In this document: piece after piece, positions 1 to 64,000 of the stretch
Layout of the letters: each line of letters begins with the position of its first letter
Numbering within the stretch: the stretch's first letter is position 1
DNA from: a virus
Lineage: Duplodnaviria; Caudoviricetes
Reading direction: 5' to 3' (one strand)
IMG/VR virus record: IMGVR_UViG_3300015214_000026
Coordinates: 96,001 to 160,000 of that record
DNA: 64,000 bases
Program-made: the position numbers and the translations under genes
Notes under the pieces: model-generated
What the model saw: the letters and a program-made list of their open reading frames with translations, nothing else
Told to the model about the DNA's origin: nothing
Databases searched by the model: none

Positions 1-3000
1 CGTAATATTTAGTAAAGGCTTCCAAATTACCGCCTGGAACCGTGTATGAAGTAAGATTGCTAGTTTCATTTGAATCAAAATCTATGTTAGAGAAACCTGC
101 ATTTTTAGAAAACTGATACTGTGAAGCGGCGTGCGAAGAAGTCGGGTCTTGAGATACATAAGAGGATGTGGTAATAGTAGGAGTTAGCGAAATACCAGTT
201 GATCCTGTAACTGGACTAGTTATTGTAGGAGCACTAGGCGTAGCTCTAACAGTAAACTTAGTAGGTATAGACCAAGGCCCAGCTCCAATAGTAGTTCCTA
301 TATGTCTTACTCTCCACCAATACGTAGTAAAATTACTAAGAGAGGCTCCTCCCGGAACTTGATGCTGAATTAAATCAGAAATAGCACCAGAATCATATAC
401 GGGAGACAAGAAATCAGCAGAAGTAGCTATTTGCCACTGTGAACTATCATGAGTATCTGCTATAGACCCACCATATGAGAAATTACTAGACTGTAGAATA
501 GGAGTATTAGCGACACTAGTAGCGTCAGAAGCGGGAGCAATATTAGATGGCTGCCCAATAAAACTGAAATCAGGTTGTGTAGCAAAAGCGGTAGGATCGG
601 ACCAAGATGACCATTTACCAACGGAGTCTTGATAACGACAACGCCACCAATACAGATTATTAACTTCCAACAAGTCTGCGCCCGCTGGCACTGTAAACGT
701 AGTACCTGCACCTTCTAACACGTAAGTATGCTGAATAACATCTGAATCGCCGGCTAGAATACCATATGGTTCAGCATTCATACCTACAGCATTAAACTGG
801 GTACTAATACCAGAACCCGCTGGACGTTTTACCCAAGTTTGACCTCTATTATAAGAAGTCTGAATTTCACCGCTAGCGCCTACTGCTACTGCTTTACTAT
901 CTAACATGGTTACAGCCATGAAACTACCACCGTAACCACTAGCAGCGGAACGTGTAGTCCAAGTAGAACCAAAATCAGACGACGTTTGTATAGTACCATT
1001 AGCGCCAACCGCGATGGCATAACCACCTTCTGTAAGGGTTACGCTATAGAAAGTACCATTGAAAGCAGCGGCGGGGGTACGTACTGACCAATTAACACCG
1101 TAGTCAGCAGAAGTATGAATAGCCCCATTAGCTCCTACCGCAATACAACGGCCCGCTGTAGTCATAGCTACATCATAAAATGTACCCGTATAACCACCGG
1201 CAGTCATCACTGACGACCAGATAGATCCTTTATTGATAGACGATAATATCTTCCCACTAGCACCTACTGCAACCGCATAGGATTCATGGGCAGCCACGCC
1301 CATAATATTACCCGCAAATCCATCAACACTGGCGGCAGCCACCCAATTAGCGCCGTAATCTGTTGTATACACAACTCTACCAGTATTACCAACAGCTATA
1401 ATAGTATCCGAATGATTCCAAGCTACATCCCGTAAATCTCCTGAACCTACACCGGGTGTTACCGCCTCCCAAGTAAGTCCGCCATCTTCTGTATATATAG
1501 CTTTATTAGATGCGCCGACCATGATAGCTTCACGATCACTCAGCATTTCTATAGCATAGAATGTACCTGTTTGACCTGCTACGTTTACCCACGATACGAG
1601 AGTATCGCTAGAGGTATTGAGAACCATATCATAGAAAGATACATCTCTACTTATCTGGAAATGCGCACCAATTTGAGGCAATCCATATAACGATCTATAC
1701 GTAGAACCGGATAAAGTAGGGGTTACAGAAATATTAGTAGCTTGATCGGCGGGGGAAATATTTGTAGGCTTTTCAATACGATCAGAATCAAAATTCTGGT
1801 ATTGAGTAATAAGGGCAAAGCTATTAACTACTTCTCTATGGCCAGGAGTACCTTTATACGATATCCAAAACTCTATGGAAGTGTTACCGATAGGTATCCT
1901 ATACTCTTCTTCAGTAAACTGCGTAAATTCAACGCCATACGTCCGTACTAATTCAGCTTCTTTCCATATATCTGTACCAGCTTCCTTATATCGGACTTCA
2001 TACAGACCAGAACTATCAATACTATTACGCTGGATAATTAAAGAACCACCCGGCCAAGAATGTAGTGTACGAATAGGTCTAGAAAAGTATTCCTGATTAC
2101 CAAATACAGTAGCTGTACCGTCATTATTTATTTCAAACGACGTAGAACCTATTCTAGCACCGGCAGAAGCGGATACAGATATATTAAGGGTCTCTACCGC
2201 TCGTATAGTAGTTGGGCTGATGACACTAAATACTTCAATTATTGCTCTAGCTCCAGTGTCATCAAAAATGACATACTGATTACCGGGAGTGAAAGCATAT
2301 GCGTTTTCAACAGTTACAGTATCATCATTCTGCATGGTAGTGACACCTTGCGAAGATGGTAACTGACGCATGTTAAAGTCACGATTAGGAACCCAAAATT
2401 CCCAAGCGTAACCTTCATCATCATATCGCCACTGAAGTAAAAGGCCTCTCTTGGCTAGATTGATTTCACTAGTAGCAGAATCAAAAGCTATGGTTAACCA
2501 TTCATTGTCAACATATATTTTAAGGGTATTATTGTAATACCAATAAGACCCCTGCGCGGGTTCCTCTGGTTCGTCACCAATAACTACGTTTGCTTCACTA
2601 CCTATATAAGTATATGTAGTGCCAGTCCACATCATAAGACGAAAATCTTCTATTGATGTAGCATCGATATATACAAAAGGTCCTGGCGCAGAAGGTAGGC
2701 GATTATATTCGCGTATTACAGGAATACCAATAGGTTCATAAATTTGATCTATGTTATTCCAAACATAAATAGTATCTTGATACCTATAAAGAGGATATTC
2801 AAGAGTAGAAGGCAATACTTCCACAAATGGAATATTACGTAGATCGAAGCCATCGGATAACAAAGCCATAAGCTCTGGGCTAAGGTCGATAGACATTGAA
2901 TAGGTATCAGGTAATAATGGATTGGGCATAACTGGCCCAACTGAAATACTACTTGTGTCAGAAGTTACAGTAACATTATTAAATTCACCGGGTTCATTTC

Positions 3001-3292
3001 TATAAACAAAACCCTGATTTTTATTTAACTCCGCAGGCTTAATACCATCAATGGTACCGCCCTCTTTTAATAACAGATTCGCAAACTGTGCGTAATCAAT
3101 GTCATTAAAATTGAAAACACCAGTAGATTTTTCCGACATAATACGTGGAGGATTGGGTGTATCATCACCTACACGAAATGTCTTGGTATCTACATCCCAG
3201 AGCATTTCCGCAAGTTTAGCTGCCGGTACTTGATTGGCAAGACCATACCTTGCAAGAACATGAAATTTATATCCAGCGAGTAATGACGACAT
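1..3292 (-). CDS. Large tail fibre/receptor-binding protein (3'-partial, >1090 aa) with an Asp-box beta-propeller and tandem FN3/Ig-like repeats
   Basis: Absent from the ORF track because it runs off the window. Manual translation is open from ATG 3292 (MSSLLAGYKFHVLAR) to the edge. Asp-box blades TEDGGLTW, TTDYGANW, SINKGSIW, SADYGVNW, SSDFGSTW, SYNRGQTW; FN3-like repeats ending YWWR...WS.PT.F. Confidence 0.85.
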   Translation of the reverse strand, partial: MSSLLAGYKFHVLARYGLANQVPAAKLAEMLWDVDTKTFRVGDDTPNPPRIMSEKSTGVFNFNDIDYAQFANLLLKEGGTIDGIKPAELNKNQGFVYRNEPGEFNNVTVTSDTSSISVGPVMPNPLLPDTYSMSIDLSPELMALLSDGFDLRNIPFVEVLPSTLEYPLYRYQDTIYVWNNIDQIYEPIGIPVIREYNRLPSAPGPFVYIDATSIEDFRLMMWTGTTYTYIGSEANVVIGDEPEEPAQGSYWYYNNTLKIYVDNEWLTIAFDSATSEINLAKRGLLLQWRYDDEGYAWEFWVPNRDFNMRQLPSSQGVTTMQNDDTVTVENAYAFTPGNQYVIFDDTGARAIIEVFSVISPTTIRAVETLNISVSASAGARIGSTSFEINNDGTATVFGNQEYFSRPIRTLHSWPGGSLIIQRNSIDSSGLYEVRYKEAGTDIWKEAELVRTYGVEFTQFTEEEYRIPIGNTSIEFWISYKGTPGHREVVNSFALITQYQNFDSDRIEKPTNISPADQATNISVTPTLSGSTYRSLYGLPQIGAHFQISRDVSFYDMVLNTSSDTLVSWVNVAGQTGTFYAIEMLSDREAIMVGASNKAIYTEDGGLTWEAVTPGVGSGDLRDVAWNHSDTIIAVGNTGRVVYTTDYGANWVAAASVDGFAGNIMGVAAHESYAVAVGASGKILSSINKGSIWSSVMTAGGYTGTFYDVAMTTAGRCIAVGANGAIHTSADYGVNWSVRTPAAAFNGTFYSVTLTEGGYAIAVGANGTIQTSSDFGSTWTTRSAASGYGGSFMAVTMLDSKAVAVGASGEIQTSYNRGQTWVKRPAGSGISTQFNAVGMNAEPYGILAGDSDVIQHTYVLEGAGTTFTVPAGADLLEVNNLYWWRCRYQDSVGKWSSWSDPTAFATQPDFSFIGQPSNIAPASDATSVANTPILQSSNFSYGGSIADTHDSSQWQIATSADFLSPVYDSGAISDLIQHQVPGGASLSNFTTYWWRVRHIGTTIGAGPWSIPTKFTVRATPSAPTITSPVTGSTGISLTPTITTSSYVSQDPTSSHAASQYQFSKNAGFSNIDFDSNETSNLTSYTVPGGNLEAFTKYY

Positions 3293-3315
3293 TGTTGCTG
3301 TCTCTTTTCAATAAA

Positions 3316-4503
3316 TTATAAATCAGGAGTTGGAGACGGGGCCGAATACGCCGCGTATTTAACTATAAAATTTGTTGCAGAAGTATCATGAACAGATATA
3401 TTAAATCCAGTGGTATCCATATCAGAAGACACAGCATTACCATCAGATGGATTTAAAATCTCTACTTTATTAGGTGTTACAACAAATGAATCTAAAGTAA
3501 CGGGATAATCTACCGCGTCTTGACCAATTAATAAACGACCTTCAGCATATATTGTATCTACTAATGACTGTTCAACATTCTTTGCTCGGCGCTCTAAAAT
3601 ACCTGGCGTAGTACCTATGTTAACCTGTAGACCACATACTAACCAATCATTGATAAAAGATGTATCTTTACCGGGTTCAAATAAAGTATCCACAGCCCAC
3701 CATTTAGACGAGGATGGAGGCATATAACAAGGAAATGATACTAGCTCCCATTCTCCTGTTCCAGTAACTTCCATGGAAGCTAAATGAGCGTCTAATTCTG
3801 ATAGGGCTTTAATTGTTGTGGTAACACCCGGCTGACCTTTTATTCTAAGCGTTACAGTGACAAATCTATTTTGAACAAATTTATAATCAAAAAAGAACGA
3901 ACGGACACCGCAGTTAGTTACATTACCCGAAGATGATATTCGTAATACTCTTTCAAAAGCAACATCATCCGCTTCTGTATCTTCTGTCTCAAACGAAGCG
4001 GTTAAATATCCAGCACTAGAAGGATACGAATATACGTACCAATTAGGTGCAAACATACAAGTATTTCCGTCAATACCCGTAGTAAAATTAACTTCGGCTC
4101 CAATATTTCTAGTAATAGTTAAATTACCATTGATAGCTAAATTTGAAGAACCCGCTATTTCAGTGATTTCACCATTAGCCCTAAGAAAAACTGCCCCATT
4201 AGGGGTCAATTCCATATATATTTCATTTGTTTTTTCGTTCTGAAATTTAATAGAGTCTTGATTAGTAAAGTCAAGTACTATATTATTTATTTCAGTTTCA
4301 GACACCATGCCTGTCAATTTCTGATATTGATTTAATATCAGGTTATCATCTACCCATCTAGGCAACCATCTAATAGTAGTGGCATCTTCATTTGTAAATA
4401 CACCAAATCGTCTATTTACATCGTCATAAAACATTTCGCCTATATAGACGAGCTCATTTTCACTAACAGCACTGGCTCGCCTAGCTTGAATACGTAAGGT
4501 CAT
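3316..4503 (-). CDS. Tail/baseplate-associated structural protein with a possible carbohydrate-binding jelly-roll region
   Basis: 399-aa ORF; ATG 4503 follows GGAG; beta-rich; in the fibre cluster. Confidence 0.6.
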   Translation of the reverse strand: MTLRIQARRASAVSENELVYIGEMFYDDVNRRFGVFTNEDATTIRWLPRWVDDNLILNQYQKLTGMVSETEINNIVLDFTNQDSIKFQNEKTNEIYMELTPNGAVFLRANGEITEIAGSSNLAINGNLTITRNIGAEVNFTTGIDGNTCMFAPNWYVYSYPSSAGYLTASFETEDTEADDVAFERVLRISSSGNVTNCGVRSFFFDYKFVQNRFVTVTLRIKGQPGVTTTIKALSELDAHLASMEVTGTGEWELVSFPCYMPPSSSKWWAVDTLFEPGKDTSFINDWLVCGLQVNIGTTPGILERRAKNVEQSLVDTIYAEGRLLIGQDAVDYPVTLDSFVVTPNKVEILNPSDGNAVSSDMDTTGFNISVHDTSATNFIVKYAAYSAPSPTPDL

Positions 4504-4515
4504 CGTTAACTCCAA

Positions 4516-5340
4516 TTAATATGGCAAGCCGCCAACAATTTGACCGTCATTGCTTACACCGTCTATATAATCCGAACCACCTACCGTAGCAGAATATTCA
4601 GAATCCGGTGTAGTATATAAATATCCAGAAATAAAATCATATTGAGTAGGAGAATAACTATCACCTTTAATACCACCATCTAAAATACCAAATTTAGGAT
4701 CGCGGTAATTCTGGAACATAGCTATACCCCAATATGTACCATCGCTTCTCTTAGAAACCATAGCGGGGGATTTAGTACGAGTATCATAGTTAACTACAAA
4801 CTGGGAATAAGGATTCAAAGAAGGCGGCGGCACAGAACTTTCAGTATCAAAAAATGAAAGATTGGCATATTCAGCAGTTACTACTGTAACGCTAGGAACA
4901 GGTCCAAAAATAGAATGTTTTATATCAACATGAATAACAAAACGGCTACCCGGAACAGGTGCTGCCAAAGTTTCATTTAAATTGGGATCGCTACGAATCT
5001 TCTGTACTGCAAAAGGAAGGCTTATAGATAAAAAGGGTATTTCTGTACCATCTAAATGAGTACCAAATACTACTAAATTACCCATTGAAAATGGTCCAAT
5101 ACTTTCAGGCAATAAAATAGTATGTCTAACTGTATCATCAGCAATAGCTTTACTTTGAGTAAGACCGGCGTAACCAGTAAATACTATATCACCTCTAGCA
5201 ACTTCATCTGTTTCAGAAGGTTCAAATCCAAATTCTGTACCAATCTGAAAACTATGAATAGACATTACACTGAAGCCAGTTAGAGCCCCAGTGACTAATC
5301 TTTTACCTTTAGCAACAAATTTTGCTTTAATATCAGCCAT
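4516..5340 (-). CDS. Baseplate/tail-fibre attachment protein (P2 gpH N-terminal/DUF3751-like)
   Basis: N-terminal G..L...F.IG pattern and GPF..GN.L motif; paralogous to 5396-6622. Confidence 0.55.
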   Translation of the reverse strand: MADIKAKFVAKGKRLVTGALTGFSVMSIHSFQIGTEFGFEPSETDEVARGDIVFTGYAGLTQSKAIADDTVRHTILLPESIGPFSMGNLVVFGTHLDGTEIPFLSISLPFAVQKIRSDPNLNETLAAPVPGSRFVIHVDIKHSIFGPVPSVTVVTAEYANLSFFDTESSVPPPSLNPYSQFVVNYDTRTKSPAMVSKRSDGTYWGIAMFQNYRDPKFGILDGGIKGDSYSPTQYDFISGYLYTTPDSEYSATVGGSDYIDGVSNDGQIVGGLPY

Positions 5341-5395
5341 TTTAATATCTCGTTACTTGTTGTAACAGAATTAACGTAAACAATGTGGATTTTCA

Positions 5396-6622
5396 CTAAT
5401 TAATTACACTCATTAGCTGTAATACTTCATTTGAAGGCTCATCGCCAAATCTAGCATAAGAATGCTTTTCTCCAAGCCATTTATTTTGTAAATTAGCTGT
5501 AGTACCTTCTCGTTCTATAACAAATACAGTAAATGGCGCATCGTCTATAGATACAGCAGGGCTACCATTCAAACTACCTCTAATTACAGATTGGAACCAT
5601 GACATTCCTATTTTAAACATAATTCCATCCGCTACATAGCCTACAGAAACTTCTTTAACTAAAATATCATCTAGAATGATTAGAAATTTTATATGCTTAT
5701 CATCTGGATCGCGAATAATTTTCATACTATTAGATTCGCTACCATAGTCCATCTGCCACAAGACTTCCATGTCAAATGAACCTATTGAAGCCGTAGCAGT
5801 AATTATGATAGCTCCACAGCTACACTGTACATCATACAGTGTATTACCCTCTATGTCTTCATACCCACCAACTTCATCAAAATACGTTTGTTTATTAGTA
5901 GTATTTAATTTAGGCCAACCCATCCAAAAATTATTAATCGAATAGTTAGCTTGTCTATTAGGCGATTTTCCAATTGGTAATACTTCTAGCCACGGATAGC
6001 GAGTTGCCCAAGTCTCGTATAATTCATCGTATTTTTTAATAAAGGGGTTACTCCAATAGTTTCTACCAGAGCTAATAACTATAGCGGGTGTATTTAATCT
6101 ACCGTCATTTTCTACAAATAATTGGTTAACTGGCTCTTCCCAAGCCCATCTGGTTACATCTAAATCAGTAGCAAATGTTTTGAAAGTAGCTACCTTCTGA
6201 TTAAGATTTGATAAATCAAAGCGATCAATTAAGCCTGGTATATTAATAATGATATTGAATATTAATTTCGTACCTACAGATGTTAGGGTAGTTTGAAATT
6301 TAAACATAGACGATTGAGAAATAGATATAAGAAAAGCTATACCATCATTCGCCCTAAGTAATATATTACCCGGTCTAAATTCAAGGACTTCTTTTCCTAT
6401 TTCACATGAAATCAATACTTCATCGGTGTGAATAGGCGTAATGAACATGGATTCAATTCCGCCTGTATGAAGTAATTGCCCAGCTACCGCAGTAGAATTT
6501 CTGTCTACAACCTCTCCAATACCCGACCCTATTTCGAATCCAGTAAAAACAATCTTTTCTATAATATCATTGCTCTGATCTTGTAATAACTCTAGGCCGG
6601 AGTTTAGAAGAAAGGTTTTCAT
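5396..6622 (-). CDS. Tail-fibre attachment protein paralogue with a C-terminal beta-sandwich (LamG-like) region
   Basis: First ~200 aa align by eye with 4516-5340 (FEIGSG/FQIGTE, FRPGNI/FSMGNL). Confidence 0.5.
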   Translation of the reverse strand: MKTFLLNSGLELLQDQSNDIIEKIVFTGFEIGSGIGEVVDRNSTAVAGQLLHTGGIESMFITPIHTDEVLISCEIGKEVLEFRPGNILLRANDGIAFLISISQSSMFKFQTTLTSVGTKLIFNIIINIPGLIDRFDLSNLNQKVATFKTFATDLDVTRWAWEEPVNQLFVENDGRLNTPAIVISSGRNYWSNPFIKKYDELYETWATRYPWLEVLPIGKSPNRQANYSINNFWMGWPKLNTTNKQTYFDEVGGYEDIEGNTLYDVQCSCGAIIITATASIGSFDMEVLWQMDYGSESNSMKIIRDPDDKHIKFLIILDDILVKEVSVGYVADGIMFKIGMSWFQSVIRGSLNGSPAVSIDDAPFTVFVIEREGTTANLQNKWLGEKHSYARFGDEPSNEVLQLMSVIN

Positions 6623-6635
6623 CTATTTATATCCA

Positions 6636-7019
6636 TTAATCTAACGAAGCAGTAATCGATCCAACAACGAAGGATAAAGTGTCATCTTCATTAATAGTAG
6701 CGGGAGTGATAGGTGTCCACATAAGTAAGTTTCCACCGCTAGCCGCATCGTATAACCCGGTAGCTACTACAGTACCAAAATCACCACCAGAAGCTAAATA
6801 AGTTATTAAATTAGAGTTAGAAACACTACCGTCGGTAACAGTATCAAATGTTAAAGATTTTCTTGTATAACCACCAGTAGTTACTTCCTGACCACCACCA
6901 GAATCCGAAGGAGCTACAGTAAATAAAGCTAAATGAATACCGGCTGGTGGGGTATAGGTGGGGCCACCAAAAATATGATTAAGTATAGCATTTTCCATGT
7001 AGTTTGTGAAGCTAGACAT
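6636..7019 (-). CDS. Small virion structural protein of a widespread phage family
   Basis: N..LNH.F, LALFT..P.D...G.EV..GGY.R, GLYDA.SGGNLL motifs; good RBS. Confidence 0.65.
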   Translation of the reverse strand: MSSFTNYMENAILNHIFGGPTYTPPAGIHLALFTVAPSDSGGGQEVTTGGYTRKSLTFDTVTDGSVSNSNLITYLASGGDFGTVVATGLYDAASGGNLLMWTPITPATINEDDTLSFVVGSITASLD

Positions 7020-7072
7020 TTTTATTTCCTATTTGAGTTTTCGTTTATTTAGAATTACAATAAATGTAACAA

Positions 7073-8119
7073 CTAATTATTTGCAGTTCCTCCTATTAAA
7101 GTACCACTGCCGCTATAATTTACTCTATTATATCCTAATATAGCGTATCCTGAAGCTCCACCAGGCGATCCGGCTACACCATTTCCATCGTTGCCGTTAG
7201 CACCTGTCGATCCAGTGTTACCAGAATTTCCATATGTTCCACCAGTGCCTCCAGTGCCTCCAGTACCCGCATTCGTTCCACCAGCTGCCCCAGAAGAACC
7301 TGATGCTTGAGCACCATCTATACCTTGACCTCTACCACCATTACCTCCAGCTCCGCCTACAGTGGGAGTCGGAAAATCACCTTGCCTATATAAAGCATGC
7401 TTACGCGCAAACTCATTGCTTGATTTCAATGTACCCCTATAATATGTAATACCATTTATTGTTTGTTGCGTGCTACTATAGGCACCCGATGTGTCGCTGT
7501 TAAAAACAGTTTCGCCATTCCAATAAATGGTAGTAGTATAAAAGGCATCGTACACATTTGACCTAAGCCATTGAAATGCCGGCGGGGAACTAGCATCATA
7601 ATATTCATCAGTTAACGGTTCTCTAGTATTTATCATTTCTATACCGTCGCCACCTTGTCCGCCTTTACCACCCCCTCCGCCGCCTCCTCTAATAATTCCA
7701 TTATTTATTACATTTAAGCTACCCGCAGAAATGTTAATAGCGTGACCACCTTGACCACCTACACCAGAAGTACCACCTATTCCGCCAATTCCAGAAACTA
7801 TACCATTAGATTGTATTTCTAATGTAACTTCGCCGCCGGGCGTACCAGCCATTGTTAATGGTCCGCGGGATGAATTAACTATCAAGCGTTTCTTTTTAGA
7901 AGACGCAAAATAGCCCGGTTCAGCTTGCTCAAATAAAAATCCTATACCTATTGATCCCGGATCAGAAGGAGCCACTACTACAAACTCCGCGGAATAAAAT
8001 GGCACCCATACTCCAGATTGGCGCACATATCCGGTTTGTACTTGGGTCCATGATCCACCAACTTTGGCGAACCAATCTGCTTCTTTCCATGTTCCTGAAT
8101 GTTTAACTAATCCCGGCAT
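7073..8119 (-). CDS. T-even gp38-like glycine-rich tail-fibre adhesin
   Basis: Trp-rich N-terminus (KVGGSW, SGVW), NNGIIRGGGGGGG and polyglycine segments; directly downstream of a fibre gene. Confidence 0.75.
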   Translation of the reverse strand: MPGLVKHSGTWKEADWFAKVGGSWTQVQTGYVRQSGVWVPFYSAEFVVVAPSDPGSIGIGFLFEQAEPGYFASSKKKRLIVNSSRGPLTMAGTPGGEVTLEIQSNGIVSGIGGIGGTSGVGGQGGHAINISAGSLNVINNGIIRGGGGGGGKGGQGGDGIEMINTREPLTDEYYDASSPPAFQWLRSNVYDAFYTTTIYWNGETVFNSDTSGAYSSTQQTINGITYYRGTLKSSNEFARKHALYRQGDFPTPTVGGAGGNGGRGQGIDGAQASGSSGAAGGTNAGTGGTGGTGGTYGNSGNTGSTGANGNDGNGVAGSPGGASGYAILGYNRVNYSGSGTLIGGTANN

Positions 8120-8121
8120 AA

Positions 8122-9225
8122 TTATACCTGCAACCAAACATCGCCATCTGCGCCTCCGGATGGCGCTGATTCTGAAATAGTAACATTACGAAAAGCCATA
8201 CTTCCTAATGTATACGTATTGAATGTAAAACCGCCGGAGGCTGTCCAATGAATTGTTTGATCTTGGACTAACATACGTGCGTCATAATCTACTGCTGGAT
8301 AGCTAGTTATATAATCATGATATAATATACCCGCTGATTGTCTAGCATATCCGTATTCTGCTATACCATTAATATTCGCATTATAGGACATAAATGAATC
8401 CAGTCCTGTAATAGTATTGGTTGCCTGTTGTCCTGTATGGTTGGCTCTGTTTAGTAGAGTAGCATCAGAAGAATTAACTGTGGCTCCAGCAGCTATACCG
8501 TTTAATTTAGATTTCTCTGCCGACAAAAAGGATTCTACAGAATTAGGTATATAATCTGTAATATTAGTATAATTTGATAAACTAGTTACAATTTCGCTAG
8601 TCCAATTTTTACAATAATCATCAGTTACATTATGACTAAATCTGGCGGAAGAGATCACTATATGAGGATATCGCCAGATAGAATCTATATTGCCTAATAT
8701 AACGCATATTCTATTAGATTTTAAAGCAAATCGAACAGGTATTTCCCTATTACCAATAGTGATTTTGTTAGTTGACTCCCAATTTGAACCACTAAAATAA
8801 CCCTGTACTATTAATTTTGTAGTTCTTCCGGCTCCCGGTGTTTCAAATATATGAGCATCAATTTCTAATTGAAACATAGCTTTGTTTGTATTAGGCGCTA
8901 CAAATACCAAAGCCCCTACAGTATTAGACAAATTTGTTCGTAATTCACATAAATTAACTACAGTCCTGGCTTGAAAATCTACAGAACCAGTACCAGGCAT
9001 AGAAAATACGGTATTACTACCATTTGTTTTAATTGAAGCACTAGAATACGTACCAGATAATTGTGTATTACCTACCGCACCGTCTAATTCATTAAAATTA
9101 TAAGTCTTCTCATCAAATTCGTCTACAATAGCTTCCAACGTATCGCGAACATTTTTAGGCTTAATTAGACGTTCTTCGTTATCTGGGATTTGAGCTTCGA
9201 TTATATTTTTGAGTTCTTGACTCAT
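8122..9225 (-). CDS. Tail fibre protein
   Basis: EKSKLNGIAAGA, RANHTG.Q and DYDAR fibre motifs; ends P.GG.DGDVW.QV; precedes the adhesin. Confidence 0.75.
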   Translation of the reverse strand: MSQELKNIIEAQIPDNEERLIKPKNVRDTLEAIVDEFDEKTYNFNELDGAVGNTQLSGTYSSASIKTNGSNTVFSMPGTGSVDFQARTVVNLCELRTNLSNTVGALVFVAPNTNKAMFQLEIDAHIFETPGAGRTTKLIVQGYFSGSNWESTNKITIGNREIPVRFALKSNRICVILGNIDSIWRYPHIVISSARFSHNVTDDYCKNWTSEIVTSLSNYTNITDYIPNSVESFLSAEKSKLNGIAAGATVNSSDATLLNRANHTGQQATNTITGLDSFMSYNANINGIAEYGYARQSAGILYHDYITSYPAVDYDARMLVQDQTIHWTASGGFTFNTYTLGSMAFRNVTISESAPSGGADGDVWLQV

Positions 9226-9272
9226 GCGTCTATTCCTTACTTTAAATTATTACAAATCATTAACATAAATTA

Positions 9273-10661
9273 TCATTTATAACCATCATCAAAAGCTTCT
9301 AAATCAAAGGCCCCACTATAAATAGTTGTAAAATTAGATACGACATTATAAGTAGATAGGCCCTTCTTCTTAACTGTATAAGAAATATCTAAATTGGAGT
9401 AACCATTGCTGTGCATAATTCTATTTATTATAGATTTTCTGGCAGTAATTAATAAAGAGTTTCCTTCAAAATTTATATCTCTATAAATAAATTGAATGCG
9501 ATCAGCAAATAGACTGCTATTTCCATAATAGGTACTAATAGCAAATTCCGTAGCAGGAATAGTTATAAAGGATGATTTTGCTTGATATTTAGATAACCTA
9601 CCTAAATCCGTATTTGATTTATATATAGAATTAGAAGTAAATTCTATACTTCTATATATCGATCTGGCGGATAATACCCAATTATGTTCGTAAGGATCAT
9701 AATCAGGGTCTATTTCTTCAAAATAACTATCTAAAAAAATATAAGTTCCTAAATTAATGTCTATTTGAGGAATAGGCTCAGTATACCCAGCTTCTATTAC
9801 AGTATGCGGTTCCCATTTATATCTAGACAATATGTTGCCGTCTATTTGAGGAACCAATACCGCATGAGTTTCTACTTCGATTTCAATAGAACCAACAATA
9901 CGATTAAGAACTAGTTCAATTGGCGCAAAATAATAAAATAGGTTTATAAGATCATTAAATCCTACATTTGGAGAGGCGAGAACATCGTATTCCATATCTA
10001 CATGTGAAGTAAGGTATTGTGTGCCTGTTGAGGCTGTATCGATTAACCTAACAGGATCATTTACCTCACTTTCAGGTATGAGGTATTCATAAAAATCAAA
10101 GCCAGGATCAGTATTATTGGCATAATCGCCTTGATCTCTAGTCCATAATTGAACCAGAGATATACGCATTCCTTTTATAAATCCTATAAAATCTATAAAA
10201 TCTCTTTCACCAGAATTTTGATGCTTCCAATAACTGCCCGCATAGTCTACTAATCTAGCGTACTCTGCGTCTGAAATATAATCAGAATAATAGTCCACCC
10301 CCGCAAATGCTGCTTGATTGATAAGAGTTTTTCTATCCTGTAATACTTCTTTATACGCTACGATTGCGTTACCGTTACCTAAACCTAATGTAATTTTAGC
10401 GTAATGAGAACCATCATCCTCTTGTATAATTTTTACATCAGCTACTCGACCACGTTCGATTCCTCTAGATGTTTCTACATCTAAGTAATCACCACGTTTA
10501 ATATGCTGAGAACTGCGTATCCTAGATAAACGAGAGAGCGGTTCACCAATTTGCTCGTCTAAAACTTTAGATGTAGTTTTATACAGACTTTCAAATATAG
10601 GGTTATAACTAAGATTATAGTTAAGTAGTTTTACAAAATCTGGTTTATTTTTATTGCGCAT
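9273..10661 (-). CDS. Baseplate wedge protein (gpI/gp7-like position)
   Basis: Follows the baseplate J-like gene; LFYYFAP..LV motif; assignment mainly by synteny. Confidence 0.5.
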   Translation of the reverse strand: MRNKNKPDFVKLLNYNLSYNPIFESLYKTTSKVLDEQIGEPLSRLSRIRSSQHIKRGDYLDVETSRGIERGRVADVKIIQEDDGSHYAKITLGLGNGNAIVAYKEVLQDRKTLINQAAFAGVDYYSDYISDAEYARLVDYAGSYWKHQNSGERDFIDFIGFIKGMRISLVQLWTRDQGDYANNTDPGFDFYEYLIPESEVNDPVRLIDTASTGTQYLTSHVDMEYDVLASPNVGFNDLINLFYYFAPIELVLNRIVGSIEIEVETHAVLVPQIDGNILSRYKWEPHTVIEAGYTEPIPQIDINLGTYIFLDSYFEEIDPDYDPYEHNWVLSARSIYRSIEFTSNSIYKSNTDLGRLSKYQAKSSFITIPATEFAISTYYGNSSLFADRIQFIYRDINFEGNSLLITARKSIINRIMHSNGYSNLDISYTVKKKGLSTYNVVSNFTTIYSGAFDLEAFDDGYK

Positions 10662-10667
10662 TGTATA

Positions 10668-12368
10668 TTACTCCGCGCTTGATAAGTCTGTTCTACCAAG
10701 ATATGTACGCCTTGGAGTATACTGCATATCTAACACTACATCATCAATACGGACATAATTATTGTAACCGGCTAATACAGCCATTCCATCCGGTGTTATA
10801 CCAAAAGTAGGTTGTTCTTCACTGGGCTCTTCTTCGTCATCTCCATTTTCATTTTCGTCTTCTTCATCTATAGGTTCTATATTGTTATCGCTAAATTTAA
10901 AGTCAGAAACAAATTCTATTACATTTGAATAATCAAACGTGCTATCAAAATTTCCTTCTAATATAGATATTATATCTGAAGCGTATACGGAATAACCTAA
11001 AATACCGGATTTGGGTTCAGTAAGCTCCTTAATTTTATTGACTAATAATGAACGCAATTCTTCTAATCCAGCTTTCGTATTACAATATACAGTAGCATTA
11101 ACTTTTATTGATAGTATAACTGGATCAGATCGTTCGAATCTAAGCGAAAAGGTTGATCTAGAAGATATATATTCTACAAAGTCTTCCCATTCTGTTTCAG
11201 AAATTAAATTAGTATCGCTGTTAGTTAATAGCGTAACCATTACTACATTCTGAAAGGTTCTTAATCCGGGAGCATATTCCGCTTGACCTCTAAATAAAGC
11301 ATCCCTTATATTAGGGTATTCTAGAGCTATGGCTTTAAAATCCGCTCTTCTAATGCCTACACCGGATGATGCCATAAGATGTGGGCCAATATGTGAATAT
11401 ACATCTAAAGGTACTTCGTTATCTCCGCCAAAAGAGGAAGATATAGTAATACCTTCTACAGTTAAATCCAAAGAGTCTATAACAAAATTAGTTTCGGCGG
11501 GAATTAATGCCGATTCTGAGCCTTTAGTTTCAGCCCATACTATATTAAGGTTATCCCCCGCATTTAATTTCTTAGCATACAGGTCATTACCAAATAGAAT
11601 TTCTACATTTCCAGTTTCCAATGTTTTAGTAAAGAAAACTTCCTGCTTTCTATCTGCCATCCAAGGACGTAGTTTCTTATCATTTTTCCACCATATGTCG
11701 TTAACAGAAACGTATACGTCTTCATCAGAAATAGCGTAATTTTCGTAGCCTATCTGAATACTTTCAAAAGGTATACCTAAAGCTGGTCCTTGCCGAGAGA
11801 AAATAACACCTTGATACAGTATTACTTCCTTCTCCATTTCAAAAACAGTATAATTTATTTCTTCTCTATTAAAGAATAGTTCATTATCTATAGTAATAAT
11901 AGTGAATCTAGGTATCACAAATGGCGTAGTATGATCTGGAATGGTAAGCCTTACTCGGATTCTATTAGGAACTCTACGGCGTATATTAACGCCAAGAAAG
12001 TTCATACCTTGATATATTGTATCTTTAGACGATCCGGGTAAAAGAAAAGCATTTTGTACCGCTCGTACTATAGCAAAATGTAAATACGAAATACCCGCAG
12101 AATAGTTTCTTAATAGCGTCTGTCCTGTTCCTGTATGAACAATGTCTTTCCAAGCTTTATCTGTCTGTAACTCTTGTACAAAAGCATATAAAATATCTTC
12201 AAAATCAGGTTTATCAGATTGAAGCGTAAAATCTTTAGGTAAAGCTTCTTCCAAAGAGGTTTGTAAAGCATTTTCCAAACCTTCTCTGTTAACAGAACTA
12301 AAAAATACAGGATTATTAAGTTGAATATAATCCAACGCTGCTTTAATTAATGTATTAACTACAGACAT
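10668..12368 (-). CDS. Baseplate wedge subunit (T4 gp6/baseplate J-like)
   Basis: F.IPRFT, EILFGND, T.G..S and R.ADFKA motifs typical of gp6-like proteins. Confidence 0.8.
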   Translation of the reverse strand: MSVVNTLIKAALDYIQLNNPVFFSSVNREGLENALQTSLEEALPKDFTLQSDKPDFEDILYAFVQELQTDKAWKDIVHTGTGQTLLRNYSAGISYLHFAIVRAVQNAFLLPGSSKDTIYQGMNFLGVNIRRRVPNRIRVRLTIPDHTTPFVIPRFTIITIDNELFFNREEINYTVFEMEKEVILYQGVIFSRQGPALGIPFESIQIGYENYAISDEDVYVSVNDIWWKNDKKLRPWMADRKQEVFFTKTLETGNVEILFGNDLYAKKLNAGDNLNIVWAETKGSESALIPAETNFVIDSLDLTVEGITISSSFGGDNEVPLDVYSHIGPHLMASSGVGIRRADFKAIALEYPNIRDALFRGQAEYAPGLRTFQNVVMVTLLTNSDTNLISETEWEDFVEYISSRSTFSLRFERSDPVILSIKVNATVYCNTKAGLEELRSLLVNKIKELTEPKSGILGYSVYASDIISILEGNFDSTFDYSNVIEFVSDFKFSDNNIEPIDEEDENENGDDEEEPSEEQPTFGITPDGMAVLAGYNNYVRIDDVVLDMQYTPRRTYLGRTDLSSAE

Positions 12369-12407
12369 ATTAATAAACCTTGTATATAAAATGGTATTTG
12401 CAAAACA

Positions 12408-12848
12408 TTATCGAATTACTTCTTGCCTAAATAACCCAGCAGAACTATCATTTACATTCACATATGTAATTTGAATTAGGTATCCGTCATCAGATTCTAA
12501 AGGTATAACATAACTATCACTGAGAATAACTCTAATGCGATCGCCCATCCAAGTAATTAAAGCTACAATAGTGTCTGTTTCAATATGAAAGGCAGAATAA
12601 ATGTTTATAGGGTCCATTATTCTATAAGGTAAATTAGAGCCATAACCGGGCTCAAAATCTTCTGTTCCTACAGGAGTAGATAACAAATTTTTTATATGGT
12701 TTGTTATAGCTAAATTATTATCAATTAGTAAAGCTGAATGTGCGCGGTTTAATCCATAATCACAATCTACGTCTCTAAATTTAATTTTAGCTGGCGTAAT
12801 AGTAGCTTTAACATTTGGTCTAGCACTATGTAATAACCAATCAGACAT
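12408..12848 (-). CDS. Baseplate wedge protein (T4 gp25/gpW-like)
   Basis: AI.NHIKNLLSTPVGTE.F.P.YGS.L signature. Confidence 0.85.
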   Translation of the reverse strand: MSDWLLHSARPNVKATITPAKIKFRDVDCDYGLNRAHSALLIDNNLAITNHIKNLLSTPVGTEDFEPGYGSNLPYRIMDPINIYSAFHIETDTIVALITWMGDRIRVILSDSYVIPLESDDGYLIQITYVNVNDSSAGLFRQEVIR

Positions 12849-12859
12849 AGTATCAACCT

Positions 12860-13516
12860 TCAATAAGATATTTGATTTGATTTATCAGGTATCTGTGGCC
12901 TTTGTCTAGGAGACACACCACCGGCTTCTTCACCATTATTTAAATGAACTTCTTGTCCGTTTATATAAACCTTACCTTTACACGCAATATGTATATCGCC
13001 TTGAGCTACAAGATACATATCAGAAGCAGAAGCAATAGACTTAGTACCATCAGCGGAAGTATGCTCGGTAGTACCTGATTTATGAACATGATCTATAGTT
13101 TCTTTTTCAGAATTTACATTGTACCTATTACCAGCGTCATCGATTGTTCCTCTACTATGAGGATAATTTTCTTCATCTTTCAGCAATTCATTATCTTTAT
13201 TCACATCATCTGTAGTAGGCGAACCGGAATATCTGGGATTATGAGGATCATTATCGTCTAAACGAAAATACACCTTGCTGTATAAAACAGGGACATTTAC
13301 TGAACCTGCTCCAGCTCCAGCATTAGCTCTACCCTGTGTAGTATCTGGAATACACCACGGCAAATCTGAATCTTCAACGTTGCGATGTAATTGTGCACAA
13401 CGTATTTTTACTCGTTGGCGCTTTTCAGGATCATTATTATCTATAACATACCCAACTAAATCGTTTTTCGCAAGTTTTGGTCTAAAGGTTTGCCCAATAG
13501 GAAGTAAACTAGGCAT
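12860..13516 (-). CDS. Baseplate central spike (gp5/gpV OB-fold)
   Basis: G.VIDNNDPE..RVKIR, LPW, VP...SKV and HKSGT motifs. Confidence 0.85.
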   Translation of the reverse strand: MPSLLPIGQTFRPKLAKNDLVGYVIDNNDPEKRQRVKIRCAQLHRNVEDSDLPWCIPDTTQGRANAGAGAGSVNVPVLYSKVYFRLDDNDPHNPRYSGSPTTDDVNKDNELLKDEENYPHSRGTIDDAGNRYNVNSEKETIDHVHKSGTTEHTSADGTKSIASASDMYLVAQGDIHIACKGKVYINGQEVHLNNGEEAGGVSPRQRPQIPDKSNQISY

Positions 13517-13528
13517 TATTTAATTCTC

Positions 13529-14632
13529 CTATTGTGGACCTTGAGTAGTTAATACTAATTTTTCCATAAATCTACCACCTATAATAGTTTTAGTTATGGC
13601 GGTAACTATGTATTTACCGGATAGATGTTTGGCTTCTTTACCGTTTCCAGAATTTAACGGTCTGAATGTTGGCGTATCTAATAATTCTAGTTTAGTAGGT
13701 ATATCAGTAAGTACTTCTACATCAAAAGAATATGTAGAAAGTATTCTAGGATTTTGATGAATACCTTCATACCACTTTTCATGAGTATTGCCAGCCAAAG
13801 GCGCTAAAGCATTAATACGCATACCCAATGAACCTATAGTATCTTTTATTCCAGACATTATAGAAGTGGCGTTAGACATTAGTTTAACTGCGACATCGTT
13901 CCCTTCAAATATACTACCATCCATATTCATGCCTATAGATGTAGAGCCATAACCATGACTAGCATTAGGGGAATTAGCTTTAGCAGAAGTAACCCAATGT
14001 AATATATGATGCCCCCATTCTGGATTAGACGAAAGAGTCATACCGCCTCCAGCAATTAAAGAACTTAATTTCTTTAATCTTAATTTACCTGTATCAGTTA
14101 TTGCCATTATTAATGCGTCACCGTCTCCTGCGAACGATCGTTGTAATAGATGATTAGCATAACCTACAAAAGGCAGCCTATTAGGCAACCATGTCATATC
14201 ATCCATAGAATCGTCAGAATCTACAGATAAACCAACTTCTCCAGCTAATTGTTGAATAACCGAGGCAGCAGTACCTTTATAGGGTTTATCTACCATTTTT
14301 CTTAGCCAACCAATATTATCTAATATAGCATTAAATTCTATTACATTGCCAGAACCATACGGATGTACTTTTGGTGAACCTGAAACTATAAAATTTAATC
14401 CAGAATACATATGCTTGCCAGGATTACCTATAGATATTTGTATTTTATCACCATCGTTCATTAAAGCGTCTAAACTTTCTCCTGTAGTATCAGTAAATCC
14501 TATATGAAGTGAAGGCAATGCTTGTTGTACATTTGATACCAGATTAAAGCTCTTAATAGTAGTTACGTCGAGATTTAAATCTCTACCGTTAACCAGAACT
14601 TCTATTCCCCATATTCCTCGAACACCACGCAT
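13529..14632 (-). CDS. Baseplate hub protein (gp27-like)
   Basis: 367 aa upstream of the spike; C-terminal LSGKYIVTAI motif. Confidence 0.7.
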   Translation of the reverse strand: MRGVRGIWGIEVLVNGRDLNLDVTTIKSFNLVSNVQQALPSLHIGFTDTTGESLDALMNDGDKIQISIGNPGKHMYSGLNFIVSGSPKVHPYGSGNVIEFNAILDNIGWLRKMVDKPYKGTAASVIQQLAGEVGLSVDSDDSMDDMTWLPNRLPFVGYANHLLQRSFAGDGDALIMAITDTGKLRLKKLSSLIAGGGMTLSSNPEWGHHILHWVTSAKANSPNASHGYGSTSIGMNMDGSIFEGNDVAVKLMSNATSIMSGIKDTIGSLGMRINALAPLAGNTHEKWYEGIHQNPRILSTYSFDVEVLTDIPTKLELLDTPTFRPLNSGNGKEAKHLSGKYIVTAITKTIIGGRFMEKLVLTTQGPQ

Positions 14633-14640
14633 ATTATTAC

Positions 14641-15027
14641 CTAAATTATAATTGTTTTTCCAACACGACTTTCTACTTGCTCTTGTATTATAGCCGTAAT
14701 AGATGTTGTATCAGGCAATAGTATAATTTCTTTATTAGGTATTTCATCTTGATGAATATATTTAGAACAAGCTAATATTAAATACCATAAAGAAGTCGTA
14801 CCATATATTTTTTTACTAACTGTGGTTAATGCTTCTGAATTATGTGTATATTCTATGGTTCTAGGTAATTTAAGTAATTGAATAAATTTTGGATTACATG
14901 GGTTTATCCATGATTCTGAAGACTCTAGTATAGAAGAAAGTCTAAATGGTTTATATGTGCCAGTGGATAAAAAAGAATAAAGCTTCTCTATATTTTCTTT
15001 ATTTTTAATGTCATCTTGAAAAAGCAT
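14641..15027 (-). CDS. Baseplate wedge LysM-like protein (gp53/gpX-like)
   Basis: L..VS.KIYG...LW.LI...I.LP pattern. Confidence 0.75.
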   Translation of the reverse strand: MLFQDDIKNKENIEKLYSFLSTGTYKPFRLSSILESSESWINPCNPKFIQLLKLPRTIEYTHNSEALTTVSKKIYGTTSLWYLILACSKYIHQDEIPNKEIILLPDTTSITAIIQEQVESRVGKTIII

Positions 15028-15030
15028 AGT

Positions 15031-15693
15031 TTACCCCTCATATCCCATGGCGGCCATCCAATCTTTATGCCCATAAACAATAGGTGTTCTAAATACTAAA
15101 TCAATTTGTCCACTAATAGGATAACCGCGATTATCTAATCTAGCATCAAATATGGCATTAGCGGATACAAGTATACAATTAATAAACATCATCATACGAC
15201 CAATTTTTACGTGAATGCCATAACCGCCCTCGGAATCAGACCATAGGCCTACGTCCGGTCCGGGTGGAGCTAGTAATCCAAGTGAATTATGAACAGGGAA
15301 TATAAGACTTTGCAATTTAACTATAGGCTCATATACATCTTTTAAACCACTGCGTTCAGCGTCAAATAAAACAGTAAGAGGTATCTCAACTGGAGACGTG
15401 CCGGTCCACATTTGGAAAGTTAAACCCTGTACTATAGGATTAAACCCTAATACATTTGTTACCGCTTCAGTAGCACCACCACCTAAAGGAGAAACTGCTG
15501 ACCAAGCTTGCGCTATACTAGAAGGAAGTCGACTTTCCCAATCAGAAGACGTAGCGATATTAAGCTGTTCAGGCATATCTACTTGAATACCAAGATTATG
15601 CCCAGGACACCATATATCGATTAAATAATAAGGATTATCAGTTTTAGCTATCTTATAGCTACTATTTACGTCTGTAATTCTAGGAGTAGCCAT
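15031..15693 (-). CDS. Tail tube initiator/baseplate-tube junction protein (gp48/gp54-like)
   Basis: Between tape measure and LysM protein; W.G.SP and GYP.SG.I.L.F motifs. Confidence 0.6.
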   Translation of the reverse strand: MATPRITDVNSSYKIAKTDNPYYLIDIWCPGHNLGIQVDMPEQLNIATSSDWESRLPSSIAQAWSAVSPLGGGATEAVTNVLGFNPIVQGLTFQMWTGTSPVEIPLTVLFDAERSGLKDVYEPIVKLQSLIFPVHNSLGLLAPPGPDVGLWSDSEGGYGIHVKIGRMMMFINCILVSANAIFDARLDNRGYPISGQIDLVFRTPIVYGHKDWMAAMGYEG

Positions 15694-15694
15694 G

Positions 15695-18600
15695 TTAATT
15701 ACTCATATGATGATAAAGTAAAGGATACATTAATTCTGGGTCGGCGTAATGTGGTACAGATGTAGGATTAACTTCTACTGTTGAAGCGGGGTTAGTAGGA
15801 GCCGGGGTATTCATAGTAGGTACGTTTTGAGAAAAATCTACTGATGGGGGAATTGTAATACCGTCTGAAGCGGCTATAATAGCAGATTCGGGGTTAACAT
15901 TAGGTCTAATCTTTTCTGCTGCTACATGGGCAACAGCAGATTCATGAGCACTATTAATACGGTCTTGTATAACTGATCCAGTAGCAGAATTTTGATATAA
16001 TCCACTACCCAATCTATCTCCCTTTAAGGAAGCTTGACTCTTAGTACCATCAGGGTTATCAGAAGCAGTTGCTTTATTTATACCGAATATAGAACCTAAT
16101 CCACTACCTTGAGAATAGTGAGAAACCATATCTTCATGAGATTTAGCACTGATTGATGCTATCTCAACTTGAATAGGTTTCATGCCAGGGCCTTGCGGTA
16201 CTAATTCCGGCATAATTCCCTTCCTACCCGCTTTTAAAGCTGCTAATTGTGCGGGCGTAGTTCTACCACCATAATCCCAATAATTATTCTTTCTTTCCGA
16301 CCAATGTTGATCTAGATGAATACCGCCTCTGCCAGAGCCATCTTGATTCATTTCTAAACCAACCCCGCCGTACTTATTAGCTAACCAATACTGTGATATT
16401 GGTGCCAATTCATCACCCTTTAATACCCTACCATCTGGTCCTTTAATGCGAACATCGGCGGCTTTTCCATCATCATGCCTAAATGACCCTGTACGCCTAC
16501 GGCCTGTTTGTCCTCCACTATAAACTTCTACAGAGTATCCTTCACCATACACACTACTAACCGCAGTTTGTAACTTATTATTAAGCTCATCTGTAATAGC
16601 TTTGTTACGCGTAGCAGATTGATTCTGCATATTAACAGCGATCTGAGACGCAGAACCACCGCCCGGAATATCCTGTAATTTAGTAGATAATCCTATAGAA
16701 TCAGGATTCATCAAACCAGCGTATAATGTAGGAGAAACAGTTTCTCCGCTTCCTGCTATAGCTTTACCTTGATTATAAAAGTTATTTCTGTTACTTATAC
16801 CACCAGCCCTATATTTAGGATCGTCAATACGCCACTGAATATAATCTCTACCTATTTGATCCATAGCAGTATTAGGATCAACATTTTCACTGCTAAGATA
16901 TTTAGCTAATTCAGGATTACTGTTACCTTTTCGTCCAACACCCTTTTCCATTTCATTTCGAAGGAATCTCGCTTGGGCGTCAAGAGAAGCCTGTGATTTA
17001 ACTATGTTACCGCTAGAATCCAGTAAGCCTTGTTCTCCTAGATACTTCCTTAAATTTTCCCCTCGATTACCTTGCCAGCTTATAAATCCAGCGTTAACCG
17101 CTTTATTATGTGGGTCATAATGCGTTCCAAACATATATTTAGACTGAAAAGCATTTTCTCTGCCAACTTCACCAACTAATGCTAGCGAACCTTCATGAGA
17201 GAATCCAGCATTACGAAATGCGTCGTACGTCCCTTTTATTAAATCGCTTCTACTAGCATCTTCATATGTACGGTTAGGATCATTTCTACGCGACATTGCT
17301 GGCTTTGTAGACATTATTTGATTATAACTACCGGCGGAACCAGTAAATCCTTTAGGTGTATAATCGCTATAACCTACACCATCAAATGTTGACCAACCTT
17401 GAGAAGCTTTACTATCTCCTGGCTTTATAGATAACTTTCTATCTAATAATGGATTACCTGTTATAATTTGGTTTTTGGGTACGCCACCAATAGAATGAGA
17501 AGGATCATAACCTACGCTCTTACTGTGAGAATCGGGTAAAGCGGGAGCTTTTAATACGGGTGATGGCCCTATATTATGTCCTTGATCGCCAGGTATACCC
17601 ATACTCTGACCTGGCAATAATCCATTTAATCTATCTAAATCTAGTTTCCTACCTTCTCTATGATCTAATTCTAATTTCTTAAAATTAGTATCTAAATTCT
17701 TAGATAATGCTTCAGTTTGTTCATCTAATTTTTCAGTAATTGGATTAAATAATTTATCATATACTCTACTCCAACTACTACCTATTTCGTTACCCGCAGC
17801 ACCTAATAACCCCCTACGGCCTAGATTAGTTTTGTATCCAGCTTTTCCAGTCGCCCAATCTATAATTGACCCTAATCCATGATCGTAATCTTCAAATAAT
17901 TGTGAGAAATTTGTAGCCGCCCCCGGCCCTAAAGCTGCTCCAGAACTGGCTAATGATTTACTAGCTTGACCAAAGGTTATAAAGTCTAAAATTGACCCAA
18001 TGGTAGACCCTTGAGCGGCAGTAATTTTATTACCTAATCCTAAATTTTTAGTAGTTTTTAATTCAGACTTAGGGTCTATGGTCATTAAATTATAAGCCCC
18101 TAAACCTAAAGCTCCTACTGCCCCCGCCTTACCTAATCCAGCCTTCATTATCGCCGGCGCAAATTTTGTACCTACTGCCAGTCCACCTCGACCTAATGAT
18201 AGCGCACCTCTACCAACCATACCCGCACCTCTGGTAAGCACGGATAGAGTTGATGTAAATATACCTGATAATCCAGCAACTATACCAGCGACACCAGCTA
18301 AACCAGTCTTTACAAGTCCGGCGGAACTAGAAGCAGCGGATTTAGCTATAGTAGAAGATGCTCCTTTTAACCCCGCTCCGGTTGAATCAAAAATACCAGT
18401 AATAGAACGTCGGGCAGTACCTCCCCAGCGACGCATAGATTTATGTATGGCATCTTGAGTATGTTTAGTCTGAAGTTGAGTTACTTTTCTTTGTCTAAGT
18501 TCATGCGCATTTTGACGAATACGCTCTGCTCTATCCATTCTAGCTTGTCTAGAACGTTCTACTCTAGCTTCAGAACGCCTCTTAGCCTCATCTCTTTGAT

Positions 18601-19093
18601 AATTTCTATCATCAAAGGTAGAAGCTCTGGCTCTCCTATCTTGACGACGTTGGGTTCTACCCATACGTCCTCGCATACCCGATCCGTCACAACAACAGTA
18701 AGAGTGCATACCTCTAGCACCATTACTATTGCGCTTCATAAAATCTTCAAATTTCTTTAATGCATTTGGTATTACATTTGGTTTGAATATCTTTAATAAT
18801 TGATACCCATAGAAACCATATCGTACTAATTTCAAAAGATTACCAGTAAAAGTCTCACTGGCCATCACTTTGGTATGCTTGGCGATATGCTTAAGATGTT
18901 CTTCCGAATTTAACGCGGATTTTAATAAATGAGCTTGAAAAACCCTAGTAGATTCATCAAGCCTATCTATCTTATTCTTGGTTTGCTTTACTTCGACCGA
19001 TTCTTTATAAGCGGCAGCCCGTTCTTCGGTAGAAGACCTACCGTTCATTAAGTCTTTTATTCGATCGCTGTATAAACCATTAGCAGTAGCCAT
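15695..19093 (-). CDS. Tape measure protein with a phage-tail-lysozyme domain and an M15-like peptidase domain
   Basis: 1132 aa with a G/A-rich helical region; AGFS...ALVGEVGREN...ISWQG.R (tail lysozyme); RHDDGKAAD...GIHLD (LAS-type Zn peptidase). Confidence 0.8.
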   Translation of the reverse strand: MATANGLYSDRIKDLMNGRSSTEERAAAYKESVEVKQTKNKIDRLDESTRVFQAHLLKSALNSEEHLKHIAKHTKVMASETFTGNLLKLVRYGFYGYQLLKIFKPNVIPNALKKFEDFMKRNSNGARGMHSYCCCDGSGMRGRMGRTQRRQDRRARASTFDDRNYQRDEAKRRSEARVERSRQARMDRAERIRQNAHELRQRKVTQLQTKHTQDAIHKSMRRWGGTARRSITGIFDSTGAGLKGASSTIAKSAASSSAGLVKTGLAGVAGIVAGLSGIFTSTLSVLTRGAGMVGRGALSLGRGGLAVGTKFAPAIMKAGLGKAGAVGALGLGAYNLMTIDPKSELKTTKNLGLGNKITAAQGSTIGSILDFITFGQASKSLASSGAALGPGAATNFSQLFEDYDHGLGSIIDWATGKAGYKTNLGRRGLLGAAGNEIGSSWSRVYDKLFNPITEKLDEQTEALSKNLDTNFKKLELDHREGRKLDLDRLNGLLPGQSMGIPGDQGHNIGPSPVLKAPALPDSHSKSVGYDPSHSIGGVPKNQIITGNPLLDRKLSIKPGDSKASQGWSTFDGVGYSDYTPKGFTGSAGSYNQIMSTKPAMSRRNDPNRTYEDASRSDLIKGTYDAFRNAGFSHEGSLALVGEVGRENAFQSKYMFGTHYDPHNKAVNAGFISWQGNRGENLRKYLGEQGLLDSSGNIVKSQASLDAQARFLRNEMEKGVGRKGNSNPELAKYLSSENVDPNTAMDQIGRDYIQWRIDDPKYRAGGISNRNNFYNQGKAIAGSGETVSPTLYAGLMNPDSIGLSTKLQDIPGGGSASQIAVNMQNQSATRNKAITDELNNKLQTAVSSVYGEGYSVEVYSGGQTGRRRTGSFRHDDGKAADVRIKGPDGRVLKGDELAPISQYWLANKYGGVGLEMNQDGSGRGGIHLDQHWSERKNNYWDYGGRTTPAQLAALKAGRKGIMPELVPQGPGMKPIQVEIASISAKSHEDMVSHYSQGSGLGSIFGINKATASDNPDGTKSQASLKGDRLGSGLYQNSATGSVIQDRINSAHESAVAHVAAEKIRPNVNPESAIIAASDGITIPPSVDFSQNVPTMNTPAPTNPASTVEVNPTSVPHYADPELMYPLLYHHMSN

Positions 19094-19096
19094 ATT

Positions 19097-19358
19097 CTAT
19101 CGCCTTTTTAATATAGCTTGCATCATTTGAGCTTGTTGTTTCATCATCTGTCCAATAGCATCTACTAATACCTTCATATTACCCATGTGTTTAACAGGAA
19201 AAGGATCAATACTATCAGAGTTTCTGCTGTCCATAACTAGTTTTTGATAATGGTGGAAAAATTTAATAGCCGGATCACTATTTTGTATATGTATTCCTCT
19301 ATATTTTGCTAAATCATAACATATGTCTAACAAAAATATAGGATCATACAGAGGGAAA
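19097..19358 (-). CDS. Tail assembly chaperone second ORF (T4 gp51/lambda gpT-like position); start uncertain, possibly a frameshift extension
   Basis: Overlaps the end of the upstream chaperone in the +1 frame; no convincing RBS or start. Confidence 0.5.
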
Positions 19359-20462
19359 GAAATCAGTCGAGGTAATAGACACCTCAACTACCTCCTCTTT
19401 AGCTTCAACCTTCTCACCCTTATCAAGCTTATCCTGTATTTCATTTGCTTCGTTTTCTAACTCTTCCGCTAACGATAGAAAAGTAAGTATCTGCTCATCA
19501 AATTCAGAAGAATGTGCTACTGTAGGTATATTAACTACTCGCTCGCGTATTTCTTTAGCTTTATTTCTAAAGAATTTAATTGCGTCTTCTGGTTTAAATT
19601 TAGGGTCTTTAAACCTTACTGATTCTACTACGCCATGAGAAATCAACTCTGAAAAAGATTCAATTTCCGGTATAGCGGCTAATCCTAACTCATCATTAAT
19701 CTTATCAATTTTCTTTTGCGCATAGTCTTCGTAGTCATCGTCTTCATCTTTTGGAAGATACACATATTGAGCATATTCAAGCAGATATCTAACATCCTCC
19801 GAAACACTATCCCCAAATAAAAGCTCCATGTCTCGTACACGAGGAAAAGTATAACCCTTAGCCTTCCATTCTTCATATTCTTTCTTGGACATTTCCAGTT
19901 CTTTAATATCCAATTCCGACTGTCTAACAGTAATATCCACAGCATTACCGTATCTAGAAGTATACTTAAATTTCAAAGGAGACTTAGGATAACTGTTATC
20001 GCGAATCCAATACATAATAAAAGTAAGATCAGGGGGCGTAAGGTCACGAATATCGACCGATATACACGCATTTAGAGCATCCAATAGCATTGTATAGGAT
20101 TTATTAACATTCGCCGCATGAATTTTGCCAAGCATAACAAATTCTAGCGGTCTAAGAAATACTTCTTTGAAATCGTAAGGAATACAGTGAGACGGAAGCT
20201 CTTGTCTAACCCATTCATCGCTTAACTTAGAGGTAGCCTTAGCTTCAGGTATCTCGTTGTCTTCTAATGCTTTAGGTTGAATTACATATACTTCTTCTGG
20301 CTGGTCTTCTTCTGGTAAATCCGCTAGAGGACTAGCATATTTCTTCTTATTTTCCATCTCTGTAAATGGATTTTTAGGCGTATTTTCAGGCTCTGGTCGT
20401 GATATAGAGGCCTTACTAGGAGAATCAATAGTAAAATCATCTTCTACAGGGAATCGCTTCAT
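19344..20462 (-). CDS. Tail assembly chaperone (T4 gp26-like)
   Basis: LPS...Y, LRP, DL...D..FI...IR..SY motifs; ends DFFP; between tube and tape measure genes. Confidence 0.7.
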   Translation of the reverse strand: MKRFPVEDDFTIDSPSKASISRPEPENTPKNPFTEMENKKKYASPLADLPEEDQPEEVYVIQPKALEDNEIPEAKATSKLSDEWVRQELPSHCIPYDFKEVFLRPLEFVMLGKIHAANVNKSYTMLLDALNACISVDIRDLTPPDLTFIMYWIRDNSYPKSPLKFKYTSRYGNAVDITVRQSELDIKELEMSKKEYEEWKAKGYTFPRVRDMELLFGDSVSEDVRYLLEYAQYVYLPKDEDDDYEDYAQKKIDKINDELGLAAIPEIESFSELISHGVVESVRFKDPKFKPEDAIKFFRNKAKEIRERVVNIPTVAHSSEFDEQILTFLSLAEELENEANEIQDKLDKGEKVEAKEEVVEVSITSTDFFPSV

Positions 20463-20501
20463 GATGATTATTTCCTTATATTTGTTAGTATTTTGTTATT
20501 A

Positions 20502-20990
20502 TTAATCTTGTTGATCTACGCCATCTACACTAAATAGACAAGCAGTTTGTATTCGTCCTTCTTCGTCTTCATGTGTTAGATTATAAGGTATTTTATCAGT
20601 AGGCCAGCATCCACGTATATGATAAGTCAATATAGGGGAATTAGATGTAAGGCTATACATATACGCATACATAGATTTCTTGTATTCAGAAGGTAATCCA
20701 AATGTACCATTAGACCTATAGATTTGTTTACGCCAATTATTTAACCATCTGGTAACTTGAAAATCATGGGTTTCATAAAAAACTACAGTAACGCCATCTA
20801 TATCTCTAAAATCAGGATAAAAGCGTTGAGTACCTTGAAAATGTCTTCCTTTAGGTTGGTTTTTATCAAAAGGAAGCTCTACTGTTTCTGCTATACAATG
20901 ATAGGGGCCTTCTACATCTGGTACAGATAAAAACCATCTACTAACTAGGGCGGGGTCTTTTATGTTAATAGCGCTAGTGAAGTTTAACAC
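20502..20990 (-). CDS. Tail tube-like protein (gp19/gp54 family)
   Basis: V.LP, FYET.D..V..W...W, GCWP motifs. Confidence 0.7.
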   Translation of the reverse strand: MLNFTSAINIKDPALVSRWFLSVPDVEGPYHCIAETVELPFDKNQPKGRHFQGTQRFYPDFRDIDGVTVVFYETHDFQVTRWLNNWRKQIYRSNGTFGLPSEYKKSMYAYMYSLTSNSPILTYHIRGCWPTDKIPYNLTHEDEEGRIQTACLFSVDGVDQQD

Positions 20991-20991
20991 T

Positions 20992-21537
20992 TTAACCTCT
21001 CATAGCATTATACAAATCATTTACATTTCCAGATGTACCATCAATATCTACTTGATCCACATTAAATGTAACTTGAAATTCAACAGGATTAGAATTATCA
21101 GAGGTAGCTTCTGGAAACGTAATAACAACGGGGAACATATTTATTAATTTTGCTTCAAAAGCGTATTCACCTACTGTATTAACCATTTTAAAAATACCAT
21201 CAGCGGCATATTGTTGTTTTAATAAAGAAGTACCATCCGCTGGATTTCTTACTAATTTATACCAAGAGAATATTGATTTAATGTTGTCTCCGGTACTTAG
21301 CTCATAGAAACTACAATTCAATGTATTATCAAAAGCGAGACCGCCTCTAAATCCTATGTTGTGACCTAGTAATTTGGCCCTAACATGACCAACGCCCACA
21401 GTGGGCAAAGTCACTTGAGTATTAGATAACATTAGATTTTTAGCATTTATAACTGATATGCTAGGAAAATAGAGTTCATGCCTACCTCCACCTAATATAT
21501 CCGGTAATGAATTTAATTCTGAAAATTTTACAGCCAT
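20992..21537 (-). CDS. Tail tube-like protein (gp19 family)
   Basis: VTLP, N.FP, EF.VTF..D motifs. Confidence 0.75.
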   Translation of the reverse strand: MAVKFSELNSLPDILGGGRHELYFPSISVINAKNLMLSNTQVTLPTVGVGHVRAKLLGHNIGFRGGLAFDNTLNCSFYELSTGDNIKSIFSWYKLVRNPADGTSLLKQQYAADGIFKMVNTVGEYAFEAKLINMFPVVITFPEATSDNSNPVEFQVTFNVDQVDIDGTSGNVNDLYNAMRG

Positions 21538-21548
21538 AGCACAAATAA

Positions 21549-21593
21549 AAACCCGTGGAAGTTATCCTAAAAAGAATTAACTTCCACGGGTTT
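21549..21593 (-). terminator. Intrinsic terminator after the major tube gene
   Basis: Perfect 16-bp stem AAACCCGTGGAAGTTA/TAACTTCCACGGGTTT with a T-run on the minus strand. Confidence 0.8.
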
Positions 21594-21619
21594 GATTTTT
21601 ACTAAATTATAATTTAATG

Positions 21620-22144
21620 TTATCTTACTGGCGTATTATTCGCAATAAGTCTGTCATACGAGAACATCGCTGGAATCAGCATAGGAGTAGAGTTGGAACC
21701 ATCCAACGTAACATCGGAAATTTCCTGAATAAAGAAATTTTCCATACGTAGAGTATTCGCCACAGCTCCCGTCGTATTGTAGATAACCAATGAAGCGGTA
21801 GTAGAATAAGTATTCTTATACGCTCCTGAATTACCCGAATCGGTTCCAGCGATAAATTCATGCCAGTTATTAAGGATAGTCCACGACTCAAGGAACGAAC
21901 CTTCAATATAAGTAACAGAAAGCTGTCGAGGATACATCTTACGGCCACGGAATTTTAGGACGTGCCCATGAAGAAGTGATTCAAATGCTTCGTTACTATA
22001 CCCCGGAACCTGTGCCTGCTGGCAACGAAGAGTAAGCTCTTGAGTTGATCCACCCAACGGAATGTTAGGTATAATAAGTTCAAACGCTTCCGCACTAATA
22101 GTATCGGAAAGATTATTTAACTGTGTAAATGAAACGCGTGCCAT
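21620..22144 (-). CDS. Major tail tube protein
   Basis: Directly after sheath; CQ.A.VPG, K..GR, FSYD motifs; followed by a terminator. Confidence 0.8.
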   Translation of the reverse strand: MARVSFTQLNNLSDTISAEAFELIIPNIPLGGSTQELTLRCQQAQVPGYSNEAFESLLHGHVLKFRGRKMYPRQLSVTYIEGSFLESWTILNNWHEFIAGTDSGNSGAYKNTYSTTASLVIYNTTGAVANTLRMENFFIQEISDVTLDGSNSTPMLIPAMFSYDRLIANNTPVR

Positions 22145-22195
22145 AATATTTTGCCTTCGCTATTTAACCTGTGGTTTATTCCAAAGGCTTAATGA

Positions 22196-24442
22196 TTAAC
22201 TAAGCTGATCGATTAGTTCTTCAAAATTCGCTCCAGTTCTAGTAAGAATGGCACGAACATGAATACCCTTAATAACCTGAACAATCTTTAGGTAAACATC
22301 GTAAGCTAACTGTTCAGCGTCAATAACGTCTGGTGTATTGTTGCGGCTATCGCAAACAATACGGTAGTCATAAAGACCGCCCATACCATCTCCACGAGTC
22401 ATTGGGCGAAGTAATGTATGACCTAATTCCGTAGCCTGAATACGAGTCCATTCAGTATTAGGGTCGAACAATACGTAATCAAGACCATCAGCAAGTCCAA
22501 CCTTGATACGATTAAGAATACGTCTTGCATGTACCGATGAAAGGACAGTCTTTTTACTCTGTAAGGTTTCTTCACCCATAACAACCGGGCCAACCTTTGG
22601 ACGATCCTTAATAACGTTGATACCAATTGGGAAAAGTAGTTCTTCCTGTGGATCAGTATAAATATGACGAAGACCAACAGCAAGAGTTACTTTACCGCGA
22701 TTAAGACCTGCTGGAGCACCAATATTCTGTGTTAAACGATCAGAATACGCGTAAGTAGCACCAACGGGACCGGACGGCGGAATATACCTACGTTCTGCGG
22801 TATTGATATCTTCGATTTCTACATCCGGTGTATACATAGCGCCATAGGTAGAATCAATATCAAGCTCAAACATACGATAATCACGAAGATCTTGGGCGTG
22901 CTGTCTATCAGACGGAGCATCAAGAATAGCAATACAATCGGACCTACGTTCTGCTAAAGCAACCATTTCCTTCTGTACAGAAATAGCAGTATATCCCGCA
23001 TTAAGAAGAACATCGACAGGATACTGAACTCGATCTTCAATATCTAGCCAACCCTGTCTAACTTCTGCGGAAGTAACAGATAAACCATCATCGCCATTAC
23101 GAAGATAACGGACTGTAGTAGGCACAGTAATAGGAGTACCAAACTCATCGTATAAACTATCCGTAAACGATTCCGCTGTCTGTAAGACACGAATATTTAG
23201 AGAACGAGTAGAAGCTCTATTAACTACATGCTCAATATTCTGCTGATACCCCATAGAATTAAGCTGTCTACGGAGAGAGACAGTGAATGTTTCAACAGGA
23301 AGGTTAAGATTACTACGCTCATACACACGCAGACGGAATGAATGATCTGGATCAACACCCGTCATTACAGACGTAACAACCGAGGCTACCTGAGTAGCAC
23401 CTCCTGTAACTGCTAAATTATCAAATACTACTGTATTATTACCTGGCTTTTTAGCAATAATAAGTATCGATCTATCATTATTAGACGCGCCAGGCACAGA
23501 TTCTACTTCTGCGGATTCAATGTCAGGATTAGAATCTAAGGCAGCCGCAAAATCTGCTAAAGTTGTATCGGAATTAGTAGTGTATACGGTACTAACAGCG
23601 GTTCCGTTTACATTAACGGATATAGCATTACCGTTAATTAACGGACCCGCAATGGTAAGACGAAAACGCTGACGAACGCCAGGATCGATATTATCGATTA
23701 CGATACCATAGTTATTTGCCCATTTACCGGGATTTTCAGCAAAAACATCGAATAAATGAGCATTCTCGATTATATCAGTATTTGCTTGGGTAGTTCCAAG
23801 TGTAACTTCATAATCAGAAAATTCAATAGTCATAGTCTTGGCGATACGTACCAAGATAGTATGTGGGTCTAAAACAGTCGCTGAGCTACCAACGCCAAAT
23901 GAGTTTAAAGTGACCTGAACAGCAGCCGCAAAGGCCGACCAAGTGTTTGTATGAGAAATAGCGTATGTAGTAGTAGCTGTTTCAACCGTATTACCGTCAG
24001 TAATATCCAGAGATATTACATTTGCTGTAACAAGATCGTCGTCAACAGTTATAAGATAATACGATTCTAAGCCTTCTGCATCATAACCATTGTCTGTGCC
24101 TGGACCATCCACAAAGAATAACGAATTGTTAACATTATCTTTAAGAACGGATAATTTAGAATATTTAGCATCTTTTGTAACTCGATTAACAAGGAGCTGC
24201 TTACTCTGAGTCATAAAAGATGTAGCGGTATCATGGCCAAATCCAATAGTAGGATCAGCTACTAATCCATATAAACGCCGAAAATCTTCATCAAGACCGC
24301 TCTGATAAGTAGGCTTAACAGGACCACGCTCGAAAGCACCAACAATAGCTCCAGTAGTTCCTTCAATTACTGTAACTCTCTGTGTAAGATCGAGGGTGGT
24401 AATTTTAACTGATGGCCTAAGAAAAATAGGTAAGCCAGTCAT
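22196..24442 (-). CDS. Tail sheath protein
   Basis: IVG.FERGPV, NPGKWAN, R.DCIAILD.P, PPSG, APAGLNRG, CD..NNTPDVID motifs. Confidence 0.95.
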   Translation of the reverse strand: MTGLPIFLRPSVKITTLDLTQRVTVIEGTTGAIVGAFERGPVKPTYQSGLDEDFRRLYGLVADPTIGFGHDTATSFMTQSKQLLVNRVTKDAKYSKLSVLKDNVNNSLFFVDGPGTDNGYDAEGLESYYLITVDDDLVTANVISLDITDGNTVETATTTYAISHTNTWSAFAAAVQVTLNSFGVGSSATVLDPHTILVRIAKTMTIEFSDYEVTLGTTQANTDIIENAHLFDVFAENPGKWANNYGIVIDNIDPGVRQRFRLTIAGPLINGNAISVNVNGTAVSTVYTTNSDTTLADFAAALDSNPDIESAEVESVPGASNNDRSILIIAKKPGNNTVVFDNLAVTGGATQVASVVTSVMTGVDPDHSFRLRVYERSNLNLPVETFTVSLRRQLNSMGYQQNIEHVVNRASTRSLNIRVLQTAESFTDSLYDEFGTPITVPTTVRYLRNGDDGLSVTSAEVRQGWLDIEDRVQYPVDVLLNAGYTAISVQKEMVALAERRSDCIAILDAPSDRQHAQDLRDYRMFELDIDSTYGAMYTPDVEIEDINTAERRYIPPSGPVGATYAYSDRLTQNIGAPAGLNRGKVTLAVGLRHIYTDPQEELLFPIGINVIKDRPKVGPVVMGEETLQSKKTVLSSVHARRILNRIKVGLADGLDYVLFDPNTEWTRIQATELGHTLLRPMTRGDGMGGLYDYRIVCDSRNNTPDVIDAEQLAYDVYLKIVQVIKGIHVRAILTRTGANFEELIDQLS

Positions 24443-24488
24443 TATTGTATACCTCTAGGTTTAAACTATCAACGAAACATGTTGTAAA

Positions 24489-24788
24489 TTACTTTTTCTT
24501 CTTATCGTCCCATTTATCTTCAGCTTTATCTTCTACCTTAACAACAGGCTTAGGCGGATTCTCAATAATACCAACCCTAATAAGGTCCTTAACACTAGGA
24601 GAAATAGATTTAAAGTATGTAGAAGATGGCACACTGGTAAGTAAAGACGAATTTATTTTAACGATCCCATGGGCCGGAACTACCAATTCCTCGTTATCCT
24701 TTAGAGGGATATTTTTAGAAATAGGCATCTTGTTCTTAACGACATAAATCGGAAATTCTTCAATAAGAGATTCAAACGGAGTTTTCAT
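24489..24788 (-). CDS. Hypothetical protein
   Basis: 99-aa ORF with AGGAG RBS, in operon. Confidence 0.6.
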   Translation of the reverse strand: MKTPFESLIEEFPIYVVKNKMPISKNIPLKDNEELVVPAHGIVKINSSLLTSVPSSTYFKSISPSVKDLIRVGIIENPPKPVVKVEDKAEDKWDDKKKK

Positions 24789-24808
24789 TTAATATTTCTC
24801 CTAAATAG

Positions 24809-25153
24809 CTAAACAACGAGATACGATATAGTCGCTGGCAGCGTTATTGGGTTATTAGCGGGATTAGTAATTGTAACTTCACCCTCAAATGGTAGAACCA
24901 CCAAAGATTCCTTCACAAGAATCTCAAATTCTTCATTCGCTGTGTTCTTAAACTGAATTAGTATTTGAGGACTTACACTACAAATAAACAGCTTATTTAC
25001 AGTAAGTTCAACAGGTGAATCTCCCGGTAACATTGATTCTTTAGATAAAGAATGAAAATTTATATCAGCAAGCGAAAAGGAAGAATCCATAAGGACGGTC
25101 TTCCTTCGCTTATCAGTAGAAGTTGTGACTAAAGAAGTAACTATGGCTGGCAT
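24809..25153 (-). CDS. Hypothetical structural protein
   Basis: 114-aa beta-rich ORF in operon. Confidence 0.6.
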   Translation of the reverse strand: MPAIVTSLVTTSTDKRRKTVLMDSSFSLADINFHSLSKESMLPGDSPVELTVNKLFICSVSPQILIQFKNTANEEFEILVKESLVVLPFEGEVTITNPANNPITLPATISYLVV

Positions 25154-25159
25154 GGGAAA

Positions 25160-25906
25160 TTATCCCCTGAATTTAGCGGATTCTTTATTAAAATAATCTG
25201 TGTAATTAATAGTTTGCGAAAGGTCCATATATGGACTACCTTTAAAAAATACTTCTTCATTATCTGCTTCTGTAGTATTGAATACTATGTTACGAATCAT
25301 TCTATGCTCTTCTACATATCCAAGATATGTTTTTAGAATAATTACAAATTCATATTCATAATATTCACCGGCATCATCGGAGGTTTCTACCATAGATATA
25401 GAATTGTCTATGGTAATAGAGGTTTCTACTACAAAACCTTCTTCGCCTTTCATTACAAATCCGACTCTAGGAGCGTTATATAGAAGGATATGAGCTAGGG
25501 AAATCATATCGTCCATACTATCAGACTTGAAATAAAAGCCTAAACCTACACGTATTCTGCGTAAGTCTTCCATTGTAAATTTGCCGGTAGTCACGTCTCT
25601 TTTTGTTATATAACCTTTAGTAGCCCTATTCTTTTTAAGGGCTCCTAGTTCTTCATCAAGAGACATTTCCACTATAGCGGAATTTAATAATGGGTATTGT
25701 ACCTTAGTTTTATCTTTAGCGTAAGTTTCTCTATCTAAGGAAGCTTCTAGCTGCCTAAGATACCTTCTATTACCAACCATTTTTCCAGTAAGCGGACGCT
25801 CGTTATCTAACGACCATTCTTTATTAATCCAGGCTAATACCTGTTTTAATGAAAAATTAAGTATACCGCTTTTCTTTCTATGGTCAGACATATTAAACCT
25901 AAACAA
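25160..25906 (-). CDS. Putative tail terminator/neck protein
   Basis: 248 aa between capsid and sheath genes; synteny only. Confidence 0.4.
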   Translation of the reverse strand: MFRFNMSDHRKKSGILNFSLKQVLAWINKEWSLDNERPLTGKMVGNRRYLRQLEASLDRETYAKDKTKVQYPLLNSAIVEMSLDEELGALKKNRATKGYITKRDVTTGKFTMEDLRRIRVGLGFYFKSDSMDDMISLAHILLYNAPRVGFVMKGEEGFVVETSITIDNSISMVETSDDAGEYYEYEFVIILKTYLGYVEEHRMIRNIVFNTTEADNEEVFFKGSPYMDLSQTINYTDYFNKESAKFRG

Positions 25907-26231
25907 ACATCTTGGAGATCATATCATGAAAGGTTTGCCTAGCAACATCTTCAGACATGGCTGTTTCATTATCTAATAAAGCATCTAAATTAGTAGTATC
26001 TTCGTCTACTTCTTCATCATTGAAACAAGCATTCTCAAGAATATTTTCTACTGGAATACCGTCATTTACAGTAACAATCTGTAAGCTATCCTCTATATCT
26101 TGAGGTTCCATATTCTGAAGTTCGTCGAGAGCTATTTCCATCATATTCATGGCAATATCGCGATTATCCTGCTTACAGGAATCACACGCAGCAACCAACA
26201 TAGCCTTTACTTTATTAAGATTAACAGTCAT
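25899..26231 (-). CDS. Acidic hypothetical protein (possible internal head protein)
   Basis: ATG 26231 (MTVNLN); contains an NETAM motif. Confidence 0.55.
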   Translation of the reverse strand: MTVNLNKVKAMLVAACDSCKQDNRDIAMNMMEIALDELQNMEPQDIEDSLQIVTVNDGIPVENILENACFNDEEVDEDTTNLDALLDNETAMSEDVARQTFHDMISKMFV

Positions 26232-26255
26232 GTTCCCTATCCCTAGCACAAATAA

Positions 26256-26281
26256 AGGGTGGGAGAATAATCTCCCACCCT
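26256..26281 (-). terminator. Intrinsic terminator after the major capsid gene
   Basis: 11-bp stem AGGGTGGGAGA/TCTCCCACCCT followed by TTATTT on the minus strand. Confidence 0.85.
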
Positions 26282-26294
26282 ATTATCAATGAAA

Positions 26295-27362
26295 TTAGTT
26301 ACGCTTACCACGAGCAACCGCTTTCGCATTACCGAGAGTAGCCGAAATAACTTCATTAAGCGACCAACCACGAGCAGGAACAAACTTTTCATACTCATCA
26401 ATTGGGGTAGCATTAACAGGACCGCGATCCGTATACGCACCAAGGAACTCTGGGCTACCGCAGACGAAGAACTCACCGCGCTCCAGAACCTGAAGGTTAC
26501 GATCACGATAACCATCAGTAATGATAGACATGCCGAGAAGATTACCGATACGGCCAGTCTTGATGATTTCCCACTTAGTAACCGGATCAAACCACTGCGA
26601 GAAATTCGAACCACCGATAGCGTCATTGATAAGATCAATGGCTGCAATACAAGTGGTAGCAGGAATACGCCAACGATCAACGTTTTCCTTAACCGCAACG
26701 AGATTGGTCTGAGACCAAGTACCGTTGAAGTAGGTAACATCGTTATAAATACCATCAGCGGTACGCATCATACCAGTAACGTGCTTATCTTCCTGAACAA
26801 AAATCTGTTCAAGACCTTGGAAATACTTTTCCTCAAGAACGTCGCTATTACCCTGATGAATTTCAATCAGTTCAACGCGAGGAGTAGCAGTGACATAGAA
26901 CTCCTCTGCAAAGAGATATGTGTCACGAACATACTGCGGGTAAATCATGCCAACGCCGCGCGAACGGACGGCAGTAACATGACGTTCCTTAATACGAACG
27001 CGAGGAACCGATCCTTCCTGAACGTCGCCACGGAAGAAGACAGTACGCATGAAACCTTCACGTTCCAGACGAACATCGATATCCGCAGCAATAGCCGAAC
27101 CAAGTTCCGCCCATTCCTTAGAATCATGAATTGCTTCACGGATAGCAGAAGCACGTTCAGCACGCAGAGCCGAACGGTCATGACGGCGACCGTCATCATC
27201 GAACACTTCGCCGTCCTGAATCATGCCAGCAATTTCAATGAGGCGATTCATGAGTTCCTGTTTCGAACCGGCATTGATCTCACCATTACGGCCAACGATC
27301 ATGTCATTGGAACCGCGGAACCTTGATTCTAAAACCGGAGTAGGATGCTTGTTAATACGCAT
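26295..27362 (-). CDS. Major capsid protein (HK97 fold)
   Basis: 355 aa after protease-scaffold-decoration genes; strong codon bias; TGRIG.LLGM.I.TD motif; own terminator. Confidence 0.8.
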   Translation of the reverse strand: MRINKHPTPVLESRFRGSNDMIVGRNGEINAGSKQELMNRLIEIAGMIQDGEVFDDDGRRHDRSALRAERASAIREAIHDSKEWAELGSAIAADIDVRLEREGFMRTVFFRGDVQEGSVPRVRIKERHVTAVRSRGVGMIYPQYVRDTYLFAEEFYVTATPRVELIEIHQGNSDVLEEKYFQGLEQIFVQEDKHVTGMMRTADGIYNDVTYFNGTWSQTNLVAVKENVDRWRIPATTCIAAIDLINDAIGGSNFSQWFDPVTKWEIIKTGRIGNLLGMSIITDGYRDRNLQVLERGEFFVCGSPEFLGAYTDRGPVNATPIDEYEKFVPARGWSLNEVISATLGNAKAVARGKRN

Positions 27363-27390
27363 TATTTCAAATCCTTTTTAAAAAGAACTA

Positions 27391-28101
27391 TTACTCGGTG
27401 ATATAAAGACCGAGGAACGAATCTTCCGACGACGGAACACTAATAACCTTACAGCCAGTGCTTGTACCGCTCGCCGAAGTAAGAGTAAACAAACCGTTAG
27501 CGCCGATGTAAACCGGAGTAGCGGCAGTCCATCCATTCCAGTTAGAGGAAAGGTCATACATAGTAGTATAAGCCATACCAGTGTTCATAACACCGATAGT
27601 GCCAATGTCCGAAACATTATGCGAACCATTCTGGTGGAAGTTGTACTTCATGATGGCTTCTTGGAAGGTGATCGCGTAATTGTAACCAACTTCAATAACT
27701 TCGCCAGCTAGAGTCGAATTAACCGTAATGACTCCATTCGAAATGGAGTATTCAGTAGCGTTCGTCGGGTTACCCGCAGTCAACGTAGTACGAGCACCGC
27801 CAGCAGCCACATGAACTACACGAATGGTGTTACCCTGCATGGCCTTGCTAAGAGTAATGGTATACGGAGACGTCGCACGAACAACGAGGGTTTCGAAATA
27901 AGGAACGACAGTAGGAGTAGCAGCACGACCAACGGCAACGCCCGCAAACGCTTCGTTACCACCACCAACAGAGGGGCGAAGACCACCTTCACCACCATCG
28001 AGCTGCCAAACCAGCGCACTACCTTCTTCGATCGACGAAACCGCCGAATGAGTCCTGTGAACATAGTGTTCAACGAGCTTTGACCTGTTAATATCTAACA
28101 T
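27391..28101 (-). CDS. Capsid decoration/cement protein
   Basis: Directly upstream of the capsid gene; FAGVA and YIGANGLFT motifs; highly expressed codon usage. Confidence 0.65.
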   Translation of the reverse strand: MLDINRSKLVEHYVHRTHSAVSSIEEGSALVWQLDGGEGGLRPSVGGGNEAFAGVAVGRAATPTVVPYFETLVVRATSPYTITLSKAMQGNTIRVVHVAAGGARTTLTAGNPTNATEYSISNGVITVNSTLAGEVIEVGYNYAITFQEAIMKYNFHQNGSHNVSDIGTIGVMNTGMAYTTMYDLSSNWNGWTAATPVYIGANGLFTLTSASGTSTGCKVISVPSSEDSFLGLYITE

Positions 28102-28131
28102 TTCATATTTTCCTTTTGTAAATGGAATGTA

Positions 28132-29565
28132 TTAACGAAAGAGCCTGGAGTATTTATTAACCGCTGGCTTCTTAGTTTCTGTACGTCCAATAAACTCCGC
28201 TGTTTCAACTGTTGACACTGGTGGAACATAGGCAGCCGTTTCAGTACGATCCTCATCAATACTACCGATGAACTCCGACTTGGAAACGGTTTCTGCAATA
28301 CCCTTGATATAATCTTCAGACTTGGAGGAAAGTTCCTTAGCCTTTTCCACACCAGCCTTAATATAACCATGGGAATGTTTAGCAAGAGCGCGACGAACTT
28401 CACGCTGCGCATTCTTAACACCATTGCGGGCAAGAAGCGAAGCAAGTTCACTGGCAAGTTCGTTATCACAATCAAACAAGCCTTTGTTGATACCAACAAA
28501 AGAAAGTTCGATTAAACGAGCCATATCATTAATAGACGACTTGACTTTTTCCTCCGCCTGAATGTTAATAGAGGCGGTTTCTCTTTCAAGTCGCTTATTA
28601 TAAAGATCGCCAACCTTCACCTTAAAAGTAACAGGGGTGTATCCATAAGCAGCCAATTCAGAAGATGTCTGATTATCGCGGTTCAAATTAAAGACTGGCT
28701 TGAACGCCGCAACAAGTTTAGACCCGTCATCAAACAGAGGGGCCGCCTTTTCCGAAGCTCTAAGGCGACGGAGAGTACCGACATGCGTACCGCCGACAAA
28801 CGCGGCGATTTCACTATTGTCAGTAGTAAGGGTAACAAGCTTAAGATTAGCTTCCTCGTCAGCGATCGCCATAGCAGGAATTTCCTGTACAGCGCCTTCA
28901 TTGATCGCTTCAGCAGTAGGTTCTTCAACAACAGAGGTTTCAACAGGAGTCGCCTCCTGTTCTACAACCTCAGCAACAGGTTCTGTAACTTCTTCCGAAG
29001 CCGCTTCAGCAGTAGGTTCGTCGTCAAGGGTTCCATCCATGACTTCTTCAACGGCTTCATTTTCGTCAGCTTCGTCGTCATTGAAGATTTCTTCTTCATC
29101 TTCTTCTGAATATTCTTCATCGTCAGAGTTCAAAGAATCATCAACTGACTCAAATTCATCTTCAGTAGACGAATTATCTTCCGCCGTTTCATTTTCCATA
29201 TAATGAAAAACAGTTTCCTTACCAGTAATCGGGCAATAAGCGGTTTCACCGCCTAGAGCAAAGGCGAGATCAGGATCAACACCAATAACAACATCGGTAT
29301 CGGTCTTCATAGCAATCAGATTATCAAGCTGATTGAATGTTTCGCCTTCACATTCCTGCTGGGACTTTTCAATATAAGGAAGAGCATCGCCAGTAACAGG
29401 ATTATAAATCTTATCCATATTGGAAACAAGATTCAAACCATTGCCATCCGAGAAAGCGCGGATAACCGTCTTCCTGCTAGCGACCTCACCCTTGGAAAGA
29501 AACATCATAATAGGAGACGTGCATTCTTTGATCGTCTCCGCAAGTTCAAGAAATTTCTTTGGCAT
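28132..29565 (-). CDS. Prohead scaffold/core protein
   Basis: GGAGG RBS before ATG 29565; very acidic linker and C-terminal coiled coil; follows the protease; several E-x-A motifs. Confidence 0.6.
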   Translation of the reverse strand: MPKKFLELAETIKECTSPIMMFLSKGEVASRKTVIRAFSDGNGLNLVSNMDKIYNPVTGDALPYIEKSQQECEGETFNQLDNLIAMKTDTDVVIGVDPDLAFALGGETAYCPITGKETVFHYMENETAEDNSSTEDEFESVDDSLNSDDEEYSEEDEEEIFNDDEADENEAVEEVMDGTLDDEPTAEAASEEVTEPVAEVVEQEATPVETSVVEEPTAEAINEGAVQEIPAMAIADEEANLKLVTLTTDNSEIAAFVGGTHVGTLRRLRASEKAAPLFDDGSKLVAAFKPVFNLNRDNQTSSELAAYGYTPVTFKVKVGDLYNKRLERETASINIQAEEKVKSSINDMARLIELSFVGINKGLFDCDNELASELASLLARNGVKNAQREVRRALAKHSHGYIKAGVEKAKELSSKSEDYIKGIAETVSKSEFIGSIDEDRTETAAYVPPVSTVETAEFIGRTETKKPAVNKYSRLFR

Positions 29566-29641
29566 AAATTTGCCTCCAAAATGAGGGGTTACATGTGAAA
29601 TCGGTACGATGTACAAAGTTCTAACCGTGTATCACCATATA

Positions 29642-29671
29642 AGAATTACGAAAACCAGCATTTGGTTACAA
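29642..29671 (-). promoter_or_regulatory. Putative late promoter of the capsid operon (TTGTAA-17-TAATTCT)
   Basis: TAATTCT at 29642-29648, just downstream of a terminator. Confidence 0.55.
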
Positions 29672-29730
29672 TATACGGGATAATGGGGTAGGCTCTAGTG
29701 TTCCCAAAATACAAAAACACGCACAAAAAT

Positions 29731-29757
29731 ACCCCGGTAGGAGATTCCTACCGGGGT
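29731..29757 (-). terminator. Intrinsic terminator after the protease gene
   Basis: 12-bp stem ACCCCGGTAGGA/TCCTACCGGGGT followed by ATTTTTG. Confidence 0.85.
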
Positions 29758-29814
29758 TGGCATTAATTAGTAATTGTAGAGCGAAGGTTATCTCCAGATA
29801 ATAACTAGATTTTA

Positions 29815-30603
29815 TTAAACCTTTTTCATATCAAATATATGACTGGTAACTGCCGATGACCAGGCAGGAACAGTAACCGATGAAACCTCAAAACCTTCAA
29901 TACCTACTCTAGCTAAAAGATAACTAGGAAGATACCCATATTTAGTTTCATAGAATTTAGGTTTACCTCTAATTACGTGTCCACATTCAGTATTAAGTTT
30001 ACCACGTTTTGATAAAGCACCACAAATAGAACATTCATATTGAGACACGAAGGCGCCCATCGAATATGATTTGCGCTGACCCGTAAGAATACCTTGCGCT
30101 AATGCGTAATCTTTGGTACGATCAAAACCACAAAGAGCTACAACCTTAAATAAATTACCTTTTGCATTATTAAGCTTAGACATATAGGTATCAAATACAA
30201 TACCTTTGGCCTCTTCTACTTTAAAATGATTATGTTCAGCATAACAAGGTTTCCCGCTCCAAGTTTTATAATTAAGTCTGCCTTGGATAGGATTAAAACC
30301 AATCAAGGTTTCATGCGGAAATGCCACACTATTTCGATTAGGCAGATCACTAGGCATTATAATAACCGGGACTACAACGTAGTCCTTTATATTAGGGGAT
30401 ATATTATATACCTCTGATGCCATAGGCAGCCAAGATTGAACTTCCAGATGCTTAGCTATATCTGGATTCTTGTGAACATCGATAGGATTTTCAGTACCAA
30501 AAGAAGCTGACTCAATAAGCCCGACCTTCTCTCTATCTCTATTAAGAGTATCGTTCGTACTAGCTGATAAAGCTTTCGTAATTAGATTTTGAAGATCAGG
30601 CAT
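29815..30603 (-). CDS. Prohead maturation serine protease with a Zn-ribbon insert
   Basis: PNRN..AF, GKP...EH.H, SYSMG, FE.S.V..PA motifs; CSICG...CGH insert. Confidence 0.8.
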   Translation of the reverse strand: MPDLQNLITKALSASTNDTLNRDREKVGLIESASFGTENPIDVHKNPDIAKHLEVQSWLPMASEVYNISPNIKDYVVVPVIIMPSDLPNRNSVAFPHETLIGFNPIQGRLNYKTWSGKPCYAEHNHFKVEEAKGIVFDTYMSKLNNAKGNLFKVVALCGFDRTKDYALAQGILTGQRKSYSMGAFVSQYECSICGALSKRGKLNTECGHVIRGKPKFYETKYGYLPSYLLARVGIEGFEVSSVTVPAWSSAVTSHIFDMKKV

Positions 30604-30607
30604 GCTA

Positions 30608-32422
30608 CTACAACCTATATTTAGATTTAAATTCATTAACTGGTAAAATCTCTACGCCTAAATCTCTAGCTTTAGTTATCTTTGTAGAGGAATCTAAAGC
30701 CGATTTCACTATAACAGCGGTAGTATTTTTTGTAATACTACCAGTTACAGTTCCGCCGTTCTTTTTAATTTCTTCTTCAAGACTACGTTCACGAAATTTG
30801 GTAAATACAAAAGACATACCAGATAGTTTACCAGATTCTATCTTATATGACTGATCTTTTATCTTTAATCCAAGATCATCAACCAATTTCGTATATTTAC
30901 CTAAATATTTAGCAAACTGAGTGGCGGACGATTCAGAAAACCCCGGTAATCTACTTATTTTTTGAATTAACTTTTTAGAATCTACACGTATTAACTGTTT
31001 ATATGGAATAGCAGCTAAAATTTTATCAAATCGGGTATCCGTAAAACCCGACGGCCATATATGACTAGCCCACATTAATTTCCCATGTGAAAGAGTTTTT
31101 ATCGCTTTCTGAATACCAAAATATAGTTTTTCAGAATTAGCATTACCAACGCCTATTTCTAAAAAATCCTCTTTATCAGCTAACAAAATATCTGCAAGGC
31201 TGTAATCATTCTCTATAAGTACTTTAGCCGTTGCGGAACGAATACCATCGAATCCTAAAATACGGAAAGCTTCAGTTAGTTGTTTAACATTAATATGAGC
31301 TTTATCCGATTTACTTAAATTAGCCGGTTGTATATCTACCTTAGTAGAGTTCCATATATAATTCTTAGGGAATGATGGCTTAGATTTCTTAACAACCCCC
31401 ATTATTCTCGGTATAACATCCCCAGCGCGTGTAAGTTCTACTATAGCGCCCGGACCTATACCTAAATCTTTAACTGCTTTAGCATTATGTGCAGTTACAC
31501 GTTGTACAGATACTCCACTTAATTGAACAGGCTTATCAAGAATAACAACGGGTTTATAAACACCATGTTTACTAAGTTGCCATTTAATCTCTTTAACAAC
31601 AGCTTCTACATGAGGAGCGTTAACTTTGAACGAAATGCGAGCGCCAGTCTTATTATCAATAAGGACTAACCCATCAATGTCATAGATTTTAGTTTTATGT
31701 TCTTTAAGATACTTGGTTAATTGTGAAATAGTAGGTTTGGTGAATTGTTTGGTAGGGGCGGTTAAAAACTTACGAGACTTTAGTTTTATTCTAGCTTCTT
31801 TCCATTTAGTAGGAGGATTAATTAATTCGTGCGCTACAAAATCAATTGTTTTAGCTATTCGAGTATTAATTTTATCAGAATTAGCTACACCAGATACCGT
31901 ATTTCGCGGATTCTTAAATTCTTTGCTAAGCTTAGAATTAAAATCACTAAGCTTAAGCATTAATTCACCACGAACAGCTTCTTTCCTATTTAACTTACCT
32001 ACACCCTTTATATATTTAAGTAATGGCGTAATGTCTTGACCAACAGAACCATTACCTCTAGTATATAATTTGATTACACCATTTTCGTTAATTATTAGGG
32101 CCGATACACCATCTAGCTTATATAGCACAGAAAAATCGCCCGAAGACGCCTGTAAGAAGGACTCCGCGCCTCTATCTGGATAAATTTTATCCAAAGACGG
32201 CATATAATAAGGTAGTTTGACCTTCTTACCCGTCTTTGGCTTATTTCCAACTCTCTTTAAATAAGGATGATCTGGTACATGATCTTCTATAAAGCGTCGA
32301 ACCTTATCATAGCGTTCATCTGAAACCAAAGGTTTTCCACTATTATAATAGTGGTCATCCCACCGCTTCAACTTAGCTATGAGCTTTTTTATCTTTTCAT
32401 CGTCTTTAGTATACTTAGGCAT
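30608..32422 (-). CDS. ligA: NAD+-dependent DNA ligase
   Basis: Ia domain YYN....SD..YD, KLDG, TRGNG..G.DIT, RGE, KNPRN, IDGLV, RAGDVIP, C-terminal BRCT. Confidence 0.95.
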   Translation of the reverse strand: MPKYTKDDEKIKKLIAKLKRWDDHYYNSGKPLVSDERYDKVRRFIEDHVPDHPYLKRVGNKPKTGKKVKLPYYMPSLDKIYPDRGAESFLQASSGDFSVLYKLDGVSALIINENGVIKLYTRGNGSVGQDITPLLKYIKGVGKLNRKEAVRGELMLKLSDFNSKLSKEFKNPRNTVSGVANSDKINTRIAKTIDFVAHELINPPTKWKEARIKLKSRKFLTAPTKQFTKPTISQLTKYLKEHKTKIYDIDGLVLIDNKTGARISFKVNAPHVEAVVKEIKWQLSKHGVYKPVVILDKPVQLSGVSVQRVTAHNAKAVKDLGIGPGAIVELTRAGDVIPRIMGVVKKSKPSFPKNYIWNSTKVDIQPANLSKSDKAHINVKQLTEAFRILGFDGIRSATAKVLIENDYSLADILLADKEDFLEIGVGNANSEKLYFGIQKAIKTLSHGKLMWASHIWPSGFTDTRFDKILAAIPYKQLIRVDSKKLIQKISRLPGFSESSATQFAKYLGKYTKLVDDLGLKIKDQSYKIESGKLSGMSFVFTKFRERSLEEEIKKNGGTVTGSITKNTTAVIVKSALDSSTKITKARDLGVEILPVNEFKSKYRL

Positions 32423-32582
32423 CGACCTTCTCAAGCGCCATTTTGGAAACTATAAGTTCGTATATTTTACCAGTTTTCCCCTTCCAAGCTACAACTACTA
32501 ATTTATGCGTAACTATATCCACTACAAGTAGTGGAATAGGCATACATCGTATACGAACCTTGTCCCCAAACCTTATCATCAT
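32415..32582 (-). CDS. Small 55-aa protein, SH3-like (YodC/DUF2158-like)
   Basis: Manual translation MMIRFGDKVRIRCMPIPLLVVDIVTHKLVVVAWKGKTGKIYELIVSKMALEKVDA; fills the gap, and its stop overlaps the ligase start. Confidence 0.6.
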   Translation of the reverse strand: MMIRFGDKVRIRCMPIPLLVVDIVTHKLVVVAWKGKTGKIYELIVSKMALEKVDA

Positions 32583-32591
32583 ACATACTAT

Positions 32592-32861
32592 TTACGATGG
32601 ATATGGGTTATTATGTAATGACATGGCGTAACCAGTCATAGCCGCATCCATTAAATCATCGGTATAATAGGCGGTAGCTTCTCTACCATGCTTGTAATTA
32701 ACTCTATACTCATCAGTATTAGAAAGCCTAGTAATGGTCAGGCCCATTTCTCTAAGCTCTTTCTCAACTTCCTTAAATTTCTTATTGGCTAACTTTGCTT
32801 TAAATGCGTTCATGTTAACTACGTTGGAGGCAGTTTCATTAATATAACGTATATAATTCAT
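32592..32861 (-). CDS. Hypothetical protein with shared leader MNYIRYINETA
   Basis: 89 aa; TAATG-coupled to the upstream gene. Confidence 0.8.
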   Translation of the reverse strand: MNYIRYINETASNVVNMNAFKAKLANKKFKEVEKELREMGLTITRLSNTDEYRVNYKHGREATAYYTDDLMDAAMTGYAMSLHNNPYPS

Positions 32862-33928
32862 TATTTATCTCCGTATATAGCTTGATAACCTTCGTACCAG
32901 TAGGTCTTAACCAGCTCTTGTTCTTTTAAAGTAAGCTTATGCTTGGAATCATTTTTAAATAGAATACCCAATACCATTGGTATATATTTTGTGAGTACAG
33001 CGTTATTAAAATTAATCCTTTTTAAAAAATCTATTATATCTGCTTTAGTTAAATGCAAACGCCCTTCTATAATTCTAAAAATATCTTCTAAATAGTCTTC
33101 TGTTATGTATATCCAGTGTATAATATCAGAATATCGTACCTTATCCATAAGGTATATAAACTTAACAGAATGAGCTATTCTATAAAAAATCTTCCTCAGC
33201 TCTTCTACAAACTTAGGCTGCTTTTCCAATAAGTCCACCCAATTAATTTCGTTATCTTTATAGTCCATAAATTGATGGGCTTCGTCTTCGGAAGTGTCAA
33301 ACCAAAATTGATATTTCTTACCAGTTTTCTTATCTAGAACTATGTATAAAGGACCTTCACGATTATATACATCGAAGGCGTTATTTTCATCCGCTCTAGC
33401 AGTACACCATTTAGTATTAATTCCGAAATAGCAGGAGGCTTCTTTAGTATAGGGTATAACTACTTCTACTGTAGATGATTCATACAATTTCTTTGCAGCT
33501 TTATTCTTAAAGAACGATTCATCCTGCTCTTTAGTACGTCCGGCGGCTTCCTGATATTGATTTACTACATCAAATAATTCATCGTCATTCTTAATACGAT
33601 TAATATCTTTATGCTCGTAGCGTAATTTATTCATACGCTTTAATTTATCATAAGTCAATAGAGAAGCGGTTAGAGTAGGTAAATCTTGTTTAAATAAATA
33701 AAAAGATTTATTAGACCATTTGAGTATACCTTTAGTAATTATCCACTGTAAATATTGCTTGTTTTTAGTAGGATCAGCGTTGAGTATAAGCTTCCATATA
33801 AGGTCTCTATTTCTATCCGACGTTTCTACAAGATTACCGTATTTTTTGGATAAAATTTCCCATTTTTCTCGTAATATAGCTAATTTATCTTCTCTTGAAG
33901 CTTTCTCAAGATATCGAATATACCGCAT
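32861..33928 (-). CDS. ADPT/WCT-motif protein (possibly PcfJ-like) with leader MRYIRYLEKA
   Basis: ADPTKNKQYLQW, ASC.FG.NT.WCTA, GPLYIV and QFMD motifs; paralogue of 52231-53877. Confidence 0.7.
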   Translation of the reverse strand: MRYIRYLEKASREDKLAILREKWEILSKKYGNLVETSDRNRDLIWKLILNADPTKNKQYLQWIITKGILKWSNKSFYLFKQDLPTLTASLLTYDKLKRMNKLRYEHKDINRIKNDDELFDVVNQYQEAAGRTKEQDESFFKNKAAKKLYESSTVEVVIPYTKEASCYFGINTKWCTARADENNAFDVYNREGPLYIVLDKKTGKKYQFWFDTSEDEAHQFMDYKDNEINWVDLLEKQPKFVEELRKIFYRIAHSVKFIYLMDKVRYSDIIHWIYITEDYLEDIFRIIEGRLHLTKADIIDFLKRINFNNAVLTKYIPMVLGILFKNDSKHKLTLKEQELVKTYWYEGYQAIYGDK

Positions 33929-33937
33929 AGTAATTAC

Positions 33938-34414
33938 CTAGATTATCTGACCGCGACCACGGCCGGAACGGTCGTATTCTAAATCTGGTGTAGTAGTTTC
34001 ATATTCAACAAATACACGAGTTACAGGCTTAACATACTCGATACGATCTATTCTAGCGTAAAAACCGCTTTTAACTTCCGTATGATAAGAAGTAGCCATC
34101 TTTTTAGTAGAAGTATTTTGTCTGCGCCAAGGCTTAGACACCTTAATCTTTTCGTCTTTAATAAACTTCAAAGCAACATTCATAAATCTACCATCAGGAT
34201 CAGGTATTTCAAATTTAGCCGTAAAGGTTTTTACTTTGGTTTGATGGGCGTTAGGGTAGTCGCCATCATAAAACCCCTTCTTAACGTATCTTCGCGTACT
34301 ATCGTCTTCTGTATCAGCTAATACTTTAAAACCATTAGACAATAGGTGCTCTTTGAATCTAATAAACCTATTACCTTTAGGCGCAGCCGTTTCAATATAT
34401 CGAATATAATTCAT
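33938..34414 (-). CDS. Basic hypothetical protein with leader MNYIRYIETA
   Basis: 158 aa from ATG 34414. Confidence 0.8.
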   Translation of the reverse strand: MNYIRYIETAAPKGNRFIRFKEHLLSNGFKVLADTEDDSTRRYVKKGFYDGDYPNAHQTKVKTFTAKFEIPDPDGRFMNVALKFIKDEKIKVSKPWRRQNTSTKKMATSYHTEVKSGFYARIDRIEYVKPVTRVFVEYETTTPDLEYDRSGRGRGQII

Positions 34415-34542
34415 CAATCTGTCGCCTTCTTAGGAAGCCATTTAGGTTGACGGAGACCCTGCGCTTTAAACCATTCTGCCAGAGGTTGAGGTTCGGGAAA
34501 TCTACGTAGTTTACCGTAAACAGTCATTAGAAGCTCTTTCAT
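34414..34542 (-). pseudogene. Displaced original 3' end of topoisomerase IB, inside a 42-codon mini-ORF
   Basis: 34494-34414 encodes EPQPLAEWFKAQGLRQPKWLPKKATD*, 14/26 identical to and the same length as the present topoisomerase C-terminus. Confidence 0.8.
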
Positions 34543-34557
34543 AGATAGGACTTTAAA

Positions 34558-35316
34558 TTGACTAATGAAGAATTAAGAAAATTAATAGGTACTAAATATA
34601 AAACTAAACGCTCAGGTGTATGCAAAATAATTGATGTAATAACTATAAAATCAGGTAATAGGAATAGATCTAGAATAGTATTAAAATTTTTAAAAACAGG
34701 ATACATAAAAGTAACTACATATAGACAATTGATTGATGATGGTACTCATGGTGGGGTTTCTGATCCGTACTATCCTCGTGTTTGTGGGGTAGGTTTTATA
34801 GGCGAAGGTGATTATAATACTTCTTCCCATAGAAGGCTTTATGGATTGTGGCTATCTATGTTGAATAGAGCTTACAAACACCCTTCTTATACAGAAATAT
34901 CCGTTTGCTCAAGGTGGCTAAATTTTCAAAATTTCGCAAAAGATATACAAAAGAAACGTAATTGGAATACTCCTAATTTTGAATTAGATAAAGATTTAAG
35001 AGTTTTCAATTGTAAAATATATTCTCCTAAAACTACATCTTTCGTACCTAGAATTTTAAATGCTATGTGTAGGCAAGGTGGTAGAGGCTATTCTTATACA
35101 GACTGGGGTTATAGAGTAGTAACAACTATAAATAATAAACCAAAAAGTTTTGGGACATTTAAAACAAAAAAGAAAGCAAAACAAGTTTATATAAAAGTTA
35201 GAGCGGAGGCTATTTATAACGTGGCATTAAAGTATAAAACTCAATTACATAAGGAAGTTCGAGCTAATCTCTTAGATCGAGAAAAGCTCGAAATTTGGTT
35301 ACGTACTAAGCGCTAA
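34558..35316 (+). mobile_element. Free-standing HNH-type homing endonuclease gene, antisense to the operon
   Basis: Y..W..ML.R.Y, VC.RW.NFQNF, ELDKD, YSP.T..FVP..LN motifs; AP2-like C-terminus; only credible plus-strand gene in the late region. Confidence 0.85.
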
Positions 35317-37136
35317 TCCTTAGCTGTTGTAGGCACCCAGCGAGGCACACGAAGTCCTTGATCTTTAAACCATTTTATTAGATATGGCGTCTCAACGTAT
35401 GACTTGACCGTTGTTCTCCAAAGCGTAGCCCCTGTACCGGATTTATGCCCCAATAGAATAGCGATAGGGGTAAGAATCTTCTCGATAATAAACTGCTCAC
35501 CTTCCTTCTGCGACCTAGAAAGATTACCAGAAGCCTTTACAGAAAGATTAAATTTCTCTTTCTTCAATAGATCAAGCATAAGATTAGTACCACGAACACG
35601 ACGCATCTTATGTGGCCCGGCAGGGTATCCAGATTCTTTAAGGTACTGAATGTACGCAGCATATGTTAAAACAATAGGTTTTTTATTTTTGTTTTTATTA
35701 GGTACAGAAAAGACGAGATCAGTCTTTTTCTTTCCTGCCATAAGCTTCTCAAGATTCTGATAGACTCGCTTAGTAAGACCATCAGAAGGATCAACCTTAA
35801 TAATATGTTGCTGCTCCAATCCAGTTTTGCTTGCAGCCTTACCTTTGTATTTCAAAAATATACTATTTTTACGTAATGAAATATGTGTAGGTCTAAGAGA
35901 AATAGCTCCATACGTAGCTTCACCAGACTGTGAAGCTGCAGAAGTCTGTCTAGCACCTACGCGCATAGCAGTCATATAAATCATGACGGAAGCTGTAGCT
36001 CCCATCTTCTTTAATGGGTCTGGTGATGTAAGGTCCTTCTTCCATCTAGCTAATACAGAATTAATCTTACTAGTCACTTTCTGCGTATCAGAAGATATTT
36101 TAGCAGAAGATTTATTCAGATGCGATTCCGTATATACTCTAGTAATACCTGCTGCCACATCAGAAGTATACGTTAGATATCCACCTTCGCCAGTCTTAGG
36201 GTTATACCTAGCGGATAATTTAATATCTTTAGCATTACTAGGTATATTCTGAGCGATTGGTCGATCATCGCCTGTATAGAATTTAGGTTTACCTAACACC
36301 ATGCCTAATTTAAGCGGGATATTCTTCGGTACATTGGGTATTTTATGAATTTTATACCCTAGTTTAGTCATATGCTCGTAGGCATCTTGAATTTTAACAA
36401 CACTAGGATTTTTACTGGATATGTATCCAATAAGGTCTTTATCGTAGGACGCACCTAAATCTCTACGCATTTGCGCATATCTACGAGCGCGATCTAAGTT
36501 TTCACCACCCGCTCTACGCATTTCTACAATGATTTTATTTGGTACGCTTAGTACGTCTAGCTTGGCTTTCTTACCAGTAATGTCGGCTACCAATTCAGAG
36601 AGTTCTCTCTGTAGATCAACTATGTTATTCTTATTTCCAGAAGTCGAGCCATGAATGCGCTCTACAACTTTCTGAAAGTTACGGTAATATGCAGCACTAA
36701 TAGTAGCTGCGTGTTTCTTAGCCCGTTCTACATAATTAGCATTCTTAGTAGGATTCTCCAAGAATAGTACAGAAAATTTAAGCAAAGACACTTCATCAGT
36801 AGAAATATTAGGGTCCTCAACCATTACCCTAATAGAATCTTTAAGCGGCTTCGCAAACATCTTCATATTAGAAGGGTCAGAAGATGAAAATTTAAAGAAA
36901 TTGTCCGGTATAGCATAGTTTTTGAAAAATCTAGGATTAACTAAATCTCTCATTATAGCCGCATTTTGATGGGCGGATTTCTTACCTTCACCATTGCCCG
37001 CTAATTCAACTAATCCTAAAGCTAAAAGGAAAGCTCCTAATTTAGTAAATTGAGTGGGAGGCAAATTTGCTACCTCCACACTCAACATTGATTTCATGTA
37101 ATTTTTTAAATATGTACTTTTAGTATAGTTATTCAT
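35313..37136 (-). CDS. Type IB DNA topoisomerase with a long N-terminal extension
   Basis: Catalytic pentad in order: MRVG (R), YKGK (K), HKMRR (R), LGH (H), KSYV (Y); TYG..SLR..H motif. Confidence 0.85.
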   Translation of the reverse strand: MNNYTKSTYLKNYMKSMLSVEVANLPPTQFTKLGAFLLALGLVELAGNGEGKKSAHQNAAIMRDLVNPRFFKNYAIPDNFFKFSSSDPSNMKMFAKPLKDSIRVMVEDPNISTDEVSLLKFSVLFLENPTKNANYVERAKKHAATISAAYYRNFQKVVERIHGSTSGNKNNIVDLQRELSELVADITGKKAKLDVLSVPNKIIVEMRRAGGENLDRARRYAQMRRDLGASYDKDLIGYISSKNPSVVKIQDAYEHMTKLGYKIHKIPNVPKNIPLKLGMVLGKPKFYTGDDRPIAQNIPSNAKDIKLSARYNPKTGEGGYLTYTSDVAAGITRVYTESHLNKSSAKISSDTQKVTSKINSVLARWKKDLTSPDPLKKMGATASVMIYMTAMRVGARQTSAASQSGEATYGAISLRPTHISLRKNSIFLKYKGKAASKTGLEQQHIIKVDPSDGLTKRVYQNLEKLMAGKKKTDLVFSVPNKNKNKKPIVLTYAAYIQYLKESGYPAGPHKMRRVRGTNLMLDLLKKEKFNLSVKASGNLSRSQKEGEQFIIEKILTPIAILLGHKSGTGATLWRTTVKSYVETPYLIKWFKDQGLRVPRWVPTTAKD

Positions 37137-37171
37137 AGCAGCACTCAAATATCAGGAATATACGTAAAGAA

Positions 37172-40100
37172 TTACATCTTTGGACGGCTACGAGGACGCT
37201 TAAGTTTAAGTATTTCATCCTTAACGTCAACTAGATCACGTTTAATCTGCTCTATATCAATAGAACGGATAGTAGATAAATTACGAAGGTCTTCCATAGC
37301 TTCGCGAACGGATTTAAATATATTAATCCACATAGCTTCATTCTTACGAATATTTATTACGCCAGGGAACTTAGCTCTGTTACGTCCTAACCACGCTATA
37401 AATCTAGGATCGTGACTATTAGTATCAAACGCAAGAAGAACATCGGTTTCATTAACAATCCAATATGGATTAACAATTACCTTACCATTCTTCGCGGTTC
37501 CTAGCTTTTTACGCTGATCTAAGAAGAAGTTACGGAATTTCTGAAGATTAATCTGTTTAGTAAGCTGCATCGCCTTACCATCACGGATTTCTTCCATTTC
37601 TTCTTTCAGGGCCTCATAAGTTTTATCGGATATATGCATCTTGGAGTCGATAATATCCAATAGTTTTTCCGCTGCCGCCCAACTACGGAAGGACACGGAT
37701 GTAAATGGGTCGATACGATTCCAGCCATCAAGATTCTTTAGTTCCTTAATGTCTTCGTCAACAATCAATGCTGGCCAACTATTAAGAATACCAGCATAGA
37801 TTTCTACTTCATCCTTATCTTCTTCCTCGTTATCGAGGTTGTCTTCCAACATTTCGATAACTTCTTCTTCATCTTTCAGCTTAGTTTTATCAACCTTAGC
37901 TGTACCAGTAACCCCCAATGGATCGAATGATTCATTACGCCATTTGATAGGGTCTTTAACAGTCTTAGCGAATTCCTTATATCTAGAAGGCGCCGCAACA
38001 TGAACAGTGCCTTTCTTTAAGGAAACAGTTCTACCATTATAAAGCTGTACTTTAACAGCCTTCTTCATAGAAGCCTTAACAATAGCTGGACCAAATTCAG
38101 TATAGATAACTGTTCCAACCGCTACGTCATTATTACCAAGAACTGTAAACCCGTAATTATTAGGGTCTGGTGGAAGAGCATTACGAATAAATGGCACATA
38201 AACACGTTTAGAGCCTGGAATTTTATAAGTAGATTCCACTTCATACATAGCAAGCTGTATGAATTTATTGATATCCATGATATTACCTTTGCTATCAAGC
38301 AAATCTATATCATGTTCATGCTCCAATTTTTCTGCCATACGCCGCTTGGATTGCTTATTTAAAGCGTTTTCCCAATGAATATATGTTTTCCATGCCTGGA
38401 AATAAGGTTCTAAATCGTAATCTCTAGCATGGAAAATAAGTTGAAGATTCATCTTCAACATCTTCAATTCATCAAATTCATTGGATACCTGACGCCATTC
38501 CATACGACCTTCATAAGTAAGACGCGCATTAGAAATATATTTAGAAATAAGACGCGCTATCTTAACACCATCCAAAGTAGGTTGATTATTAGGAAGACGA
38601 GTCATTATCCAAACATGGCGAACCGAATCACGATTATACTTACCACGCGGATCAGGTCTATACATACGAGCACGGGCTTGCTTATGTTCACCGGGAGCCC
38701 ACACACTCTGCATACGGCAGATAAGAGAAGTCATCTGTAGGTTGAAGCCTTCACGCATACTTCCTTCTGTAGCGCAAAGGATAATATTGTTAGGGTTAGT
38801 TTCAAATTGCCGAACTACTTCTTCATTACCAGCGGTATAATGAAGAGATTTAGACGCAAATTTACTGTGTCGCATAAAGTGTTCTGCAGAAACTATATTC
38901 CATCCAAACACTATGATCTTATTATGAGGAAGATCATCTTTATGCTTTATAACATGCTCTTCAATAAGTTTATCAGTAAGCCGAACTTTAGGAGAAACCA
39001 AATCTTCTCCAGAAGGCTTACGTTCCCAAGCCATATATTGGTCATTAGAATCAGGAGCAACAAGGAACATTTCCACTTTTTGTAAATGAACCTTGGCAGC
39101 TGCTATAATGCGTGCTTCTTCTGCGTCGTCGCCTTCTTCTCCTTCGTCATCCTCGTCTTCATCTTCTTCGTCGTCATCATCGTCATCTTCTGATTTTATC
39201 TTCTTCTTAGATTTCTCTAGTTCTAGAAGAATAAGCTCCGCTTCTTGCATAAGAAGATTATAAAATTCATGCTGTAATGGAGTCATATTAGCAAACATGA
39301 CTTCATCATCCATTGCTGGAAGCATGTAAGCCCAATCTTCCTCATTCGCTTCGTGATAAGCCGTGGTAGCCTTCAACCTATCTTTAATCTTCTTGGCGTC
39401 TTCATCAGATTTGATAAGACCTTGGCTAAGACCGTATCTATCCGCGAAAGCCACAGGGTCATCACCAAATATATAAGGGGATATGGCTCTACCTTGACCA
39501 ACTAAGTCAGGAACGGTGTTAGCTACGATAGTACCCGACATAACGTCGCGATTATCTGCGTGTGAGAAAATCGCATAGCTATTTCTCGAACGGGCGGATT
39601 CAGGATTTTTAATCATATGGCTTTCGTCACCAGAAATAAATCTGATACCGAGAAGCTTTATAATAAGCATAAACTGAGTAGTAGGTATAGAAAACTCGCA
39701 AAACCCATCAACCAGATCAAGATCAGGGTATAGTTTACGCCTAGAAGCGAGTGAAGAATAACTACCGACAAGAATTGTATTCTTTGGGAGTTTTTGATAC
39801 CATTTCAGAAGTTTAGCAAAAGTATTAATACCAGAAATTCTAGACATACGCCTAAGAGTAATGGGTGTAAACGGTATAGCATTAATTTCACCCTTACAAA
39901 TCTGGTTGATTTCAGTAACAGTACCACGAATAAGATTAGCCTTGGTAAGGATCATAGGAATCGTCTTGGTATTAACGATACCGAAGATCGATTGCACAAT
40001 ACTAATAATGGTCTTGCCGCCGCCTGTGCTGACTGACTTAATAGACTGATGCGGCGATTTAATCGCCGAGGAAAGAATACGACCCTGATGCGGGAGTAGC

Positions 40101-41734
40101 CCTGTAAGACCACCCTTTCCTACTTTTATATTTGGAATATCGAAAGTTTTAATAGAGGGGTCGGGCTTGAATTTAGCTTGTTCTTCACGCCAAGCTTTAC
40201 GATAAGTATCGATGGTTTTTTCATCATACTTATCTATAGCTTGTAGGACATATTCTACGCCAATAAGACGATGAATAATACCTTGCGATTTCATTCTAGC
40301 GGGAAGTTTTAGAGCCTCTTTATCAGATTTACGCGCTACATTAAGATACTTAATAAGGGCTTTAAGGGCTTTAACTAATGGAATAAGGCCGTTTACTTCT
40401 TCAAGTTCTTCAAGATACCCACCACAAACGTGGTATAAGGTAACGTCATCTACATTGGCAGCGTTGGTAGCATTAATTATGTTTGTATAGATACGAATAG
40501 CAGGAAGATCACGAAGGATACGCTTCGCTTCTTCATCAGAAGTATATTTCTCAGCTTCACTTCCATCTATATCTTTTAACGATTCTGTGATAATAGAAGT
40601 AATGGGCGTCATTACCGAAGCTTTAAGCGGCGTAGACAAATAATTATATTCAGTAACAGGGTCAAATGGAGCTACATCACCTAGATCATACGTAGATAGA
40701 ATGCCGGTTGAAGTGGTATACGCTAGAATATCGTTTACCCAATCGACATAAATAATGGCATCGCCTAAGCCATGCTCATCGACTAGAAAATCGCGGCGAA
40801 ACACTCCATCTTCATCAATACAAGAGTTACTAGTTTTAATAAACTGCTCAACTGTATCTCTATTTGGTGGAATAAAAATAGGATTGCCAGAACCATGGAT
40901 AGCAAATCCAGCCTTATTCACCTTAGGGCGAATAGGGCCGAGCTTCAACATGGCATTCTTATGCGCAGACACTTTTCTAGGGTCTACGATTTTATTAAGT
41001 CGATTCTTAGTAAGACGTAGTGAGTTATAAACCCACAGATAAACTAAATAAGCAGAAAATTCATCAGAATCTATAACTTCTTTATAAACATCGGCTTCTA
41101 ACTCGATACCTAAAGTAAAATCCAGATTAGCTGTATGTGTATCAGAATTGTACTCTGGTGTTTTTATATATATTTTAAATTCTACAAAATCATCAAGCGG
41201 GGTTAGATACTTTTCTTTGAAAGTTTCAAGAGCGGGTGTCAGCGCCGTCATCACAGTTGGGCTGATATCCATATTATAGATATGCTGGAAAAAAGCTGAT
41301 AACGTAATCCCCTTACTAATATCTTTGGGGAAGAGCTTTATGACTCTTTCTACTATTTCTCCACCAATATTAAACAAAGATTCCGTAAATTCAATCGCAA
41401 TAGGTTTAGTTTTTCCATTGCCTGGCTTAACCATAGCAGTCTCACGAAGGCGATCTGCTGTAACTGGTTCTGCGTATGGGTTTAAGTCAAACCCAATTAC
41501 ATTGGCCATATCGATGGTAGAAAATTCTTCATTCATAGTACCATTAAGCAGCGATCCCATAATTCCAAGACGGAACAATGAGTTTGCGTTTAGTACTATG
41601 CCGTATAGATTCTTTTTCACCATTTCCATAGGGCTGGTGAATTTAGTCCCAACGTTTGGCCGACGAGCGGCCGTTTCAGGCAGATCAGTAGAAAAATCCG
41701 TCTCAAAGTTACGCTCAATGCTCGGCGAATCCAT
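37172..41734 (-). CDS. Large SNF2-family SF2 ATPase/helicase (~1520 aa)
   Basis: LLPHQ, TGGGKT, DESH.IKN, SGT, SPK, EG.NLQ, W.P...QA.AR..R motifs; GAGG RBS before ATG 41734. Confidence 0.9.
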   Translation of the reverse strand: MDSPSIERNFETDFSTDLPETAARRPNVGTKFTSPMEMVKKNLYGIVLNANSLFRLGIMGSLLNGTMNEEFSTIDMANVIGFDLNPYAEPVTADRLRETAMVKPGNGKTKPIAIEFTESLFNIGGEIVERVIKLFPKDISKGITLSAFFQHIYNMDISPTVMTALTPALETFKEKYLTPLDDFVEFKIYIKTPEYNSDTHTANLDFTLGIELEADVYKEVIDSDEFSAYLVYLWVYNSLRLTKNRLNKIVDPRKVSAHKNAMLKLGPIRPKVNKAGFAIHGSGNPIFIPPNRDTVEQFIKTSNSCIDEDGVFRRDFLVDEHGLGDAIIYVDWVNDILAYTTSTGILSTYDLGDVAPFDPVTEYNYLSTPLKASVMTPITSIITESLKDIDGSEAEKYTSDEEAKRILRDLPAIRIYTNIINATNAANVDDVTLYHVCGGYLEELEEVNGLIPLVKALKALIKYLNVARKSDKEALKLPARMKSQGIIHRLIGVEYVLQAIDKYDEKTIDTYRKAWREEQAKFKPDPSIKTFDIPNIKVGKGGLTGLLPHQGRILSSAIKSPHQSIKSVSTGGGKTIISIVQSIFGIVNTKTIPMILTKANLIRGTVTEINQICKGEINAIPFTPITLRRMSRISGINTFAKLLKWYQKLPKNTILVGSYSSLASRRKLYPDLDLVDGFCEFSIPTTQFMLIIKLLGIRFISGDESHMIKNPESARSRNSYAIFSHADNRDVMSGTIVANTVPDLVGQGRAISPYIFGDDPVAFADRYGLSQGLIKSDEDAKKIKDRLKATTAYHEANEEDWAYMLPAMDDEVMFANMTPLQHEFYNLLMQEAELILLELEKSKKKIKSEDDDDDDEEDEDEDDEGEEGDDAEEARIIAAAKVHLQKVEMFLVAPDSNDQYMAWERKPSGEDLVSPKVRLTDKLIEEHVIKHKDDLPHNKIIVFGWNIVSAEHFMRHSKFASKSLHYTAGNEEVVRQFETNPNNIILCATEGSMREGFNLQMTSLICRMQSVWAPGEHKQARARMYRPDPRGKYNRDSVRHVWIMTRLPNNQPTLDGVKIARLISKYISNARLTYEGRMEWRQVSNEFDELKMLKMNLQLIFHARDYDLEPYFQAWKTYIHWENALNKQSKRRMAEKLEHEHDIDLLDSKGNIMDINKFIQLAMYEVESTYKIPGSKRVYVPFIRNALPPDPNNYGFTVLGNNDVAVGTVIYTEFGPAIVKASMKKAVKVQLYNGRTVSLKKGTVHVAAPSRYKEFAKTVKDPIKWRNESFDPLGVTGTAKVDKTKLKDEEEVIEMLEDNLDNEEEDKDEVEIYAGILNSWPALIVDEDIKELKNLDGWNRIDPFTSVSFRSWAAAEKLLDIIDSKMHISDKTYEALKEEMEEIRDGKAMQLTKQINLQKFRNFFLDQRKKLGTAKNGKVIVNPYWIVNETDVLLAFDTNSHDPRFIAWLGRNRAKFPGVINIRKNEAMWINIFKSVREAMEDLRNLSTIRSIDIEQIKRDLVDVKDEILKLKRPRSRPKM

Positions 41735-41784
41735 GTTTTTAACCTCTATCAAATTCAATTTATGCTTTTGAGAATATCTCAAAA

Positions 41785-41822
41785 GGAATTAGTAATATAT
41801 ACGATTATATAATGTAAGTCAA
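41785..41822 (-). promoter_or_regulatory. sigma70-like promoter (TTGACT-17-TATATT) with adjacent TAATTCC motif upstream of the SNF2 gene
   Basis: -35 at 41817-41822, -10 at 41794-41799, TAATTCC at 41785-41791. Confidence 0.5.
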
Positions 41823-41862
41823 GATATAGTTTGCTATCATTTTATGTAGATATATCAAACGT

Positions 41863-41952
41863 TTAGAGTACTGTCCATACCGGATCGCCAGAATCACCTA
41901 CTTGAACAGGAAATGGATTAGGATTGGACACATAGTATTCAAGCTTTTTCAT
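41863..41952 (-). CDS. 29-aa peptide MKKLEYYVSNPNPFPVQVGDSGDPVWTVL
   Basis: AGAGG RBS 8 nt upstream of ATG; below the ORF-track cut-off. Confidence 0.45.
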   Translation of the reverse strand: MKKLEYYVSNPNPFPVQVGDSGDPVWTVL

Positions 41953-41969
41953 AATAAATACCTCTAAAT

Positions 41970-42398
41970 TTATAGCTCTGGAATTTCTCTAATATATTTT
42001 AGCTTTGTTTTTATTCTACCAATATCAGTATTAAATTTGGCTACATCTACCCAATCTCTAGGAGGATCTACTTTAAAAGTTTTACACAGCTGAATAAGTG
42101 ATTTAGCTAATTCAGATGTGGCTTCTACAGAAATAGGTAAGCCCAACAAATATGATTTAGTATAAGCTCTCATAGCTCTTTCTATATCACCACGAGTAGA
42201 AAGATTTAAAACATCATTAAATATACGGTTATTATTCTTATCTAAGATATTATTAGCTCTATTTAAAACACCCTCATAATAATTAATTACGCCTTCAATT
42301 ACATCTTGATAGTATTCTAAACTACCTTCTTCATCAATTGCGGCGGCATTTTCAATAGAACTTAATAAATTCTTAACCCGTTCAAATAAATCCGACAT
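41970..42398 (-). CDS. Hypothetical protein
   Basis: 142 aa; N-terminus ...LLSSIENAA resembles the shared leader. Confidence 0.75.
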   Translation of the reverse strand: MSDLFERVKNLLSSIENAAAIDEEGSLEYYQDVIEGVINYYEGVLNRANNILDKNNNRIFNDVLNLSTRGDIERAMRAYTKSYLLGLPISVEATSELAKSLIQLCKTFKVDPPRDWVDVAKFNTDIGRIKTKLKYIREIPEL

Positions 42399-42407
42399 AT
42401 TATATCC

Positions 42408-42782
42408 TCATAAAAACTGTTTAGCAGCTCTTATCTGCTTTCTTGTTGGCGCTTTACCTATTTGACGTCCATGTATTGCGCTATGGCAATTAGAACATAA
42501 GGTGATTAAATTTTTAGGATGATTTGGTCCTTTAGGCAATGGTATGATATGATGAGCATGTAAAAGATTAGAAAAAGGCGGAGGATATTTTACATTACAA
42601 GGAGGTAATCCTAATTGGTTTGCTCTGCAAGAATAATTATCTCGTTGCTTAACATAATAGGATAAGGTTTCCCAATCATCACCATACCAATCCTTTTTAG
42701 GGTATTTAGGTTTAGAAGATTTAGCTAAGGACCTACCTGTTTTTATCTTAGGTCTAAAACTTGGCCTACCTACTCTAGACAT
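42408..42782 (-). CDS. HNH endonuclease (small, packaging-associated type)
   Basis: W......VK.RD.Y.C, HAHHIIP...G.N...NL.TLC.NCH...H. Confidence 0.9.
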   Translation of the reverse strand: MSRVGRPSFRPKIKTGRSLAKSSKPKYPKKDWYGDDWETLSYYVKQRDNYSCRANQLGLPPCNVKYPPPFSNLLHAHHIIPLPKGPNHPKNLITLCSNCHSAIHGRQIGKAPTRKQIRAAKQFL

Positions 42783-42784
42783 AC

Positions 42785-43516
42785 CTAAACTTTCTTTTTA
42801 CGCTTCTTTGTAGATGGGCTCAATATATCCGCCATTTGTCCAGAAAGATATAGATGAACAGATTCGGCAATCTTATCATTTGATTGCGTCATAAACATAC
42901 CAATAGATTTCATTATTTCATCCAATTGGCGTTTAAGTCTTTTACCTGTTTTTGGTTTTCCAGCTAATTCCGTATCAATGGTAGACTTCATAGAAAGCAT
43001 TTCTTGAAGAAAATGTTGAGCCATAGCATTAAATAAAGGGGTAATAATAGAATCTTTTATAAAGGCAGATTGGTTTTCCACATTACCAATCATATTCAAT
43101 TCAGTGGATATTTCTTTAGCTTCTTTAATAAGGGCGATTAGAGCATAGGCGGCATTCTCTTTCATAGTACCTCTGAAAGCTTTTTCAGCTAGAGGTATTA
43201 CATCAAGAGTCATAGCCAACATAGAACGAAGCATCATCTTATTTAATACTTCAGTATTAAGGTCATCTTCATTCTTATTAGAAATAAGTTTGCGAACTGA
43301 CCCCATTTCTTTCTGGAAACGGGACATTTCGGCATCTAAACCATCAGAACCTACTAAGCCGGTTCCTTTGAGAACATCAGCTAGTTCATCCTTAGCTTTA
43401 TTAAGTTTGTTGAATTTCTTTTCGCGTTTCAGGTCTTTTTCAGCTGAAGAAACGGACGGTCTAGTTTTAGACCGTCCTTCAGCAAAACCTGTTTTCTTTT
43501 TATTAGATTTTTTCAT
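42785..43516 (-). CDS. Helical hypothetical protein
   Basis: 243 aa with basic termini; no recognised motif. Confidence 0.7.
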   Translation of the reverse strand: MKKSNKKKTGFAEGRSKTRPSVSSAEKDLKREKKFNKLNKAKDELADVLKGTGLVGSDGLDAEMSRFQKEMGSVRKLISNKNEDDLNTEVLNKMMLRSMLAMTLDVIPLAEKAFRGTMKENAAYALIALIKEAKEISTELNMIGNVENQSAFIKDSIITPLFNAMAQHFLQEMLSMKSTIDTELAGKPKTGKRLKRQLDEIMKSIGMFMTQSNDKIAESVHLYLSGQMADILSPSTKKRKKKV

Positions 43517-45019
43517 CTAAACATCATCTACTGCGGTAGCTTCGGAAATTGTTTCTGTAGTAGGAGCAACTTCCTCTACGGTAGTTTCTTCGTCTTCGCT
43601 GTCCTGGCTTTCATCATACGGCATAGCTTCCAGAACTTTTTCTGTAACCTTACCCATGATTTCTACCATGGCATCCATATCCCCGTTATCCCAAGCAGAT
43701 ACCGCTTTATCTCCCGCGTCACCAGAAAGAGCTCGCATCATGGCACTAAGAAGTGCACCACGACCCTTTTTCTCTTTCTTTTTCTTAGCAATTTCTACTT
43801 CTTCAACAGGTTCAGAAAGGGATGCGTAATCAATAGAGAAAGCATCATCAAATACTTCTACTGAAGCAGATTCTAGGTATCCTTTAAATGGAACGTATTT
43901 CATTACTTCAAGCATGAAATACATAAGAGTACGTTCAAACTTCTTCTTATCTCTCTTTATCCAAGAGTCTATAAGCATACGACCTAAAGCGGAAGCCATG
44001 ATCTTGATAAATACAGCGATAAGTAACTTAATAATAGCTATATTACCGGGCCGTAGCGCTACTTCCGAACCTTCTATAAACGCTTCAGCATTTTCTACTG
44101 TGTAATCATCAAGATCGATTTCATACTTATAATCATCGTCGAACTCGTACTCTTTATATTTTTGAACATCAGATTTATAGTCAAAATCATTCTGCGGAAA
44201 CCAATCATTAAGAACCATTTTAACTATAGAAAATAGTATACGTTCAAAAGCGTTTTTATTCTTACGCTCCCAAGCGTTAAGAAGAGACTTACCAACAGCT
44301 CCACCGACAATCTTAACTAAGATACCTAATATGATCTTACCGATTATCTTGGAGTTAGCCGTTTCGGGTAGATACTTTCCGAAAGTAGTCAGAAAGGCGT
44401 CACCATCGCTGGTAAGAATAATACTAGCCAGTTCTTCAACAGTAACGGAGGCGGCTTCTGGTACAGTTATTCCATCGTCTTCATCTTTTCCTTCACCTTC
44501 TTCTTCATCGAAGTTAGGATCAGAATTGATATGCATAGATAAGAAATTATCTAAATCGTAGGCAAAAATACCATAGTTAGCCATATTTTCAGTGTTACCG
44601 AGCATTCCGGTATACACTTTCATAGCAAATTTATGCATTTCAGGGGTAGTTAAAACCCTGAAAGCCCTACCATCGCCGTCGATAGATACAATGCCACTAT
44701 TAGCAAGCTCGCTGTCAATAATGCCCGATCCACTATCTTCCAAATCATTGGTTTCGTATTCATCGCTGGCTACCTCACCATTCGCCAAATATTCATATGT
44801 ACTAATACTAGTAAATTCATAAGTTCCTAACGAGGAAAGTTCTTTACCTGTTTCAGTAAAAACATAACCAGCGCCTTCCATGACACTGGTAATGAAATCT
44901 ACGCTATCCTTATCAATATTAGAGAGAACCACATTTTGGTCAACACCATTAGAGGCAGTCGAAATCTCTACTAAAGCTTCTGGATAAGCATAGGATAAAA
45001 GTCTTTTTATATCAAACAT
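43517..45019 (-). CDS. Acidic internal-head candidate with three amphipathic helical repeats and many E-x-A motifs
   Basis: 500 aa; repeats centred on G..L..(A/S)W...(D/N)...FE. Confidence 0.7.
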   Translation of the reverse strand: MFDIKRLLSYAYPEALVEISTASNGVDQNVVLSNIDKDSVDFITSVMEGAGYVFTETGKELSSLGTYEFTSISTYEYLANGEVASDEYETNDLEDSGSGIIDSELANSGIVSIDGDGRAFRVLTTPEMHKFAMKVYTGMLGNTENMANYGIFAYDLDNFLSMHINSDPNFDEEEGEGKDEDDGITVPEAASVTVEELASIILTSDGDAFLTTFGKYLPETANSKIIGKIILGILVKIVGGAVGKSLLNAWERKNKNAFERILFSIVKMVLNDWFPQNDFDYKSDVQKYKEYEFDDDYKYEIDLDDYTVENAEAFIEGSEVALRPGNIAIIKLLIAVFIKIMASALGRMLIDSWIKRDKKKFERTLMYFMLEVMKYVPFKGYLESASVEVFDDAFSIDYASLSEPVEEVEIAKKKKEKKGRGALLSAMMRALSGDAGDKAVSAWDNGDMDAMVEIMGKVTEKVLEAMPYDESQDSEDEETTVEEVAPTTETISEATAVDDV

Positions 45020-45039
45020 AGGACTTCTCCTGACGTAGA

Positions 45040-45068
45040 AAGGCGAGTAGTGATAAACTACTCGCCTT
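45040..45068 (-). terminator. Hairpin/intrinsic terminator
   Basis: AAGGCGAGTAGT/ACTACTCGCCTT stem. Confidence 0.75.
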
Positions 45069-45075
45069 ATAATTA

Positions 45076-45864
45076 TTAGACACTAACACCGTTATAGATA
45101 ATGTCTTTAATTTCCGCCAAGAACTCTTTATTATGAGAAAAAAGCATGCTGTAGTATTCGAGGATGGATTCCTTGGTTACTTCCTCAGCAATTTCCGACG
45201 TATTGATGGTACGACCATCCCAAGCGCCAACTACATAATCAGAAGCAACTTCAATAATCTTTTCTGAATCTGGATTATAAAGGGTACTACCAGTTACACC
45301 GATACCGAAAGCTAATTCTTCCTTTCTCGTATCATAGTAAACAACAGGAATACCAGGCCCATAGTCTTCAAACATTTGAATACCATTGGAGGCGGTAGCG
45401 ATTGCTCTAGCATGCTGGGCACTAAGAAGCGCACCGATATCTTCTTCCTGCTGCTTAACAAGGTAAGCGACATCGCCATCGCTTACAACCGACCAAATAT
45501 TATCGTTAGAATCCTGAAAAACTGTATCACTAACCTGCGTCATATCTCCAGTAGAAGCCATTTCTTTGGCATCATTAACAGACATAGTTTCACGGTTCTT
45601 AGTAACAAAGGCACCAAATAAAGTGCTATCCTTATCAGAAACTCTATGTAAAGAGTTAGGAAGGTATCGTACACCAAGAGCAGAAATAGACGCCGAGGCT
45701 GTTTCTTCATTCAACCTATCATGAAATACAGAATCAATCTTAACAATGATACGCGAAGAAGCTGTATCAATCATATTCATTTTCTGTAGAGTAATGGGAA
45801 AGCTCTTACGGCTAACCTTACGATCATTGAGAGTCTTATAAATGTTACTATTCAAACGAGTCAT
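45076..45864 (-). CDS. Putative virion/head protein
   Basis: 262 aa; good RBS, own terminator; EETAS, KEMAS and SEIAE motifs. Confidence 0.65.
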   Translation of the reverse strand: MTRLNSNIYKTLNDRKVSRKSFPITLQKMNMIDTASSRIIVKIDSVFHDRLNEETASASISALGVRYLPNSLHRVSDKDSTLFGAFVTKNRETMSVNDAKEMASTGDMTQVSDTVFQDSNDNIWSVVSDGDVAYLVKQQEEDIGALLSAQHARAIATASNGIQMFEDYGPGIPVVYYDTRKEELAFGIGVTGSTLYNPDSEKIIEVASDYVVGAWDGRTINTSEIAEEVTKESILEYYSMLFSHNKEFLAEIKDIIYNGVSV

Positions 45865-45889
45865 TTTATTTACCTCTATGTTAAAGAAC

Positions 45890-47005
45890 TTAGTAGAATC
45901 GCCTAAAGCGATTATACCCTATCCTATTATTCAGGGTGTTAACCCCTAATCCAAGCGTGCCTATGTTACGAACACGCTTGTCTGTTTCATTTCCAGCTAT
46001 TTCACCCTTACCATTAGCTAAAATCGCAGATTTCTTTGCTACCGGTAATTGATCCATAACCGCATTATACCTGTCCAACAATTGGGACAAATAATCCGTT
46101 CTATTATAATTAAGTTGAGTGTTTAATCCTTGGAAATCAAACGCATTCAAACCTTCCGCTAAGAATCTAGATTCTAACGCATAAATAGCCGCAGCTATTG
46201 ATAAAAATCTATCTAACCCGCTAGGGAAATCATGTAACTTCCACAAAGTTATTTCTGGTGGTGAGGAATTAATACGCTTTACACCAGCAAGAACTGCTTG
46301 AATTAATTCAACATTATGCCATTGCAAAGAAGGATCAACTTCTATTAATTTAGCCTTATCCAACATAAGTTGGAGGGTATTAACTACATTAATAGTTTTA
46401 AAGTCTAGTATATAAAGAGGATGTGTTTCTGTATATGTTCCAGAAGCAGTAGTTATCCTATATACTATATTAAAAGGATCAAGCCATATATTCTTAACAA
46501 TAGTTAGTGGTGGTAGTACTATAGAAAACCTATAGCCATTGGAATTAGCGGAAACGGATGTTTGATTATTTAATGTAGTTTGCTGAACTTCTTCTCCAAA
46601 TGAATCAAAGATACGTACTTCGATATCCGCTTCATCGCTATTAGTTACAATGAAATCCTCTATATTTTCATCAGTAATATAATTAAAAAATACGCCGTTA
46701 GGGGCAAAAAACTCTGTATTATCAAATAAAGTAATAAGTTTATCTGTTATATACGTTCTTCCAGCAGAATCTGTTCCGTGGAATTGAATAGTCATGTCTT
46801 CCTTACCATTAGGAACAACATAATTAGTGGGTATAGTAAATACGGCATTCCACCTACTACCTACTTGTAAAGCGGGCTGAGACAATAAAGTATCGTCATC
46901 GGCAGTGTAAATAGTCCATAAAGGTGGCTGATTAAATACAGCCGGCGCTCCTTTATAGGAAAATTTAGTACCTATAGTATATTGCTTACCTTTATTAATT
47001 TCCAT
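45890..47005 (-). CDS. Putative neck/head-tail adaptor protein
   Basis: Ig-like N-terminus and helical C-terminus with INSSPP and F.F.G....L...R; weak family recognition. Confidence 0.45.
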   Translation of the reverse strand: MEINKGKQYTIGTKFSYKGAPAVFNQPPLWTIYTADDDTLLSQPALQVGSRWNAVFTIPTNYVVPNGKEDMTIQFHGTDSAGRTYITDKLITLFDNTEFFAPNGVFFNYITDENIEDFIVTNSDEADIEVRIFDSFGEEVQQTTLNNQTSVSANSNGYRFSIVLPPLTIVKNIWLDPFNIVYRITTASGTYTETHPLYILDFKTINVVNTLQLMLDKAKLIEVDPSLQWHNVELIQAVLAGVKRINSSPPEITLWKLHDFPSGLDRFLSIAAAIYALESRFLAEGLNAFDFQGLNTQLNYNRTDYLSQLLDRYNAVMDQLPVAKKSAILANGKGEIAGNETDKRVRNIGTLGLGVNTLNNRIGYNRFRRFY

Positions 47006-47019
47006 AATAAGACCACACC

Positions 47020-48375
47020 TTAAAGATGTTCTTTAAGCCATGAAGATAACTCTCTAGGCTTTATACTACTAAAAGATTTAGGCATAAAATTAGAATCTTT
47101 AACTAAAGATAAATTAATCGTATTACCAGTTACAAATCCATATATTTCAATTTTGTTATGAGTAACATCGGCATTTTCTACACCGTATAATATATGGTGC
47201 TCACATGGTTTTATGTCATTACCATCATAAACATAGGCTTTTTCAAATTTGTATTCTTTAGGCTTAAGATTCTTTTTAAGAAAGAAATCCAGAGAAGATT
47301 TCTTTATACTGGCAGTTTCAGATACTTTATTCAAAAATACCTTGGAATTTGCCAATTCAAGATTACACTTATTAAGCATAATCTTCGCTCTAGACAAAAT
47401 AGAAGGTTTTCCTATAGACGCCACCATAATAGTAGCAGCCGTAGGTATACAGCTTTCTAAATAATCTATATGAGAGAGAAGCTCTTCATGAGAACCTTCT
47501 TTACTTATGATATCAGCCTTTTCCAACTTTATTAGAGCTTTAAGAAGGTCCGTATCGTGTGAAGAATTAATAGAAATTTTCTCTTTCATAGAAATATTCT
47601 TTATTTTAGCGCTTCGGTCAATTGTAGATAAATAAGTAGCAGTTTCTGTAGATTGTTCATTTGTCTTAACTAAGGATTCCGCGATAATATCATCATCGTT
47701 TAGGTTCCCCTTAGCTTGTTTCATCATATCTTCATGTATCTTTTTCAGATATTCAATTTTAGCTCTACGCTTACGTTCTTCCTGTTCAGCTTTAAACTTA
47801 CGTTTCTCAGCTTCATTTTCAAAGTCTTGTTGGTCTTCTTCCGCTTCTATAGACCTAAGCTCATCTTCTACTTCCATAGTATGACGTTTGATGTTATCAC
47901 CAAACCCCGCAACTACAAAAGCAGCGGTAGAAGCAACTGGTGTACCTAATACTAAAGATAAAGCCATAGTGGCTAATAAAGTGATACCAGAAACCGCTAA
48001 TACCTGTCTTGCTCCATGAGCAGCCTTGTCTTTATCTAATTTAACTGCTTTAATGGTATTATCATACAGATTCTTTATCTGCTTATTTTCTAATCTTTCA
48101 ATCTTTCGTTCAAAAGAACGCTGCATATCGTCCAATGAACCAGACATAGCCTGTTTTACAGAATACCCATTCAATTTTAAGTAATTAACAGCCCTCTCTT
48201 TCTCGGCGGGAGATAAAGGCTTGTTACTTGTAATCTTATTACCAGAAACTCTTATCTTAGCTTTATTACTAGTAGTTTTATTATTACCTTGTATTTTCTT
48301 TTTTGACCTAGGATGCTGCTTTATGTAATCTTTTTTCTCACTTAAAGTAAGATTTTTCCACCAATCAGACAACAA
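47020..48375 (-). CDS. Hypothetical protein with a hydrophobic hairpin and coiled coil (possible ejected membrane protein)
   Basis: WW..L...EK..YI..HP.S N-terminus; hydrophobic aa ~125-158; ETAT, ELAN and ETAS motifs. Confidence 0.7.
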   Translation of the reverse strand: MLSDWWKNLTLSEKKDYIKQHPRSKKKIQGNNKTTSNKAKIRVSGNKITSNKPLSPAEKERAVNYLKLNGYSVKQAMSGSLDDMQRSFERKIERLENKQIKNLYDNTIKAVKLDKDKAAHGARQVLAVSGITLLATMALSLVLGTPVASTAAFVVAGFGDNIKRHTMEVEDELRSIEAEEDQQDFENEAEKRKFKAEQEERKRRAKIEYLKKIHEDMMKQAKGNLNDDDIIAESLVKTNEQSTETATYLSTIDRSAKIKNISMKEKISINSSHDTDLLKALIKLEKADIISKEGSHEELLSHIDYLESCIPTAATIMVASIGKPSILSRAKIMLNKCNLELANSKVFLNKVSETASIKKSSLDFFLKKNLKPKEYKFEKAYVYDGNDIKPCEHHILYGVENADVTHNKIEIYGFVTGNTINLSLVKDSNFMPKSFSSIKPRELSSWLKEHL

Positions 48376-48465
48376 AGTTCTCCAAATTATAACAATTTAA
48401 AAAGAAACTACACTTATACTCAAGAATTAGGATATTGTCATTGATAGATCATACTTAAAAACAAT

Positions 48466-48499
48466 AAGGGCGGTGAACCCTTGCGAGAACACCGCCCTT
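48466..48499 (-). terminator. Intrinsic terminator after the H1-like gene
   Basis: AAGGGCGGTG/CACCGCCCTT stem followed by ATTGTTTTT. Confidence 0.8.
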
Positions 48500-48535
48500 A
48501 CGTTACAGCCTGGGGAGGAGGAGGTCAGACTGTAA

Positions 48536-49093
48536 TTACATAGCCTTGCGCTTACGACCAGCGGTCTTCTTCGCAGCCGGACGACCGCGCTTCGCAGCGG
48601 GCTTCTTAGCAGCAGGCTTCTTAGCAGCAGTCTTCTTAGGGGCCGCCTTAGCCTTAGCCGGACGACCGCGCTTTCCAGCAGCCTTCTTAGCAGGAGCCTT
48701 CTTGGCAGCGGTCTTCTTCGCAGCCGGACGACCGCGCTTAGCGGTGGTCTTCTTAGCGGTCGACTTCTTGGCAGCAGTCTTGGCGCGACGACGGTGCTTA
48801 GCACGCTTCGAAGCCCAATACTTCTTCATGGCAGTCGAAATCTTCTTCTTGTGAGCAGCAGACTTCGGCTTATTACGAACAGCCTTGGAAATCTTCTTAC
48901 CTGCAGCCGTCTTCAAACGCTTCTTCTTCGCGGTAGCGCGACGCTTCTTCGACTGAGCCGGAGTTTCGTTAGCGAGCTTCGCCTTACGCTTCTTGGCAGC
49001 AGTCTTAGCGCGAGTCTTAGCCGCAGCAGAAGCGGGCTTGCGAGCTTCGCTCGTATCTTCGACCGCCTCAAAAACCAGTTCAAAATGTTCCAT
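48536..49093 (-). CDS. Histone H1-like Lys/Ala-rich DNA-condensing protein with three KRGRP AT-hook motifs
   Basis: AGGAG RBS before ATG 49093; KKPAA/KKTAA repeats; acidic 17-aa N-terminus. Confidence 0.85.
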   Translation of the reverse strand: MEHFELVFEAVEDTSEARKPASAAAKTRAKTAAKKRKAKLANETPAQSKKRRATAKKKRLKTAAGKKISKAVRNKPKSAAHKKKISTAMKKYWASKRAKHRRRAKTAAKKSTAKKTTAKRGRPAAKKTAAKKAPAKKAAGKRGRPAKAKAAPKKTAAKKPAAKKPAAKRGRPAAKKTAGRKRKAM

Positions 49094-49175
49094 TGTATTT
49101 CTCCTACTATCGATAGTATGGGTTAAATTATAAGAGGTAATCAAGATTCCTTGTAAAGATACCTCTCTACCTAAA

Positions 49176-49205
49176 AGAATTAGATTATCTAGAATCAAAT
49201 GTCAA
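49176..49205 (-). promoter_or_regulatory. Putative promoter TTGACA-17-TAATTCT for the H1-like gene
   Basis: Consensus -35 exactly 17 nt from the recurrent TAATTCT motif. Confidence 0.55.
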
Positions 49206-49328
49206 CAAAAATTACAAATTTTTCTAGTAATCCAAAACTAAATTTCATCGTATGTCCCCACCCAATTTTCAGAAAGGTTGTTCGCCAATAGAAGAAGTAA
49301 CCTGAAAAAAGTTAATGATTTCAATGAT

Positions 49329-49754
49329 CTACAGACGTGGAGCAGAATGAGGTGAGTTCGATATGGTTCTCAATTCACGTAGTATAACCCGAACGTCCCT
49401 ATTGAGTTCTTTCTGATAATTATTCAGATCGTCGAATCTACGATCCATTTCATTTACTTTAAATTGCTGTTGCGTAATTTGATTAGTAATAACTTTGGTT
49501 TGCTCTTCTATAGATTCTATCTGTTCGGTAGCTTTTTCTAAATTACGCACCACATTATTAAGAGATTGCTCAGTAACGTATTTTTGTTCAGCCACTGCTC
49601 TAACTATATAACTATCAACAAATGGTTTACCTATTACCCATATAATGCCGAATAAAACAGTTATCTTCGTAACATTATTAATTAACCAGCTGATAGCATT
49701 ATTTATAGTTATTTCACCTATAGCTACTTCTATGGATTTTAATACATTGGTCAT
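49329..49754 (-). CDS. Single-TM coiled-coil protein
   Basis: ITVLFGIIWVIG TM segment followed by heptads; N-terminus MTNVLKSIEVA. Confidence 0.7.
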   Translation of the reverse strand: MTNVLKSIEVAIGEITINNAISWLINNVTKITVLFGIIWVIGKPFVDSYIVRAVAEQKYVTEQSLNNVVRNLEKATEQIESIEEQTKVITNQITQQQFKVNEMDRRFDDLNNYQKELNRDVRVILRELRTISNSPHSAPRL

Positions 49755-49766
49755 AGCAAAAAGACC

Positions 49767-50990
49767 TTACTTCTGATAAGGATTAGAATGCTTATAATTA
49801 GTCAATGGTATATCGAATATTTTAAAATGATAGAATTTCTTTTCCATAGGCTGTAAAGCTCTTACATCAGCGGTTAATCCAAATACAGTACCACCTTCTG
49901 TAAATCTAGGCGTTAACGCGGAAACCTTCCACACCTTTCCGTATTTAGACTCCGTAATGTAACTTCCTTCTTTAATATCAATAGTGGGAGGAAGCTCCAT
50001 TGTTACATTCACGTTCCAGTCTAAAAATTCCTGCTCCCAACCTTGAGCTACTTCTGGAATTTGAGCCTTGTGGGGCTCTCTGTATGAGAATACTATTACC
50101 GCATGCGTAAATGTAGTTTTTGCTGAAAATTCTAGAATTAATCTAATAACTTCACCAGTCTCGTTCAATGTTTGAAGTGACTTAGCGGTTACTAAACCAT
50201 TATCGTTAGAAGAAGCCCATGTAAAAATATATTCATCAGGAGATATTACTTCCTGACCATTATATACATCAATTTTAAGAATATACAGCCATAATTTAGG
50301 TAGTTTTAAACTCCAAAATAATTTGCCATTAGGATTAACCGTAATCTTTGTGGGATTAGCAGTTTCATCTATATCCGCGTTTTCAGAATAGAATTTATAT
50401 ATGTTACTAGATTCCAGAACTACTCTATGGCCGCCATACAGATTATAGCCGTCAATAAAACCAGAACCCATACAAATAGGGCATTGAATAGCACGATCAG
50501 AGAATAAATTAAAAGGATCGGAGAAATCAGCTAAAGTATTAACTACTTCTTCTGGATCATTTATATCTTCTATTTGATCGCCAATATCATCCTCATTAAA
50601 AAGATGATCCGCTAAAGTTTTCTTTCTACTTCTTACGCCTTCGTCGTTTAATTGAGCCGCAAAACGATCAGGTTGTGTAGCGTCTTCGTATACAGAGTAT
50701 TTAGAGTTAGCGGATTGCTTTAAAGGCAGAGGATCAGTGAAAGAGGTTTTATTACCTTCACCGGGTTCAATATCTTGATTGAATGATTTAATAGCAGCAG
50801 TACATGAGCATGGTATAGAGCCTTGGTATTTATTCCAGAAATAGAAGCGCGGAGAATCCACTCTTAGAGAAGTTTCAAAGTGCTCTGCCTTGCTAATAGC
50901 ATAATTCTCTAAATGAACATTAGCTCTACCAGGCATATATCTGTTATTTGGAATACCTACGCGAGTATATGCTTTCCTACCTATTGTCAT
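49767..50990 (-). CDS. Putative head-closure/neck protein with split Zn ligands
   Basis: PCSC...CPICMGSGF..GY motif seen in myophage neck proteins; C-terminal YGKVWKV barrel. Confidence 0.5.
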   Translation of the reverse strand: MTIGRKAYTRVGIPNNRYMPGRANVHLENYAISKAEHFETSLRVDSPRFYFWNKYQGSIPCSCTAAIKSFNQDIEPGEGNKTSFTDPLPLKQSANSKYSVYEDATQPDRFAAQLNDEGVRSRKKTLADHLFNEDDIGDQIEDINDPEEVVNTLADFSDPFNLFSDRAIQCPICMGSGFIDGYNLYGGHRVVLESSNIYKFYSENADIDETANPTKITVNPNGKLFWSLKLPKLWLYILKIDVYNGQEVISPDEYIFTWASSNDNGLVTAKSLQTLNETGEVIRLILEFSAKTTFTHAVIVFSYREPHKAQIPEVAQGWEQEFLDWNVNVTMELPPTIDIKEGSYITESKYGKVWKVSALTPRFTEGGTVFGLTADVRALQPMEKKFYHFKIFDIPLTNYKHSNPYQK

Positions 50991-50992
50991 AG

Positions 50993-51337
50993 CTATTCCC
51001 TACGTAGAAATTTTAAATTAGTAGGAGGTATTACATCTGTGTATATACGTTCGTAGTCTACAGTTGATCGCTTTAATTTAGATTTATCTGGAATGGTTAC
51101 TTCCCAAATAGTAAACGTTTCATCATCTTCAAACTCATCGCCCAACCAATTCATTAAAGCATCTTCAAGGTCATCCACGGAAGGAAATAAAAATATACCC
51201 TTAGACTCATTTAATTTGGTTGCTCGTGGACCTGTTTGTGGCTTTAAACCAAACTTCTTTATACTACGGTCATTTGTAGCTGGAGAAGCGTGGTACATTT
51301 TTATAGTGGCTACTTCTAAAGCTTTAAGATACCCCAT
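50993..51337 (-). CDS. ADP-ribosyltransferase-fold protein (Tpt1/KptA-like) with leader MGYLKALEVA
   Basis: MYHAS....I...GL.P, GIFLF, YE..Y...IPP..L pattern. Confidence 0.55.
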   Translation of the reverse strand: MGYLKALEVATIKMYHASPATNDRSIKKFGLKPQTGPRATKLNESKGIFLFPSVDDLEDALMNWLGDEFEDDETFTIWEVTIPDKSKLKRSTVDYERIYTDVIPPTNLKFLRRE

Positions 51338-51759
51338 TATTTTAATACTTTCTCAAAATCATTAAAAGTTTGTTCATTTTTAAAAACTTTGTTCACTTCA
51401 TGCAAAGAATGTATAAAGTAATTTCTAGCGGATAAGTTTTTAAAACAAAGTTGATTATTTTTCATTACCGTGTCATTTGCGGGAAGGAATATGATTCCTT
51501 TACCGCTTGCTTTACTAAATTGCGATGGTACAATAAGGTCTGCAACAGCCCATCCCATAAGCCTATAGTATGGGATGGACATCTTATAAAACGTAGAATT
51601 AAAAACCAATTGATTAGTATATTTAGTATCTCGTATATATCCGGCCTTTTTAAAAAAGAAATATAAGTTACCTAAAAATTCATTAATCTTAGGTTCTAAA
51701 CTAGATATTTGTAAACTAAGAATACTGGATTGCTCTAAGGCTTTAAGATAGCTAATCAT
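51337..51759 (-). CDS. Hypothetical protein with leader MISYLKALEQS
   Basis: ATG 51759 overlaps the upstream stop. Confidence 0.7.
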   Translation of the reverse strand: MISYLKALEQSSILSLQISSLEPKINEFLGNLYFFFKKAGYIRDTKYTNQLVFNSTFYKMSIPYYRLMGWAVADLIVPSQFSKASGKGIIFLPANDTVMKNNQLCFKNLSARNYFIHSLHEVNKVFKNEQTFNDFEKVLK

Positions 51760-52216
51760 CGAGAGGTTCCACAATATGTCTAGAAGTATACAAATTAAAA
51801 TCTGGGAGCGGTGGAAGATTAGCTATATCAGCAGGAAATTCTGTAGATAGAGTAATATGTGGTTTATACGAAGGGAAATCCCAAGTAGCTCCAGCCTTTC
51901 TAGATTCTAAGAACAACTTTTCTAGAACTGGATGATACACTCGCATTATTAGTACGGTATCACCAAACTTTTCATATTTAAAATGCTTGGAGTATAGATT
52001 AACAGCTACGATCTTTGATTTAATATCAAGTATACGCTTAGTATACGTAGTTGTTATATGAAAACTATCTTGCTCTTTAAGACGCGGTATGTGGTTTTTA
52101 AAATGACTAGTTAATTTAGCTTTAGAAGTACGTGTTAAATGAACAGAAGCGTATGTTCCTGGCCAATTACTACGATCATCAGTTTTGGCCAATTCTAACA
52201 TCTCAATATACCGCAT
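51752..52216 (-). CDS. acb1: 2H phosphoesterase, Acb1/T4 gp57B-like anti-CBASS nuclease, with leader MRYIEMLELA
   Basis: Two HxT motifs (FHITTTY, KPHITLS) and GATWDFPSYKPHITL, close to the T4 57B C-terminal motif as recalled. Confidence 0.75.
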   Translation of the reverse strand: MRYIEMLELAKTDDRSNWPGTYASVHLTRTSKAKLTSHFKNHIPRLKEQDSFHITTTYTKRILDIKSKIVAVNLYSKHFKYEKFGDTVLIMRVYHPVLEKLFLESRKAGATWDFPSYKPHITLSTEFPADIANLPPLPDFNLYTSRHIVEPLDD

Positions 52217-52230
52217 CTTATTTCTCCGGT

Positions 52231-53877
52231 TTATACGTGTGTATAAAAGTATTCACCAAACTTCTTTTGAAAAGCCTTATCTACTTCATCTAAAGTAGTT
52301 TTTAGAGCGTCTCTAGACACTTTTATTATAAGCATTCTTGATAAATCTTTAGGCATATCCGCTTCTAACACGATGAACGGAAACTTAGCTTCAAGCTCTG
52401 ATCTATGAATATCGAATAAATAAGATAAGACTTCATCAGCAGTACCCGTTTGAAACCAAGATAAGCCATATGATTCTGAAAAATACACAGCTAATTTATA
52501 TAAAAAGTTTAATTTGTCTTTCCTATTAAACTTTTTAGTAGCGTGATTATTTATAAGCCTAACTATGGAATAAACAGACGAAGTAACATTAATACTATCT
52601 ATTAATAAATTAATCGTAGGTGATTTAGTTAGAGCCGGCATATTATGCTTACGGCCTTTATCATCAAAGGCATTTATGAGTTCTTTAATAAAAGGCTTAT
52701 GTTTAGTATGAAGTTCAACAAAATCTATTGATTTATCGGCTTCATCCATAAATTGCTCGGAATCAAAATGAAATTGATATCGTTGTTTTGTAGCTTTGTT
52801 TTCTACTATGTATAATGGGCCGTCTACGGAGTAATCACCAAAAATCTCTGGTCTTTTAGGAATAGCTGTACACCAGTTAGTATTTCTACCAAAGAAGCAG
52901 GAGGCTTCATGAGTTTCAGGTATAACTACTCTAATTTTACTAGATTCATAAAAAATCTTGGCTTCTTTATTATCAAAGAACTTCTTTTCTCGATCTTCAA
53001 TAGAGCCTAAAGCTTCTTCTTCTAATTGAATTTTTAAATTATTAACAAATTTATATAATTCCAGATCATCTTTAAATTTCTGAATATCTCTAAATTCAGG
53101 AGGTATTTTACCTTTACGCTTAAACTCATCAAATTTTTTTAGAGTGAAGCGTATAGATTCTAAATCTTCCTTCCAATAAGAGAATCTTTTAGTTCTCCAT
53201 TCATTATCATTTTTTAATGCTTTAGTAATAAGCCACTGTAGATACTGTTTATTTTTAGTGGGATCAGCATTAACTATTAAAGCCCATAAGTACTCCCAAG
53301 ATCGTATAAAATATCTAGTTAGCTTACCTTCATTATCTATATAGATAGTTTCTTTGCCTTCACTAGGATCAATTTTTATTTCATGAAACACACGAAAATT
53401 CTTTTGAAGAATAAGTATCTTGGCTTTTTCTTCTAATATAGATAACTTAATATCGCGGGAAGCTATTTCAGCTATTTTCAAAAAAGAAGCAGTTTCTGCA
53501 CCGGACTTTAATTTAATGAACAGTCTGGTCATTTGAATATAAGTAGCATAAGAAATTAACTGATTCTCAATATCGGTATCTCGATTATAGTTAGTAACCG
53601 TGATCTTATCCTGTCTATGATGGGCACCAATAGCTTTAAGAGTTCCCGCCAGTGCTTGCTTAGTAACTGTTTCATCACAGAGTGTAATAACAGAATGATC
53701 GGATACTGTTTGAACGAGTACCCAACCATTATCAGCTACAAAATTAATAGGTGAAAGAAATTCTTTAGACCGCTTCTTTACAAAAGCTTCATGCCCACCC
53801 ATACCGTTAATAGGAGTTATTTCTCCTTTTCGATCTATTAAATAACCTCTTTCACCATAGGGTACATCATTTGCCAT
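52231..53877 (-). CDS. Two-module protein: N-terminal G.LI...G...H...GW domain plus ADPT/WCT-motif domain
   Basis: Paralogous to 32861-33928 from EIASRDIKL onward. Confidence 0.7.
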   Translation of the reverse strand: MANDVPYGERGYLIDRKGEITPINGMGGHEAFVKKRSKEFLSPINFVADNGWVLVQTVSDHSVITLCDETVTKQALAGTLKAIGAHHRQDKITVTNYNRDTDIENQLISYATYIQMTRLFIKLKSGAETASFLKIAEIASRDIKLSILEEKAKILILQKNFRVFHEIKIDPSEGKETIYIDNEGKLTRYFIRSWEYLWALIVNADPTKNKQYLQWLITKALKNDNEWRTKRFSYWKEDLESIRFTLKKFDEFKRKGKIPPEFRDIQKFKDDLELYKFVNNLKIQLEEEALGSIEDREKKFFDNKEAKIFYESSKIRVVIPETHEASCFFGRNTNWCTAIPKRPEIFGDYSVDGPLYIVENKATKQRYQFHFDSEQFMDEADKSIDFVELHTKHKPFIKELINAFDDKGRKHNMPALTKSPTINLLIDSINVTSSVYSIVRLINNHATKKFNRKDKLNFLYKLAVYFSESYGLSWFQTGTADEVLSYLFDIHRSELEAKFPFIVLEADMPKDLSRMLIIKVSRDALKTTLDEVDKAFQKKFGEYFYTHV

Positions 53878-56146
53878 GATAATGCTTCTTCTTATTAAGG
53901 CGCTGATTGCGCTGCCATTCTTCTTCTCTAATACGCGTATTCTCTATTTTAGCCATTTCTGCGGCTGCTTTAGCAAGGTTCTTAGTGAACCTATTTGCTA
54001 TAATATCCCTACCTTGCTTGGTCATTACCCTACGATTACCTTGTGAATCATAGTCAGTAAATTGTGCATTAGGATGATCTGGATTGCCGTAATTCAAAAT
54101 AGCCTTTTTACGAACAGAGCCGATACCCATTTTTGATTCAACTAATTGGTCTACTGCTAGTTCTAAAGCTGATTTAGATGAAGCAAATTCACCGAAAGCT
54201 TGAGAATTACTACCGGGGTCTTCTTCTTCACTGCCCATACCGGCAGCTTTCATCATATCAGTTATTTCTTTTCTATAGGATACTATTTTTTCACGAACTC
54301 TTGTGTCTTCTTTGAGGTCTTCTAGAAGACTATCTAAATTCATACCGCCGGCCGCAGCCCACTGGCGCATAGTAATAGGAAGACCTTTTTCGTGAAGTGT
54401 ACCGAGCATATTAATATATGCTTCATCTGCTTCCGGCATAAGTCGTTTATGCCATAAAACTTCAGGGACTACGTATTTATTAGGATCAAAAGACGTTCCA
54501 CCTACAGCTCCCAATTCTCTAATTTGAGGCTGAGAGTTTCCTATGGTAGCAGTGATTAAACCGTCGTCGTCACGGAAAGCTCTAGTACCACCATACGACG
54601 CCACTTCTCTATTTGGAGATACCCCGTATCTCTGCTTAGTAATACCATTAGCCTCGGATATCATAGGAAAGATTTTTTCATAGAAAACTTCATTAGTGAA
54701 TTGATTTCTATATGAACGAATCTGATCCATAAATACTGAAATTGTCTGCTCTAACGAGTTGTAGGAGGCGTCACCAGACACAAATGACTCCGAAATACCA
54801 ATTGAACGTAGCTTTATACGCTCTATGCTATCAAAATTTTGATCCCACCGCCAAAAATCTTCACCGCGGCGCACTTCATTGACATTGACGCCATTCCTAG
54901 TAACGACGATCGCTCCTAAAGGATCAAGATCTGCAGCTAGAAACATGTTAGAAATAGCTTGCATTTCTTCAGCAATAGGAACCCACTCGTCTCCATCACC
55001 AGCGGTAACATGCATGATGGCACGCTGTCTCTTATAGGATTGATCTAGTGTACCTTTAATCAAAGCCTTTTCATACAACCAAGCTGGTATAGCTCGTTTC
55101 AAAAGAGATATGCCGCGGAAATCTCTAAGAGTACCATTACGGGCAATGAAGATAGATGTTTTAGGATCGAGCTCGAATCCATCACCGCCACCTTTACCAC
55201 CCTTATCTGAATAGAAATCAACAATTTGCTTAGGTATATATTCTAAATATCGCTCTTTAATAGTAGGATTTTCCAAAGCTCCTGCAATATGTGGTTCTAG
55301 TCTAACTTTAATAATAGGATCAATGCCATAGGATGGAACCTGAATAAAATAAGCAAAATCTATATTATGTGGAAATGATCCAGTAAATCTTTTTAGTTTT
55401 TCATTATAAGCAAGAGAAACTATAGCCGATCCAACAACCAAATAGTCAATAGACATGTTAGGGAGCAGGGCATTAATTTTCATAGATTCCATAGAGTCTA
55501 CGAAAATATTAGTCATCTTCTCATCACGTAAACCAGAAAGAGAAAATTCGGAAAAAGGAAGTGTGCTAAGGAGGTTAACCGCCGATCCCGTAGTAGAATC
55601 GTGATAGAACATATCACGAAGAATACGATTCAAAGCAATGTTAGAACGATAAGGATTCTTATCATATATAATATCGTCTATGACATTGATAAGCATACCT
55701 CTGGTAACTACGTCGGTAACAGTAGATGTAGAGGGAAGATTACCAGAAAGTCCGCCAGCATTAGAACCCATCGATGGTATTTCATCGGCAGTTTCTACCG
55801 CCCTGCCGTTCATATCCATAATAGTAGTAGTGTCAGCTTTACCAATAATAGCCCCTAACTCTACTGCTTCAGAGGAGTACGGATCGATGGTGTTAAGACG
55901 TTCTCTGGCTTTCTTTTGAATTTCCGCCTTTTTATTATCTACAATATCCATAGGAGAGCTAACATTAGTAACAGGACCGGATGTATTACTAGTTCTGTTG
56001 CCTAATACGCCTACAGATGTATTAATAGGCTTATCAAATCGATCAGTAGAAAAATCTTCATTTATAGGTCCGGCATTACCACGCTGAACAAACATCCTTT
56101 TTCCAGATTTACTAGACGCTAAAGTAACATTCTTTATTGTTCGCAT
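53867..56146 (-). CDS. Portal protein (putative)
   Basis: 759 aa; RG.S.L.R, ...G.SESF.SG.ASY helical portal-like pattern; first large gene of the head cluster. Confidence 0.6.
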   Translation of the reverse strand: MRTIKNVTLASSKSGKRMFVQRGNAGPINEDFSTDRFDKPINTSVGVLGNRTSNTSGPVTNVSSPMDIVDNKKAEIQKKARERLNTIDPYSSEAVELGAIIGKADTTTIMDMNGRAVETADEIPSMGSNAGGLSGNLPSTSTVTDVVTRGMLINVIDDIIYDKNPYRSNIALNRILRDMFYHDSTTGSAVNLLSTLPFSEFSLSGLRDEKMTNIFVDSMESMKINALLPNMSIDYLVVGSAIVSLAYNEKLKRFTGSFPHNIDFAYFIQVPSYGIDPIIKVRLEPHIAGALENPTIKERYLEYIPKQIVDFYSDKGGKGGGDGFELDPKTSIFIARNGTLRDFRGISLLKRAIPAWLYEKALIKGTLDQSYKRQRAIMHVTAGDGDEWVPIAEEMQAISNMFLAADLDPLGAIVVTRNGVNVNEVRRGEDFWRWDQNFDSIERIKLRSIGISESFVSGDASYNSLEQTISVFMDQIRSYRNQFTNEVFYEKIFPMISEANGITKQRYGVSPNREVASYGGTRAFRDDDGLITATIGNSQPQIRELGAVGGTSFDPNKYVVPEVLWHKRLMPEADEAYINMLGTLHEKGLPITMRQWAAAGGMNLDSLLEDLKEDTRVREKIVSYRKEITDMMKAAGMGSEEEDPGSNSQAFGEFASSKSALELAVDQLVESKMGIGSVRKKAILNYGNPDHPNAQFTDYDSQGNRRVMTKQGRDIIANRFTKNLAKAAAEMAKIENTRIREEEWQRNQRLNKKKHYHGK

Positions 56147-56179
56147 GGTTGTTATTTCCTCTCGTCTAGTATTTTTATT

Positions 56180-56398
56180 TTAAATCTCAAACTGTGGTAA
56201 GAAAGCATTCTCAGCTTTAGAAAAATAAGCTGGAATACGAGTACCATTAGGACCAAGTAAAACGACGGGTGTAAGTTCTCCAGCGTTCTTCATTAGCTCT
56301 TGCTGCTTAACAGTAGCGGCTATCTCTGCTTTTCGTCCAGTATTAGATTTAGCATTATTCTTTTCAATAAGCTCTAATACACTAGGAATATTAGACAT
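56180..56398 (-). CDS. Hypothetical protein
   Basis: 72 aa with GGGAG RBS. Confidence 0.7.
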   Translation of the reverse strand: MSNIPSVLELIEKNNAKSNTGRKAEIAATVKQQELMKNAGELTPVVLLGPNGTRIPAYFSKAENAFLPQFEI

Positions 56399-56421
56399 AA
56401 CAAACTCCCGTCGTTTTGTTA

Positions 56422-56742
56422 TTAATAAGAGTCCACCACAGCCTGTAGGTTATTGACTGCCGCAGCAAGAGAAGCGATAGCGTTTGCAGTGGGTTCAGTA
56501 TCAGCTGAACCAGCGTTACCAACTTCTGTAATAGCGGCGATAGTGTTTGCAGCAGTACCTCCAGAAGAATCAGTTAGAGACGCTCCAAGAACAGGGATAG
56601 CAGGATCAGAATATAGCTGTCCATTATTTACAGCTCCTCTAATATCCTTTGTAAGCTCAGCTACCACATGGCGCTCACCTTTTAGGAAAGTTAGATCGCC
56701 AACAGTGACAGAAGTTTTAGTAGCATTAATTAGTGTCCACAT
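56422..56742 (-). CDS. Putative head fibre/decoration protein
   Basis: LTDSSGGTA...ANAIASLAAAVN trimeric-coil motif. Confidence 0.55.
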   Translation of the reverse strand: MWTLINATKTSVTVGDLTFLKGERHVVAELTKDIRGAVNNGQLYSDPAIPVLGASLTDSSGGTAANTIAAITEVGNAGSADTEPTANAIASLAAAVNNLQAVVDSY

Positions 56743-56786
56743 TTGATATGTATCCTTTAGTTAATAAGTACGTGTTTACAAAATCA

Positions 56787-56823
56787 AAACGCCCCCAACA
56801 GGGAGTCTCTGCTGAGGGCGTTT
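56787..56823 (-). terminator. Imperfect GC hairpin with T-run
   Basis: AAACGCCC...GGGCGTTT then TGATTTTG on the minus strand. Confidence 0.6.
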
Positions 56824-56933
56824 CTAAAGTTTTACGTCATAGAAATCCCGGAGTTAATTGTAAATCGCAGAATCCTGTTCACGATAAAGAATTAACATTG
56901 TGAATCATCCATAACATATATTTTTAAGTAGTA

Positions 56934-57086
56934 CTAGGTAGTTCGATGGAATATAGAAAGTAAATTATATGGTCTGAATTTCAGTATCTTATCCATTCGA
57001 TTAATTAAAGCCCGTAAGTCTATTTTAAAATCCTTGGAGATTGTGTAGCACCTATTTGAAAAAGATGACAGATAAAGTGCGTTCAT
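56934..57086 (-). CDS. 50-aa hypothetical protein
   Basis: GGAGAG RBS; MNALYLSSFSNRC...FHRTT; preceded by TAATTCT at 57136-57142. Confidence 0.5.
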   Translation of the reverse strand: MNALYLSSFSNRCYTISKDFKIDLRALINRMDKILKFRPYNLLSIFHRTT

Positions 57087-57151
57087 ATTACGCTCTCCAT
57101 TTTATATAGGTGAATTATAATTTACTCACCATCAAAGAATTAGGTATTTAA

Positions 57152-57682
57152 TTATTTCCTGTTCTTTTTAAATGGATTAAAATCTACCTTAAACATATTC
57201 CTTCCCGCTTGAGTTCTGTAGTGCCAACCGATCCAAGTTTTAATAAACCGCTTATCGAAAAATAGTGGTATATCGCATCTCATAGAAAACCGAGTTCTAT
57301 TTTTAGTTAACTTAATTGTATAGTAGACAAAATTAAAGTTACCATCATCGAAAGCTTCACCTATTCTATATGTTTCCTTTATAGACAAGATATCGCTTTC
57401 ACCATATCCTAAAATATATGCATCAAACCCGTACCCCGGATTTCTACATAGCCACCATATAGAACGCTTCCATCTATTAAATAATCCTTCTGGTACATCT
57501 TCTTTAGTAGTTTTCGAACCGTATATGTCATCGTCATGCGTATAAAATAACCACCATGGAAATGGCGGACTACGCAAATTGAAAGCCGCTGGAACTACTG
57601 CTATTACCGGAGATAAAATTACTGTAAGTAAATTAAAAGCTAGAGATATAGGCGCAAATATTAAAGCTAAAATATATTGCAT
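57152..57682 (-). CDS. Conserved-type phage protein with an N-terminal hydrophobic segment
   Basis: GGAGG RBS; T.D...G, WL.RNP.YGF and IGW motifs. Confidence 0.7.
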   Translation of the reverse strand: MQYILALIFAPISLAFNLLTVILSPVIAVVPAAFNLRSPPFPWWLFYTHDDDIYGSKTTKEDVPEGLFNRWKRSIWWLCRNPGYGFDAYILGYGESDILSIKETYRIGEAFDDGNFNFVYYTIKLTKNRTRFSMRCDIPLFFDKRFIKTWIGWHYRTQAGRNMFKVDFNPFKKNRK

Positions 57683-57752
57683 GTTGATAATCCTGTTTTA
57701 ACTAATTTCCTCCCTACATTAGAATTATGATTTAGTCAATTATACGAATTAA

Positions 57753-58739
57753 TCAAAGTTTTCTCTGAATGGCTTTCATGCAAGATTTATTACCTTTAAG
57801 ACAAAAATCCTTTAATACGCAATCTCCATTTTTAATACCTCTATCCAAATCCTGTTTTCTAGATTCTGCTGTTTGTGGTCCTTTATAGAAACCTAAGCCC
57901 ATATAGGAATCGTAAGACTCTTCATCTACACACGGCCTATTTTTTACGATCTTATTTAGTAGCGTTTCTGCTTTAGAAGAATAACCGTCCGCTTTATCCA
58001 TTATTTTATTCAGCTTGGTTAACATAGCGTTGTTAGCACAAGCCTGATCGATGAATTTCATGAATTTTTTTGTCTTTTTCTTATTCCATGGCTTCAATAC
58101 CTTGTAGTATGACTCGTTATTAGATATAACGTCGCCTCTATCTACATATATAAGACACCATCCTACAATGTTCAATCCAAATTCTTGAGTAAGTAAAGAG
58201 GAATAAGAGGAAATCTGTATAATAGAGGATTTTGAGGCGGGGTATTTATTTCTCCATGTATATGGCTCTCTAAGTTTGTTTCTAGTTAAATTGCTAGTTT
58301 TGAAATCAATTACAATGAACTTACCAGGCAGTATCTCTATAACCAGATCAACATGACCAGATAAGCCATTATAGAAAATAGTTATTTCTTCATATTCAAT
58401 AGTGTAGTTAGCATACTTTTTAGGAATATCATTGTAGAAACAAGGACCGATTACCTCTCCGGTCTCCCTTATTTTCCAGCAAGCGTATATTCTAGGTCTA
58501 GCTTCGTTGGAAATGGTGGCCCATTTCTGTATGGTTTCGTGTACCGCTGTACCTATAGACGTATAAAAATCCATCCCAAACGAAGCATTTCCAGGCTTAT
58601 TAAATAATAATGCCCTAATAGGGCAATATGGCATACTGGAAATTCTAAATTCGGGTTTTCTGGTGGAAGGTTGTTTAGCTTCACCTATAGATAGCATAAA
58701 TGAATCTATTAGTTGTTCTAGCTTAGAACGAGTAGACAT
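57753..58739 (-). CDS. PD-(D/E)XK nuclease, Cas4/RecB-like
   Basis: R.S....CP, GTAVHE, GHVD...IDFKT, Q..SY, C-terminal Cys cluster. Confidence 0.8.
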   Translation of the reverse strand: MSTRSKLEQLIDSFMLSIGEAKQPSTRKPEFRISSMPYCPIRALLFNKPGNASFGMDFYTSIGTAVHETIQKWATISNEARPRIYACWKIRETGEVIGPCFYNDIPKKYANYTIEYEEITIFYNGLSGHVDLVIEILPGKFIVIDFKTSNLTRNKLREPYTWRNKYPASKSSIIQISSYSSLLTQEFGLNIVGWCLIYVDRGDVISNNESYYKVLKPWNKKKTKKFMKFIDQACANNAMLTKLNKIMDKADGYSSKAETLLNKIVKNRPCVDEESYDSYMGLGFYKGPQTAESRKQDLDRGIKNGDCVLKDFCLKGNKSCMKAIQRKL

Positions 58740-58912
58740 ATATTGCTTTCTTAAATATGAATGTAATATGGAATTACCTATTATTTACGGGAAGTATTTT
58801 TTATTTTCAAAAATCGAATACCTCCGAAAAGTGACTTTTTTCATTTATTGACATATTAGCAAGTAGACCCCACCCCTTATTTGATTTCATACAAGCACTA
58901 TTATCAATAAAT

Positions 58913-59002
58913 ATATAGTTATATATATATATAGGAAGAATAGAGAATAGAGAATAAACAATAACAACTAGATAAATAACCAACTAGATAAATAACCAAC
59001 TA
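58913..59002. repeat. AT-rich tract and direct repeats at the strand-switch point (candidate origin)
   Basis: (AT)n run; AGAATAG x3 (58937-58957, last imperfect); CAACTAGATAAATAAC x2 plus partial (58965-59002). Confidence 0.8.
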
Positions 59003-59161
59003 AAAAATTCTATAGCCCCCAAATCGTCTCAAATTCCACGAGGAAAAAAACTGATGAAATTTTTAGATTTTTTTTCACAAACCCCATGGGGTATCTTCGA
59101 TCTGGAAAACACTAATTCCACCTGTGGTAAATATAAATTATAGAACAAAAGGAAATTAATA

Positions 59162-60973
59162 GTGCCTAATCAAAATAAACTAAAAGCATTAGTAGCGGAT
59201 CATTCTATTACCAGCTTAGGATTAAACAGTGAAGGTAGATCAAATCTGGATACCCATGAGTTTGCTGCCTTGTTGATGCTGTTAAACAATATAGACAAAA
59301 TAGAGAATGAGTATGGTTATATTCCCATCTCGTTATTAAATCACAATGTATACTTCAAGATAACCCAAAACTTTATTATAAACAGAAAGCAGATACTTAG
59401 AGATATAGAGAATAGTGACGTAAGGAATAAGAAGGATACTCGAAATACTAGGGATACTAGGAATACTCGAAATAAGAAAATACCCGGCGGAAGCGTTAAA
59501 CAGGCGTTATCTTTCGCTTTAAAGAAGCTGGATAAGCCTAACGATGTTAACTTAGTATGGCTTACTGCTATAGATAAGGTATTCAACAACAAGACTAGTA
59601 ATAGCCGTAATGAAGTTACCCCCACTTTAGAGATATCAGTGTATGGCGATTCAGAGGGGAAGAAGTTTCATACCAAGTTTACCTTATACGTTAACAAGAG
59701 TAAGGGTAGCTACTTTTTGAATGCTAATTGCTCTCCTACACAACTATTAGTAGGAGATAACAGCTTACCTATTGGTAAACATTGTAAGACTATCAAGAGT
59801 CTGGCGGAATGGTATGTCAACTTGTTTATTTTGCCATTTATTTTTGTTTCTACCTTATTAGAAACTCATGTATTTAAAGAAACTTTTCAACTGAAAGAGG
59901 ATGTAGTTAATTTTAACATCTTATTACCTAAAACTCAATTGGCCGGCTACTCCTATAAATTTAAATCTACAGAAGAACGCTCTTTGTATATGGAATTGCT
60001 ATATCAAGTGTATTCTGCTTCCATCGTTCGTAAGAACGGTATGAGTGTGGATATGGCCAGTGTTCTGAATTTTAAATTGGAGCAGGATAAATCCACTATT
60101 ACTAAAAATAAGAATGATGTTATTTTAAACCGTAGTGGATACTTGTTAAGATTCATGTCTTCTAGCAATTATCCCACATTCTCTATGGGCTGTTATTCCA
60201 AGGATTTGGTTAACAAAGAGAAAAAGAAACGAGATAGCGAGATAAAGAGACAAGTCTATAAAGAAACAGAAACTGAAAAAGGTATTAATAAAAGTGTTAA
60301 CAACACTATTCGGTTTGATTTATCTATTCATAAGTACGGGTATGTAGCTTTATCTAAGCATTTCAGGAAAATTTATGGAGAAGAGATTCCTTTATTCAAG
60401 GAAGAGGAAGATATCACGGCTAAACGTATACTAGAATTTATGATAGCGTTAATGAAGGAAGATTCTTCCTTATCTATTATTTTCAAATACGTATTTATAG
60501 AATGTATGCGTATGGATCAATTGTTTTATACTACAAATAAGCAATGGGAACAAGCCTTTGACTATTTTAAAGAAAAAGGTATGGCCGATCTAATACCAGC
60601 TTTAAAGAAGAGACAAAATACGCATAAAGGTGAATCTTTATCCAGTTTGATGAAAAAGAAGTATAAGGGGGAAAAATACACAAATGTAACAAGAATAAAA
60701 CAAGAAATTGAAGAGCTAACAACGTCGGAAGATAAAGCCCCTGTAGATATTACATTTCCATATAGAGCTTATCAAGAAGCAAAAATGCGTAGTAGAAATA
60801 TTTTTGAAGACCTTGATATGCTGGATTACATGTATGAGACTGGGCATATACACAATAAACATGATCTTAAAGAGATAAACAAGAAAGCTTTTAAAATGAG
60901 AAGAACTTTGTATAAGGTGTTTGTTATTAAACCATTAGCAGCTATGCCTTTTGCAGATGTAGAAAAAGAATAA
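59162..60973 (+). CDS. Putative replication initiator, distantly gpII/X (Rep_trans)-like
   Basis: SPTQLLVGDN, CYSKD and IRFDL recall the SP.KLL.G.N / Y.K / LRFE motifs; AAGGA RBS before GTG. Confidence 0.45.
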   Translation: MPNQNKLKALVADHSITSLGLNSEGRSNLDTHEFAALLMLLNNIDKIENEYGYIPISLLNHNVYFKITQNFIINRKQILRDIENSDVRNKKDTRNTRDTRNTRNKKIPGGSVKQALSFALKKLDKPNDVNLVWLTAIDKVFNNKTSNSRNEVTPTLEISVYGDSEGKKFHTKFTLYVNKSKGSYFLNANCSPTQLLVGDNSLPIGKHCKTIKSLAEWYVNLFILPFIFVSTLLETHVFKETFQLKEDVVNFNILLPKTQLAGYSYKFKSTEERSLYMELLYQVYSASIVRKNGMSVDMASVLNFKLEQDKSTITKNKNDVILNRSGYLLRFMSSSNYPTFSMGCYSKDLVNKEKKKRDSEIKRQVYKETETEKGINKSVNNTIRFDLSIHKYGYVALSKHFRKIYGEEIPLFKEEEDITAKRILEFMIALMKEDSSLSIIFKYVFIECMRMDQLFYTTNKQWEQAFDYFKEKGMADLIPALKKRQNTHKGESLSSLMKKKYKGEKYTNVTRIKQEIEELTTSEDKAPVDITFPYRAYQEAKMRSRNIFEDLDMLDYMYETGHIHNKHDLKEINKKAFKMRRTLYKVFVIKPLAAMPFADVEKE

Positions 60974-60978
60974 GATAT

Positions 60979-61030
60979 ACTACACATAGGACACTACGCA
61001 TAGGGTACTACGTATAGGACATTACGTATG
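60979..61030 (+). repeat. Four 14-bp tandem repeats (ACTACRYATAGG-NN), the last partial
   Basis: Copies start at 60979, 60993, 61007 and 61021; the last contains the next ATG. Confidence 0.85.
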
Positions 61031-62155
61031 ATTATTTATACTTCCAACAATGATGTTATGCTCGTTACTTTGCCTGATAATACCAAAATAGGTATTATGG
61101 GTAAACAGGCCGTAATTATTCACTACATAATGAAGCGGATTAAGGAAAATAACAATAAGCCAGTTATGTTAACCCGGCTTGAACTACGTAATAATCTGGA
61201 TAAATACTTTGTAGATATACGCAATGATAAGGAACATCCTCTTTACGCTATTGCGAATAGACTTAATATGATGTTTAACGCTAGAGGGGAATTTTCTAAT
61301 GCATTAAAATCTTTAGTAGTTAAAAATGTTCTGGAAGAACGCCCTATAGCTTCTAAAGGTAGAGAGAATACCTATGCTTATACTATTAAACCTTTTGTAA
61401 TAGAAGATTATATTCTATATTCTCCAGAAAAAACTTCCAGGCGTAGCAAGGAAGAACAAAAGATTTCTAGGAAGGAGTACAAGAAAGCTTATCAGGAGAA
61501 GAATAGGGAAGAACTAAATCGTAAACGACGGTTGAAGTATTCTCTGGAGAAGCTAAAATCAATTGAAAAAGCTAATAGGGAATTAGCTAAGAGCCTTGAG
61601 AAAGTAGCCAAACTAAAAGAAATGGCTAAACTAAAGGAAGAGCGTAGATTGGCGGCTATTGAAAGACAGAAACAAAAAGCTCTGGAAAAAGAAGCGAAAA
61701 AGAATAAATCTAAAACGCCAATAATTTCTAATATTACTCGCGATTCAGATATTAAAATTGATCCTTCTACTATTGTAACTTCATCTAATTGTAAGGTGGC
61801 GAAGGAAAAGACTGTTATAATGTCTGCTAGTTCTTCTACGGTTAATAGTAATAAGCATTATCAACCCTATCAAGCGAGTGGCAAATATAAAGTACGTGAG
61901 AAATATATTCATGGGGAATTTAAGGCCGTCAGTCCCGGCGCTAAAACTAAACCTAAGAGAGAATTAAAGCGTAGGTACGTTACTAAAGATATGGTGAAGC
62001 GAGGTAGGATTATTCAAGTTTCGCCATTTGAACTGGAAGATATGATTAAGGATTATCTTAATAAAGGTAAAAAAATTAAAGTGTACGATCAAGTTTCGGA
62101 AGACATTAAAGCTGTTGTGCAAGGACCTGACCGTAAAACAATATTGAATAAGTAA
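61028..62155 (+). CDS. Basic protein, possible winged-helix N-terminus plus coiled coil
   Basis: ALKSLV.K.VL......GR..Y.Y pattern; 375 aa. Confidence 0.6.
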   Translation: MIIYTSNNDVMLVTLPDNTKIGIMGKQAVIIHYIMKRIKENNNKPVMLTRLELRNNLDKYFVDIRNDKEHPLYAIANRLNMMFNARGEFSNALKSLVVKNVLEERPIASKGRENTYAYTIKPFVIEDYILYSPEKTSRRSKEEQKISRKEYKKAYQEKNREELNRKRRLKYSLEKLKSIEKANRELAKSLEKVAKLKEMAKLKEERRLAAIERQKQKALEKEAKKNKSKTPIISNITRDSDIKIDPSTIVTSSNCKVAKEKTVIMSASSSTVNSNKHYQPYQASGKYKVREKYIHGEFKAVSPGAKTKPKRELKRRYVTKDMVKRGRIIQVSPFELEDMIKDYLNKGKKIKVYDQVSEDIKAVVQGPDRKTILNK

Positions 62156-62177
62156 ATAAAATTAATAGAGATAAATA

Positions 62178-63053
62178 ATGAAAATTAAGCGAAAGAAAAT
62201 TGATTCAACTGGTAAGATTGTAGACAAGAAGTCAAATAAGGAAGAACACGTTAATACAATTAACAGCTTCACTTGCAAGGCTATTCTTGGTTTGGGGATA
62301 ACTTCTGTTCTCGATTTTGTAAGGTTATGCGATAAATATAAAGCTCTTAGAGAAGCCGGTGTAGCTTATTACACAGCTACTTCTTCTAAATTCAATAAGA
62401 AGGCTACGATTCAAGTATTCGATTCGGTTAAGGAGCTGTTCAGATTTGTTGGATATATTAACAAAACACATGTAGTAGTAATTTCAGAAGTACCTGCTAT
62501 TTTAAAAGAAATCAAATGTATGGTTCCTCTTGATTATGACCAACATCGCTCATTTGAATTTAATTTTAAACCAGTAGACGTGAGCTATTTATCCAAAATA
62601 GCTAGATCGAAAACAGGCTTTGTGGAATCATCGTTGGTATCTAATGATAATTTAGGCTATCATATCGATCGTATACGTAATACTAGCGATTTAATCGCCA
62701 CATTTATTACTCTTACATCGAATTTACCTTTCGATCAAAGAACCGTCATTAGGAAGGCTTTATTTAAATTCTTTAATGCTAAGAAACCTGATCCTTCTAT
62801 TGTAACATCGATGATTATAGAGATAGCTAAGACTTTTAAGGTGAAGGATGAAGCTAAAAAATTCAATGAAGTGTTTGTAGAAGAGGCTAGTAAATATCAT
62901 ACAGCCGTTAATATACAAGGCAATAGTTTGTCTACCATTGCTAACCAATGCGGCGTAGATACATATACTCTCTCTTATATGAAGAAACTTATGCGTAACA
63001 TGGTTATAGTTAATAACCGTAATGCAAAATCTAATTTGGCGGTGTTAGGATGA
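62178..63053 (+). CDS. Hypothetical protein
   Basis: 291 aa; possible C-terminal HTH (IANQCGVD..TL). Confidence 0.65.
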   Translation: MKIKRKKIDSTGKIVDKKSNKEEHVNTINSFTCKAILGLGITSVLDFVRLCDKYKALREAGVAYYTATSSKFNKKATIQVFDSVKELFRFVGYINKTHVVVISEVPAILKEIKCMVPLDYDQHRSFEFNFKPVDVSYLSKIARSKTGFVESSLVSNDNLGYHIDRIRNTSDLIATFITLTSNLPFDQRTVIRKALFKFFNAKKPDPSIVTSMIIEIAKTFKVKDEAKKFNEVFVEEASKYHTAVNIQGNSLSTIANQCGVDTYTLSYMKKLMRNMVIVNNRNAKSNLAVLG

Positions 63054-63127
63054 CTAAATTTGATCTATTAATGTTTTTGCTGGCTATAGTCGCAGTATTG
63101 ATAGTCTATGTCAACTTTTTCGACTGA
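63050..63127 (+). CDS. 25-aa membrane peptide MTKFDLLMFLLAIVAVLIVYVNFFD
   Basis: ATGA overlap with the upstream stop; single hydrophobic helix. Confidence 0.45.
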   Translation: MTKFDLLMFLLAIVAVLIVYVNFFD

Positions 63128-63147
63128 TTTATAAAATGGAGTAGAAA

Positions 63148-64000
63148 ATGGCTGTCATAAATCCAATAGAACATAAAAAGAAGAATCTTAGGCAACATGG
63201 CAGTATTAAATACTCCAAAGATCTTTCTTCATATCAGATATGGCTAGTATTAAATAATTTGCTAACTGAAGCCGCGGCCCCTTTAGTAGCGTACTCTAAT
63301 ATGAGTACGGAAACAGCGTTATCTTGCTTATCTATATCTACAGATAATAGACGTAAGATTGCTTACTATAAGTCAGAAGTAATGCTCACAAAATTATTTT
63401 GTGAGCTTTCTCAATTTGTAGACACAGATAAAAGTAAATCTACTACTGAGGATCAAAAATTAGATTTGCTGGAATATTTGTTAAATAACGGCGTAGAAAG
63501 AAATATTGTAATAGACCATATAGCTTATTCTCTTTCTAATTTATCTAAGGACTCATTCATAAAAACAAATATGGATTTTACAAAATTAGTAAGGCATATT
63601 GAAATATATCTTGAATTATACGAAACTTTTAAGCAAGATGTAGTATTTAGATTTTATTATTTAGTAAATACATTCTCAAATAAAAATCATTATATAAAAT
63701 CCTTATCTGGTTTAAATACTTCGAAAGAGGAAATGTTTCACGCATATATTATATCTACTATACGTGCTATTGATAGATTTATTCCATATGAAGGAACTAT
63801 AGCTAGTTATATTCAAACTTGGTTTCAAAATGCGCAAGGATCATCAGATTTTATTATATATGATGATGAAGCATTTAATTTAAAGCGTGGAATAAGAAAG
63901 TCAATTCAGGACGGTGATAAGCAAATTAATAACAAAGTCATTCCCATAGATGATAAAGAGAATGATATTCATTCTATTATAGATGATTCAGTTTCTACAG
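63148..64000 (+). CDS. Phage RNA polymerase sigma70-like factor (3'-partial)
   Basis: GGAG RBS; open to the window end; EEMFHAYIISTIRAIDRFIPYEGTIASYIQTWFQNA resembles sigma regions 2.2-2.4. Confidence 0.7.
   Translation, partial: MAVINPIEHKKKNLRQHGSIKYSKDLSSYQIWLVLNNLLTEAAAPLVAYSNMSTETALSCLSISTDNRRKIAYYKSEVMLTKLFCELSQFVDTDKSKSTTEDQKLDLLEYLLNNGVERNIVIDHIAYSLSNLSKDSFIKTNMDFTKLVRHIEIYLELYETFKQDVVFRFYYLVNTFSNKNHYIKSLSGLNTSKEEMFHAYIISTIRAIDRFIPYEGTIASYIQTWFQNAQGSSDFIIYDDEAFNLKRGIRKSIQDGDKQINNKVIPIDDKENDIHSIIDDSVST

Follow-up and report, generated by a model that had tools for sequence, protein, structure and literature searches.

A short N-terminal leader found on otherwise dissimilar proteins of this phage is probably a lineage-specific prohead-targeting propeptide, that is, a clade-specific counterpart of the capsid-targeting sequence (CTS) of phage T4. 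In the 64,000-nucleotide stretch of DNA that we analyzed (the window), the consensus M-x-Y-[ILF]-x-x-[ILV]-E-x-[AS]-[AST] opened six minus-strand genes, and a seventh gene with the same type of start was found elsewhere in the 170-kb genome (Table 1). The six genes formed two clusters, A near the protease and B near the portal, and both clusters were located between the portal gene and the head protease gene. An initial annotation of the window had proposed the six starts and their grouping in two clusters within the head operon, and both were verified. When all six frames of the genome were searched with the strict pattern, 10 matches were obtained, 5 of which were ORF N termini in the two clusters. 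With a one-residue gap permitted, the motif directly followed the methionine in 7 proteins, while 300 shuffles gave an expectation of 0.73 for the first 30 residues. The seventh gene is distant from the head module of this genome, which is a point against a head-loading function.

TABLE 1 Leader-bearing genes and other head-module genes discussed in the text (minus-strand genes start at the higher coordinate)
Feature	Position	Strand	Leader or motif	Basis or remark
Major capsid protein, 355 aa	26295..27362	-		phrog_2522, E 8e-61
Acidic protein, 494 aa, scaffold/core candidate	28132..29616	-		Position (between protease and capsid genes) and composition
Head-maturation protease, 262 aa	29815..30603	-		phrog_18299, E 4.5e-69
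Cargo gene, 89 aa (cluster A)	32592..32861	-	MNYIRYINETAS at 32826-32861	
Cargo gene, 355 aa (cluster A)	32861..33928	-	MRYIRYLEKAS at 33896-33928	Function unassigned
Cargo gene, 158 aa (cluster A)	33938..34414	-	MNYIRYIETAA at 34382-34414	
Topoisomerase IB	35313..37148	-	...LSVEVAN at residues 23-29	Pfam Topoisom_I, E 1.4e-13
SNF2-type helicase, 1536 aa	37172..41782	-		Pfam SNF2-rel_dom and Helicase_C
Head-module protein, 142 aa	41970..42398	-	SIENAAA at residues 14-20	Motif follows an N-terminal helix
Head-module protein, 500 aa	43517..45019	-	LVEISTA at residues 16-22; YLESAS at 381-386	
Cargo gene, 114 aa, predicted ART fold (cluster B)	50993..51337	-	MGYLKALEVAT at 51305-51337	
Cargo gene, 140 aa (cluster B)	51337..51759	-	MISYLKALEQSS at 51724-51759	
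Putative Acb1, 154 aa (cluster B)	51752..52216	-	MRYIEMLELAK at 52184-52216	2H phosphoesterase, anti-CBASS family
Fusion protein, 548 aa	52231..53877	-	AETAS-FLKIAEIAS, internal, at 53458-53499	N-domain, leader-like site, 355-like domain
Portal protein, 759 aa	53867..56146	-		phrog_16240, E 6e-128; directly upstream of cluster B
Tagged protein, 314 aa	12950 of the genome, outside the window		MLYFDYLEKAA	

The leader appears to be conserved at the peptide level, since identical leader residues were often encoded by different codons in different genes and the DNA upstream of the genes was unrelated (4 to 12 of 25 bases identical); the synonymous-codon argument of the initial annotation was thus borne out. 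Its statement that the bodies of the proteins are unrelated held by BLASTP with one exception, residues 132 to 404 of the 548-aa fusion, which aligned with residues 3 to 248 of the 355-aa protein. The weaker matches that it listed fared differently. The leader-like start at 49754, on a 141-aa membrane protein, was dropped because its counterpart in the 81%-identical relative G001 reads MPNLIGEALG, and the internal FLKIAEIAS was present in the 548-aa fusion at positions 53458 to 53484, the position first given for it (52231) being merely the end of that ORF. Among the seven leaders, the I/L-x-E motif of the T4 protease gp21 was matched only by INE in the 89-aa protein, the others having YLE, YIE, ALE, or MLE, and the T4 cut site is therefore not transferable.

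The 154-aa protein matched the Acb1 family (Pfam PF23474) with an E value of 4.7e-16 and a score of 59.2 bits (cut-off, 27), and its translation contains two H-x-T motifs, HITT and HITL, in agreement with the earlier assignment as a 2H nuclease. By this homology, Acb1 is the one cargo for which the proposed anti-defence role has been established. The 114-aa protein gave an AF2 model with a pLDDT of 79, for which the best Foldseek match was Tpt1/KptA (E 2e-4, probability 1.0, TM 0.51 to 0.57), followed by the ART domains of pertussis and cholera toxins, PARP, and DarT. Weak profile matches to Tpt1 and DarT were also obtained, and another protein (P0256) showed a PARP Pfam match on its copy of the domain. 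On the strength of the model, the 114-aa protein is predicted to have the ART fold with which it was first annotated, in a Tpt1/KptA-like branch. The domain spans only about 100 residues, with H16 and E96 nearly invariant among 87 sequences. It has 890 relatives, and most of the stand-alone ones begin at the YHVT strand with no leader, while others are domains within polyvalent proteins of 900 to 3200 aa, beside ART-PolyVal, GNAT, and Acb1 domains. Iyer, Burroughs, Anand, de Souza, and Aravind reportedly proposed in 2017 that phages and conjugative elements use polyvalent proteins to weaken the defences of the host, into which these proteins would be delivered along with the DNA. The same effector domains (ART-type, Acb1/2H, and GNAT) occur in both settings, but polyvalent proteins string them together in one giant protein, whereas here separate small genes each have their own tag.

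In the 355-aa family, the motifs DPT...W and G..T.WCT were invariant; Pfam and NCBIfam gave no match, PHROG gave nothing informative, and a PDB profile search of the family was empty, so that the "WCT domain" of the initial annotation is a conserved family with no assigned function. Scans of the 158-aa and 140-aa proteins against Pfam, PHROG, and NCBIfam found no family, and both genes were absent at these places in G001. For the 314-aa protein, Pfam and NCBIfam scans gave nothing informative. The profile of phrog_7884 begins at residue 25 of the 89-aa protein, and therefore homologues outside the clade have no leader, while the G001 ortholog kept it with substitutions (MNYLRWVKETAA). An added-on tag fits these boundaries: both the phrog_7884 match and the Acb1 match, which begins at residue 20, start after the tag, most ART-like relatives start at the domain itself, and in the AF2 model of the 114-aa protein a coil of residues 1 to 11 precedes the domain, which begins at residue 12.

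The end motif of the leader (hydrophobic-E-x-A-S) is also present in the N terminus of the head-maturation protease and at residues 41 to 46 of the major capsid protein. Within the first 60 residues, the end motif was present in 12 of 27 head-module genes versus 13 of 202 other genes (Fisher p 1e-6). In the protease it reads LIESAS (residues 41 to 46) and lies in a disordered N-terminal propeptide (residues 13 to 51 of an AF2 model with a pLDDT of 82.5); relatives of the protease retained hydrophobic-E-x-A-[SG] while the flanks varied. At the sequence level the protease had no match in Pfam or PDB, and the PDB profile search returned only spurious zinc-finger matches to a Cys-rich insert and was uninformative, so a fold search was needed. 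The best solved match was T4 gp21 (5jbl_A; Z 9.8, rmsd 2.2 Å over 124 residues), and herpesvirus assemblins came next (Z about 7). The modeled structure thus places the protease in the gp21 family at the level of fold. The capsid protein has LIEIAG at residues 41 to 46 and RAERAS at residues 67 to 72. Among 113 capsid homologues, position 43 was E in 75 and position 45 was A or S in 82, a conservation that could instead have structural reasons. RAERAS was rejected as a general E-x-A site, because only [AS]-[AS]-E-[RN] was retained in the homologues. Processing of several virion proteins is known from the distant relative PaBG, whose capsid protein becomes about 20% lighter (PMC7412058); a site at residues 67 to 72 suits this loss better than one at residues 41 to 46.

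The same kind of leader was found in five related phage genomes (G001 and L013 to L016) with protease identities of 55 to 81%, and the six genomes together contained about 23 tagged families that were distinct by BLAST. G001, with a portal protein 81% identical, lacked three of the tagged genes of the window at the corresponding places and had two new ones flanking the protease, with leaders MGYFSKVLEVAG and MGYLKHLEKAF, which shows that tagged genes are gained and lost even among close relatives. In L013 to L016, with proteases 72 to 55% identical, there were 3 to 8 tagged genes each in the vicinity of the protease and ligase, the spacer ranging from 0 to 10 residues, and leader-bearing Acb1 was located a few genes away from the protease. 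Leader-bearing Acb1 was present in the window and in four relatives, and in the sixth genome the leader was split by a 1-nt frameshift. Orthologous leaders differed by conservative substitutions. In L013, the N-domain of the 548-aa fusion was encoded on its own by a 151-aa gene, and N-terminal leaders were present on two 355-like paralogs.

In other lineages, homologues of the cargo were untagged or had a different leader. Distant homologues of the 355-aa family on T4-like contigs carried T4-type [LI]-x-E leaders and started with MRYMQLVEY or MRYVDLLEE, the contig L023 had adjacent 355-like and ART-like genes that both had MR[FL]xEI leaders, and two ART-like proteins on short contigs (P0290 and P0287) had T4-like leaders. 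By its capsid and portal, the phage itself falls into the phiRSL1/PaBG/Lu11-type group and not into the T4 group. Leaders of the MxY type were not seen around the protease in the distant cultured relatives Vibrio GR11A and Rhizobium RHph_N46, in the protease region of Lu11 an M...LA.AA start was confined to two genes, and a comparison of 7 kb of the DNA with 50,697 phage records gave no match; the phage has no close relative in culture. The natural swap, in which the leader on one and the same cargo domain differs between phage lineages, makes the targeting idea directly testable.

The ip loci of T-even phages are the textbook case of such leader systems, and with this precedent the finding is less new than the initial annotation supposed. 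Its idea of a T4-like but distinct head-address tag on a swappable payload was partly supported: it agrees with the clade-wide occurrence of the tag, the end motif common to protease and capsid, the gp21 fold, and the untagged or differently tagged cargo homologues of other lineages. In T4, the CTS of IPI, IPII, IPIII, and Alt is removed by the prohead protease gp21 (Mullaney & Black 1996; PMC9026906, PMC3012670). The propeptides of the T4 internal proteins have 10 to 19 residues, of which residues 4 and 7 serve targeting and residues 8 and 10 processing, and an LIE is present near the N terminus of gp21 itself (PMC9026906); the internal proteins of T-even phages have nothing in common except the CTS (PMC3012670). 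The present system is similar in that a short N-terminal peptide, with an aromatic/hydrophobic half of the targeting type followed by a Glu-containing half of the processing type, is carried by otherwise unrelated, fast-changing proteins. Further likenesses are the gp21-fold protease with a similar site near its own N terminus, a predicted ADP-ribosyltransferase-type protein among the cargo, with Alt as the T4 example, and a cargo set that varies between close relatives, as at the hyperplastic loci of T4. It differs in its conserved end, which is E-x-[AS]-[AS], in its variable spacer, and in the presence of Acb1 among the cargo; Acb1 has not been listed among the internal proteins of T4.

Head and ejection proteins of phiKZ, 201phi2-1, and SPN3US have propeptides that are cut at [SAG]-x-E by gp175/gp245 (PMC5694885, PMC10052503). 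Those phages likewise process many internal head proteins at a common motif, including paralogs with identical N termini, and the propeptides are thought to target the proteins into the prohead. However, they are mostly longer than 100 residues and occur on paralog families, whereas the tags here have 8 to 25 residues and occur on unrelated single-domain enzymes. In phage P1, the anti-defence proteins of the Dar system (DarA, Hdf, DarB, and Ulx) are loaded into the head during assembly and injected (PMC9024508, PMC12810830). A large helicase-type protein among the head-module genes is a likeness to this system, but loading in P1 follows an ordered hierarchy of protein-protein interactions and is not known to involve a common short tag.

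As a prohead-targeting propeptide, the leader would have two functional halves. The N-terminal one (M-x-Y-[ILF]-x-x-[ILV]) would bind the assembling core or scaffold, by which the cargo would be trapped in the prohead, and the C-terminal one (E-x-[AS]-[AS]) would be the recognition motif by which the gp21-fold protease clips off the tag, the cut presumably being made either behind the Glu (the T4 mode) or at A-[AS] (the assemblin mode). The candidate for the scaffold or core, the acidic 494-aa protein, contained one E-x-A-S site, with several in its G001 ortholog, and its sole match was a PHROG labeled "ATPase." The mature cargo would then remain inside the head and probably be delivered to the host along with the DNA. 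Such a short and self-contained tag would permit free swapping of cargo genes among related phages.

Three other explanations of the leader were weighed. We regard it as unlikely that the leader is a zymogen-like propeptide, removed by the protease to set activity or timing, with no packaging and with cytoplasmic cargo that is switched on together with the prohead protease. The E-x-A-S end common to the protease and capsid N termini and the proximity of Acb1 to the protease in four relatives would agree with this, and coupling of Acb1 to the prohead protease would make sense given that the T4 enzyme itself is reported to trigger CBASS (2026 preprint, PMC12991175). However, the aromatic/hydrophobic N-terminal half, which performs targeting in T4 (PMC9026906), is as conserved as the cleavage half, a coil of 8 to 11 residues is an unlikely inhibitor of seven unrelated folds, and the cargo types (ART domain, Acb1, and polyvalent-protein domains) are typical of delivered effectors. 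It is more improbable still that the leader is a tag for another partner, such as a RiPP-like modifying enzyme, a chaperone, or a membrane or export route. A radical-SAM partner was rejected because the only radical-SAM gene of the genome is QueE-like, of the 7-deazaguanine pathway, and about 95 kb away; in addition, the tag has no hydrophobic core like that of a signal peptide, its end motif is common to the capsid protein and protease, and the tagged genes cluster in the head module. Finally, that the peptide is a functionless by-product, either of the copying of gene 5' ends in duplication or recombination events or of a nucleic-acid signal for translation initiation, is hardly credible even though three cluster A leaders are very alike (MNYIRYI and MRYIRYL) and tandem small genes often arise through duplication, given the unrelated bodies, the codon and upstream differences, the conservative changes in orthologous leaders, and the persistence of the motif with variable spacers down to 55% protease identity in about 23 families.

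For the targeting propeptide, a more specific version is possible yet on the whole doubtful, namely, that a non-T4 lineage preloads and injects active Acb1 and an ART-type enzyme by means of a portable tag of about 10 residues, with their activities present from the first moment of infection. CBASS was reported to act late, upon prohead protease action (PMC12991175), so the gain from injecting Acb1 is not obvious; a bolder version would have the tag additionally couple Acb1 to the prohead protease, which is itself the reported trigger of CBASS. If the targeting function is true, tag-based head loading of counter-defence enzymes would be a general strategy of large myophages beyond the T-even group, Acb1 would be added to the enzymes that are possibly prepackaged, and the tag would provide a simple sequence rule for candidate injected effectors among the uncharacterized genes of this marine clade. 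The tag could also be usable to load arbitrary proteins into the heads of non-T4 phages, and together with its protease it would be a second, sequence-distinct pair for engineered protein delivery by phages.

Additional sites that resemble the end motif were found in other head-module proteins. Topoisomerase IB, a weak match in the initial annotation, may possibly bear a long-spacer leader, for which the evidence is weak: its G001 ortholog starts with MSNYKDF... and has ...ESMEVAS at the same place. The motif of the 142-aa protein corresponded to MVELAAE at the same place in the L016 homologue, and the two sites of the 500-aa protein were LVEVSTA and YMESAS in the G001 ortholog. The SNF2-type helicase had PETAAR near its N terminus, a site conserved in G001, and one might speculate that this protein also is packaged in the head.

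All six leaders that the initial annotation had placed at minus-strand starts were located exactly there, and the sharing of this short N-terminal peptide, M-x-Y-[ILF]-x-x-[ILV]-E-x-[AS]-[AST], is confirmed. Across six frames of the whole genome, the strict pattern matched 10 times, and 5 of these matches were ORF N-termini within two clusters. With a one-residue gap, seven proteins carried the leader directly after the Met, whereas 300 shuffles gave an expectation of 0.73 for the first 30 residues; the seventh, which is 314 aa long and encoded at genome position 12950, lies outside the window. The DNA upstream of the leader genes was unrelated, and identical leader residues were often encoded by different codons. 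Thus, the leader is conserved as a peptide, as had been proposed. The claim that the bodies are unrelated also held, in that BLASTP found no similarity among the tagged proteins, with one exception: the 355-aa protein, from residue 3, aligned with residues 132 to 404 of the 548-aa protein. Therefore, the "internal" leader copy marks a gene fusion. In L013, a more distant relative, the N-domain of the 548-aa protein was encoded on its own by a 151-aa gene, and N-terminal leaders were present on two 355-like paralogs. Outside the window, an 88-aa protein has an N-terminus (...TIVQKALESAA) that combines an E-S-A-A site with a stretch like the N-terminal helix of the protease, and, judged from its sequence, it may carry a tag of a second type.

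The closest relative used, G001 (an IMG/VR contig of 173,848 bp; portal identity, 81%), had the same head-module order as the window but did not keep the tagged genes. The 140-, 158-, and 355-aa genes were absent from the corresponding places, two new tagged genes flanked the protease, one per side, and the 114- and 314-aa orthologues adjoined each other at another location; the 89-aa gene was kept, its leader altered by conservative substitutions. An extra DUF1353 gene (149 aa), which the window lacks, lies between the portal and 548-aa genes of G001. Four more distant contigs (protease identities of 72, 64, 61, and 55%) each carried three to eight small tagged genes around the protease and ligase, starting with M-x-Y-[LIF]-x-x-[LIVM], then 0 to 10 residues, and then E-x-A-[AS]. 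Across all six genomes, BLASTP grouped the tagged proteins into about 23 families. The Acb1 gene was present in all six genomes and had the leader at its start in five, the G001 leader being interrupted by a single-base frameshift within a run of T. There, the frame opened by an ATG as MGYF... is lost, and the annotated protein begins with MLELAR; insertion of one T would yield MGYFSMLELAR. The frameshift is either real or due to a homopolymer sequencing error.

The leader is an add-on to the cargo. The Pfam Acb1 match began at residue 20 of the Acb1 protein, the phrog_7884 match began at residue 25 of the 89-aa protein, and in the model of the 114-aa protein the leader was a coil and the domain began at residue 12. 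The modeled fold of this domain is that of an ADP-ribosyltransferase, closest to Tpt1/KptA. Most stand-alone members of its 890 relatives start directly with the first strand (YHVT), a subset carries different extensions of 12 to 20 residues of the type M-[KR]-x-x-[DE]-[LI]-[LF]-x-E, and others are domains in proteins of 900 to 3200 residues that also carry ART-PolyVal, GNAT, DUF5661, or Acb1. Two metagenomic proteins join cargo families: P0241 (576 aa) is a natural fusion of a 355-like domain and then Acb1, and in P0256 (922 aa) an ART-like domain (weak PARP match) is directly followed by Acb1. Distant members of the 355-aa family had leaders with the T4 gp21 motif, [LI]-x-E, at their end, and two were encoded on contigs that also have genes for T4 gp13, sheath, and terminase. 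On contig L023, a 355-like gene was adjoined by an ART-like gene (hhalign probability, 97%), and both start with MR[FL]xEI. Thus, the leader on a given cargo family differs between phage lineages, and such a swap is the pattern expected of a leader whose role lies with the head-assembly machinery instead of the cargo.

The protease model (pLDDT 82.5) had a short N-terminal helix, disordered residues 13 to 51 containing LIESAS, and then the core, whose best solved match was T4 gp21 (Z 9.8; rmsd 2.2 Å over 124 residues), followed by herpesvirus assemblins (Z about 7). Among 30 homologues, hydrophobic-E-x-A-[SG] was kept down to about 55% identity despite the variable N-terminal region. Residues 41 to 46 of the capsid protein are [LIM]-[AVL]-E-[LI]-A-[SNQ], with E at position 43 in 75 of 113 homologues and A or S at position 45 in 82. 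At a second capsid site, residues 67 to 72, conservation was limited to [AS]-[AS]-E-[RN]; a cut there would take off 19% of the protein, in agreement with the roughly 20% lost by the PaBG capsid protein (PMC7412058). The motif occurred in the first 60 residues of 12 of the 27 head-module genes versus 13 of the 202 other genes of this genome (p 1e-6). These data fit a protease that would cut at or beside a hydrophobic-E-x-A-[AS]-type motif, by analogy either after the Glu, in the manner of T4, phiKZ, and SPN3US, or at A-[AS], in the manner of assemblins. At residues 191 to 209, the protease has a zinc-ribbon-like insert with an invariant Cys-x2-Cys...Cys-x-His, and matches in PDB sequence searches were confined to zinc fingers at this insert.

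The source is a single virus contig (170,266 bp; 37% G+C), and the window (bases 96001 to 160000) contains the structural module of a phage with a contractile tail, with the module genes on the minus strand. No DNA-level relative was found among 50,697 deposited phage records. The portal, capsid, and protease were 30 to 46% identical to those of Rhizobium RHEph12/RHph_N46, Vibrio vB_VcorM_GR7B/GR11A, PaBG, phiRSL1, Lu11, and Erwinia/Dickeya jumbo phages, and the phage is therefore not T4-like. In T4, propeptides of 10 to 19 residues target internal proteins to the core, with residues 4 and 7 important in targeting and residues 8 and 10 important in processing, and gp21 has LIE close to its own N-terminus (PMC9026906); the T-even internal proteins are a diverse anti-restriction set with the CTS as the sole common feature (PMC3012670). 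The propeptides of giant phiKZ-like phages are much longer than the leader here (PMC5694885). The leader would work like the T4 CTS, but it is not a member of that system: the phage lineage and consensus differ, and the T4 cleavage rule fits only one of the seven leaders. The proposal that the leader is a CTS-like tag for head loading, clipped by the head-maturation protease, is well supported by the comparative evidence but unproven. No paper linking Acb1 to capsid packaging was found in the literature.

Coordinates of features in the window, the rest of the genome (G000:C1), and the closest relative (L001)
Feature	Position	Strand	Family
Major capsid protein	26295-27362	-	phrog_2522
Head-maturation protease	29815-30603	-	phrog_18299
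NAD-dependent ligase	30608-32434
252-aa ORF	34558-35316	+
Topoisomerase IB and SNF2-type helicase	35313-41782
Histone-H1-like protein	48536-49198	-
Acb1 leader	52184-52216
Internal leader copy	53458-53484
Portal	53867-56146	-	phrog_16240
Sheath and tube	within structural module	-
QueE-like gene	G000:C1:33217-34077	-
88-aa protein	G000:C1:85175-85441	-
DUF1353 gene	L001:12298-12747
Acb1 leader orthologue	L001:14394-14420

A purely regulatory propeptide is possible, and is made somewhat more attractive by the reported triggering of CBASS by the T4 prohead protease (PMC12991175), but it leaves the conserved targeting half unexplained. Recognition of the leader as a tag by a modifying enzyme is unlikely, since the sole radical-SAM gene of the genome is QueE-like and far off; that gene suggests that the phage DNA may carry 7-deazaguanine. 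A nucleic-acid-level signal or purely historical by-product is contradicted by the codon differences and unrelated upstream DNA, by the dissimilar bodies and many tagged families, and by persistence of the leader in relatives down to 55% protease identity.

The head module also encodes topoisomerase IB, the 1536-aa SNF2-type helicase, and the ligase. E-[VT]-A-type sites lie close to the N-termini of the topoisomerase and the helicase, and the N-terminus of the Rhizobium RHph_N46 ligase reads ...SLLETAAP; by analogy with P1 DarB or poxvirus topoisomerase, the three may be packaged enzymes. The histone-H1-like protein, which is Lys/Ala-rich with AKKxAAKK repeats and is kept in G001, had no match in family searches and is a candidate DNA-binding internal head protein. 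The 252-aa ORF, the sole plus-strand ORF breaking the minus-strand operon, separates the topoisomerase gene from leader cluster A; it had no Pfam match and no counterpart at the same place in G001, and it may be a mobile (homing-type) insertion.

Follow-up and report, generated by a model that had tools for sequence, protein, structure and literature searches.

The window, the 64-kb stretch of phage DNA that we analysed, contains a topoisomerase IB gene whose 3' end is present twice, with an antisense endonuclease gene lying between the two copies (Table 1). The endonuclease and topoisomerase reading frames are convergent and run stop to stop, with stop codons that overlap by 2 nt. Behind the endonuclease gene, the stop codon of the second copy (TGA) shares a base with the ATG of the next gene (34414-34412; TGATG), and the native topoisomerase end at the related locus L003 has the same stop/start overlap with its next gene. 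We place the start of the downstream gene at this ATG because the candidate TTG start at 34417 is lost in all four other strains, each of which has that base changed. No homologue of the downstream gene, beyond its leader, was found 3' of the topoisomerase gene in L004, and in L003 a homologue of the 355-aa gene occupies its position. A first reading of this DNA, made from sequence only, had given coordinates for the topoisomerase end, the tyrosine codon, the second copy and the ATG of its 42-aa reading frame; these, and the limits of the other reading frames, were verified on the sequence.

Table 1. Features of the topoisomerase IB locus in the window.
Feature	Position	Strand	Description
Topoisomerase IB gene	35313-37148	minus	611 aa; hybrid, functional copy; ends ETPYL...AKD, then stop
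Catalytic Tyr codon TAC (presumed; Y584 in K-S-Y)	35399-35397	minus	Invariant in homologue alignment
Topoisomerase 3' end, replacement type, cassette-borne	35393-35313	minus	ETPYLIKWFKDQGLRVPRWVPTTAKD; 26 codons + stop
Recoded (synonymous) tract, probable left co-conversion tract	35394..35480	minus	Left limit fuzzy, about 35439 to 35480
Endonuclease ORF (putative), free-standing	34558-35316	plus	252 aa; predicted Tudor/SH3-like barrel + atypical HNH-like core + AP2-like domain
Endonuclease upstream region	34495..34557	plus	AGGA 7 nt 5' of TTG start; motif TACCGTAAA at 34512-34520
Relic of native topoisomerase IB 3' end	34494-34414	minus	EPQPLAEWFKAQGLRQPKWLPKKATD; 26 codons + stop, 81 nt
42-aa mini-ORF enclosing relic	34414..34542	minus	ATG at 34542; probably not a gene
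Downstream gene	33938..34414	minus	About 158 aa; MNYIRYIE leader; ATG overlaps relic stop codon

The topoisomerase gene product matches Pfam PF01028 (51.2 bits, where the cut-off is 23.7; E 1.4e-13 over residues 356-572) and phrog_23460 (E 5.5e-38), and the profile of its family matches the solved topoisomerase I/TopIB chains 6z01 and 2f4q. The Pfam and PDB profile alignments end before Y584 and the K-S-Y motif. In type IB topoisomerases the nucleophilic tyrosine has an established context, an SKxxY-type motif (S/K-x-x-Y) that follows a conserved histidine. When we aligned the protein with 14 homologues (15 sequences), S583-Y584, H568 and the HK.R.VRGT motif were invariant. LGH(568)...K-S-Y(584) is thus common to all 15, and we presume from the known motif that Y584 is the catalytic nucleophile.

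The two gene ends share 14 of 26 amino acids (BLASTP E 5e-10, single comparison). The match is not a chance one, because a profile of the topoisomerase family C-terminus finds the second copy at E 1.9e-12 among six-frame pieces from all loci. It is this second copy that resembles the relatives: compared with the end of the nearest relative (P0002, at L003) it is identical at 22 of 26 amino acids and 54 of 81 nt, whereas the current end is identical at only 14 of 26 and 45 of 81. The alignment with L003 also continues past the stop codon into the start of the next gene. The current end retains the family-invariant L, R, P and W; it is nevertheless this functional end that is the more divergent of the two from all three close relatives.

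The window, L012 and L007 have the endonuclease gene, which is absent from 10 or more related topoisomerase loci. In all of the HEG-less relatives that we examined (L001, L003, L004, L008-L010 and L019-L024), the topoisomerase gene is followed directly by the next gene. The sequence-only reading had predicted that relatives without the HNH gene would carry the end seen in the second copy, and this held for P0002, which has no endonuclease and ends in SYVEPQPL...KWLPKKATD. We also looked for the outcome that would speak against it, an ETPYL-type end in such relatives, and none of the nearest ones examined carries it; nor did we find a donor with an ETPYL-type end but no relic. The relic-type ends of the relatives thus support the claim that the endonuclease cassette supplied a foreign, recoded gene end and that the native end was displaced. 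Judging from these alignments, the second copy is the native topoisomerase end, now a presumably non-functional relic.

The imported DNA reaches further into the topoisomerase gene than the relic does. Within 35394..35480, codons for identical amino acids are recoded relative to L003 in 22 of 27 cases, against 53 of 141 further upstream (Fisher p 2.5e-5), and relative to L001 in 19 of 27, against 54 of 141 (p 0.002). As a control, L003 compared with L001 has no excess of synonymous differences in the 27-codon tract (not significant), so the recoding is confined to the lineage of the window. In four other strains the haplotype changes within 35439-35484, with differences at every third base, and the switch points common to strains are at about 35439 and about 34462. 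In low-depth contigs from four other studies or metagenomes, the 3' half of the endonuclease gene and the new end differ at 0-2 positions in 168-371 nt (about 99-100% identity). The adjacent flanks of the same contigs have 8-18 differences per 180 nt or so (4-10% divergence) among the differences listed, beyond which there are 110 minor ones. This near-identical block amid diverged flanks is a homing-type mosaic. The synonymously recoded block marks the beginning of the imported tract, some 13-30 codons before the tyrosine.

It had been proposed that the breakpoint is one codon after the tyrosine. That position is indeed where homology to the relic starts, but it is not the recombination point, because both the synonymous recoding and the haplotype switches of the strains put the start of the imported tract 13-30 codons upstream. 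In four sequencing runs we found no cassette-free allele of the window's own strain and no contigs joined across the cassette. Free-standing homing endonuclease genes are recognized by presence/absence polymorphism at one site and by co-conversion with mosaic boundaries beside the nuclease gene, and the locus has both.

These data also bear on a simpler history, in which the gene end was duplicated locally in tandem, an unrelated endonuclease gene was inserted between the copies, and the copies diverged in place with no foreign end being involved. The clear homology of the two ends fits such a history, and so does the locus L016, where a comparable pair of copies is about 88% identical in DNA, as it would be after a recent local duplication there. 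We nonetheless consider it very improbable that this happened. The copy that is under selection is the one that has diverged more from the close relatives, the synonymous recoding continues upstream beyond the part that is duplicated, and the new end and the nuclease gene move together across strains. Even in L016 the differences are not spread along the copies, but are concentrated in a single block of 8 nt that directly follows the tyrosine codon.

Insertion at the codon for a catalytic site is typical of introns and inteins, so the position alone would fit a group I/II intron or an intein that interrupts the topoisomerase gene and is spliced out. However, the nuclease gene reads antisense to the topoisomerase gene, whose upstream copy of the end is in frame and closed by a stop codon, and the full-length protein with its current end aligns end to end with homologues. 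We searched 34000-36000 against Rfam and found no intron and no other family at E<=1 except a chance match to a CRISPR repeat (E 0.97); the intron readings were dropped on this result. A spliced element is in our view hardly credible here, and the original suggestion of intron-less homing stands as far as the absence of an intron or intein is concerned.

The endonuclease is a single-copy gene in this genome, with a GC content of 28-34% compared with 37-43% in the topoisomerase gene. It has 7248 relatives at E<=1e-3, and a tblastn search matched 1227 phage records, 787 of them from Vibrio phages. Relatives adjoin genes for DNA polymerase, exonuclease and clamp loader. The protein matches PHROG families 953, 2081 and 374, annotated as HNH endonuclease (E 4e-35 to 1e-21), while searches of Pfam, NCBIfam and PDB sequences gave no usable match and Foldseek gave no match at E<=0.001 for either the full-length model (pLDDT 95.6) or the model of the core (pLDDT 89). 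In the models, the N-terminal part resembles a CarD-type barrel (Z 6.1) and residues 174-251 match the GCC-box/AP2 fold (Z 4.7). The best nuclease fold match of the core is PacI (3m7k), with a Z of only 4.2 and 81 residues aligned, and the match to ColE7/E9 is weak (34-35 residues only, E 4-10). The family motif, L-D-K-D-L...N...N, has no His: the canonical catalytic His of HNH enzymes (HH or DH, on the first strand) is replaced. We therefore kept "HNH gene", the name used in the sequence-only reading, only in a qualified form. The PHROG matches agree with it, but with D144-K145-D146 where the catalytic His is expected and with a weak HNH fold match, this is an atypical, putative HNH/AP2-type nuclease.

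IPA-HNH HEGs are AP2-associated HNH genes that have been described from ICP1-like phages (PMC10448857). Like them, the window protein has an HNH-3-like core that is too divergent for the Pfam profile and a C-terminal AP2 domain (Pfam AP2 is matched at E 0.01 by the paralogue in L012); unlike them, it has an additional N-terminal Tudor/SH3-like barrel. With a divergent HNH-3-like core, a C-terminal AP2 domain and a position beside essential genes, it would belong to this class, an assignment set by profile and fold matches.

It could be argued that homing at this locus is over, and that the nuclease has since lost its activity or been domesticated (for example, for DNA binding only), leaving the locus immobile. 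The D-K-D in place of a His-containing motif, the missing Pfam HNH match and the weak fold match are in keeping with that, and in run X4 a 1-nt insertion possibly shifts the endonuclease frame, so decay is possible in some strains. We think that the locus itself is unlikely to be such a fossil. All of 73 diverse members of the family have D-K-D, which makes it the normal state of the family and not a lesion; the reading frame in the window is intact and full length and retains the residues that are invariant in the family; and the near identity of the nuclease 3' half and new end amid diverged flanks points to recent spread.

Upstream of the nuclease gene, the motif TACCGTAAA occurs exactly once in the window; among 33 loci it is found only 25-38 nt 5' of the four topoisomerase-linked endonuclease genes. 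The stretch TTTACGGT(A/G) lies upstream of all four of these genes, and its DNA is identical at the four loci although the host topoisomerase codons differ. For this reason it may be a promoter or operator carried by the cassette, or a remnant of the old target. We also considered that the relic continues upstream in another reading frame as ACG GTA AAC TAC GTA GA (T-V-N-Y-V), which would call for a deletion of 3 nt and an insertion of 8 nt.

A further proposal was that the relic, as part of the 42-aa mini-ORF, is kept by selection so that the next gene remains translationally coupled. The retained TGATG overlap, which matches the native junction in L003, is compatible with this, and in L016 the relic reading frame overlaps the nuclease stop codon and ends 7 nt short of the next gene. 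There is, however, no purine-rich Shine-Dalgarno sequence 5' of the ATG at 34542, and in run X3 a 17-nt deletion (34475-34491) ends the mini-ORF early. The relic in L012 has no coupled gene behind it but a second antisense nuclease gene, and in the window the next gene can use the AAGAAGG within the relic as a ribosome-binding site of its own. These observations go against the proposal, and we regard a coupling role as improbable; the relic is better explained as a neutral remnant or as a homology arm on the downstream side.

The same order of new end, nuclease gene and relic is present at four independent topoisomerase IB loci, two with HNH-type and two with PD-(D/E)xK-type reading frames. 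The closest nuclease homologue, P0021 (49% identity), occupies the same convergent position at another topoisomerase IB gene (46% identity), followed by a relic, and in L007 a nuclease homologue with 34% identity lies directly 3' of the topoisomerase gene. The next-closest relatives, P0022-P0024, do not adjoin topoisomerase IB. In L016 and L011 the reading frames are PD-(D/E)xK-like, and lie between the topoisomerase gene and the relic on the same strand. All four relics begin -1 to +2 codons from the tyrosine codon (profile positions 9-12, S-Y-V-E). Scanning viral and metagenome contigs with the topoisomerase profile added few loci, no second copy of the topoisomerase end was found in the cultured phages RHph_I42, PaBG, Lu11 and Motura, and the DNA of the locus had no match in the phage collection.

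We think it quite likely that the locus is a composite homing-endonuclease cassette, in which an antisense, free-standing, putative nuclease of the atypical HNH + AP2 kind travels with a substitute topoisomerase IB 3' end. We infer the nuclease activity, the position of the cut and the repair pathway as follows. The nuclease would cut a cassette-free topoisomerase IB gene at or next to the catalytic tyrosine codon, and the break would be repaired using a co-infecting phage that bears the cassette. On the upstream side the broken end would recombine within the topoisomerase gene and import the recoded, cut-resistant stretch along with the new 26-codon end, while the downstream end would pair with or join the old gene end. 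This old end would persist behind the cassette, non-functional, as a downstream homology arm. No intron or intein would be needed to keep the topoisomerase gene intact, since the cassette itself supplies the end that it displaces.

More broadly, the tyrosine codon of phage topoisomerase IB could be a convergent homing hot spot, at which no fewer than two unrelated families of nuclease have each arrived at the same self-contained, duplicated gene-end cassette, with the recoded end giving immunity to cutting, the relic acting as a downstream homology arm, and the whole being a general third route besides introns and inteins. We offer this tentatively, at somewhat less than an even chance. The usual view is that homing endonucleases get into essential genes only inside introns or inteins and otherwise sit between genes. 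An element that brings a spare gene end, and that has appeared at one and the same catalytic codon with more than one kind of nuclease, would be a third option in phages, and if the hot-spot reading is true, a general and overlooked route into essential phage genes. The layout would account for short orphan reading frames and seemingly "hybrid" gene ends in phage annotation, and means that the C-termini of conserved phage genes may differ in history from the rest of the gene. It also provides testable candidate target sites for two uncharacterised nuclease families, and phage populations in sludge and wastewater offer natural variants (alleles that are occupied, empty or decaying) in which the life cycle of such elements can be studied.

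Integrative elements in the 3' ends of tRNA genes carry a replacement 3' end, and their insertion depends on a site-specific recombinase and on an att core that is identical. There, as here, a mobile element repairs the gene that it interrupts with a copy of the displaced end, but the window case would involve double-strand-break repair and has a diverged, recoded end. The Seg and Mob enzymes of T4 are free-standing phage homing endonucleases, and their spread is known as intronless homing. In ICP1-like phages, HEG islands lie at recombination boundaries (PMC10448857). The locus is like both in having a free-standing nuclease gene that adjoins a conserved, essential gene and that only some relatives carry, with co-converted flanks and mosaic boundaries at the nuclease gene. 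The classic cases of intronless homing, however, lie between genes and have no duplicated gene end, whereas this cassette lies inside a reading frame, replaces its end and leaves a relic.

Within the literature searched, whose scope ended short of subscription journals, we found no phage precedent for a nuclease-linked duplication of a gene end. The closest parallel is in fungal mitochondria, where endonuclease mORFs with C-terminal swapping occur in atp6, atp9, cox2 and nad3 of Glomus (PMC3630166), and where a mORF C-terminal swap in atp6 of Allomyces macrogynus was reported in 1994, as cited in the same paper. At mORF loci the gene core is followed by a foreign C-terminus, the endonuclease reading frame and a relic of the native C-terminus; it is the relic that is similar to close relatives there, whereas the inserted end has diverged (PMC3630166). 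The window has this layout, and in it too the relic is close to the relatives and the inserted end divergent. By this analogy the arrangement is one already known from fungal mitochondria, and the phage case appears to be a variant of the mORF C-terminal swap. The variant differs in that the host is a bacteriophage and not an organelle, the nucleases are atypical HNH/AP2 and PD-(D/E)xK-like instead of LAGLIDADG/GIY-YIG, the nuclease gene in the window is antisense with no in-phase fusion, and the target is the presumed catalytic-tyrosine codon of topoisomerase IB, reused by unrelated nucleases.

The phage genome from which the window is taken is 170 kb long in IMG/VR. Its type IB topoisomerase ends in K-S-Y(584)-V-E-TPYLIKWFKDQGLRVPRWVPTTAKD*, and a second copy of this gene end (the relic) lies beyond a convergent nuclease ORF, with its TGA overlapping the ATG of the next gene. 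The nuclease ORF starts with TTG and has AGGA before it. When we rechecked the ORFs and the sequence, all coordinates of the sequence-only reading were correct. The two gene ends are homologous (14/26 amino acids identical, BLASTP E 5e-10), and a profile of the last 40 residues of the topoisomerase family recovered the relic at E 1.9e-12.

Features of the topoisomerase IB locus, its relatives (L-numbers) and contigs of the same locus from other sequencing runs (X-numbers). The cross-strain contigs are of low depth, and their tallies exclude 110 less-supported differences.
Source	Feature	Position	Strand	Remarks
Window	SNF2-type helicase	37172-41782	-	gene order, upstream of topoisomerase
Window	type IB topoisomerase, 611 aa	35313-37148	-	Pfam PF01028, E 1.4e-13
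Window	nuclease ORF, 252 aa	34558-35316	+	convergent with topoisomerase; 2-nt overlap at stop codons
Window	relic EPQPLAEWFKAQGLRQPKWLPKKATD*	34494-34414	-	63 bases past start of nuclease ORF
Window	gene of roughly 158 aa	33938-34414	-	after relic
Window	small genes in a row and NAD-dependent ligase	beyond the feature	-	gene order
Window	genes with shared leader	32592-34417	-	in series after topoisomerase
L003	genes with shared leader	3391 onward
L004	genes with shared leader	6811 onward
Window	YACCGTAAA	34512-34520	+
L007	YACCGTAAA	6549-6557	-
L012	YACCGTAAA	717-725, 1658-1666	+
L012	tandem HNH-type nuclease genes	762-1529, 1691-2431	+	39% and 49% identical to window's; relic between
L007	hairpin ggtgggga-ttaa-tccccacc	5753-5772		perfect, GC-rich
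L016	277-aa ORF, PD-(D/E)xK-like	3614-4447	+	same strand; between topoisomerase and relic VNYIAPELQTQFF...
L011	315-aa endonuclease-like ORF, PD-(D/E)xK-like	5113-6060	+	between topoisomerase and relic TYSDPGAMVQYF...
X6	aligned segment	34903-35070		0 differences
X6	aligned segment	35088-35438		0 differences
X7	aligned segment	35080-35450		2 differences
X6	aligned segment	35432-35612		14 differences in 181 nt
X7	aligned segment	35458-35640		8 differences in 183 nt
X6	aligned segment	34029-34216		18 differences in 188 nt
X3	17-nt deletion	34475-34491		within relic
X4	1-nt insertion	34737		within nuclease ORF; depth about 6

We aligned 14 topoisomerase homologues (40–81% overall identity) and took the three closest with their flanks: P0002, P0003 and P0004, from loci L003, L001 and L004. 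None of the three loci has an endonuclease gene after the topoisomerase, and the next gene follows directly in each. The sequence-only reading had proposed as its own test that nuclease-free relatives should carry the relic-type end, and this was borne out in all three, which end in ...SYVE(P/V)(Q/K)PLID...KWLPKKA(T/S/E)D; the ETPYL-type end was found in no nuclease-free relative. Compared with P0002, the relic is identical at 22/26 amino acids versus 14/26 for the current end. The nucleotide identities are 54/81 versus 45/81 for L003, 56/81 versus 39/81 for L001 and 52/81 versus 49/81 for L004. The relic is thus closer to the relatives' ends, and its alignment with L003 runs past the stop codon and over the opening bases of the gene that comes next. 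The downstream copy is therefore native, and the one now in use was imported.

Among the relatives checked, none has a homologue of the window's post-relic gene at the corresponding place. In L003 the gene directly after the topoisomerase is homologous (55% identity) to the 355-aa gene of the window, and the gene in that place in L004 has only a leader in common with the roughly 158-aa gene. Genes in series after the topoisomerase start with this leader, M(N/R/S)Y(I/F)(R/K)Y(I/L)E.A, and have unrelated bodies. The leader DNA is similar enough to lengthen the relic/L003 alignment, and it could be a recombination point that shuffles genes downstream of the topoisomerase.

The protein sequence ahead of the protein-level breakpoint is conserved, and almost all of its codons differ synonymously from those of L003 and L001 (AAG TCA TAC GTT GAG versus AAA AGT TAT GTA GAA is an example). 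Among codons for identical residues, we counted those that differ synonymously in the 27 before the breakpoint and in the preceding 150, and compared them with a Fisher test. The counts were 22/27 versus 53/141 against L003 (p = 2.5e-5) and 19/27 versus 54/141 against L001 (p = 0.002); the control pair, L003 and L001, gave 12/27 versus 51/138, which is not significant. The breakpoint had been placed one codon after the tyrosine. This holds for the start of relic homology, but the synonymous recoding upstream means that it is not the left recombination point. The coding stretch of the tyrosine region has itself been exchanged for a recoded version, and the imported tract is longer than first thought. 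A genome carrying the nuclease would need such recoding against self-cutting.

Four sequencing runs from other studies, on sludge, wastewater and bioreactor material, yielded contigs that carry the locus with the nuclease gene, and none of these contigs skips the cassette. Third-base changes at 35439-35484 are common to all four runs, as are changes at or below 34462, and they therefore delimit a near-identical block with diverged flanks. The 3' half of the nuclease gene, the new end and about 45 nt of upstream topoisomerase are nearly identical across strains, and the flanks differ by 4–10%. The first third of the relic probably also falls within the block; the 5' half of the nuclease gene differs by 1–3%. 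This mosaic is what recent homing with co-conversion would be expected to leave. The insertion in X4 may mean that the nuclease gene is decaying, or it may have arisen in assembly.

The arrangement recurs at other topoisomerase IB genes. In L012, a 4-kb contig, the closest homologue of the nuclease (P0021, HNH-type, 49% identity) is convergent with a 46%-identical topoisomerase IB and overlaps its end. It is followed by a relic, INPSPVSEWFIKHNLRQPAWLPRKATME*, that is similar to the native end found in P0011 (L019), a related gene, and then by a second, paralogous nuclease gene. The tandem genes look like nested or serial invasion. On L007, a 180-kb phage contig, an HNH-type homologue (34%) lies directly downstream of the topoisomerase, and there is no clear relic at this locus. 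The hairpin between these convergent genes is probably a bidirectional terminator; none of its type is found in the window, where the stop codons of topoisomerase and nuclease overlap.

The L016 ORF matches Pfam DUF7487 (E 3.8e-15) and PHROG 'endonuclease', with weak matches to a TnsA-like endonuclease N-terminus and to the zinc finger DUF4379 (E 0.0025, under the Pfam cut-off). The L011 ORF matches PHROG families annotated endonuclease and Holliday junction resolvase. These two uncharacterised ORFs, found at the same site of distant topoisomerase IB genes, may represent new families of homing endonuclease. In L016, DNA identity between the two copies of the gene end is about 88% save for one 8-nt block right after TAC ATA G, the pattern expected of a split target site. 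Along the profile, the four relics begin at positions 12, 11, 9 and 10, which correspond to E, V/I, S and Y of K-S-Y-V-E. At least 10 other topoisomerase IB loci, four cultured phages included, have neither a nuclease gene nor a second topoisomerase-end copy.

We propose that the nuclease cuts empty topoisomerase IB alleles in the tyrosine codon region. Repair would then copy the donor's recoded end and nuclease gene, and the recipient's own downstream piece, from the break onward, would be left as the relic and afterwards serve as the right-hand homology arm. Such cut-and-repair would explain why relic boundaries cluster at the tyrosine codon, why the relic is a mosaic (5' part cassette-linked, 3' part host-like), why a recoded tract lies upstream, and why spread is not blocked by the variable region downstream of the topoisomerase, where gene content differs between relatives.

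The relic had also been thought to be kept for translational coupling, by way of a 42-aa mini-ORF that contains it. Coupling may still apply in places, as L016 retains a chain of overlaps. Against it, the mini-ORF has no Shine-Dalgarno sequence, the X3 deletion gives it a premature stop, and no coupled gene follows the relic in L012. The relic may simply be the site of the next gene's ribosome-binding site, because it contains AAGAAGG at a suitable spacing from that gene's ATG.

The nuclease ORF has no sequence match in Pfam, NCBIfam or PDB; it matches PHROG families annotated HNH endonuclease (E 4e-35), and its nuclease activity is inferred. The family is very large, with 7248 relatives at E<=1e-3, and a separate count gave 1227 phage records, 787 of them from Vibrio phages. 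The structure model is confident (pLDDT 95.6) and has three parts. The N-terminus (residues 1-62; 34558-34740, plus strand) is predicted to be a Tudor/SH3-like barrel similar to CarD's RNA-polymerase-binding domain (Z 6.1), the central core has the invariant motif L-D-K-D...N...N, and the C-terminus is modelled as an AP2/GCC-box-like domain (Z 4.7). Modelled alone (pLDDT 89), the core had the HNH enzyme PacI as its best nuclease match, at only Z 4.2, and it lacks the canonical HNH histidine. Barth et al. (PMC10448857) describe an IPA-HNH class with a divergent HNH-3-like core and AP2, whose members are free-standing and adjoin essential phage genes. The window's nuclease is like them in its divergent core, its AP2 domain and its free-standing place beside an essential gene; the predicted N-terminal barrel, however, is absent from the published description (PMC10448857).

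A near-palindrome, TTTAC(G/C)GTAAA (YACCGTAAA on the nuclease-sense strand), lies 25–38 nt upstream of all four topoisomerase-linked HNH-type nuclease genes, and a TA(T/G)AA(A/G)-like hexamer comes 6–7 nt after it. Neither the rest of the window nor a set of 33 loci contains a further copy of the near-palindrome, and it is missing upstream of family members beside other genes. The motif could be a cassette promoter/operator or a degenerate copy of the target's T-V part.

Both free-standing nucleases and co-conversion are thoroughly familiar from phages. We found no account of the gene-end-replacement layout in phages, or of topoisomerase IB as a target, in the literature searched, which had most subscription journals outside its scope. 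We consider gene-end replacement at topoisomerase IB to be real and well supported by the comparative data, and its main interest is that unrelated nucleases appear to converge on one catalytic codon. In fungal mitochondria, mobile endonuclease ORFs bring in a foreign C-terminus, and the native one remains behind them, downstream, as in Allomyces atp6 and in Glomus atp6, atp9, cox2 and nad3 (PMC3630166). The architecture of the window's cassette is that of these mitochondrial elements (PMC3630166).
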